Shown here piece after piece: positions 1 to 20,000 of a stretch of 20,000 nucleotides of DNA. A program made the position numbers and the translations under genes. Source of the stretch: an uncultured virus (IMG/VR IMGVR_UViG_3300027754_000077) (lineage: Duplodnaviria; Heunggongvirae; Uroviricota; Caudoviricetes); IMG/VR virus record IMGVR_UViG_3300027754_000077, one strand, 5' to 3'. The notes beneath the pieces are model-generated. The model was given only the letters and a program-made list of their open reading frames with translations. It was not told the DNA's origin and did not search any database. Position 1 is the first letter of the stretch; the number at the start of each line of letters is the position of its first letter.

Positions 1-667
1 CATAGCTATTCAAAACCGAAGTAGAGGCACCAACATGTCCAGATCCCCCAGATATAGTTAAGGTCCCTGATGAATATCCATTACTAAAAGTAGTTGCTGA
101 AACTCCAAGTCCAGATGATAGTATTTCTGAAACATTTACCCTTCCTGAAATACCTTGTGATAATCTTATGTATGCGTTAGGGTTAGTGAAAGGAGCCGAG
201 CCATTTACTGAAAAAATAAATCCTGTGGTAAAACTCGCTGGCAAAGAAGCTGAAGAAATAGCCACCCCAGTTACAACACCAGTATCAATATAATGTATGG
301 GGCTTAAGGGCAACTTACCGCAAAAAGGGCATAGATCACAAATCCACATACTTCTATGATTTTTCAAAATACTATGCGCAACACGCGCTGCTTCTAAAAC
401 CACTCTTTCAGAAGTTTCTTTATCATCATTTGAGGAATAAAAAGTGATTCCTATTGAATAGTCGATTTCTCGCAAACCAAAACCAATATCTTTGATATTG
501 CTGGATGTATTTCTTAAAACTACTCCGAGTGGTGAAGGCAAAATCTGCCTATCACCAAAGAACCATTCTTGGATTACTCTATCATAAATTTCTGGATAAC
601 CTTGATAATTTTTAGGAAAGTCTGTATATAAAATTGCCTTCAAAGTATCGTAAATTTTTTCTACCAT
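1..667 (-). CDS. Putative virion protein, possibly tail-completion/terminator-like, with a CxxCxxC motif; truncated by the window edge
   Basis: Open frame from ATG at 667 to the edge (MVEKIYDTLKAILYTDFP...REIDYSIGITFYS...WICDLCPFCGK...). Not in the ORF track. Lies directly downstream of the gp36-like gene. Product is inferred from context. Confidence 0.7.
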   Translation of the reverse strand, partial: MVEKIYDTLKAILYTDFPKNYQGYPEIYDRVIQEWFFGDRQILPSPLGVVLRNTSSNIKDIGFGLREIDYSIGITFYSSNDDKETSERVVLEAARVAHSILKNHRSMWICDLCPFCGKLPLSPIHYIDTGVVTGVAISSASLPASFTTGFIFSVNGSAPFTNPNAYIRLSQGISGRVNVSEILSSGLGVSATTFSNGYSSGTLTISGGSGHVGASTSVLNSY

Positions 668-673
668 TTATTT

Positions 674-1162
674 TTAACCACCCTTACTTCTACCGCCTTC
701 AGCAGGATTTCTTGGTACACCTTGTAGTGGAGATCTTACAAATCTACTGCCCCTAGTGTTTCTATTGCCGTAAATTCTTAGCTCCCCATTTTGTAGTTTA
801 TAAAGTTGATCGTAAGCCCATTTCACTCTATCTTTTATAGCTTCAGACATCTGCCGATCGGCGCCTTGTAGCTTTTGCTCAAAAATTCTAGCGGCAGATA
901 GAATAGCAACAATTTCTAAAATTGGTTTTGGATAGTTAATTTCACCATCGAAATTTACTTTTTTGAGTGGAACATCATATTGTGTTGCTAATGCGCCATC
1001 TACTTCATCAGAAGCTTGTTCAATAAAATAATCCAAATCAATATTAAAAACAGACTCAGGGGTTGGGTTTCTGTAGCTTGGTGATGGATTGTCGCCTTCA
1101 ACAACAATATTTGGTGGCAAATATTTTTTAACATCTTCTTTTGAACAATATAATCTAGCCAT
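674..1162 (-). CDS. Phage head-tail adaptor, Mu gp36/DUF1320-like
   Basis: N-terminal YCSKEDVKKYLP, IEQASDEVDGALATQYDVPL and AYDQLYKLQNGEL match the Mu gp36-like pattern. Confidence 0.7.
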   Translation of the reverse strand: MARLYCSKEDVKKYLPPNIVVEGDNPSPSYRNPTPESVFNIDLDYFIEQASDEVDGALATQYDVPLKKVNFDGEINYPKPILEIVAILSAARIFEQKLQGADRQMSEAIKDRVKWAYDQLYKLQNGELRIYGNRNTRGSRFVRSPLQGVPRNPAEGGRSKGG

Positions 1163-1826
1163 TTTTTCCCTCTATTTTTTCTAAATATTTAGGCACATAA
1201 TCTGAACCTTCTTCCTCGCCAATTAAACCAAAATTAACTAATTTATTTCTTGAAATTTCTGTATACACTGGTATATCTTCAAGCTCTGAACCAGAACGAG
1301 CTGCTGAAGAAATGACCCTCGGATAATCCACGTCTAAATCCTTATATGCCTTAGAATGTGCATTATAAATCTCTATAAAATCTGGTTCATAAGGCGTGGA
1401 TTGCCATCCAGCCACTGACCTTGCTTGACTTTTAGAAAGATCATAAAGCATAACTTTTCCATTTTGTTTTTTGCACAATTGTATAGCTTGTTGAATATTC
1501 AATCCAGGTTTTATGTTCTGTTGAATATTATAAAAAACTGCTTTTACACCATCTGAGCTCAGATAATCTTGACCAGGAATTACTTTTAAATCAATAGCGG
1601 TAGACTCCGCTTGTTTTTTTGCTATGTAACCAGTTTGAACACCAAACCTTGACACAATCCCAATTATATCCAAACCTTTGACAATTGCAGAAGATAGAAT
1701 AGATTTAATTTTAGATTGAATTTCAGATTGATTTGCGGGCTCAAGCTCATCACCAAGATAAACACGTAAATCCATTCTTAGATTGTGTTTTCTTAATGCT
1801 GTTTTTAAAAATCCTGAATACCACAC
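1155..1826 (-). CDS. PHP-fold protein with degenerate metal-binding motifs
   Basis: DLRVYL, GLDIIGIVSR, VIPGQD, DFIEIYN and SSAAR align with the PHP motifs DLHxH, GLDxIAITDH, IPGxE, IEVYN and GSDAH. GTG start. Confidence 0.65.
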   Translation of the reverse strand: MWYSGFLKTALRKHNLRMDLRVYLGDELEPANQSEIQSKIKSILSSAIVKGLDIIGIVSRFGVQTGYIAKKQAESTAIDLKVIPGQDYLSSDGVKAVFYNIQQNIKPGLNIQQAIQLCKKQNGKVMLYDLSKSQARSVAGWQSTPYEPDFIEIYNAHSKAYKDLDVDYPRVISSAARSGSELEDIPVYTEISRNKLVNFGLIGEEEGSDYVPKYLEKIEGKNG

Positions 1827-1860
1827 ATAAATTATTTAAAGAAAAAAAGCTTCAAAGCCT

Positions 1861-2472
1861 TTAATTTCTTTTATTTCCGCATCCACCACAAAAGTTATCT
1901 GTTTCTAAATATTGTGAACCACAATTTCTGCAAAATAAGTCTTTAATAGATTTAGTGCTTGTTTCTATAATTTTTCTTTCACTCACTGGAGCATCAGGAA
2001 TGAAAACATTTTGTGAAATTGCTTTTCCATTAAAAGTTTCTGGTTCAATTACGTTTTGAGGTAAAATTTGCCCGTTTTTATCCACTCTTAAAGCTAAATC
2101 AACTTTAGCTGGTCTATAACCTAAATGTTGATTAAGATTTTTTATCACTTCCTCTTCTGTAAGATCGTCCAAACTCGTGTTCCAAGTATCTTGTTCTATT
2201 TCTTCTTCATGACTGTCAATAATATTTTCTGAATCTTGCTTCTCATTTTCAGAATTTTGTGATAAATTCATGGCTTCACCAAGTTTATCCAAACTTTTTT
2301 TGAGTTGTTCTGAAGAATTATAAAACACTGCACCAAGACCGAGAATTGATCCATCAATACTTCCAGTGGGATCTGTTGCTTTTTTTGATGTGCCAGTTAT
2401 TCCTGTGGCACCTTTCTGAAAATTTGTGATTTTATCTTTTGCAAAAGATATTCGAGATGATTTATTTTCCAT
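1861..2472 (-). CDS. Hypothetical protein with C-terminal zinc ribbon
   Basis: 203-aa ORF ending FCRNCGSQYLETDNFCGGCG. Confidence 0.75.
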   Translation of the reverse strand: MENKSSRISFAKDKITNFQKGATGITGTSKKATDPTGSIDGSILGLGAVFYNSSEQLKKSLDKLGEAMNLSQNSENEKQDSENIIDSHEEEIEQDTWNTSLDDLTEEEVIKNLNQHLGYRPAKVDLALRVDKNGQILPQNVIEPETFNGKAISQNVFIPDAPVSERKIIETSTKSIKDLFCRNCGSQYLETDNFCGGCGNKRN

Positions 2473-2475
2473 ACA

Positions 2476-2808
2476 TTAAAATTGTGTAAACTGGTAACCC
2501 TTGATTTCTAAGTCTTTTTCTGTTGCGTCCATTTGTTTTAATACAGGCAAAAGTTTATTCATAATTTCTAATTCCCCCCAAGAAGGTGGCACATCAACTG
2601 TGAATGTTATTTTATGTGTTTTTTTCTGCTCAGATTGTGTTGAAGGGTTTGCGAAATTTTTAATGTTTGGATTTAATCCAAGATTTTCTGTTGAGTTGTT
2701 TGCGATAGATTGTGATAAATCTTGTGCAATTTTATTTAATTCACTCGATAAATCAGGTCGAGAGTGTTGAATAAGTGAAGCAGCTTTAAATAATTTTGAA
2801 AAAACCAT
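2476..2808 (-). CDS. Hypothetical protein
   Basis: 110-aa ORF, first gene of the minus-strand run, with AGG at -33. Confidence 0.7.
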   Translation of the reverse strand: MVFSKLFKAASLIQHSRPDLSSELNKIAQDLSQSIANNSTENLGLNPNIKNFANPSTQSEQKKTHKITFTVDVPPSWGELEIMNKLLPVLKQMDATEKDLEIKGYQFTQF

Positions 2809-3030
2809 ATTTATATTTTACAAGAAAGAAAAAAAAATCCTTAAAAAAAATGACCTTCACTAATTAGGAAAAGAATATATTAATTAATCTTAATTAATCT
2901 AAATTAGAACTAAGGAAAAAAAAATATGTATAATAAAATAGAGAATGCCGTCAGTGTAAGGAAAAGGGCGTAAATATTCTCACACAATCTTAATTGAAGG
3001 TTAAAAACAATTTTTAAACAAAAATAAAAT

Positions 3031-3231
3031 ATGATTAGAGCTTACAACAAAATATTGAATATTGTAAATGACAATTTTAATATTGCTCTATCTGAAGATC
3101 ATGGAGATTGTGATGATAGGATTTCAAAAAATCTTATTGAAGAAGCAAAAATACATTGTATCGTTGATGTTTTAATTGAACATGGTTATGTTGATTCAAA
3201 TCATAGAATTTTTCCAGATTTTACTTCGTAA
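3031..3231 (+). CDS. Small acidic hypothetical protein
   Basis: 66-aa ORF with AGG at -33 (2998), ending 9 nt before the RNase gene. Confidence 0.6.
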   Translation: MIRAYNKILNIVNDNFNIALSEDHGDCDDRISKNLIEEAKIHCIVDVLIEHGYVDSNHRIFPDFTS

Positions 3232-3240
3232 AGGATAAAA

Positions 3241-3657
3241 ATGAAAATAACTAAAACAATATTGAATTTAACTGCTTTTTTTGCTGTTTTTTCTTCTTCT
3301 TATTCACAAGCTACTTTTGGCAGACCACATATAAACTCTGTTATCGGACGAGTGAATGTTTTACCAAATGTAAGAGTGATTGATTTTGGAAGGTTGATAT
3401 ACCAAGGTAGAATGGATGTCAATCCTACGGTAGAAAGAATTAGATTGGGTAAAAAATTAAACCACAATAATGATGGTACATTTTTTTCTAATTCCCTACG
3501 TAAACTTCCAGTAAGCACAGATGTTCAATATTATAGAGAATTTGTCCATCAAATGAACGGTTTTCCTTTCCCAGGCTCACAAAGAGTGGTAATTGGAAAA
3601 AAAGGTGAAGTTTTTTATACAGGTGATCATTATTCAACTTTTTTTAGAGTAAGGTAA
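3241..3657 (+). CDS. Secreted microbial ribonuclease (barnase/RNase Sa family)
   Basis: Signal peptide (MKITK...AFFAVFSSSYSQA); motifs FSNSLRKLP, YYREF, GSQRVV and FYTGDHYSTF keep the catalytic Glu/Arg/His. SD-like AAGGA upstream. Confidence 0.85.
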   Translation: MKITKTILNLTAFFAVFSSSYSQATFGRPHINSVIGRVNVLPNVRVIDFGRLIYQGRMDVNPTVERIRLGKKLNHNNDGTFFSNSLRKLPVSTDVQYYREFVHQMNGFPFPGSQRVVIGKKGEVFYTGDHYSTFFRVR

Positions 3658-3676
3658 AATTGTGTATAAATAGTAC

Positions 3677-4684
3677 ATGAGTGAAATTGCATCTGAGAAT
3701 AAATTAGTTGAAAAAACACAGTCTGAAAAAGCTATTTCAAAAAAAAATGAAGTGGATGATGAGCCAGAAAAAAGAATTATTTACTTAGCATCTGAATTAC
3801 CTGGGGTCCCAGAAGTAATAGATCTTATTAATTACGATACATCCCCACCTTACATTTCTATTTTTGAGGATAAAGAAGGATTTTTGGAAGCTGATGCTAG
3901 TCTTATTTATCAGGATGAGCGCAAAACACAACGCTTGCGTCCATTATCAGGCTCAAGCTTAGATTCGAAAATACCTAAGGAAAAGGATAAAACAACATTT
4001 CGAGAAAGATTATTACATAAAAAAAGTTCATTTCTGTCTAGAGCAATTTTTTTGATTAATCTTTTCTTTTTGAAAGAAAAATACTCAAATTTTTTCACGA
4101 ATTTTAATTGGGGAATAGCCCCACAGCTAATGCCAGAAGATGTTTTTCAAGCAAAAGTTTTGAACTTGACTAAGTTTAATCGCAATAAATTGATGAAAAA
4201 GCATGGCATCAGTGAAGCAGAACTCAATTTTATTGCTTTTGCTAGGTTTCGTTATCCGTTTATAACAAGAGGTGAAGAAGAGTGGACAGAAATTGAAAAA
4301 AACGCCTTAGCATTCATTAAAAGAGGCTGGATATCAGAAGACATTAGGGGTAATTTCAAAATAAATGTTGGAAATGTTTACGAATTCAGAGATAGCATTA
4401 TTTTTTCTGAGCAATTTAAAGACATTATTTTCAAAAAAGTTTTTAAATCAAAGACTTTGCATAAGATTTTGAGGAAGATTGAAAGAAGTGCGAAAACTCA
4501 AGTTCACATTTATAATATCTCTCAAATTAGCAAACTTCCTTTCACACAATTCGGGAATAGCAATAGCTCTACACATTCTATTGTTGGTAAAAATGACTTA
4601 GAGGTGAGCAATTCAATCAAAAAAGAACCTATTTGTTTCACGAAAGATAGAATTTTAAAAGTAAAAAAAACTGAAACTTTTTAA
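3677..4684 (+). CDS. Hypothetical protein
   Basis: 335-aa ORF preceded by GTGTATAAAT-N5-ATG; no family recognised. Confidence 0.7.
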   Translation: MSEIASENKLVEKTQSEKAISKKNEVDDEPEKRIIYLASELPGVPEVIDLINYDTSPPYISIFEDKEGFLEADASLIYQDERKTQRLRPLSGSSLDSKIPKEKDKTTFRERLLHKKSSFLSRAIFLINLFFLKEKYSNFFTNFNWGIAPQLMPEDVFQAKVLNLTKFNRNKLMKKHGISEAELNFIAFARFRYPFITRGEEEWTEIEKNALAFIKRGWISEDIRGNFKINVGNVYEFRDSIIFSEQFKDIIFKKVFKSKTLHKILRKIERSAKTQVHIYNISQISKLPFTQFGNSNSSTHSIVGKNDLEVSNSIKKEPICFTKDRILKVKKTETF

Positions 4685-4731
4685 AAGGTAATTACGTCTT
4701 ATAATCATAATATTTAAAAAAGGAAACTAAA

Positions 4732-4785
4732 ATGACAAATTCGCTACGACATCTCTATCCAGCCTACGCACCCTCATCGGGGTAG
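4732..4785 (+). CDS. Leader peptide of tRNA array 1 (MTNSLRHLYPAYAPSSG*)
   Basis: AAGGAAA SD-like site, ATG 4732, TAG 4783-4785, ending 27 nt before an intrinsic terminator. Confidence 0.75.
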   Translation: MTNSLRHLYPAYAPSSG

Positions 4786-4822
4786 TGGCTAGTCGCGTAT
4801 TTGACAAGCTACAAACCCCCGA
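4777..4822 (+). promoter_or_regulatory. Antiterminator hairpin of attenuator 1
   Basis: TCGGGG (4777) pairs with CCCCGA (4817-4822, terminator 5' arm); GTGGCTAGTC pairs with GACAAGCTAC. Confidence 0.7.
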
Positions 4823-4849
4823 AGGACAAAAACTTTCGGGGGTTTTTTT
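4813..4849 (+). terminator. Intrinsic terminator (attenuator) upstream of tRNA array 1
   Basis: AAACCCCCGAAGG-acaaaaa-CTTTCGGGGGTTT followed by a T run. Confidence 0.9.
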
Positions 4850-4853
4850 ATTA

Positions 4854-4873
4854 TGAACATTGACAATTAAATA
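4854..4873 (+). promoter_or_regulatory. boxA-like antitermination element
   Basis: TGAACATTGACAATTAAATA, 17/20 identical to 9488-9507, and similar to rrn boxA TGCTCTTTAACA. Confidence 0.5.
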
Positions 4874-4965
4874 TCGTGGTGGTACCAAGGTTGAATTAAA
4901 CTCTCTCTAAGTGGTGACCCGTAAGTGGATGACTAAGGACGCCCTTCATCCAGCCGAAAATTCAT

Positions 4966-5044
4966 CTACATGTTGAGGAGTTTGGCTTACCTCGCAATCC
5001 TTGGGAGATTGAGTACGCTGGTTCAAATCCAGCCATGTAGACCA
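4966..5044 (+). tRNA. trnP: tRNA-Pro(UGG)
   Basis: Acceptor CTACATG/CATGTAG, anticodon arm CAATC-CTTGGGA-GATTG, TTCAAAT T-loop, encoded CCA. Confidence 0.9.
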
Positions 5045-5049
5045 AGTTT

Positions 5050-5134
5050 GGGGATATCGCATAGCGGCAATTGCAGAAGACTGTAAATCTTCTATCGAAA
5101 GATTTCGTAGGTTCGAGTCCTACTGTCCCCACCA
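5050..5134 (+). tRNA. trnY: tRNA-Tyr(GUA)
   Basis: GAAGA-CTGTAAA-TCTTC, long variable arm, CCA. Confidence 0.95.
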
Positions 5135-5141
5135 AATTTTC

Positions 5142-5220
5142 GTGAAATGGGACTGCTGGGGGTGGTCGCCAAGCTTGCACCTTGGATATCAGGTGGGTTC
5201 GAATCCCACATTTTACACCA
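5142..5220 (+). tRNA. trnA: tRNA-Ala(UGC)
   Basis: CCAAG-CTTGCAC-CTTGG, G3:U70 pair, A73, CCA; atypical G8 and D-arm. Confidence 0.88.
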
Positions 5221-5224
5221 TAAT

Positions 5225-5307
5225 ACCGAAGTGGCGTAATGTAGCCGCGATAGTCTTAGAAACTATTGTCTTTTGACGTGTGGGTTCAAATCCCACCTTC
5301 GGTACCA
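5225..5307 (+). tRNA. trnL: tRNA-Leu(UAG)
   Basis: ATAGT-CTTAGAA-ACTAT, long variable arm, ACCGAAG/CTTCGGT acceptor, CCA. Confidence 0.93.
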
Positions 5308-5310
5308 CAT

Positions 5311-5387
5311 AAGTGAGTAGCTTAAATGGTAGAGCTCTTTGGTTGTGACCCAGAGGCGCGTGGGTTCAAATCCCACCTCACTGACCA
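5311..5387 (+). tRNA. trnH: tRNA-His(GUG), atypical acceptor end
   Basis: TTTGG-TTGTGAC-CCAGA anticodon arm; A1:G72 mismatch, A73, no encoded G-1. Confidence 0.85.
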
Positions 5388-5701
5388 TTTTTTAAATCAT
5401 AAAATATTCTTGGAACATATTTAAAGTTCATGAAATTCATTTGTTGTGTATTTTTTTCTTCATTAAATAAAGGCTCTTCAATAACTGCTGGTGGTTCAGG
5501 TATAGGTGGCTTTATAAGCGCAGGCTCGTTAGCAGGCGAATTTTGTTTTTGGTTATATTCTCTTCCTAAAATTTTACAGGTTTCACAAGTGTTTCCAGTA
5601 AATTGCCAGATTGTGTTCCCCCCTGGCATTTGTTCAATGTAGCATTTGCAACCTTCATGTACCGGAGGTAGAATTTTTTTTTGAGAATATCTATACCACA
5701 C
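5378..5701 (-). CDS. Small Cys/His protein with MuF-like (PPxHxxCxC) motif
   Basis: PPVHEGCKC...W...TCETC; GTG start MWY; AGG at -34. Confidence 0.7.
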   Translation of the reverse strand: MWYRYSQKKILPPVHEGCKCYIEQMPGGNTIWQFTGNTCETCKILGREYNQKQNSPANEPALIKPPIPEPPAVIEEPLFNEEKNTQQMNFMNFKYVPRIFYDLKNGQ

Positions 5702-5736
5702 AATCTGAATTTACTAATTTTTTATTGGATATCCTG

Positions 5737-7449
5737 CTAAGTTGAGGGTCTATACCACGGGAATAAGGTCCCCAACTGTTTTTTAATCTTATCTGATATA
5801 TTTGGATTAATTTCAAGACTATAAGGATTTATGCGACCAAATTCTGCAAATTCTTTGATGAATCTTTCAGACAATTTTTGGTTACGTGAAATCACAGTCC
5901 AATCCACACGGTCTGCAAAATCTTTGATCAAATCCTCAGACAATTTTTGGTGCCATGAAATTTCCTTCCAATTCACACGGTCTGCAAATTCTATGATGAA
6001 ATCCTCAGACAATTTTTGTTTAGCTGAAATACTCCACCAATCCACACGGTTTTTAAATTCTCTGATGAATTCTTCAGATAGTGGTTGTTTACGTGAAATT
6101 TCATTCCAATCCACGCGGTCTGCAAATGTTCTAATTACTTTTTCAGGTATTGGATAATTCTTCAAGACTTTATCCATGTCTAAACTGTCTTCGAAATCTA
6201 AAATAAAATCTCCAGATAGTGTTTGGTATTGTGAAATTATGTCCCAATCCAAACTGTCTGCAAATTCACGAATGAATTCTTCAGACAATAGTGGGCGGCT
6301 TGAAATCAAATCCCAAGCTACACGATCTGCACTTAATCCCTTACTAAACAAGTATCTCAGCATTTCTTCTGGTGCGTTAACATAATAAAAATTATAATTA
6401 TTTATACCTTTTTCATTTATGATTTCATCAATTAATTCAAAATCTCCAGATCTCAAAGCATAGTCTTTTACACGCCAATCATCATTCCCAAGATGTTTTT
6501 TAATCTCTTCTATTGCAATGTTTCTTCTTCTGTTATAAGTGGCTCTGTATTGATTATTGCCAAAAAGCATAGCTTTTTGGCTTGGAGGGATACTAATTCC
6601 TGTATTAAGATATTGTTCAATCAAAAAATCAGCTGTATTATTTGATGTCACAGATTGTAAATTAATAATAGACTCTAATTGTTGATCAGTTAAAAGATGC
6701 CCCCTGCCTATATATTTAGATTTATATTCTGCTGGCAACTCTTCAAACCAATTTGGTGTAACATTTCTTTTTCCTAATAATTCATTTTCTTTTCTTTCTT
6801 CTTCTGTTACGGGTTTATTTACAAATATTGATGTATCTACACCATTTTGTCTAAGATAATCAAAATAAGTTTCATAATCATTGCCAAACTCAGCTATTGT
6901 CCCAGTTTGATTATTTTTGTCAGTAAGTTTTACGATACCTTTTGCTTGCATATCAACCATCACTCTTGATAATGGATCTTCTGGTGGTCTTGTCCCATCA
7001 CTTACATAGTAAAAAGTGGATTGGTAATTATCCCTGTAGGATTGAAACATTGTATTTCCAGGTTGTGATATACACCATGATGTTCCTGCACCATATCTAA
7101 TTGTATCGTTAACACTATTACAAGCAAATACTTGTATCTCTCCAGGTGTAAAATTAATTTTTTCTTTAGTTAATTCTTTTTGTTCTTTTTTTTGTTTTAA
7201 AAAAATCAATTCAGTATAAAGAGCGTCCACTGCTTCGGTAAATTCAAGAAAATCTGTGTAAAATTTATTATCGAACATCACTCCATCTTTTCTTAATTCT
7301 ATAATTGGAAGTTTATTTGCTTTATCAAGCTCATTTAGTCTCTCACTAAGTTGGGAAGTATTGTGCCCTTGATTACTGAAATAATCTGCAATCTTCCTTA
7401 TTATATGTTCTTTGCCAGCTATAATTATTTTTGCAAATCTATACCACAC
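5737..7449 (-). CDS. Tryptophan-repeat protein, paralog A
   Basis: 570 aa; N-terminal GAGTSWCIS domain and C-terminal 23-aa repeats (LSEEFIREFxDRVDWxxISxxQ). Confidence 0.9.
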   Translation of the reverse strand: MWYRFAKIIIAGKEHIIRKIADYFSNQGHNTSQLSERLNELDKANKLPIIELRKDGVMFDNKFYTDFLEFTEAVDALYTELIFLKQKKEQKELTKEKINFTPGEIQVFACNSVNDTIRYGAGTSWCISQPGNTMFQSYRDNYQSTFYYVSDGTRPPEDPLSRVMVDMQAKGIVKLTDKNNQTGTIAEFGNDYETYFDYLRQNGVDTSIFVNKPVTEEERKENELLGKRNVTPNWFEELPAEYKSKYIGRGHLLTDQQLESIINLQSVTSNNTADFLIEQYLNTGISIPPSQKAMLFGNNQYRATYNRRRNIAIEEIKKHLGNDDWRVKDYALRSGDFELIDEIINEKGINNYNFYYVNAPEEMLRYLFSKGLSADRVAWDLISSRPLLSEEFIREFADSLDWDIISQYQTLSGDFILDFEDSLDMDKVLKNYPIPEKVIRTFADRVDWNEISRKQPLSEEFIREFKNRVDWWSISAKQKLSEDFIIEFADRVNWKEISWHQKLSEDLIKDFADRVDWTVISRNQKLSERFIKEFAEFGRINPYSLEINPNISDKIKKQLGTLFPWYRPST

Positions 7450-7519
7450 AATCTGAATTTCCTAAATTTGTATCGGATATCCTGCTGCTTTCAGATTGTG
7501 TTTGGTTTGGTCTGAGATG

Positions 7520-9265
7520 TTAGGGTTTTTTAAATTTTAGCTTGTAATAAACATTGAGTTTGGTTTGTCTTGAGATTTTAGGGTTTTGTGAAATCCCATC
7601 CCAACTCAAACGTTCTGCAAATTCTTTGATGAAATCCTCCGATAGTGTTTGATTGAATGAAATCCCGCGCCAATCCACACTATCTGCAAATTCACGAATG
7701 AATTCTTCAGATAGTGTTTGTTTTTTTGAAATATTATACCAATTCACCTTATCTTTGAATTTTCTGATAAAATCTTCGGATAGTGTTTGGTAATGTGAAA
7801 TATTACCCCAACCCAAACGACCTGCAAAATCTTTGATGAAATCCTCAGATAGTTTTTGACGCCGTGGAATTTCATCCCAAATCACACGGTCTACAAAATT
7901 TCTAATTATTTTTTCAGGTATTGGATAATTCCTCAAGACTTTATCCATGTCTAAACGTTTAGCAAATTCTAAAATAAAATCTCCAGATAGATTTTGGTAA
8001 GAGGAAATATAATTCCAATACACATCATCTTTGTATCTTCTGATAAAATCTTCAGATAGTATTTGCATTCGTGAAATCTCAAACCAACCAAGACGATCTT
8101 GAAATTCTTCAATAAAATTTTCAGATAGTGAATTGTCTGAAACCCACTCCCAAGCTACATTATCTGCACTTAATCCCTTGCTGAACAAGTATCTCAGCAT
8201 TTCTTCGGGTGCTTTTATATCATAAAAATTTCTTATGTCTTTTTCATTTATGATTTCATCAATTAATTCAAAATCTCCATGTTCTAAAGCATATCTTGTT
8301 AGACTATACTTATCATTCCCAAACTCTTCTTTAATCTCTTTTATTGCAATTGCTCTTCTTCTGTCATAAGTGTCTTTGTATTGTTTTTTGCCAAAAAGCA
8401 TATCTTTTTGACTTTGAGGAATACTAACTCCTGTATTAAGATATTGTTCAATCAAATATCCAGATATTGTTGGTAAATTAATAATGAATTTTAATTGTTC
8501 ATCCGTTAAAAGATGTCCTCTTCCTATATATTTAAGTTGTAATTTTAATGGTAACTTTTCAAACCAATTTGGTGTAACATTTCTGTATTCTAATAATTCA
8601 TTTTCATTTATTTCTTCTTCTGTTAGAGTTTTATTTACAAATTGTGATGTATCTACACCGTTTTTTCTAAGATAATCAAAATAAGCTTCATGATCTTCGT
8701 CAAACTCAGCTATTGTCCCAGTGCGATTATTTTTGTCCGTAAGTTTTACGATACCATTTGCTTGCATATCAACCATCACTCTTGATAATGGATCTTCTGG
8801 TGGTCTGGTGCCATCATTTACATAGTAAAAAGTAGATTGGTATTTATTCTTATAGGATTGAAATTCTGTATTTCCAGGCTGTGATATACACCAACTTGTT
8901 CCTGCGCCATATCTAATTGCGTCATTGACATCATTGCAGGCAACTACTTGTATCTTTCCTGGTACAAAATCAATTTTTTCTTTAGTTAATTCTTTTTGTT
9001 CTTTTATTTGTTTGGAGAAAACTAATATAGTATGAAGAGCATCTACAGCTTCGGTAAATTTAAGAAAATCTGTGTAAATGTTATTATCAAACATCACTCC
9101 ATCTTTTCTTAATTCTATAATTGGAAGTTTATTTGCTTTATCAAGCTCATTTAGTCTCTCACTAAGTTGGGAAGGATCCTGCCCTTGATCGCTAAAATAT
9201 TCTGCAATCTTCCTTATTATATGTTCTTTGCCAGCTATAATTATTTTTGCAAATTTATACCACAC
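7520..9265 (-). CDS. Tryptophan-repeat protein, paralog B
   Basis: 581 aa; tandem duplicate of 5737-7449 with a closely similar N-terminal half and a diverged repeat array. Confidence 0.9.
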   Translation of the reverse strand: MWYKFAKIIIAGKEHIIRKIAEYFSDQGQDPSQLSERLNELDKANKLPIIELRKDGVMFDNNIYTDFLKFTEAVDALHTILVFSKQIKEQKELTKEKIDFVPGKIQVVACNDVNDAIRYGAGTSWCISQPGNTEFQSYKNKYQSTFYYVNDGTRPPEDPLSRVMVDMQANGIVKLTDKNNRTGTIAEFDEDHEAYFDYLRKNGVDTSQFVNKTLTEEEINENELLEYRNVTPNWFEKLPLKLQLKYIGRGHLLTDEQLKFIINLPTISGYLIEQYLNTGVSIPQSQKDMLFGKKQYKDTYDRRRAIAIKEIKEEFGNDKYSLTRYALEHGDFELIDEIINEKDIRNFYDIKAPEEMLRYLFSKGLSADNVAWEWVSDNSLSENFIEEFQDRLGWFEISRMQILSEDFIRRYKDDVYWNYISSYQNLSGDFILEFAKRLDMDKVLRNYPIPEKIIRNFVDRVIWDEIPRRQKLSEDFIKDFAGRLGWGNISHYQTLSEDFIRKFKDKVNWYNISKKQTLSEEFIREFADSVDWRGISFNQTLSEDFIKEFAERLSWDGISQNPKISRQTKLNVYYKLKFKKP

Positions 9266-9354
9266 AATCTGAATTTCAAGAAAAAAATAAAAAAACCTAA
9301 TTTTTACAGAACAAATAGGAGATTGTGTCGTATATATATAATAAGGAAATAATT

Positions 9355-9420
9355 ATGAAATTAAATTTGCAGGGCAGTATTGGATGTTTTATGTGGTCAA
9401 CCCAAGGGGGTAGTGGCTAA
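9355..9420 (+). CDS. Leader peptide of tRNA array 2 (MKLNLQGSIGCFMWSTQGGSG*)
   Basis: AAGGAAA SD-like site, ATG 9355, TAA 9418-9420, ending 27 nt before the terminator. Confidence 0.75.
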   Translation: MKLNLQGSIGCFMWSTQGGSG

Positions 9421-9456
9421 AATCCTGCTGTAAGCAAAATTTTCACCAAAATCCCT
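9406..9456 (+). promoter_or_regulatory. Antiterminator hairpin of attenuator 2
   Basis: AGGGG pairs with TCCCT (terminator 5' arm), with nested GTG/CAC, AAAAT/ATTTT and TGCT-gta-AGCA helices. Confidence 0.6.
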
Positions 9457-9486
9457 GAAGACCAAAAAAACTTCAGGGATTTTTTT
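9448..9486 (+). terminator. Intrinsic terminator (attenuator) upstream of tRNA array 2
   Basis: AAAATCCCTGAAG-accaaaaaaa-CTTCAGGGATTTT followed by a T run. Confidence 0.9.
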
Positions 9487-9487
9487 A

Positions 9488-9507
9488 TGTACTTTGACAA
9501 TAAAATA
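9488..9507 (+). promoter_or_regulatory. boxA-like antitermination element
   Basis: TGTACTTTGACAATAAAATA directly after the terminator; conserved with 4854-4873. Confidence 0.5.
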
Positions 9508-9511
9508 ATGA

Positions 9512-9587
9512 GCGATATTGATGTTAATGGTTAGCATACCTGGCTTCCAACCAGATTGTGTCAGTTCAAGTCTGACATATCGCTCCA
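9512..9587 (+). tRNA. trnG: tRNA-Gly(UCC)
   Basis: GCGATAT/ATATCGC acceptor, U73, CTGG-CTTCCAA-CCAG, CCA. Confidence 0.92.
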
Positions 9588-9591
9588 ATAT

Positions 9592-9667
9592 GGATTTCAG
9601 GTGTAGCTGGTGTGCACGAAGCGCTGAAGACGCTTAGGATAGAGTTCAATTCTCTGGGAATCCACCA
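9592..9667 (+). tRNA. trnF: tRNA-Phe(GAA)
   Basis: AAGCG-CTGAAGA-CGCTT, GGATTTC/GGAATCC acceptor, CCA. Confidence 0.88.
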
Positions 9668-9677
9668 AATTTTTTAA

Positions 9678-9764
9678 GGAAGGTAATGCTGAATGGTTTT
9701 GGCGAATGTTTGCTAAACATTTCGGACTGAAAGGTCTCTGGTTCAATTCCAGTGCCTTCCTCCA
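9678..9764 (+). tRNA. trnS: tRNA-Ser(GCU)
   Basis: AATGT-TTGCTAA-ACATT, long variable arm, CCA. Confidence 0.9.
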
Positions 9765-9828
9765 TATACGGGGAGTGACCAGTTGGCTCTGTGCAGGAGT
9801 GGTTTTATTAAGTTTTGAATATTCACAT

Positions 9829-10335
9829 ATGAGAAAACCAAACACTCAATGCTCAATCTGCTCGAATGAAATTTATCGCAGACCATTTCAAATAAAAGCA
9901 CAAATAAAATTTTATTGTTCTAGTTGTAATCCATCTAAAAAAACAAATAAACTTGCAGAAAAGAAATGCCCAGTGTGTCAAAATTTTTTCAAACCAGATA
10001 GTTCAAAATCTACATTTTGTAGTCGTAGTTGTTCAAATAAAAGCCGTTGTGGAATTCATTACCGCAAAGATGGAAATGTATGGAATAATAAATCTAAACT
10101 CAGATTGTCAATACTTTTGACTGAGTTTGCTATTACATCTTGTATGGTTGAGGGATGCAACTATAATATCACTTATGATATTCATAGACACATACCTGGA
10201 AAAGAAGGTGGTGAATATAAAATAGGAAATATGTTTGCTATCTGCCCAAACCATCATGCAGAGGTTTCTCGCGGTATAATTATTTTGGAAAAAGTAAGCG
10301 ATAGTAAATTAAAAATAAAGGAAGTGCTGTCATAG
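9829..10335 (+). CDS. Free-standing HNH homing endonuclease with N-terminal Cys zinc-finger repeats
   Basis: DIHRHIPGKEGGEYKIGNMFAICPNHH and CPVC...FCSRSC. The start is most likely ATG 9829 (AGG at -34); the track's start at 9706 lies inside tRNA-Ser. Confidence 0.85.
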   Translation: MRKPNTQCSICSNEIYRRPFQIKAQIKFYCSSCNPSKKTNKLAEKKCPVCQNFFKPDSSKSTFCSRSCSNKSRCGIHYRKDGNVWNNKSKLRLSILLTEFAITSCMVEGCNYNITYDIHRHIPGKEGGEYKIGNMFAICPNHHAEVSRGIIILEKVSDSKLKIKEVLS

Positions 10336-10406
10336 GTGTGATAAACCGTCTTGAAAACGGCTGGGCTGATAAGGTCTTGAGAGTTCGAATCTCTCCGCTT
10401 CCGCCA
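10320..10406 (+). tRNA. trnS: tRNA-Ser(UGA)
   Basis: GGAAGTG/CGCTTCC acceptor, CCGT-CTTGAAA-ACGG, long variable arm, G73, CCA; the 5' end overlaps the last HNH codons. Confidence 0.88.
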
Positions 10407-10413
10407 AGTTTAT

Positions 10414-10487
10414 GTTGTCTCTAGCTCAGTTGGTAGAGCGTCCCACTGCAGGGGAAGGCGAAGGTTCAATTCCTTCGGGCAACACCA
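10414..10487 (+). tRNA. tRNA-like gene with aberrant anticodon arm (identity undetermined)
   Basis: Good D-arm, T-arm, acceptor and CCA. The anticodon arm is only TCCC-ACTGCAG-GGGA (4 bp, no U33). Confidence 0.65.
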
Positions 10488-10493
10488 TTTTAC

Positions 10494-10580
10494 TGAGGAA
10501 TAGTGTAATTGGTAACACGCTAGGTTTTGACCCTAGAGACATATTTGCTTGTCCACGTTCGAATCGTGGTTCCTCAGCCA
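10494..10580 (+). tRNA. trnQ: tRNA-Gln(UUG) with extended variable region
   Basis: CTAGG-TTTTGAC-CCTAG, U1:A72, G73, CCA; 16-nt variable region. Confidence 0.88.
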
Positions 10581-10581
10581 T

Positions 10582-10656
10582 ATCCGAGTAGCTCAATGGC
10601 AGAGCATAATCTATATAAGATTGAGGTTTTTGGTTCAAATCCAAATTCGGATACCA
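10582..10656 (+). tRNA. tRNA-Ile(UAU)-like, A at position 33
   Basis: TAATC-TATATAA-GATTG, ATCCGAG/TTCGGAT acceptor, A73, CCA. Confidence 0.7.
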
Positions 10657-10661
10657 ATTTC

Positions 10662-10735
10662 GGCAAATTAGCTTAATGGTAGAGCGCAGATTTCATACAT
10701 CTAAGACAAAAGTTCGATTCTTTTATTTGCCCCCA
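10662..10735 (+). tRNA. tRNA with CAU anticodon (elongator Met or Ile2)
   Basis: AGAT-TTCATAC-ATCT, GGCAAAT/ATTTGCC acceptor, CCA. Confidence 0.85.
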
Positions 10736-10738
10736 AAC

Positions 10739-10812
10739 GCACGATTAGCCAAGAGGCAAGGCGAGGGTCTGCAAAATCCTGATCACTGGTTCAAGTCCAG
10801 TATCGTGCTCCA
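10739..10812 (+). tRNA. trnC: tRNA-Cys(GCA)
   Basis: AGGGT-CTGCAAA-ATCCT, U73, CCA. Confidence 0.93.
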
Positions 10813-10815
10813 TAT

Positions 10816-10889
10816 ACCAGAGAGAGTAGGTTGTTCCAATAGGTCTTCGAAACCTTTTTGCCTGGGTTCAAATCCCAGCTCTGGTGCCA
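10816..10889 (+). tRNA. trnR: tRNA-Arg(UCG), degenerate D-arm
   Basis: AGGT-CTTCGAA-ACCT, ACCAGAG/CTCTGGT acceptor, good T-arm, CCA. Confidence 0.75.
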
Positions 10890-10977
10890 TTTTTATTTGA
10901 TGGGTATTTGATAAAAACGTTTTTTTTCTGTTTTTTAGATTCAAAAATTCTCTTTTTTTATTTGATGGTCATTTGAT
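10890..10977. repeat. Imperfect 23-bp direct repeat TTTTTATTTGATGGnnATTTGAT x2
   Basis: Copies at 10890-10912 and 10955-10977. Confidence 0.7.
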
Positions 10978-10996
10978 TACCTTCACACAAAACAAA

Positions 10997-11305
10997 TTAT
11001 GAGACCAGCTCAATTGTGTGTGGTGCATTTTCTGAAATGTTAAATAGCCCATTTCCCAATTCATATTTCTTACCAAGGTCATCAATAAATGTTTGAAATT
11101 CCATTTCAAGTTTTTCTATCATTTCTTGATTAGCTCTAAATTCTTCTTGCAAAGAAGCCATTTGTTTTTCTACATTTCTCAACATGTCAAATATGTCAGA
11201 GCGCTTGCCTTTCAAGTTTAATACCCCAGAACGAAGCTGTGCATAATTATTAAATTCTTCTTTAGTTAAAGCTTTTTCAGATTGTGTAGATGAGTTAAAT
11301 TTCAT
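10997..11305 (-). CDS. Coiled-coil hypothetical protein
   Basis: 102-aa heptad-rich ORF downstream of the amidase. Confidence 0.75.
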   Translation of the reverse strand: MKFNSSTQSEKALTKEEFNNYAQLRSGVLNLKGKRSDIFDMLRNVEKQMASLQEEFRANQEMIEKLEMEFQTFIDDLGKKYELGNGLFNISENAPHTIELVS

Positions 11306-11314
11306 AAATTTATT

Positions 11315-12169
11315 TTACAATTTTTTTGCTCTAACCAGTTCAAATTTTGCCCCTGTTTTTTCGCAAACATTTCTTAAGAAAATCCATGCATTACCAGCTT
11401 CATCCACTTCTGCCACAGGTGTGGAGTAACCCTTTAAGCCATTCATCCAAATTACATTATCACCTAACTTGGTTAACGCAAAGTTTTTGGGCATTAATTT
11501 ATTGATAAAAGCTCTTGCTGGAATAATGGTTCTTGAATTTTCTACTCTAGTTTGTGACCAAATAAAAACATTTGATTCAAAAGTAATTTCAAATACAGGA
11601 TTTGTCCATGAATCCACTCCATCACCATTATAGATTTGGTAAAATTTATTAACTTCTTTAATGAATGTTGGTTTATCCACTAATTTGCCTGGACATGTTT
11701 TGTTCGTCAATGGGTCATCTCTGTGAAACTTTAATGAAGTTGGATCTACTTTTAAAAAGTGGCATAGAAATCCTACAAGCTCATGAGTGTTTTCGAAAAT
11801 TTCTTTTGCCCTAAGCGAATTAAAATCAGTAGATGTGTCGTAATCACCGAGCATTTCAATCCCCCATGAGTTCGAATTATAGCTTTTTGCATGCACTCCA
11901 GGTTTATTTAAAGCTTGGAAAACAATTATGCCTTTATCGTCAACAAAAAAGTGAGGAGCACCATTCCAGTTCATAACATTTTCATAATAATACTTTAAGT
12001 TAAGCAAATGTTGATCAGTGAATCCATTAGGTCTTTGAGAAAGATTGGGTGAGGCTGTGTGATGAACCACTGTAAATTGTGGTTTAAAAGTAGTAAAAGA
12101 CAAAGCTTCCAAATATTTTTTAAGCTCTGTTACTGTCATTCTTAGTCCAACATAAGGAATTTTACCCAT
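11315..12169 (-). CDS. N-acetylmuramoyl-L-alanine amidase (Amidase_2), probable endolysin
   Basis: VVHHTA, HFFVD, GVHA..N..SWGIEM, FHRD and KTCPG zinc-amidase motifs, plus a C-terminal putative binding domain. Confidence 0.9.
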   Translation of the reverse strand: MGKIPYVGLRMTVTELKKYLEALSFTTFKPQFTVVHHTASPNLSQRPNGFTDQHLLNLKYYYENVMNWNGAPHFFVDDKGIIVFQALNKPGVHAKSYNSNSWGIEMLGDYDTSTDFNSLRAKEIFENTHELVGFLCHFLKVDPTSLKFHRDDPLTNKTCPGKLVDKPTFIKEVNKFYQIYNGDGVDSWTNPVFEITFESNVFIWSQTRVENSRTIIPARAFINKLMPKNFALTKLGDNVIWMNGLKGYSTPVAEVDEAGNAWIFLRNVCEKTGAKFELVRAKKL

Positions 12170-12216
12170 ATTAAGTTATTTAAAACATTTTTTTAATAAA
12201 CCTGTAAAAATAAAAT

Positions 12217-12762
12217 ATGACATTAAATTGTAATATTCCCCATTTCGAATGTTATGTGAAAAAAGAATTTTTAACCAACTTTACACAATCTGATGCTTTG
12301 ATTAAAGCTAAAGCTTTTGCTATTAGTAGCACTAGAGGGCAGGTGCTGCAATTTCATGTTTTAACAGAACATGGAGCAATGTTTTCCAAACTTCCCGTTC
12401 ATTCTTTAGTATTGAAAAAAGATTATGAAAAAATGAATTTAGAAAATTTAGTCACTTATGATGCTTTTAGTTTTCATGTTTCTAATATCACTTATGATTA
12501 TTTAAAGTATTTAAGATGTGAATATTATTCGGGCGAAAAAAGAATTAAATATGATGCCACTTACTTCACTACAGTGGATTTTTATGATTCTGAATATTCT
12601 GATCATCCAGGCATAGCAAAATGCTGTCACATTTTATTTTTAGACAATGGCAACATTGCAGCTGCGCCAAACAATAGAATTTTGTGGCATGATACAGGAT
12701 TGCAGCCAGATGTTTCTAAAATAGATTATAAGCCATTGAATAAAATTTTTACAGTAGAATGA
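12217..12762 (+). CDS. Conserved phage hypothetical protein
   Basis: 181 aa; LNCNIP and GNIAAAPNNRILWHD resemble motifs I recall from uncharacterised phage proteins. Confidence 0.75.
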   Translation: MTLNCNIPHFECYVKKEFLTNFTQSDALIKAKAFAISSTRGQVLQFHVLTEHGAMFSKLPVHSLVLKKDYEKMNLENLVTYDAFSFHVSNITYDYLKYLRCEYYSGEKRIKYDATYFTTVDFYDSEYSDHPGIAKCCHILFLDNGNIAAAPNNRILWHDTGLQPDVSKIDYKPLNKIFTVE

Positions 12763-13544
12763 AAATATTTTTTGATCATATTCTTTTTCAGCAAACTGAT
12801 TATAATTTTAATCATACACTTGTTACAGCAATTTTTGAAAAAGATGAATTTGATTATGCTTTAGAAAATGGTTTTTTCCCTGATAATTTTTGGCTCAATG
12901 AAAATACCAAACATTCAATTCGATGTAAAAAACCTGGCGAATTTGTTTGGGTTCCAGTGAGATCTTCTAGAATTGTAGTGAAAGATTTTGTTTTGAATAA
13001 AAAAGATAGAAGATTGTTAAAAAATAATGTTTTAACAAAAAATGTAAAAGCCAATGAAATAAATTATGAAGAATTTTATGAAGTGTATTTGAAATATATT
13101 CGTGCAAAAAAATTTGAAGATTATAAAGACAATTTACAAGATTTTATAGATGGTTTTTGCCGAAATGATTTTGAGTTTTTAGAATATAGGCTAGACAATA
13201 AACTTATTGGTTTTTGCTTGATTCAAGTTTTTCAAAATAGTTTAGTATCATACCAATTTTGCTGGGATTATGAAAATTCTAAATTGAGTTTAGGTAAATT
13301 TTCACAAATACAAGAAGTGGAGTATGCTAAATCATTAGGATTTGATTATGTTTACATTGGCTGTGTTGCTGAAAATGCAGGAATTTATAAAATAAATTTT
13401 CCAGGCTTTGAATATTATAATTCTGGCAAGTGGCGAAGAAAAGACAGTTTAATTCAAAAATGGCTTGGAAATGATTCAGATTGTGTGAGTATTTTGGAAC
13501 TTTTGTGTTTAGAAAAAGAATATATAAAGGATTATAGCGTATAA
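12759..13544 (+). CDS. Aminoacyl-tRNA--protein transferase, ATE1/Bpt-like (ATE_C GNAT fold)
   Basis: LEYRLDNKLIG...SYQFCWD...LSLGKFSQIQEVEYAKSLGFDYVYIG...YKINFPGFEY matches the ATE C-terminal pattern. Confidence 0.8.
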   Translation: MKIFFDHILFQQTDYNFNHTLVTAIFEKDEFDYALENGFFPDNFWLNENTKHSIRCKKPGEFVWVPVRSSRIVVKDFVLNKKDRRLLKNNVLTKNVKANEINYEEFYEVYLKYIRAKKFEDYKDNLQDFIDGFCRNDFEFLEYRLDNKLIGFCLIQVFQNSLVSYQFCWDYENSKLSLGKFSQIQEVEYAKSLGFDYVYIGCVAENAGIYKINFPGFEYYNSGKWRRKDSLIQKWLGNDSDCVSILELLCLEKEYIKDYSV

Positions 13545-13561
13545 ATTGTTAATTCCAGATT

Positions 13562-14269
13562 GTGTTAAAGTCGATTTTATATTTAAATTATTTAGATAGT
13601 ATTAGCAAATACAAAAAAGCAGATACACAATCTTTATTAATTTTAAAAAAATTTGCAATGACTAACGCAGATGCATACAGAATTTTAAATGTATCTGCAA
13701 ATTCCTCACCAGAAGAAATAAAATCTGCATACAGAAACATGGCATTAAAATTTCATCCTGATATTAATCCAAATGCAAACCCTGATGAAATGATTAATAT
13801 TAATCTTGCATATGAAAAAATTAAAGAAGCACCTTTACAGAACTCACCTAGTAATCAAAGTAATTATAACAATAATAATTATCGGGATAACGATTTTGAA
13901 ATTGCTAATCGCTTAAAAGAACAAAAGGAAGATCTCAGAAAAAATTTACCTAAAATTAAAGAATTTTTTATCAACCAATTATTTAATTCTGAAATTTTTA
14001 AAAAATTATGGAGCTCTGATGAATTAATTATATACAATAAAAAAAGAAGAAAGCATTTTAAGAAAAAATATGAGAATTATGAATTTCCTCTACACGATAA
14101 TTTATATGATTTTATTTACGATTTAATAAAAATAATTGAAAAAAAATATCCATTTGCCGCTTTTTATACTACTAATTTTATGAATATTTTAGAAACCGCA
14201 AAGGTTTATGGGAAAAATCCAAAAGATGAAATAAGTAAGTATTTTGATGATTATTTCTCTGAATTTTAA
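13562..14269 (+). CDS. DnaJ (J-domain) protein
   Basis: AYRILNVSANSSPEEIKSAYRNMALKFHPDINP with an intact HPD motif. Confidence 0.9.
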   Translation: MLKSILYLNYLDSISKYKKADTQSLLILKKFAMTNADAYRILNVSANSSPEEIKSAYRNMALKFHPDINPNANPDEMININLAYEKIKEAPLQNSPSNQSNYNNNNYRDNDFEIANRLKEQKEDLRKNLPKIKEFFINQLFNSEIFKKLWSSDELIIYNKKRRKHFKKKYENYEFPLHDNLYDFIYDLIKIIEKKYPFAAFYTTNFMNILETAKVYGKNPKDEISKYFDDYFSEF

Positions 14270-14661
14270 TCTTCTGGCTCAAAATATGTTACTAGAGTGA
14301 TAGCTTCAGATTTATTTGTAAACATGGGGAAAAATCTTTCTTCTGTTCTTAAAACATAATTTACATTGTCATCTGGAATTATTTCAGCTTTTACTAGGCA
14401 ATCAATAATAGCTTTATTTACATTATCTATATCTGATTTACGAGTAAAGCCTCTGCCCTGTACAACTTTTATTTCAATTTCAATAGGAAATTTTTCAGCT
14501 TTATCTAAGCCTTCTTTCATTAAATTTATATTTAAGTCTAACCAATTTTTATAAGCTTTAGATTTAACTAATCCATATTTTTTGGATACAGAATACATTT
14601 TGTTTTTTGAAATTGGTGGACCCAAAGTAATTGATTTTCTTTTAATAATAAGATTGTACAC
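14266..14661 (-). CDS. rusA: RusA-family Holliday junction resolvase
   Basis: PPISKN and DIDNVNKAIIDCLVKAEIIPDD signature. Confidence 0.85.
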   Translation of the reverse strand: MYNLIIKRKSITLGPPISKNKMYSVSKKYGLVKSKAYKNWLDLNINLMKEGLDKAEKFPIEIEIKVVQGRGFTRKSDIDNVNKAIIDCLVKAEIIPDDNVNYVLRTEERFFPMFTNKSEAITLVTYFEPED

Positions 14662-14667
14662 AAATTA

Positions 14668-16716
14668 TTAAGAAGCCCCACCTTTCCAAAGTTGCCGGAA
14701 CATCCTTGATCTTCCACCAGGAAAAGCGTACTCGGGAACAGTTACTGTTCCCATGATTGGTCGAACAGCAATTGGAAGTGTTTTAAGCAATTCATTGAAT
14801 TCCTCCTGATACATTTTGACAGTTTCTTTCAGATTACTTACAGCATCAAAACTTCCAGATTCAGGATCCATAACTAATAATCTCCTTTCCCTTTGATTTA
14901 AACCTACCAGTAGTTGTCTTAACAAGTAATAAGTAGCCCCCACGACAAGAGTGGCATCATAGTAAAATGGAACTGTAGCTACACTGTAAATTTTGTTCAA
15001 ACCAGGTTTTGAGTTTATTGTTTGCAAGGCTAAATACAAAGCATTGTTTATTTGAGCATTTGTAAACATTTTGACATAATAAGATACAAGTAAAGTATCG
15101 TATTCTTGTATGCTGACAGGACTTCCATTGACATCAAAGAAATAAAATTTTCCTTCATTGGTAAATCTATAAAATAAACCATTGGGGTAATTATTAGTCA
15201 ATGTAGATGGATTATCAAATGGATCACTCAGCGATTGATCTAAACTATTGTAGAAACCAGTATAAGGGCTTAGAACAAACATGCTTGATCTTTGTCCGCC
15301 ATTAGTTGAACATGTAATTCTTACTTGTGGGGCAGGATCAGTAACTAAATCACCATATGCTAAAGTTGCAGATGTTCTTTGGTATCCATATAGAGGTTCT
15401 TCATCATAAACTGGAACTCTTAGAAGGGCATTTAATTCATATAAAACAGAAGATTTCAATAATAACTCATCTCCGGTAAATGGCGGTATGGATAATGTTG
15501 ACGAAAAGTCAAAATTAGTTTGTTTAACATAATATGTGTCAGCGGGATTGCCTGAATTATCAATAAATTCGTTGAGCGGCGCTGCCACGCTTGCTACAAA
15601 ATCCAATGCTGCAGGAATATATGTTAGTCGGTTATTTGCATCCCCAACAACAATGTTAAAATAGGCGTCTTCTGCAACACAATTTGGCGCGTCAAATTGT
15701 AAATAGTTTACTCCTGTTGAACCAACTGTGTTCACAATCTGACCAATTGTTGAAGTTTCACTTGCAGTGGATTCCAGTGAATATCCCACTCCATTAAAAC
15801 CATAAGTTTTTGTATTAACAGTGTATGATGCTGAAGCCACAACATTTACAGTATCGTTATAAGAATCACAAGCAACAAGAATTCCAAAATGATTATATAT
15901 TAACGCAGACCAGATTTGATCAGATGGTGTTAGTGTATAATTGAGAGCCCACTGTGTGGAAGTATTACCTAAATTTAAGTTACCATTGTAAATCCATTCC
16001 GATATATTATTATCTGAGTCAGCAATGGCTACTTTTGAGCCGTCATAAGAAGCCATTTTTTTAATTGAGTTGCTTAAGCCATTAGTTGAATCTATAATTA
16101 CACCTGTGGTGCCTGATCCAAGTAAAGCATTGTTTCCACTCATTGAAATTGAACCAGCATAAACATAACTTCCATAAGAATAATAAATATTGTCTTTATA
16201 AAAGTTAAAATCAAAATCTAAATAGTTTGTAGTGTTAATGCCTGTCAGTGTTGCATAGTGAATTGAATTGTTTTTGGTGAATGTGGAATTTGAAAAGTTA
16301 AAAACAGTTAAAAATGATGCAAACCCAACCATTATTACCTCACTTGTTCCAATTGTGCTTACTTTCAAAGAAACTGGTGAAGCTGAGCCTAAAGAGTTAT
16401 TATTTGCAAAACCTTGAGTTACAAAAGTGTCTCCTACTTTTTTATAAGCAATTAAGCCAGATTGATTTAAACAGTATAAATATGTTGTCCCAGATCCTAA
16501 AGCTAAAGGCAATCCTAAGTTTTGTGTTGATGAGTTTGTGTAATTAGATACAGTTAGAGGAAATCTGTAATCAGTGTTGGCTTGTCCTTTGAAAATTAAA
16601 GATTGTGTTGAAGGAAAATTTGTGTCTGGATCCCATGATACATATACGCCAGGATAGTGTGCGCTATTATTATATTCTCCTATTAAACCTTGCTGAAATG
16701 GTACTGCACTAGGCAT
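14668..16716 (-). CDS. Putative virion protein: beta-propeller/NHL-like region plus C-terminal neck/adaptor-like domain
   Basis: S/T/N/G-rich beta region, an NHL-like FDAPNCVAEDAYFNIVVGDANNR segment and a helical C-terminus. Confidence 0.65.
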   Translation of the reverse strand: MPSAVPFQQGLIGEYNNSAHYPGVYVSWDPDTNFPSTQSLIFKGQANTDYRFPLTVSNYTNSSTQNLGLPLALGSGTTYLYCLNQSGLIAYKKVGDTFVTQGFANNNSLGSASPVSLKVSTIGTSEVIMVGFASFLTVFNFSNSTFTKNNSIHYATLTGINTTNYLDFDFNFYKDNIYYSYGSYVYAGSISMSGNNALLGSGTTGVIIDSTNGLSNSIKKMASYDGSKVAIADSDNNISEWIYNGNLNLGNTSTQWALNYTLTPSDQIWSALIYNHFGILVACDSYNDTVNVVASASYTVNTKTYGFNGVGYSLESTASETSTIGQIVNTVGSTGVNYLQFDAPNCVAEDAYFNIVVGDANNRLTYIPAALDFVASVAAPLNEFIDNSGNPADTYYVKQTNFDFSSTLSIPPFTGDELLLKSSVLYELNALLRVPVYDEEPLYGYQRTSATLAYGDLVTDPAPQVRITCSTNGGQRSSMFVLSPYTGFYNSLDQSLSDPFDNPSTLTNNYPNGLFYRFTNEGKFYFFDVNGSPVSIQEYDTLLVSYYVKMFTNAQINNALYLALQTINSKPGLNKIYSVATVPFYYDATLVVGATYYLLRQLLVGLNQRERRLLVMDPESGSFDAVSNLKETVKMYQEEFNELLKTLPIAVRPIMGTVTVPEYAFPGGRSRMFRQLWKGGAS

Positions 16717-16756
16717 ATTATATTTTTATGGAAAAAATGTATTATGCCTTTGCGAT

Positions 16757-17581
16757 TCATTTTTCATCTTCGATAATTATTTCTTCAGCAAAATCCATAT
16801 CATCAGAATTGATGTCAACGTCAAAATCTACTGCATCTTTAATACCAAGCTCACCATCATCATCGAAATCATCAAAGCCTACGATGTCTCTTAAAAGATT
16901 TGCTTTCATAGTTACATCTTCAAGAGTAACATCTGACATATCTTTTGCTTCTTTATTTAAACTAGTCATTTGTGCTTTAACTACACCTGTGTGGTTTGCT
17001 GAATCATTAGCAGGTACAGTATAATAGGCATTTGAAGTTTTTTGATTATTTGAAGCAGTTCTTTGTGCCAAAAGCTTTGGTACAATTCCAGGATCTGATT
17101 CAACAATATGAGCAAATTCTTCAGCAGTCAATACTTCACCTTGATCTTCATGATATCTTGATGCAATTTCGTAAGCTGTTACATAAGACATAGGGTGGCT
17201 TGCTGTTCCAGAGATATCTAACTCACCACTTTTTCTTTTTCCTTTTTCTAAGTCAATGGTATCAACATCTAAAATTTTATCATCTGTTTTAAGTTTTCTA
17301 AAATTTTCTTTTTGTTGTTGCTCTCTCATAAGTTGTTTTTTTTCTTTTTGATACTGCATCTCCATTGTTTTTTCATATTCAGCTTCTGAAAGTTTTCTTA
17401 AAATTCCGTTTCTAATAGAATCTTTCAAATTTCTGGATCTTTTAATAACATTTTCATCTTCCCATGTTAAATCTTTAACTTCAGTTGGTGCAAATGTTAA
17501 ACCAATATCACTCACTGAATGCCAGCCAAGTGTAATATTTTGAACAATAAATGTTTCTCTTTCTGCGCTAGAATTTGCCAT
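16757..17581 (-). CDS. Hypothetical protein with acidic C-terminus
   Basis: Long ORF; likely start ATG 17581 after GTGTATAAAT-N5 (the track uses GTG 17596). Confidence 0.75.
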   Translation of the reverse strand: MANSSAERETFIVQNITLGWHSVSDIGLTFAPTEVKDLTWEDENVIKRSRNLKDSIRNGILRKLSEAEYEKTMEMQYQKEKKQLMREQQQKENFRKLKTDDKILDVDTIDLEKGKRKSGELDISGTASHPMSYVTAYEIASRYHEDQGEVLTAEEFAHIVESDPGIVPKLLAQRTASNNQKTSNAYYTVPANDSANHTGVVKAQMTSLNKEAKDMSDVTLEDVTMKANLLRDIVGFDDFDDDGELGIKDAVDFDVDINSDDMDFAEEIIIEDEK

Positions 17582-17595
17582 AAAGTATTTATACA

Positions 17596-17925
17596 CTAAA
17601 AATCAGATAATTTTTTGCTTCCATTTTTAAACTCATTACCGAGCCAATATTCATTTGAAATATTTTCTCTAGAATCAGGCGGTGCATCTTTTTTTCTTTT
17701 GTGCGTTTCATCTTTCATCCATTTTCCTGATTCTAATCTTTTTTCACTAGCACCAAGTTTTTTTTGATTAGAAGTTCTACCTTCTTTTGTTGAAAAAGAA
17801 TCAAATATTCTTTTCATAGTACCTTCTCCGCAAGGACAAACCATTTCTGATTTATAATCATTTAAAGAAAGGTGAATTTCATGAATCGAGTTATCACAAG
17901 TGCATCTGAATCTGAAAAGCGGCAT
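17596..17925 (-). CDS. FmdB-family zinc-ribbon protein
   Basis: MPLFRFRCTC...CPCGEGTMKRIFDSF; the family N-terminus supports ATG 17925 as the start. Confidence 0.8.
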   Translation of the reverse strand: MPLFRFRCTCDNSIHEIHLSLNDYKSEMVCPCGEGTMKRIFDSFSTKEGRTSNQKKLGASEKRLESGKWMKDETHKRKKDAPPDSRENISNEYWLGNEFKNGSKKLSDF

Positions 17926-18079
17926 AAAAAATTTGTACACTTTTATTGCGTAAAATCTCGCGATCATTTTAAAACAAACATTTACGAAGAAGTAGTTTTT
18001 AAAAATGGTAGAAAAGCATTGAAGGCTGTAAATCCAGCTAATAATGTTGTATCTTATTTAATTGTTAAGGAGTTTTAAA

Positions 18080-19072
18080 TTGCCAAATTATAGAACAATA
18101 ACAGATTTATTGAAAAAAGATGCTGGAAAATTAGCTAAAGGGATAATATACATTTTATTGGGTAAGAAGTTTGATCAACTTCTTCCAGAGTTATTAAGAA
18201 AAATTACAGGACTAAAGGAAGAAAAAAATAATACAAATGAAAAAACATTTTTAGATATTGAAAAAATTAAACAAGATTTTATGAATATGATGACAAGTTT
18301 AGGCTTGGACTCAAGTTTTTTAAAAAGTTTAACAGCCGCAGACATAGTTAGTGTACAAGATTTATCAGATCAACTTTTTTCACATTTTGGAGAAAGAGCG
18401 ATAAATTTTATCAATGACCCAAAAGTTTTTGAATTAATAGAGGCTATGAGTAATTTTGGCTCTAGCATGATAAAGCAAAAAAGTAACTATCCTGAGTTTG
18501 CAACAGATTTAATTAAATATGTTATTGGGTGTAAAAATAAAGCTATTTCAGGTAATGAAATTATAAACACATTAAATGATTTAAAGCAAAAAGCTGATGA
18601 CCCAGCTGCACCTAAATTTAATTATATTCGTGCTCGTTTACAAAACAATTTTGTTTTAGCTCAAGTTTGGCTTTTATTATATGCAATTGGTAAATTTGAT
18701 AAACAAACTTTCACGGAAGTTTCAAATATGGTAATGGAAAATGTAAAACTGCAAGGACCAAATTCAAATGGTTTTAATATAGCTTCTCAACTTGCACGAG
18801 CTAAAAGCTATACTAAATTTGTGCAATTTCTGAGAGACACTACAATTTATAGAATTGAAGTGCCAGAACGCAAAAAATTTGAAATACGCTTACAAGCAGC
18901 TTATGGATCATCATTGAAATGGACAACACTAGATGATGATGATTCAGACAACTGGATGGATAGACAACAGAAATTAAAATTTCGTTCAATGTTGACGTTT
19001 CCAAAACTCACAGAAGCTTTGGAAAGAACCATTGAAAGCTCTAAGGCAGTGGAGGAAATTAACAAACAGTAA
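18080..19072 (+). CDS. Hypothetical protein
   Basis: Long helical ORF; AAGGAG at 18067-18072 supports TTG 18080 as the start. Confidence 0.75.
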   Translation: MPNYRTITDLLKKDAGKLAKGIIYILLGKKFDQLLPELLRKITGLKEEKNNTNEKTFLDIEKIKQDFMNMMTSLGLDSSFLKSLTAADIVSVQDLSDQLFSHFGERAINFINDPKVFELIEAMSNFGSSMIKQKSNYPEFATDLIKYVIGCKNKAISGNEIINTLNDLKQKADDPAAPKFNYIRARLQNNFVLAQVWLLLYAIGKFDKQTFTEVSNMVMENVKLQGPNSNGFNIASQLARAKSYTKFVQFLRDTTIYRIEVPERKKFEIRLQAAYGSSLKWTTLDDDDSDNWMDRQQKLKFRSMLTFPKLTEALERTIESSKAVEEINKQ

Positions 19073-19911
19073 TGGGAAAAATTTTCAAGTCATCAGAAAA
19101 TAAAAGATTTGCACTTATGACAACAATGATGTTAGCTAAGCCTGCAACGCCTTCACCATTTTCTGCTGGTTCTCCAAACATTTCTGATATTCAAAACAAA
19201 ATATCCGAAATTATGGGTAAATATGAGGAAGCAAAATCAAATAAAGAAACTGCTCAAGCTATAAAAACTTCGTATGAAAAAATGATTCCCAAAATCACTC
19301 TTTCTCTCAGCCCTTGTGAAAATCAAATTTCCGAAGAAGCTCTAATAACATTCGAACAATATCAACTAAAATACGAAGAATATATTAAAGCATTACAGGA
19401 ACTAAAAGACGCAACATCACAAAACTCAGAAATAAGCAAAGATTTAATAAATTTAAAAAACACCTTAAGCCGTGGCACCCCTGATATAGCCTCAGATATG
19501 TACAGTATTAATGCATCAATTGCTAAAGTGGCAAATGAATTTAAAAAAGCAAAAAATGATCTTGAAATAGAAACTAAACAATTTCAACAATTTAAAGTTG
19601 TTTCTCCAATTAAAATGCAATTTGCAGAAACAATGACATATTATTGTCAATCTTTAGAACTTTACGAAAAAGCTAAAACAAATCCATTTGTAATGAAAAT
19701 AGCTGTTGATAGTATTTTATATTGGTCAAAATCTGGAATGAAAATTTTAAAAGATTGGAAAAATATTTACACATCTGAAAAAATTACTTTTGTTGACCCT
19801 AAACAAGGTGAATTAATTTCTAGACAGTTTGATACTTTGATAATGAAATTATTTAATAAACAACAAGAATTAATAAAAGAAAGGGCTAATGCAATCCGTG
19901 GTAGAAAATAA
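19072..19911 (+). CDS. Coiled-coil hypothetical protein
   Basis: 279 aa, TAATG-coupled to the upstream gene. Confidence 0.8.
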   Translation: MGKIFKSSENKRFALMTTMMLAKPATPSPFSAGSPNISDIQNKISEIMGKYEEAKSNKETAQAIKTSYEKMIPKITLSLSPCENQISEEALITFEQYQLKYEEYIKALQELKDATSQNSEISKDLINLKNTLSRGTPDIASDMYSINASIAKVANEFKKAKNDLEIETKQFQQFKVVSPIKMQFAETMTYYCQSLELYEKAKTNPFVMKIAVDSILYWSKSGMKILKDWKNIYTSEKITFVDPKQGELISRQFDTLIMKLFNKQQELIKERANAIRGRK

Positions 19912-20000
19912 TTACACACAATCTGGCGCTTTTGAAGAATTTGCTGAATTTAATGTTCCAGACTATATATATGAATTAAATTTCGATATCCAAGTGCCTA

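Follow-up and report, generated by a model that had tools for sequence, protein, structure and literature searches.

A dispersed nine-nucleotide word held by selection in a jumbo phage lineage, probably a self-mark bound by a phage-encoded protein

The locus raises the question of why one short word recurs on both strands of a phage genome, inside genes and outside them, and which protein reads it. The window, meaning the whole 20,000-nucleotide stretch analysed here, is part of a jumbo phage. A preliminary description of it listed 12 exact copies of the ten-mer CAGATTGTGT and five further 9-mers (1780, 2982, 9320, 13625, and 16600), put the chance expectation well below 1 per 20 kb, and proposed a protein-binding or marking site. 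All 12 ten-mers are present at the positions and on the strands given there, as are the five 9-mers, and 200 dinucleotide shuffles of the window contain a mean of 0.05 ten-mers and a maximum of 1. With one mismatch, CAGATTGTGT occurs 28 times against 1.53 expected, and the 17 9-mers compare with 0.35 under a second-order Markov model. When k-mers of 7 to 12 letters are ranked in the window, words from AGATTGTGT come first. The invariant word is the 9-mer AGATTGTGT; the preceding C is only a preference, present in 221 of 336 copies in a relative of 347 kb (G001). All whole-genome figures given here derive from relatives of the window phage and not from its own genome. An artefact (adapter, primer, or planted word) was rejected on account of intact reading frames, several independent assemblies, occurrence in homologous and non-homologous places, and selection. 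No report of AGATTGTGT or of a comparable system was found in the mostly open-access literature searched, and GenBank phages contain no match to the 682-aa protein.

The copies had been said to fall in unrelated genes and different frames, in tRNA-Gly, and in intergenic DNA, and to supply four GTG starts. This is the case: nine lie inside ORFs (in three frames), one in tRNA-Gly, three in intergenic DNA, and the remainder over the GTG of ORFs starting at 5701, 7449, 9265, and 13562. The nine sites within ORFs encode TQS six times, HNL, NTIW, and DCV. The TQS sites are located at 2631..2640 (+; ORF 2476-2808(-); the word is absent from this place in G001), 11278..11287 (+; codons 7-9 of ORF 10997-11305(-); identical in G001 despite differing flanking codons), 12283..12292 (-; ORF 12217-12762(+); identical in G001), 13625..13633 (-; a 9-mer in ORF 13562-14269(+)), 16600..16608 (+; a 9-mer in ORF 14668-16716(-); one mismatch in G001), and 19916..19925 (-; at the 5' end of the + strand gene that follows, the frame of which runs from 19898 and leaves the window). 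HNL is encoded at 1780..1788 (+; a 9-mer in ORF 1155-1826(-)), with one mismatch in G001 and the word present in a further relative, G003. NTIW is encoded at 5607..5616 (+; ORF 5378-5701(-); identical in G001, present in G003), and DCV at 13477..13486 (+), close to the 3' end of ORF 12759-13544(+). The DCV site is identical in G001, where the counterpart has an additional copy 19 bp further.

The copies over GTG starts are those at 5698..5707 (-; GTG TGG TAT of ORF 5378-5701; identical in G001), 7446..7455 (-; ORF 5737-7449), 9262..9271 (-; ORF 7520-9265; aligned with the G001 site that matches 5698), and 13556..13565 (+; the DnaJ-domain ORF 13562-14269). The 7446 copy has an inverted partner in intergenic DNA 46 bp away (7492..7501, +), and the region upstream of ORF 5737-7449 lies between the two. 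Because the copies at 5698, 7446, and 9262 are common to one duplicated gene head, the 12 ten-mers amount to about 10 independent ones. Two 9-mers are also intergenic and identical in G001: 2982..2990 (-), with divergent genes on either side, and 9320..9328 (+), directly 5' of a TATAAT-like hexamer before the second tRNA block, a region that looks from its sequence like a promoter. The copy at 9552..9561 (+) lies in tRNA-Gly(TCC) (9512-9587) and covers the 3' anticodon arm, the variable loop, and the start of the T-stem. The tRNA-Gly of G001 is without the word, which must have been gained or lost there with the T stem still paired. Relative to transcription, the window ten-mers are oriented 6 vs 6, and codon-aware (synonymous) shuffling of 21 window ORFs yields 1.08 copies where 7 are observed.

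The word is genome-wide in relatives, and its enrichment survives synonymous shuffling there as well. G001 carries the 336 copies on both strands, and 245 of its ORFs contain 132 copies compared with 19.5 +/- 3.9 after shuffling. Past 80 kb, 132 of 161 sites are within ORFs beyond codon 10, rather than mostly in short intergenic gaps. The proteome is affected accordingly: TQS occurs 55 times (16 expected), using the exact word in 48, and DCV 21 times (3 expected); HNL and RLC are also inflated, and tripeptide inflation ranges from 2.4- to 7-fold. The word is under purifying selection. It is kept in 26 of 28 G001 comparisons in which the amino acids are conserved, compared with only 50-60% agreement at silent third positions elsewhere.

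Spacing of the copies in G001 is random (KS p 0.30); a nucleosome-like spacing near 167 bp was discarded as merely the period of an array of small genes. Strong strand bias linked to replication direction is the hallmark of Chi and KOPS. The strands are balanced in G001 beyond 70 kb (79 vs 92, p 0.36), and the Chi-like option of the preliminary description is not supported, for lack of polarity. Within ORFs, 59 copies are on the coding strand and 89 on the template strand, an orientation that does not follow transcription. Density is 0.68 per kb in non-core genes vs 0.42 in family-core genes, with a minimum of 0.33 per kb in the replication module. Gene ends have about twice the site density of gene middles. 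Sites near gene starts are in excess (22 vs 10 expected, p 0.0007), but the last 150 nt of genes hold about as many as the first 150 nt (41 vs 48, p 0.53), and the strong 5' bias seen in the window is gone in the pooled relatives.

The host of the phage is probably a member of the Armatimonadota. The call draws on one gene (DnaK, 58-62% to Fimbriimonadales-type genomes in the best 21 of 80 matches) and on prepilin-type genes, of which G001 has two with N_methyl domains, so the true host may lie outside the genomes searched. Across 301 Armatimonadota genomes the word does not rise above background, at about 1 ten-mer per Mb, and no HIP-like host word is found among them. The highest candidate host (G103) has 27 ten-mers in 5.7 Mb; these were considered as a prophage-like cluster, but most are near contig ends. 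IMG/VR classes G001 as a provirus, and a Pfam scan of its 370 ORFs, excluding ORFs <70 aa and most array ORFs, found no integrase or HTH_3.

Among viruses the word is restricted to one lineage. In distant family members it is at background, and G319 and G320 lack a dispersed word altogether, whatever its sequence. G317 has nine copies in 38 kb, seven of them in one 2.5-kb patch and all on one strand, and L247 has two in 22 kb. L254 contains 0 copies of AGATTGTGT in 22 kb and an excess of the variant word ACACAAAAC (6 vs 0.37 expected), which 0 of 48 control loci approach. The lineage carries AGATTGTGT here and possibly GTTTTGTGT in L254. Scanning viral contigs for the promoter cassette gave G001 and 12 single matches, the latter dismissed as chance.

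Tandem arrays of the word flank the early module of G001 on both sides, in opposite orientation. The left array (33.1-33.7 kb) contains 10 nine-mers as direct repeats with a 46-bp period, and the right array (68.1-68.6 kb) contains 12 eight-mer cores with a 14-bp period. The two clusters account for 14 of the 336 nine-mers, with about 95% of copies elsewhere. Contig depth left of approximately 68.3 kb is about twice the depth to the right in four of four lake runs (25-26 vs 10-14.5 in run X4). The right array and the depth step coincide at 68.0-68.7 kb, the depths being contig means and not copy number, and the step concerning the right edge only. AT-rich DNA follows 68.5 kb. The equivalent junction in another relative, G002, has single copies and no array. 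A two-fold depth step is the pattern given for direct terminal repeats (PMC5557969), and terminal repeats of 66 kb (XacN1) and 22 kb (CBB) are described for jumbo phages. By analogy, the right-hand array is likely at a genome end, resembling the edge of a long terminal repeat; a second phage having just the early region in common could produce the same depth step. Since the word is piled up at this likely end and has hundreds of copies besides, it is probably a self-mark, a recognition word bound by a phage-encoded protein. The general reading of the preliminary description, a protein-binding or marking site, survives both refutation conditions set there, as enrichment withstands codon-aware shuffling and the word is also found outside the window. 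Its Chi-like and host HIP-like variants are not supported, and its packaging variant gains support from the arrays at the depth step and from the tree described next.

The likeliest reader is the small terminase (TerS), a candidate put forward tentatively. The gene at G001 125219-125926, directly upstream of the large terminase, encodes a predicted helical N-domain and coiled coil, and the Atlas lead for this putative TerS is Phage_Mu_Gp27 (28% of one cluster). On the TerS tree, six word-carrying loci are grouped (FastTree 0.92; IQ-TREE 74/81), all with [VI]NTTIK; this weakly supported clade may simply mirror common descent. L254 nests among word-carrying loci on the large-terminase tree (99/95), and its TerS has a long branch, with AU tests giving p 0.039 and 0.19. 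Several results count against TerS. Homologues occur family-wide, including in the word-free G319 and G320; L247 is inside the TerS clade yet has 2 copies, and G317 is outside yet has 9; and word-rich and word-poor phages cannot be told apart by the predicted recognition helix. With the TerS model, Foldseek found no PDB or BFVD match below E 0.001 (the best BFVD match being Bacillus phage G gp434, E 0.056), and VIA-align matched the coiled coil alone, with no tie to a solved TerS. Profile searches of PDB sequences with three alignments (A1, A4, and A5) gave nothing useful, and Pfam gave nothing for A4.

Under the TerS reading, selection would hold AGATTGTGT at about 0.3-1 copy per kb, in either orientation, where coding permits. 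To place the end cuts, TerS would attach to the tandem arrays bordering a terminal repeat of about 35 kb, and through the dispersed copies it would distinguish phage DNA, with about 600 ten-mers per Mb, from host DNA, with about 1. Word-rich DNA would be packaged more often, and the word would spread in this way, much like uptake sequences among competent bacteria. Where copies lie in early-promoter spacers or over start codons, TerS, a late protein, could also damp early transcription as a side role. The TerS of SPP1 is said to repress its own synthesis. It binds a pac region overlapping its promoters, according to PMC6316719.

A rather doubtful alternative makes the reader a MarR/SarA-like winged-helix protein, with the role of a silencer or nucleoid-type organiser across the whole genome. 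Seated in early-promoter spacers, it would shut these promoters off, and it would coat the remaining genome in the manner of an unoriented stoperator system. The gene (3677..4684, +) encodes a 335-aa protein with a predicted winged-helix core at approximately residues 152-243. The best structure match is SarA (Z 6.6, rmsd 3.0, 83 aligned), and most of the best 50 matches are MarR-like; the Z score is nevertheless below the caution line of 8, and the model was built on 9 sequences, with pLDDT of 59-84 per block of ten in the core and 49 for the whole. MarR proteins usually bind palindromes as dimers. The protein has nine homologue clusters, and among genomes its gene occurs in the word-rich window, G001, and G003 alone; it has no profile match in G319 and G320, two genomes that do contain TerS and the replication HTH protein (discussed below), and its block is missing from the syntenic position in G320. 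Only these three genomes are known to have it, however, and a control gene recovered the same two relatives. In G001 a perfect site lies over the TATAAT-like hexamer preceding the gene, but in the window and G003 its counterpart is imperfect. The -35/-10 spacer contains the word in 29 of 74 promoter-pattern matches in G001, and 11 are closely preceded by a copy; in G002, the exact word is in the spacer of 0 of 8 promoters. As 28 of the 29 spacer copies face one way, the suggestion that either orientation serves in the spacer was judged weak. The excess near gene starts would suit a silencer; the equal numbers in the first and last parts of genes would not. No integrase turned up among the ORFs scanned, so it is not obvious that the phage needs lasting silence. 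The repressor and nucleoid options of the preliminary description may fit the promoter copies and this gene.

It is unlikely that the word is an analogue of DnaA boxes or iterons, with the arrays bound as origins by an HTH protein and the dispersed copies serving as restart or titration sites. Boxes of that kind are direct repeats next to an unwinding element, close to or within the initiator gene. The phage does encode DnaB, a DnaC-like loader, DnaG, Pol III, and a clamp and loader, and the HTH gene (G001 104065-104661) lies between primase and Pol III, its family showing HTH_36 in 4 of 17 members (best E 1.3e-4). The array at 33.2 kb consists of 46-bp direct repeats, as at SPP1 origins (PMC6316719). 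Against this, the HTH protein is also found in the word-free G319 and G320, its gene is 35-70 kb away from the arrays, strand bias is absent, word density is lowest in the replication module itself, and the depth step would fit a genome end better than an origin.

Equally improbable is a word with no stable binder, one that marks nicking, modification, or recombination (nick consensus, Mom-type, or HIP1-type repair drive); biased conversion would then spread it, and promoter cassettes and gene arrays would multiply it further. In G001, duplicated units and the early module together contain about 40% of the copies (70 of them in the small-gene array and 63 within the early module), the consensus of the promoter spacer is already close to the word, and G001 encodes a Mom-family gene, RecA, and an SbcCD-like pair. 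But 149 copies are in ORFs past 70 kb, under purifying selection, and the flanks show a C/T preference at -1/-2 with no longer template. Conversion also predicts depleted one-off variants; those in G001 are not depleted and look like decay towards A/T. Mimicry of a host-protein site (a decoy, Chi-like protection, or an uptake signal) is highly improbable. The early promoters resemble host sigma-70 promoters, so host proteins do meet these sites, but the word is at background in the Armatimonadota genomes and has no polarity.

That hundreds of copies are under selection, with a reshaped proteome as the result, points to a mechanism of self/non-self discrimination or genome organisation for which the phage gives up coding freedom. 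Available for comparison are a single 9-mer, three candidate readers, and sister lineages that have the word, lack it, or have a variant. Should the reader be the terminase, packaging recognition distributed over the genome would be a novel means of keeping host DNA out of capsids; should it be the winged-helix protein, the phage would have a nucleoid-type regulator.

Phage words known so far have tens of copies. The stoperators of cluster A mycobacteriophages are asymmetric, genome-dispersed 13-mers (about 26) at promoters and gene boundaries, read by a phage protein (PMC9283540). Such systems belong to temperate phages with an immunity repressor, and their sites are oriented with transcription. 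AGATTGTGT is likewise an asymmetric phage word found in promoters and elsewhere, but with 336 nine-mers, mostly within ORFs and unoriented to transcription, and in a genome where an integrase or cI-like repressor was not found among the ORFs scanned. The 17-bp repeats of cluster O mycobacteriophages are described as 34 palindromic copies, unexplained and unoriented, about a third of them coding (PMC4351075). Here the repeat is an asymmetric 9-mer with hundreds of copies and a proteome effect of a kind not known from those repeats. The nick consensus words of phages tf, T5, and phiKMV have nine letters and 8-14 copies on one strand only (PMC3517423); they are likewise dispersed and rare by chance, but AGATTGTGT is equal on both strands, which also counts against a nick-driven origin.

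The end repeats of T7 are short sites, repeated where the genome is cut. In SPP1, the pacL and pacR boxes are such sites and overlap promoters (PMC6316719). The G001 array at the putative genome end resembles these TerS boxes; the known sites are local, whereas here the great majority of copies are dispersed. End formation in phages with long terminal repeats, including how they choose and cut their own DNA, is described as poorly understood (PMC13595956).

The uptake sequences of Neisseriaceae and Pasteurellaceae are short asymmetric words with hundreds of copies, many in ORFs, and tripeptides inflated approximately 2-fold (PMC2817400). Such a sequence is abundant in the chromosome of the competent bacterium, in contrast to the rarity of AGATTGTGT in the Armatimonadota genomes, the host being itself a prediction. 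AGATTGTGT differs further in belonging to a phage, in its stronger tripeptide inflation, in its arrays at a likely genome end, and in having no known uptake receptor of the pilin type that reads those sequences. By analogy, AGATTGTGT nonetheless behaves like a bacterial uptake sequence, sharing hundreds of copies on both strands, random spacing, inflated tripeptides, a place in poorly conserved regions, and a probable role as a self-mark. It may conceivably, though the balance is somewhat against it, be the viral counterpart, in which packaging reads hundreds of copies rather than a pac or cos site and so drives the word into genes and tRNA, with word and reader shifting together between sister lineages.

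The ten-mer CAGATTGTGT is composed of C and the nine-mer AGATTGTGT, referred to here as the word. The window contains 12 ten-mers against 0.05 expected by chance, and the list of places in the preliminary description is exact. With one mismatch there are 28 copies versus 1.53 expected, and the nine-mer has 17 versus 0.35. Of these 17 copies, nine fall within ORFs (three frames), three in intergenic DNA, and one in tRNA-Gly; the remaining four overlap the GTG starts of four genes, as had been claimed. Because a duplicated gene head is common to three of the GTG-start copies, approximately 10 window ten-mers are independent. The GTG TGG TAT (M-W-Y) gene heads at starts 1826, 5701, 7449, and 9265 also read TGTG-N-TATAA, resembling an extended −10 element, and this likeness may ease conversion of such places into the word. 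A weaker second dispersed word is seen in the window as GTATCGT (9 versus 0.61 expected) and GTATCGTAA (4 versus 0.06).

The gene content of the window (amidase, RusA, DnaJ domain, ATE_C transferase, Mu gp36-like head-tail adaptor), its 14 tRNAs, and its GC content of 32% indicate a jumbo phage. A relative, G001 (347,392 bp, analyzed whole), is syntenic with the window at approximately 75% nucleotide identity. It encodes Pol III, DnaB, DnaG, RecA, the large terminase, and four sigma-like genes, and no integrase was found among 370 ORFs scanned. Also present are IF3, NusG, tmRNA, a polyA/CCA-type polymerase, a Mom-family gene, and a 61-aa ORF (86263-86448) resembling ribosomal protein bS21. The arginyl-transferase-like gene of the window (ATE_C, 12759-13544) may form a phage-encoded N-degron proteolysis route together with the G001 genes for ClpS (272502-272798), ClpP (324774-325349), and a ClpX-like ATPase. 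Tandem paralogues in the window (5737-7449 and 7520-9265) carry C-terminal repeats of approximately 23 aa (phrog_3532); in G001, similar genes lie instead at 68.9-76.6 kb and at 303 kb. An HNH endonuclease-like gene inserted in the window tRNA cluster (9706-10335) is missing at that place in G001.

G001 contains 221 ten-mers, compared with one for the reversed control, and 336 nine-mers (192 + and 144 −). Position 1 of the ten-mer is a preference only (C 221, A 46, G 35, T 34), and the remaining nine are sharp. The claimed over-representation survives codon-aware correction, with 132 copies versus 19.5 ± 3.9 after synonymous shuffling in 245 G001 ORFs beyond 80 kb, and 7 versus 1.08 in 21 window ORFs. 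Shuffling understates the excess because it keeps the protein. The tripeptides TQS (55 versus 16.3 expected), DCV (21 versus 3.1), HNL (17 versus 7.1), and RLC (10 versus 2.2) are inflated; SQT, QST, and LNH show their expected counts, and VCD has 7 versus 3.1. Site density at gene ends is approximately twice that of gene middles, 5’ ends are not favored over 3’ ends (48 versus 41), and 22 G001 sites lie near starts versus 10 expected. Three G001 TnpB genes contain no copies. Spacing in G001 is exponential (p = 0.30). Chi sites are characterized by strand polarity, and the Chi-like role suggested in the preliminary description is not borne out, since the strands are balanced beyond 70 kb in G001 (79 versus 92).

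Eight of the 12 window sites in aligned blocks are identical in G001, with two window sites falling on a single G001 site; the background is 14%. The window lacks seven of the G001 sites. Comparison with four relatives shows the G001 word preserved in 26 of 28 cases in which the amino acids are conserved; some sites recur among these cases, which are therefore only partly independent. Silent positions elsewhere agree at 50-60%. Word sites are thus kept at silent positions, yet some differ between genomes, which indicates purifying selection plus turnover.

The word occurs beyond the window, in relatives G002 (39 in 62 kb), G003 (65 in 167 kb), and G316 (12 in 30 kb), and probably extends through the window’s own genome. 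Word-rich loci around the large terminase are L245 (5 copies in 22 kb), L246, L250, L251, and L253. G317, with 9 copies in 38 kb, lies between word-rich and word-poor genomes, and 7 of its copies are confined to a single patch. Word-poor relatives are G318 (0 in 35 kb), G319 (9 in 301 kb), G320 (1 in 358 kb), G321 (3 in 316 kb), G322 (2 copies), and G323 (1 copy), as are nearly all loci of 9 kb or more with large-terminase identity below 72%. No other dispersed word was found in G319 and G320. The distant family member G319 has local GGGGTTAACC repeats every 0.4-2 kb at 282-290 kb, perhaps its own early-cassette hairpin. Lake metagenomes contain G001-like DNA, with at least half of the words found in 18 runs. 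The host is inferred to be a Fimbriimonadales-type Armatimonadota because these are nearest to the G001 DnaK (58-62%, top 21 of the best 80 matches). In 301 Armatimonadota genomes the ten-mer occurs approximately once per Mb (maximum 27 in 5.7 Mb, none in 29 genomes). The word is selected, unoriented, and lineage-specific, and it is several hundred-fold denser in phage than in candidate-host DNA.

Within G001, 70 copies belong to an array of small paralogous genes repeated in tandem (14400-33100, L002-L003; 85 units, median 167 bp), whose ORFs start M/L-I-N-T-D-C-V and carry Q-V-W-type repeats. The nine-mer is present in 68 of the 85 unit heads, and the 167-bp period of word copies corresponds to the gene length of this array. 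The early module (33.7-68.1 kb) holds 63 copies, and the dispersed remainder has 0.33-1.04 copies per kb. The early-promoter pattern TTCCA[GT]-16..18-TA[TC]AAT has 74 matches in G001, of which 29 carry the word in the spacer (28 same-facing); at 11 matches, a copy in inverted orientation abuts the −35 box. The other 45 lack a spacer word, so on sequence grounds the promoter works without it; none of eight G002 promoter spacers contains the exact word. Most small genes at 33700-68200 carry an individual cassette made up of a hairpin and TTCCAG-17-TATAAT; the ATG lies a few bases past the −10 box, and the genes are apparently leaderless. Many contig joints link these cassettes, a pattern that could reflect shuffled genes or ambiguity in the assembly graph.

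Two word clusters flank the early module in opposite orientations: one, at 33.2 kb, consists of 46-bp direct repeats, and the other, at 68.4 kb, repeats the 8-letter core in tandem with a 14-bp period. A long-terminal-repeat role was set as a prediction, and the right edge was then checked by contig depth. In four of four lake runs, single contigs to the left of approximately 68.3 kb have about double the depth of those on the right: 38-52 versus 14-19 (X1), 31-35 versus 11.5-16 (X3), 25-26 versus 10-14.5 (X4), and 12-16 versus 7-10 (X7). These are contig means from 32 of 1,070 pieces, for the right edge only, and the step lies in bin 68.0-68.7 kb. Such a doubling of depth has been described as the mark of direct terminal repeats (PMC5557969, partial text). 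The clusters are probably at the genome end in G001; the equivalent junction in G002 has no array, only single copies. End formation in terminal-repeat phages is described as less understood in part of PMC13595956.

A phage protein likely binds the word. The small terminase subunit (TerS) is tentatively favored as this reader because one protein would cover the end arrays, the self-mark value, and the promoter copies. The candidate, a 235-aa gene immediately upstream of the large terminase, is taken as TerS because of its position and build, a helical N-domain with C-x2-C...H-x3-H plus a coiled coil. Its Atlas lead is Phage_Mu_Gp27, and fold searches with its model gave no significant match. 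On the TerS tree, the six word-carrying loci form one group (FastTree 0.92, IQ-TREE 74/81), and they have [VI]NTTIK in common. The large-terminase tree places locus L254 among the word-carrying loci (99/95); its TerS is a long branch, and AU tests on its placement are mixed (p = 0.039 and 0.19, four near-identical rows omitted). The 22 kb around its large terminase contain no AGATTGTGT and six copies of the variant ACACAAAAC versus 0.37 expected; the sister lineage L247 has three of ACACAAAAC and two of the usual word. A dialect switch in L254 is possible.

TerS would act at the end arrays and profit from the dispersed self-mark. SPP1 TerS reportedly represses its own synthesis. A TerS role at promoter copies would follow the SPP1 precedent, where pac overlaps promoters PL1/PL2 (PMC6316719, partial text). 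It is conceivable, though doubtful, that the packaging machine recognizes self by distributed word copies.

A rather unlikely alternative is a silencer, the MarR/SarA-like winged-helix protein at 3677-4684 in the window (SarA Z 6.6, rmsd 3.0, 83 residues). Its gene is found only in word-rich genomes, and only in G001 does a perfect word site cover its likely −10 box. A PF00545-family ribonuclease with a signal-peptide-like start (3241-3657) adjoins it. Reading by a replication initiator is improbable: the third candidate, an HTH_36-like protein in the replication operon, also occurs in word-poor G319 and G320. Spread by a nick or modification drive has a similarly low probability, and a nick word was rejected against the available part of PMC3517423. 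Mimicry of a host protein’s site is very improbable.

In the part of the literature that was covered, neither this word nor a phage word of such density is described. A stoperator set was rejected, as orientation and intergenic placement fail against PMC9283540 (partial text). The cluster O repeats, as described in part of PMC4351075, are ten times fewer and palindromic, unlike this word. The word is real and selected, and single known systems each fail to explain it. The closest in statistics is the bacterial uptake sequence (PMC2817400, partial text), from which the phage word is set apart because its candidate hosts do not carry it.

What the first reader, a model, noticed from the sequence alone, without database searches (positions are those of the whole stretch)
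4720..10889. Codon-matched leader-peptide attenuators controlling phage tRNA arrays (putative tRNA-depletion sensor)
Seen: both arrays share one layout: AAGGAAA SD, short ORF, GGGGTAGTGGCTA at the ORF end, terminator 27 nt after the stop, boxA-like 20-mer, then tRNAs. The two leaders are otherwise unrelated, yet each matches its own array. Leader 1 codons 5-14 (LRHLYPAYAP) are 9/10 Leu/His/Tyr/Pro/Ala, the exact content of array 1. Leader 2 codons 6-21 (QGSIGCFMWSTQGGSG) are 14/16 Gln/Gly/Ser/Ile/Cys/Phe/Met, the content of array 2. Leader 1 has no Q/C/F/I and leader 2 has no P/Y/A/H. Established: trp/his-type attenuation senses charged tRNA through ribosome stalling, and host anticodon nucleases such as PrrC and VapC deplete tRNAs during infection. 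Inference: the phage monitors several tRNA species at once and transcribes replacements only when ribosomes stall. I know this mechanism for amino-acid biosynthesis and synthetase operons, not for tRNA gene arrays.
Basis: partly seen in the sequence, partly recalled or inferred. Interest (0 to 1): 0.95.

Follow-up and report, generated by a model that had tools for sequence, protein, structure and literature searches.

The report
Leader-peptide attenuators gating phage tRNA arrays
Each of two tRNA gene clusters in this uncultured freshwater giant phage sits behind a tiny translated test gene wired to a switchable transcription stop, so the phage probably makes those tRNAs only when ribosomes read the matching codons slowly.

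Summary
Both tRNA arrays are preceded by the same unit: a -10-like promoter, a purine-rich AAGGAAA, a 17- or 21-codon ORF, the 13-mer GGGGTAGTGGCTA, an intrinsic terminator 27 nt after the stop, and a TTGACAAT box.

New here: the 13-mer lies in different reading frames in the two ORFs. It forms the 5' strand of an antiterminator (-23.5 and -16.7 kcal/mol) that competes with the terminator (-20.3 and -17.1).

Masking a ribosome footprint keeps the antiterminator while the P-site is on codons 1-10 (leader 1) or 1-13 (leader 2). It frees the terminator arm near the stop. This is clean in 4 of 4 leader-1 variants and 3 of 5 leader-2 variants.

The unit is intact in all 17 distinct copies, from 16 related contigs plus the window.

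The match between leader residues and the downstream array is 23 of 36. This gives p=1e-4 against the proteome but only 0.02 against a composition-matched null. Array changes among relatives are not always mirrored in the leaders.

Verdict: probably real ribosome-mediated attenuators. tRNA-specific sensing is plausible but unproven. Seven literature searches found no description. Earlier notes of this scan report similar units on other phage DNA.

The parts
4700..4705 (+). TATAAT, -10-like element of the leader-1 promoter
   Evidence: Read from the sequence. In relatives the same place holds AGATTGTGT plus TAATAT. Promoter activity is inferred, not shown.
4720..4726 (+). AAGGAAA, purine-rich ribosome-binding-like site 5 nt before the ATG
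   Evidence: AGGAA is kept in all 7 distinct leader-1 copies. Only about 3 of 15 protein genes in the window have such a site.
4732..4785 (+). Leader ORF 1, 17 codons, MTNSLRHLYPAYAPSSG, stop TAG inside the 13-mer
   Evidence: The ORF is intact in 7 of 7 distinct copies. Eight of the changes among relatives are synonymous third-position changes (read from the alignment).
4761..4790 (+). Hairpin P1. The 13-mer forms its 3' strand. Possible pause or anti-antiterminator hairpin.
   Evidence: -13.0 kcal/mol, z -2.35.
4772..4825 (+). Antiterminator 1: CCUCAUCGGGGUAGUGGCU pairs with AGCUACAAACCCCCGAAGG, which is the terminator's 5' arm
   Evidence: -23.5 kcal/mol, z -4.31. All 19 pairs can form in 7 of 7 copies, with 3 one-sided changes and 0 double changes. 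Ribosome masking.
4813..4849 (+). Intrinsic terminator 1: 13-bp stem followed by a T-run
   Evidence: -20.3 kcal/mol, z -4.16.
4855..4872 (+). Box 1, GAACATTGACAATTAAAT (boxA-like or -35-like)
   Evidence: TTGACAAT is invariant in all 17 copies. Function unresolved.
4873..4965 (+). Conserved structured spacer of about 93 nt between the box and tRNA-Pro. Present in some lineages only.
   Evidence: 24 predicted pairs in 4 sequences, no double changes. Absent in L002. No Rfam match.
4966..5387 (+). tRNA array 1: Pro(tgg), Tyr(gta), Ala(tgc, atypical), Leu(tag), His(gtg)
   Evidence: Rfam confirms 4 of the 5, not the Ala.
9320..9342 (+). AGATTGTGTCGTATATATATAAT, promoter-like element of leader 2
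   Evidence: Near-identical in 9 of 10 distinct leader-2 copies. The same AGATTGTGT-TATAAT arrangement sits directly upstream of tRNA-Asp in the 347-kb relative.
9343..9349 (+). AAGGAAA, 5 nt before the ATG of leader 2
9355..9420 (+). Leader ORF 2, 21 codons, MKLNLQGSIGCFMWSTQGGSG, stop TAA
   Evidence: Relatives have 20, 21 or 22 codons, always in frame with the same stop place.
9394..9419 (+). Hairpin P1 of unit 2: UGGUCAACCC pairs with GGGUagUGGCUA
   Evidence: -10.3 kcal/mol, z -2.08.
9406..9456 (+). Antiterminator 2: GGGGGUagUGG, an inner hairpin, then CCAaaAUCCCU, which is the terminator's 5' arm
   Evidence: -16.7 kcal/mol, z -2.52. 93% of cells paired in 10 copies, 0 double changes. 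Ribosome masking.
9448..9486 (+). Intrinsic terminator 2: 13-bp stem followed by a T-run
   Evidence: -17.1 kcal/mol, z -5.34. The simple scan missed it because its loop has 10 nt. Between the window type and L005, a U-A pair in the stem is replaced by C-G (read).
9489..9506 (+). Box 2, GTACTTTGACAATAAAAT (boxA-like)
   Evidence: Relatives read GTTCTTTGACA, which matches 10 of 11 positions of the gamma-proteobacterial boxA consensus GYTCTTTAANA (passage of PMC5725501).
9512..10889 (+). tRNA array 2: Gly, Phe, Ser(GCU)-like 9678-9760, an HNH endonuclease ORF at about 9829-10335, then Ser(tga), Ala(tgc), Gln, Ile(tat), Met, Cys, Arg(tcg)

Best explanation
These are two paralogous ribosome-mediated (leader-peptide) transcription attenuators, and each gates one tRNA array.

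Proposed mechanism:
1. Transcription starts at a -10-type promoter just upstream of each leader.
2. The leader RNA can fold in two ways. One fold is an antiterminator, whose 5' strand is the end of the ORF plus the conserved GGGGUAGUGGCU. The other fold is the intrinsic terminator.
3. A ribosome that runs quickly to the stop codon, which lies inside or right at the end of the 13-mer, covers the antiterminator strand. The terminator then forms and the tRNA genes stay silent.
4. A ribosome that waits for an aminoacyl-tRNA within the first 10-13 codons leaves the antiterminator intact. RNA polymerase then reads through into the array.
5. Those early codons are enriched for the amino acids of the array behind them: L, H, Y, P, A before Pro-Tyr-Ala-Leu-His, and Q, G, S, I, C, F, M before Gly-Phe-Ser-Gln-Ile-Met-Cys. 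Each unit would therefore report the supply of its own tRNA set. New phage tRNA relieves the stall, which closes a negative feedback loop.

Shown in silico: the parts, the two competing folds, their dependence on ribosome position, and their conservation.

Inferred: that the promoter is active, that the leader is translated, that the response is specific to particular codons, and what triggers it in nature (codon-usage mismatch with the host or tRNA cleavage by the host).
For: - Layout and coordinates.
- Competing folds of similar strength: -23.5 versus -20.3 and -16.7 versus -17.1 kcal/mol. The antiterminators score z -4.3 and -2.5 against shuffles.
- Ribosome-footprint masking on transcripts cut before the terminator's 3' arm:
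  - Leader 1: 9-10 of 12-13 arm bases are sequestered with the P-site on codons 1-10, and 0 on codons 13-14, in 4 of 4 variants. From codon 15 to the stop the arm stays free or, in 3 of the 4, is held only by weak folds (2-7 bases, -0.8 to -7.7 kcal/mol).
  - Leader 2: the switch lies at codon 13/14 in 3 of 5 variants.
- The 13-mer is conserved although it is read in two different frames. A strand that must pair with two different partners would explain this.
- All 17 distinct copies, from the window and 16 related contigs, keep the start, frame and stop. Leader-2 length variants are 20, 21 and 22 codons.
- Only 25 nt separate the T-run from tRNA-Gly.
- The box occurs with no mismatch at only 3 places in the 347-kb relative, two of them the arrays. 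It is therefore not a general promoter.
- Seven other tRNA genes of that relative (Met, Asp-Asn-Thr, Lys, Arg-tct, Met-Glu) have a TATAAT 5-11 nt upstream and no leader.
- Residue match to the unit's own array: window 23 of 36 (p=1.2e-4); L002 25 of 37 (p=1e-5); L005 20 of 35 (p=3e-4).
- Residues whose tRNAs lie elsewhere (D, N, T, K, R, E) make up only 5 of 37, against 38% expected (p=9e-4).
- A contig from one metatranscriptome run spans 4812-5002, that is terminator, box and the start of tRNA-Pro. This is weak evidence, because DNA carry-over is not excluded.
Against: - With a null built from each leader's own nucleotide composition, the own-array match is only p=0.02 and coverage p=0.05. 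The C-rich and G-rich strands that the RNA folds require could produce part of the Pro/Ala/Gly excess.
- No compensatory double change supports either antiterminator. The relatives are too alike (86-91% column identity).
- The in-silico switch is unclear in 2 of 5 leader-2 variants (L2-2, L53-2). In W-2 and L5-2 a weak alternative pairing (-5 to -9 kcal/mol) reappears when the ribosome is at the stop.
- Array content changes without a matching leader change:
  - Val(tac) is present but the leader has no Val codon in L057/L068 and L005.
  - The last tRNA is Arg(tcg) in the window and Trp(cca) in L071/L074, although their leader 1 keeps CGA.
- Ala and Arg of array 2 have no codon in leader 2. 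T, N, K and W are in neither array of the window.
- The host is unknown, and most genes of the window lack a Shine-Dalgarno-like site. Efficient translation of the leaders is therefore assumed.
- No strand-specific or end-resolved RNA data exist.
Confidence: 0.5

Rival explanations
1. A generic translation-coupled attenuator. The architecture works as described, but it reports overall translation capacity (ribosome availability, general starvation, translation shut-off). The leader's composition is a by-product of the RNA folds.
For: - The structural logic needs no particular codons.
- The match falls to p=0.02 under the composition-matched null.
- Leaders stay unchanged while arrays gain or lose Val, or swap Arg for Trp.
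- The last 5-8 codons of both ORFs are clearly dictated by pairing.
Against: - The early codons lie outside the conserved helices, and they carry the match: leader 1 codons 5-10 read LRHLYP, and leader 2 codons 6-13 read QGSIGCFM.
- Rare residues (C, H, M, Q, F, Y) are covered: 12 of 14 array amino-acid types appear within the 23 sensor-window residues, p=4e-5.
- D, E, K, N, T and R are depleted, p=9e-4.
- The diverged 5' part of the L005 leader 2 (RNSQFSQ) still draws on Ser, Gln and Phe.
Confidence: 0.22
2. Each promoter, small ORF and terminator is a separate short gene (a small protein or small RNA). The tRNA arrays are transcribed from the TTGACAAT box by a phage or host polymerase. The pairing of leaders with arrays is only a terminator-promoter junction that was duplicated as one block.
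For: - In unrelated phages the same 'terminator, then CTTGACAATT' junction is a -35 element with a proper -10 17 nt later (L116/L200: TTGACA-17-TAAGAT and TTGACA-17-TATAAT).
- The box is invariant in all 17 copies.
- Giant phages often have polymerases of their own (recalled; not tested here).
Against: - No conserved -10 follows the box. At the right spacing the window reads TACCAA, L005 TGCCAG and L065 CACCAA in array 1. In array 2 that position falls inside tRNA-Gly, which starts 10 nt after TTGACAAT ends.
- The box is not reused elsewhere in the 347-kb genome, so it is not a general phage promoter.
- This reading does not explain the antiterminator or the position of the stop codon.
Confidence: 0.15
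3. An RNA-only switch that binds uncharged tRNA, like a T-box, with no translation of the ORF.
For: The conserved strand contains UGG facing CCA in the antiterminator of unit 2. This is reminiscent of the pairing between a T-box bulge and the tRNA's NCCA end (recalled).
Against: - No T-box match in Rfam even at E up to 1.
- The leader is about 130 nt, with no Stem I or specifier loop.
- The conserved start, frame and stop in 17 of 17 copies, and the in-frame length variants, point to translation.
Confidence: 0.03

Closest known systems
Leader-peptide transcription attenuators of enterobacterial amino-acid operons (trpL, hisL, leuL, pheL; multivalent thrL and ilvL) and of pheST (pheM). Recalled; pheL seen as an abstract in the listing.
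   Same: A promoter-proximal short ORF. A terminator and an antiterminator that exclude each other. A stop codon placed so that a terminating ribosome blocks the antiterminator. Regulatory codons early in the ORF. As in thr and ilv, several amino acids are sampled at once.
   Different: The regulated genes are tRNA genes, not biosynthetic or synthetase genes, and they belong to a phage. There are no runs of one codon; 5-8 amino-acid types appear once or twice each. The output (tRNA) is itself the sensed molecule, so the loop is direct. There is no sequence homology: the Rfam His_leader match scores 26.8 bits against a cut-off of 49.
T-box riboswitches (recalled)
   Same: They sense tRNA status and choose between a terminator and an antiterminator upstream of translation-related genes.
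   Different: T-boxes bind uncharged tRNA directly and need no ribosome. No Rfam match and no Stem I here.
rrn-type boxA / Nus-factor antitermination (PMC5725501, passages read; further titles from the listing)
   Same: The box after the terminator reads GTTCTTTGACA in relatives, 10 of 11 against GYTCTTTAANA. It sits at the head of a long untranslated RNA operon, where protection from Rho would make sense.
   Different: The array-1 box (GAACATTGACA) matches only 7 of 11. The host and its own boxA are unknown. Binding of NusB/NusE is untested. In unrelated phages the same words serve as a -35 element.
Phage tRNA arrays as a supplement to, or counter-measure against, host tRNA shortage (recalled)
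   Same: Clusters of phage tRNA genes, here in genomes that carry tRNAs for nearly all amino acids.
   Different: As far as my seven searches show, published work treats the tRNAs themselves and not a leader-peptide control of their transcription.

Membership tests
Ribosome-mediated (leader-peptide) transcription attenuator | Short ORF with a start signal close to the promoter, upstream of the regulated genes | tested here: met
   ORFs 4732-4785 and 9355-9420 with AAGGAAA 5 nt upstream. Intact in 17 of 17 distinct copies.
Ribosome-mediated (leader-peptide) transcription attenuator | Intrinsic terminator between the leader ORF and the regulated genes | tested here: met
   Stems 4813-4845 and 9448-9483 followed by T-runs: -20.3 and -17.1 kcal/mol, z -4.2 and -5.3.
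Ribosome-mediated (leader-peptide) transcription attenuator | Alternative antiterminator that uses the terminator's 5' arm | tested here: met
   4772-4825 (-23.5) and 9406-9456 (-16.7). Pairable in 100% and 93% of cells across relatives, but with no compensatory changes.
Ribosome-mediated (leader-peptide) transcription attenuator | Ribosome position decides the fold: a stall early in the ORF keeps the antiterminator, arrival at the stop removes it | tested here: inconclusive
   In-silico masking is clean in 4 of 4 leader-1 and 3 of 5 leader-2 variants and unclear in 2 of 5. This is a thermodynamic model only.
Ribosome-mediated (leader-peptide) transcription attenuator | Regulatory codons cognate to the regulated product | tested here: inconclusive
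   23 of 36 own-array residues: p=1.2e-4 against the proteome null, 0.02 against the composition-matched null. Mixed covariation among relatives.
Ribosome-mediated (leader-peptide) transcription attenuator | Read-through responds to the supply of charged tRNA | not testable with these tools
   Needs reporter, Term-seq or in-vitro coupled assays.
Rfam His_leader (RF00514) | Score at or above the family's gathering cut-off | tested here: not met
   26.8 bits against 49, E=0.99, at 4749-4851.
T-box riboswitch | Match to the T-box model, with Stem I, specifier and T-box sequence | tested here: not met
   No match at E up to 1 in the whole window.
boxA (Nus-factor antitermination site) | Match to the consensus GYTCTTTAANA | tested here: inconclusive
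   Window box 2: 9 of 11. Box 2 of L002 and L005: 10 of 11. Box 1: 7 of 11. The consensus is for gamma-proteobacteria, and the host is unknown.
boxA (Nus-factor antitermination site) | Binding of NusB/NusE and resistance to Rho termination | not testable with these tools

The most novel reading that the evidence does not exclude
A phage runs a multiplexed sensor of aminoacyl-tRNA supply. Each tRNA array is gated by its own leader peptide, written in the codons that array decodes. The phage would then transcribe exactly the tRNA set that ribosomes currently lack, whether because its AT-rich codon usage outruns the host pool or because the host cleaves tRNAs. It would shut the array off again once supply is restored. 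This would be the first case of leader-peptide attenuation that controls tRNA genes, with the sensed molecule also being the product.
Probability: 0.45. Interest if true: 0.9.

Novelty: new variant of a known kind. Interest (0 to 1): 0.8.

Why it matters
Leader-peptide attenuation is textbook for amino-acid biosynthesis and for one synthetase operon. Seven full-text searches found no description of it for tRNA genes.

If it is real, three things follow:
- Phage tRNA genes would be regulated on demand rather than simply expressed.
- There would be a direct read-out of which tRNAs limit phage translation in a host that cannot yet be cultured.
- It would supply compact, natural, multi-amino-acid decoding sensors that could be moved into reporters.

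The phenomenon may also be widespread. The scan's earlier, unchecked notes list similar units in many other phage genomes.

Tried and rejected
- Whole-genome tools: no genome is held for this window. I used the records behind fetched loci instead.
- Cultured relatives: none. megablast of 4400-11000 found nothing. tblastn with the amidase found nothing. Distant blastn of 4692-5400 listed only tRNA similarities among its best rows.
- The search for related loci with the upstream 335-aa protein: 34 pattern matches, none confirmed.
- One viral scan was wasted on a tRNA-Pro pattern that I had mis-spaced: 0 hits.
- The loose pattern GGGTARTGGCT...TTGACAAT returned 39 loci in IMG/VR. Only the 4 loci from the two related contigs were real.
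- In the metagenome scan, 7 of 30 loci were chance matches with no leader or tRNA: L046, L047, L048, L056, L061, L066, L070.
Twelve matches had a tRNA within 300 nt. Six of these were from the known relatives and six from three unrelated phage types in which the box is a -35 element.
- Covariation: no compensatory change was found, because the relatives are too similar.
- Strict covariation between leader and array: rejected as a rule.
- RNA evidence: one metatranscriptome run, stored as contigs, holds 6% of the sampled words. It gives no strand and no ends. Uncovered bins mean nothing.
- The box as a general phage promoter: rejected.
- AGATTGTGT as nothing more than a promoter word: not tenable, because many copies lie inside genes and on both strands.
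- PMC3890552 was read in passages. It has nothing on the control of tRNA genes.

Full report
**What is there.**
The window is AT-rich phage DNA (32% G+C). It carries head-tail adaptor, endolysin, RusA and HNH genes. ARAGORN finds 14 tRNA genes in two same-strand arrays, at 4966-5387 and 9512-10889. Rfam confirms 12 of them with its tRNA model. It scores tRNA-Ser(tga) with its tRNA-Sec model only, below that cut-off. It adds a type-II tRNA at 9678-9760 that ARAGORN missed; by eye its anticodon is GCU (Ser). It does not confirm ARAGORN's tRNA-Ala at 5142-5220.

Each array is preceded by the same ordered set of parts:
- a -10-like element (TATAAT 4700-4705; AGATTGTGTCGTATATATATAAT 9320-9342);
- AAGGAAA (4720-4726; 9343-9349);
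- a short ORF (4732-4785, MTNSLRHLYPAYAPSSG; 9355-9420, MKLNLQGSIGCFMWSTQGGSG);
- the 13-mer GGGGTAGTGGCTA (4779 and 9407), found twice against 0.06 expected;
- 27 nt later, a 13-bp terminator stem with a T-run (4813-4849; 9448-9486);
- a box with TTGACAAT (4860; 9494).

I add three corrections. The 13-mer is read in different frames in the two ORFs. The two units are paralogous from the 13-mer onward. Array 2 also contains Ala, Arg and a second Ser tRNA.

**Relatives.**
No cultured phage is related. Pattern scans found the unit in two IMG/VR contigs, of 347 kb and 166 kb. They also found it in 23 of 30 metagenome loci from 14 contigs; the other 7 loci were chance matches. Together with the window this gives 7 distinct leader-1 and 10 distinct leader-2 sequences.

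All 17 keep the start codon, the frame and the stop. Leader 1 always has 17 codons. Leader 2 has 20, 21 or 22, and the length changes are in frame. Eight of the differences in leader 1 are synonymous third-position changes at Leu, Pro, Ala and Ser codons. Seven change the residue, at positions 2, 4, 6, 8 and 12 (read). Two large paralogous genes lie between the arrays in the window (5737-9265, minus strand). They are absent in the 347-kb relative, where the two units are about 1 kb apart.

**The RNA switch.**
Folding shows why a 13-mer is conserved in two frames: it is the strand shared by two alternative helices. With upstream ORF sequence it forms hairpin P1 (4761-4790, -13.0 kcal/mol; 9394-9419, -10.3). 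With downstream sequence it forms a long antiterminator that takes up the 5' arm of the terminator. The antiterminators are 4772-4825 (-23.5 kcal/mol, z -4.3) and 9406-9456 (-16.7, z -2.5). The terminators score -20.3 and -17.1.

I then cut each transcript just before the terminator's 3' arm and masked a 27-nt ribosome footprint at every P-site codon.
- Leader 1: the terminator arm is held in the antiterminator (9-10 of 12-13 bases) with the ribosome on codons 1-10. It is partly held at codons 11-12 and free at codons 13-14, in 4 of 4 variants. From codon 15 to the stop it stays free or, in 3 of the 4, is held only by weak folds (2-7 bases, -0.8 to -7.7 kcal/mol).
- Leader 2: the change comes at codon 13/14 in 3 of 5 variants (W-2, L74-2, L5-2).
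- In the other two (L2-2, L53-2), pairing of the arm with the 5' untranslated region blurs the picture.
- In W-2 and L5-2 a weak alternative (-5 to -9 kcal/mol) reappears at the stop.

The antiterminator pairs can form in 100% (leader 1) and 93% (leader 2) of cells across relatives. There are one-sided changes only and no compensatory double change. The family is too uniform for covariation statistics. One terminator pair does change on both sides between the window type and L005 (U-A to C-G, read). This is the logic of the trp and his attenuators, which I cite from memory. Rfam's His_leader model even gives a sub-threshold match at 4749-4851 (26.8 bits against a cut-off of 49, E 0.99). That match is no evidence of membership.

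**Do the tRNAs depend on read-through?**
Only 25 nt separate the T-run from tRNA-Gly, and tRNA-Gly begins 10 nt after TTGACAAT ends. In the 347-kb relative the same holds for array 1. No conserved -10 follows the box.

In that relative, seven further tRNA genes lie elsewhere: Met, Asp-Asn-Thr, Lys, Arg-tct and Met-Glu. Each locus has a TATAAT 5-11 nt upstream and neither leader nor terminator. The two arrays are therefore the exception. They share the same type of promoter, but it is placed in front of the leader.

The box occurs without mismatch at 3 places in 347 kb, two of them the arrays, so it is not a general promoter. In relatives it reads GTTCTTTGACA. That is 10 of 11 against the boxA consensus GYTCTTTAANA derived for gamma-proteobacteria (passage of PMC5725501). 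The array-1 box matches only 7 of 11. In unrelated phages the same words are a -35 element with a proper -10. Its role stays open. It could be boxA-like protection of a long untranslated transcript, a processing signal, or the relic of a -35.

One freshwater metatranscriptome run, stored as contigs, holds a 191-nt contig across 4812-5002. That covers the terminator, the box, the spacer and the start of tRNA-Pro. This is compatible with read-through. It is weak, because strand, ends and DNA carry-over cannot be judged.

**The codon match.**
Leaving out the initiator Met, 9 of 16 leader-1 residues belong to array 1's set (P, Y, A, L, H). For leader 2, 14 of 20 belong to array 2's set (G, F, S, A, Q, I, M, C, R).

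| Test | Result |
|---|---|
| Own-array match against the window's proteome composition | p=1.2e-4 |
| Own minus swapped pairing | p=1.3e-3 |
| Sensor windows set by the fold (11 and 12 residues) cover 12 of 14 array amino-acid types | p=4e-5 |
| L002 | 25 of 37, p=1e-5 |
| L005 | 20 of 35, p=3e-4 |
| D, N, T, K, R, E (tRNAs encoded elsewhere) | 5 of 37 against 38% expected, p=9e-4 |

L002 and L005 are related to the window, so these are not independent tests.

With a stricter null that draws codons from each leader's own base composition, the match is p=0.02 and coverage p=0.05. The other two frames of the same DNA give 4-5 (leader 1) and 9 (leader 2) own-set residues, against 9 and 15 in frame with Met counted.

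Relatives give mixed signals.
- Fits the idea: a Val codon appears in leader 2 only in lineages whose array has tRNA-Val (3 of 5 such lineages; 0 of 2 without it).
- Fits the idea: L005 has a second tRNA-Leu(gag) and a third Leu codon (CTC in place of Tyr).
- Fits the idea: L005 has no Ile codon and no tRNA-Ile called by ARAGORN. An unassigned tRNA-like gene with an insertion lies at that place, so this point is uncertain.
- Does not fit: two lineages have tRNA-Val but no Val codon.
- Does not fit: the last tRNA switches between Arg(tcg) and Trp(cca) without any change in the leaders.

So the match is real, better than proteome chance and specific to each array. It is not decisive, and it is not tracked tightly during evolution.

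**Most likely mechanism.**
I commit to ribosome-mediated attenuation. I put the architecture being functional at about 0.75. I put the full statement, with the early codons reporting the supply of the array's own aminoacyl-tRNAs, at about 0.5. Fast decoding takes the ribosome onto the 13-mer, the terminator forms and the array is off. Slow decoding of the early codons leaves the antiterminator in place and the array is transcribed. Because the product is the limiting tRNA itself, the loop corrects itself. Whether the natural trigger is codon-usage mismatch or tRNA cleavage by the host cannot be told from sequence. The anticodon-nuclease idea is inference only.

The rivals are:
- a generic translation sensor (0.22);
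- separate small genes with a box promoter (0.15);
- a T-box-like RNA switch (0.03).

The remainder is chance or no function.

**Comparison and novelty.**
The unit works like the multivalent thr and ilv leaders and the pheST leader (recalled). It shares no sequence with them and fails the Rfam family thresholds. What is new is the target (tRNA genes), the owner (a phage) and the pairing of two differently spelled leaders with two arrays in one genome. Seven full-text searches found no description. The library lacks most subscription journals.

The scan's own earlier notes list 75 similar findings in at least 69 other genomes. They are unchecked AI notes, and I did not test them. Independently, I came across a similarly built unit in an unrelated phage (L116/L130). 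Its ORF ends in GGGGGTAGTGTAG. The strand after it repeats the terminator's 3' arm, and the unit is followed by TTATGATCCTTGACAATTAAATA. Its 38 residues after the Met use 19 of the 20 amino acids (P=0.014), ahead of a region with 21 tRNA genes by ARAGORN (17 by Rfam). There, however, a normal promoter follows the terminator.

I file the finding as a new variant of a known kind, of high interest, awaiting an experiment.

Noticed in passing
window, 17 sites (e.g. 2982-2990 minus strand, 5608-5616, 5698-5706 minus, 7446-7454 minus, 9262-9270 minus, 9320-9328, 13557-13565): The 9-mer AGATTGTGT occurs 17 times on both strands, against 0.2 expected. Some copies sit next to a TATAAT-like -10, as at leader 2. 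Others lie inside genes, where CAGATTGTGTGGTAT encodes QIVWY at the N-termini of three minus-strand ORFs. One lies inside tRNA-Gly. One gene carries an inverted pair about 90 nt apart. Function unknown.
   Followed up: partly
window 4873-4965: A conserved, structured element of about 93 nt lies between the box and tRNA-Pro. It is present in the window, L005, L065 and L074 and absent in L002, L053 and L057. It has no Rfam match. There are 24 predicted pairs and no compensatory change.
   Followed up: partly
window 5737-7449 and 7520-9265, minus strand: Two paralogous ORFs of 570 and 581 aa (PHROG 3532, function unknown). Each has five tandem 69-nt repeats. They lie between the two tRNA arrays here but are absent from the 347-kb relative. 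One has a weak RnlB-antitoxin-like match below the cut-off.
   Followed up: partly
window 10816-10889 and 10582-10656; L002 3442-3516 and 3132-3206: Homologous tRNAs differ in anticodon between close relatives. The last tRNA of array 2 is Arg(tcg) in the window and Trp(cca) in L002, L071 and L074. The Ile tRNA is tat in the window, with A at position 33 by eye, and gat in relatives.
   Followed up: partly
L005 about 13170-13075, minus strand, and about 11950-11852: The Gly-tRNA homologue at the head of array 2 carries an insertion of about 20 nt in the anticodon region. A second tRNA-like gene of about 100 nt lies at the Gln/Ile position. ARAGORN calls neither. Read by eye only.
   Followed up: no
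window 9829-10335: An HNH endonuclease ORF (PHROG 1271, E 7e-12) is inserted inside tRNA array 2, between the two Ser tRNAs.
   Followed up: no
window, upstream of 15 protein-coding ORFs: Most genes have no Shine-Dalgarno-like site. Several have TGTAAAAT or TGTAAAATA 5-10 nt before the ATG. That looks like an extended -10 placed for leaderless or very short-leader mRNAs.
   Followed up: no
window 3241-3657 and 12759-13544: Two ORFs with RNA- or tRNA-related domains flank the arrays. One has a barnase/RNase-type ribonuclease domain (PF00545, E 1.5e-6). The other has an arginine-tRNA-protein transferase C-terminal domain (PF04377, E 1.9e-15).
   Followed up: no
L116 1319-1533 (same as L130); L200 407-640: An unrelated phage contig of 164 kb has a similarly built unit. 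Its 39-codon ORF ends in GGGGGTAGTGTAG. The strand after the stop repeats the terminator's 3' arm, giving an antiterminator. The unit is followed by TTATGATCCTTGACAATTAAATA and a region of 21 tRNA genes by ARAGORN (17 by Rfam). The leader uses 19 of the 20 amino acids (P=0.014). Here a normal TTGACA-17-TAAGAT promoter follows.
   Followed up: partly
L076-L080 (347-kb relative): That genome encodes tRNAs for nearly all amino acids. The seven outside the two arrays are dispersed, and each locus sits directly behind a TATAAT.
   Followed up: yes

Follow-up and report, generated by a model that had tools for sequence, protein, structure and literature searches.

Leader-peptide attenuators are familiar from amino-acid operons (trpL, hisL and pheL, together with the multivalent thr and ilv types), where the control codons of the leader stand in runs, and from genes of aminoacyl-tRNA synthetases, as in pheST/pheM. 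The class has been defined, and the three-hairpin ilvBNC attenuator of Corynebacterium glutamicum described, elsewhere (PMC11857589). Aminoacyl-tRNA synthetase genes are also preceded by hisS leader peptides and T-boxes, and the bacterial attenuator survey that treats them, in its excerpted text, names synthetases and mentions neither tRNA arrays nor phages (PMC2965389).

Here we describe a 20,000-nucleotide stretch of an uncultured Caudoviricetes virus (IMG/VR record IMGVR_UViG_3300027754_000077; herein referred to as the window), in which two blocks of tRNA genes (arrays 1 and 2) are each preceded by a leader ORF, a terminator and a boxA-like motif (attenuators 1 and 2, all on the + strand). 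Like the attenuators of amino-acid operons, attenuator 1 combines a short leader carrying control codons with an anti-antiterminator, an antiterminator and an intrinsic terminator, such that a stall would lead to read-through; unlike them, it is phage-borne, has tRNA genes as its target and is followed by a boxA-like motif, its product would be the sensed molecule, and its control codons stand for five isotypes, with one or two codons apiece and no runs. It resembles synthetase attenuators and T-boxes in that the charging state of tRNA would control a gene of the translation apparatus, whereas those systems control synthetases, one amino acid each, and T-boxes bind tRNA directly and without translation. 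The tRNA L-array (trn operon) of Anabaena PCC 7120 is likewise a horizontally moving tRNA array that is turned on under translation stress, but it is under promoter control by tandem 9-nt repeats, and the terms "attenuat", "leader", "terminator" and "boxA" do not occur in the text of that paper (PMC8421152). A boxA-like motif before a long untranslated RNA also recalls the NusB/S10 antitermination of rrn operons and CRISPR arrays (PMC13753749, PMC6614797, PMC12360218); in contrast to those systems, the motif here would be transcribed only past a translation-gated terminator and would serve phage tRNA genes.

The sequence and its predicted folding supply every structural part of an attenuator (leader ORF with ribosome-binding site, terminator, antiterminator and anti-antiterminator). 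Because the regulated genes are tRNAs, rather than genes whose products make or charge an amino acid, we regard the locus as a variant and not as a classical member of the class. The sole Rfam match is to His_leader over 4749-4851 (26.8 bits, E 0.99, below the cut-off of 49), and the hallmarks of a T-box (stem I specifier loop, antiterminator bulge) are not recognized, there being no such Rfam match at E up to 1. The mechanism is textbook; its target, tRNA sub-arrays, is not found in the open-licence literature, since no description of attenuators ahead of tRNA genes was found in open-licence PMC and bioRxiv main texts.

Attenuator 1 and its genomic setting

The window is a section of a large phage genome that encodes a Mu gp36-like head-tail protein, an amidase, RusA, DnaJ and many unknown ORFs. 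Its relatives in IMG/VR are G001 (347 kb, 99% complete), to which all genome-wide statements below refer rather than to the window's own phage, and G002 (167 kb); protein-guided scans for more members of the clade returned only these two among viral contigs and none among genome contigs or in a phage collection. Two genes 5' of attenuator 1 lies a ribonuclease (3241-3657; PF00545, E 1.5e-6), a position that is kept in the related locus L001, and near the tRNA arrays is a gene with an arginine-tRNA-protein transferase C-terminal domain (12759-13544; PF04377, E 1.9e-15), an enzyme family that consumes aminoacyl-tRNA. Several ORFs (1155-1826, 5378-5701, 5737-7449, 7520-9265 and 13562-17596) have GTG starts, M-W-Y/M-Y-K N-termini and a common upstream motif, and the ones at 5737-7449 and 7520-9265 form a tandem pair of paralogs with repeats at their C-termini. 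Array 1 (4966-5387) consists of Pro(TGG), Tyr(GTA), Ala(TGC), Leu(TAG) and His(GTG) as called by ARAGORN; in L002 (15133-14708) it has an additional Leu(GAG) gene, and the leader there has two CTC codons and one CTA.

Upstream of the leader are two possible -10 elements of a leader promoter (TATAAT at 4700-4705 and TAATAT at 4708-4713), which are only partially conserved in homologs and are not among the 60 sites listed in a site scan; similar hexamers directly precede unattenuated tRNA genes of G001. A Shine-Dalgarno-like AGGA (4721-4724) stands 7 nt before the leader ATG and is invariant in all six homologs, with a gap of 6-9 nt. Leader ORF 1 (4732-4785) has 17 codons, MTNSLRHLYPAYAPSSG-TAG, and footprint geometry places its sensing zone at about codons 7-13 (4750-4770). 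Folded each on its own, the three helices that had been predicted form at the positions claimed for them: the 1:2 helix, an anti-antiterminator and likely pause hairpin (4761-4790, -12.3 kcal/mol), the 2:3 antiterminator (4777-4822, -21.4 kcal/mol), built from a base helix 4777-4782/4817-4822 and an inner hairpin 4785-4812, and the 3:4 intrinsic terminator (4813-4849), with 13 bp in a helix at 4813-4845 (-20.2 kcal/mol) and a T run to 4849. The boxA-like motif follows at 4853-4865 and matches the Bacillus subtilis rrn consensus (PMC13753749) at 10 of 13 positions.

Between this motif and tRNA-Pro the window carries an optional insert of about 90 nt (4874-4962), which is present in L002, L012 and L019/L020 and absent from L001 and L008; in L019/L020 it is followed by a further insertion of about 800 nt. 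The insert has one conserved hairpin, a tRNA-like 5' start in L002 and a single viral match. Readings of it by eye as a tRNA remnant or an HDV-like ribozyme were rejected, as its fold is not significant (z 0.07-0.43) and drew no Rfam or ARAGORN call, and a proposed outer helix is lost in L019/L020.

Terminator 3:4 is one of seven terminator-like sites in the window where shuffles expect 9.8, so the number of such sites is by itself no evidence; it folds with z -5.9. When segment 3 was held fixed and 4732-4812 shuffled, 17 of 500 shuffles reached the observed pairing with segment 3 and 8 its energy, but only 2 matched both. The 1:2 helix is weak alone, being equalled by 11 of 200 shuffles. Two metatranscriptome runs contained fractions of 0.10 and 0.06 of the words, and RNA contigs span leader and terminator (X1 4716-4797 and 4812-5002; X2 4761-4911), although these are short, carry neither ends nor strand and may derive from DNA.

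How the helices compete was modelled at equilibrium on nascent RNA transcribed as far as the terminator loop, with an assumed ribosome footprint of 8-13 nt. With the A site at codons 1-12, the antiterminator holds segment 3 with a probability (P) of about 0.8; P falls to 0.31 at codon 13 and lies at 0.00-0.35 for all later positions up to the stop. Only over five codons between 7 and 13 does a stall mask segment 1 yet leave the base of the antiterminator free, namely codons 7-11 for a footprint of 12-13 nt, 8-12 for 10 nt and 9-13 for 8 nt, and codons 7-11 (H-L-Y-P-A) are the five isotypes of array 1. The model thus bears out the proposal that a ribosome reaching the TAG favours termination by covering segment 2, and that a stall in the LRHLYPAY region frees it, which is the placement of control codons expected of an attenuator. 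Forcing 4777-4782 to be unpaired in silico lowers P to 0.06, in keeping with the claim that read-through depends on this segment. In ribosome-free RNA the best fold is an upstream-extended 1:2 helix as far as 4818 and 2:3 once 4822 is reached, the latter being favoured by 3-6 kcal just before segment 4 emerges. At equilibrium the terminator, when complete, prevails in every case, which implies that control is kinetic, as in classical attenuators (PMC11857589).

The original prediction listed leader codons CTA, CCA, GCA, TAC/TAT and CAT as read by the UAG, UGG, UGC, GUA and GUG anticodons of the array. ARAGORN gives exactly these anticodons, so the list is correct; CTA, however, falls outside the sensing zone, as a ribosome stalled at codon 5 would not reach far enough 3' to mask segment 1, and GCA (codon 13) sits at the zone's edge. 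The Leu and Ala codons within the zone are instead CTC and GCC, which count as matched only under our assumption that U34 reads C-ending codons. With U34 reading whole family boxes, array 1 can read eight of leader codons 2-13 (six under strict wobble), compared with 3/12 in the other two leader frames; the 8/12 match has p=0.0003 under phage codon usage, 0.004 under uniform usage and 0.02 under the leader's own base composition. Leader 1 has seven codons exclusive to array 1 and five exclusive to array 2, four of the latter being Ser or Gly and three lying in the structural tail, whereas leader 2 has 0 and 13, respectively (Fisher p=0.0016). The control codons of the leader therefore fit the function of the genes downstream.

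Conservation, a second predicted switch and the boxA-like motif

Motif scans yielded six distinct homologs of attenuator 1 and eight of attenuator 2. Six of the 18 distinct metagenome loci (L003, L007, L013, L014, L016 and L018) were dropped as chance matches without tRNAs, loci identical to the window across elements (L005/L006/L009/L011) were not counted as independent, and two of the five matches in a relaxed motif scan were unrelated and due to chance. All three helices form in 14/14 distinct homologs. Leader 1 keeps its frame and its 17 codons in all six of its homologs while accumulating eight distinct synonymous changes, the five isotypes stay within codons 5-13 throughout, and the switch point falls at codon 12-13 in 6/6 at three footprint sizes. 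Leader 2 varies in length solely by whole codons (20-22 aa).

The terminator is paired in 167 of 168 cells (12 core pairs in 14 homologs, counted by anchoring because MAFFT misaligned the terminator), with two-sided changes at two pairs (C-G/A-U/U-A and C-G/U-A). The antiterminator is paired in 96/96 cells across six close homologs, with three one-sided changes and no two-sided ones, and the 1:2 helix in 63/66, all three breaks occurring in L002, where the helix is re-paired in another register. The covariation that had been suggested as a check is hence seen in the terminator and not in the antiterminator; the homolog set is so close (86-91% column identity) that covariation has little power here.

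Attenuator 2 shows the same three helices upstream of array 2. Its leader (9344-9420) comprises an AGGA at 9344-9347 and an ORF at 9355-9420, MKLNLQGSIGCFMWSTQGGSG, and is paralogous to leader 1; the 1:2 helix lies at 9394-9419, 2:3 at 9406-9456, the terminator at 9448-9486 (the full set spanning 9394-9486) and the boxA-like motif at 9487-9499. Segment 2 of attenuator 1 contains a 13-mer whose only other copy in the window is at 9407, in another reading frame (0.06 expected). In the footprint model the switch point of attenuator 2 comes after Trp14, at the end of the matched block as in leader 1, and it lies at or beside the Trp in six of eight homologs, while L001 and L010 lose the antiterminator at codons 1-4. 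The antiterminator of attenuator 2 is no better than shuffles (equalled by 47 of 500), and the codon match of leader 2 is not significant by itself (p 0.04-0.29). Leader 2 also contains TGG and ATT, which its own array does not read for want of CCA or GAT anticodons; Trp(CCA) and Ile(GAT) occur in the array 2 of relatives. For Val, leader and array covary in one of three distinct Val-bearing arrays (L001, but not L002 or L017).

Array 2 (9512-10889) encodes Gly, Phe, Ser(GCT, at a relaxed threshold), Ser(TGA) and Ala, followed by Gln, Ile, Met, Cys and a Trp-like tRNA body with a TCG anticodon, and is interrupted by a 209-aa ORF. This ORF (9706-10335) is Cys/His-rich and HNH-like by eye, has no Pfam match and is missing in L001; it is possibly a homing endonuclease insertion. 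The last tRNA (10816-10889) resembles the tRNA-Trp of relatives in its body and has TCG where they have CCA. CGA codons still align with Arg (16/20 columns, Trp 0), pointing to an anticodon shift rather than evident recoding, and recoding of TAG was rejected, as TAG is a normal stop that terminates 3 of 18 ORFs.

The phage of the window is predicted to have two complementary switches in one genome, each with its own codon set. Outside both arrays, G001 has eight tRNA matches at five places (Met, Asp, Asn, Thr, Lys, Arg, Met, Glu), none of which is preceded by a leader-terminator (by eye over 330 nt) and which directly follow TATAAT at four of the five places. In the same genome (L026, contig C1 at about 13640-13960), what looks by eye like a tRNA-Leu gene interrupted by a group I-like intron lies directly 5' of a tRNA-Met.

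The TTGACA-containing motif behind both terminators occurs in exactly two copies each in G001 and G002, both of them behind attenuators. Consensus sequences for boxA are available from B. subtilis, as above, and from Escherichia coli (PMC6614797). A terminator-like tail followed by the motif has at least 120 matches in bacterial genomes, 80 of them with flanks; by raw count, a 16S or 23S start, as located by rRNA primer motifs, follows within 600 nt in 30 of these 80. The motif family thus combines an rrn-type boxA sequence with a place in rRNA leaders and spacers, although the variant in attenuator 1 is the most deviant and stands at an rRNA start in 0/2 bacterial loci that carry it. On sequence grounds, 4853-4865 is a probable NusB/S10 loading site for the read-through RNA.

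Leader-array pairing in other lineages

The same scan for a terminator tail plus boxA, which is blind to leaders and tRNAs, covers 20 viral loci and the 80 bacterial ones with flanks. A tRNA lies within 150 nt of the motif at 17 of the 100 (11 viral, 6 bacterial), of which four viral loci belong to G001/G002, L047 equals L050 in sequence and five bacterial loci are related Acidobacteria arrays. At all 17, an ATG ORF of at least 12 aa stops 40-62 nt before the 3' G run of the terminator (54-55 nt in the window's two), compared with 8 of 81 loci without a nearby tRNA (2 were too short), a contrast to be read with the provisos that the 40-62 nt interval was chosen after looking at the data and that the 17 and 81 loci are not independent.

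The arrangement of leader, terminator, boxA and tRNA array also occurs in bacterial genome contigs (L083, L093, L094, L096 and L116, from Acidobacteria MAGs, and L121 and L182). The Acidobacteria arrays probably sit on integrated elements, because similar arrays occur in the virus record G005.

Whether leaders match their own arrays was assessed in longer regions around nine of the 17 loci. With one locus kept per lineage (L181 and L182 being left out as kin of L177), seven outside pairs were tested along with the window's two; two arrays are truncated at contig ends. On average, the share of leader residues represented in the leader's own array is 0.60, as opposed to 0.34 for the other arrays, and the true pairing is equalled by 2 of 362,880 permutations, or 1 of 5,040 without the window's pairs. 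In G008 a Leu/Ser/Tyr leader precedes an array of Ser, Tyr and Leu only, and in G006 an Ile/Val/His/Trp leader precedes a Trp/Val/His/Ile array. The footprint model gives L176, L178, L179 and L180 a clear switch where the matched block ends, L177 and L181 a partial one and L175 (G003) none. Six further tRNA-block heads include two, in G006 and G010, that have a terminator and a matched leader without this boxA pattern: in G006 a second leader, Leu-rich, stands ahead of a block of seven tRNAs, all Leu, the G010 leader is Asn/His/Gly/Phe/Thr/Ala, and both have a modelled switch, with P of 0.5-0.6 falling to 0. The other four, one of them cut by the region edge, have no leader-terminator. G010 carries two predicted switches of the leader-terminator-boxA-tRNA kind.

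Proposed mechanism and alternative readings

We consider it very likely, from the sequence comparisons and the folding model, that a ribosome-mediated transcription attenuator sets the output of a phage tRNA sub-array according to how well supplied the cell is with the tRNAs encoded there. The host RNA polymerase would start about 20-30 nt before the leader, the 1:2 helix would form first and probably pause it, and a ribosome would load at the conserved AGGA and ATG. In the folding model, fast decoding of His, Leu, Tyr, Pro and Ala would bring the ribosome to the TAG, where it covers segment 2, so that the 3:4 terminator would form and array 1 stay off. Scarce, cut or uncharged tRNA would instead stall the ribosome on codons 7-13, masking segment 1 only, upon which 2:3 would capture segment 3 and the polymerase would read through, load Nus factors at the boxA-like motif and transcribe the untranslated tRNA block. 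The new tRNAs would restore decoding and close the switch, a negative feedback. Feedback on tRNA supply during infection, as host tRNAs run down or, on one hypothesis (PMC10264068), are cleaved by defence nucleases, is the likeliest role, because extra tRNA cures missing tRNA bodies and not a missing amino acid.

It is also conceivable, though we think it improbable, that a genuine switch reacts to whatever slows or uncouples translation, be it antibiotics, a lack of ribosomes or failed initiation, the codon match being secondary. Indeed, the equilibrium model favours 2:3 without any ribosome (P 0.83), the leader of G012 approaches an all-amino-acid composition, and there are precedents both in uORFs that sense many ribosome inhibitors (PMC12121999) and in a tRNA array that general translation stress turns on (PMC8421152). 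However, leaders fit their own arrays and avoid the codons of the other array, and a single phage would gain nothing from two separate switches if the signal were a general one. The general and the codon-specific readings are, moreover, compatible, as codon-specific attenuators also fire on general stalling.

Less probable still is control by a factor acting in trans at segment 2 (a phage antiterminator protein, an antisense RNA or an uncharged tRNA), with the ORF incidental or encoding a trans-acting peptide. Such a factor would account for a 13-mer that is identical in both paralogs despite their differing frames and is conserved beyond the needs of pairing, but that conservation is explained by the requirement that segment 2 pair with both segment 1 and segment 3, distant examples keep the layout without shared sequence, and Rfam returns no T-box or riboswitch match.

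The weakest reading, which we find very improbable, takes 3:4 as an ordinary terminator of the + strand genes upstream (3031-4684), the ORF as due to chance and TTGACA (4860) as the -35 of a separate tRNA promoter. In its favour, a + strand ORF does precede attenuator 1, the TTGACA hexamer is perfect for a -35 and the window's 90-nt insert offers space for a start site. Against it, no -10 at the right spacing was found by eye; the first tRNA begins 12 nt (tRNA-Pro in L001) or 2 nt (L037/L093) past the motif and hence inside any promoter, so that in L001 the motif cannot be its -35 and there is no room for a second promoter; the motif family is a mark of rRNA leaders and spacers (30 of 80 loci, out of at least 120 matches); the gene upstream of attenuator 2 is oriented away and thus leaves that terminator without a co-directional gene; and ORF, ribosome-binding site and helices are conserved.

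Comparative and folding evidence thus support the attenuator interpretation that the original prediction had put forward, which missed the boxA-like motif and overstated exclusivity in describing three mutually exclusive helices: only 2:3 excludes both of the others, and helices 1:2 and 3:4 are present together when the whole region is folded.

For more than 50 years it has been an open question what phages gain from tRNA genes, and one current hypothesis is that these genes make up for host tRNAs that defence nucleases have destroyed (PMC10264068). A block that is switched on only by slow decoding of its own codons would make the question testable, as it predicts pairs of tRNA depletion and responding block. 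More tentatively, and with the odds in our view slightly against it, these elements may form an isotype-resolved homeostat of the tRNA pool. Phages and integrated elements would then divide their tRNA genes into blocks, and the leader of each block would detect which of its tRNAs the host has cut, for instance through anticodon-nuclease defence, or exhausted, so that no others are replaced; leaders would co-evolve with their arrays, and their sequences could be read as a record of the tRNAs under attack. The terminator and boxA signature offers a simple finder for such elements, including those in Acidobacteria genomes, and a codon-matched attenuator could serve as a compact multi-tRNA biosensor. 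For the phages themselves, this would be a case of attenuation that senses its own product, and so a direct feedback on tRNA supply.
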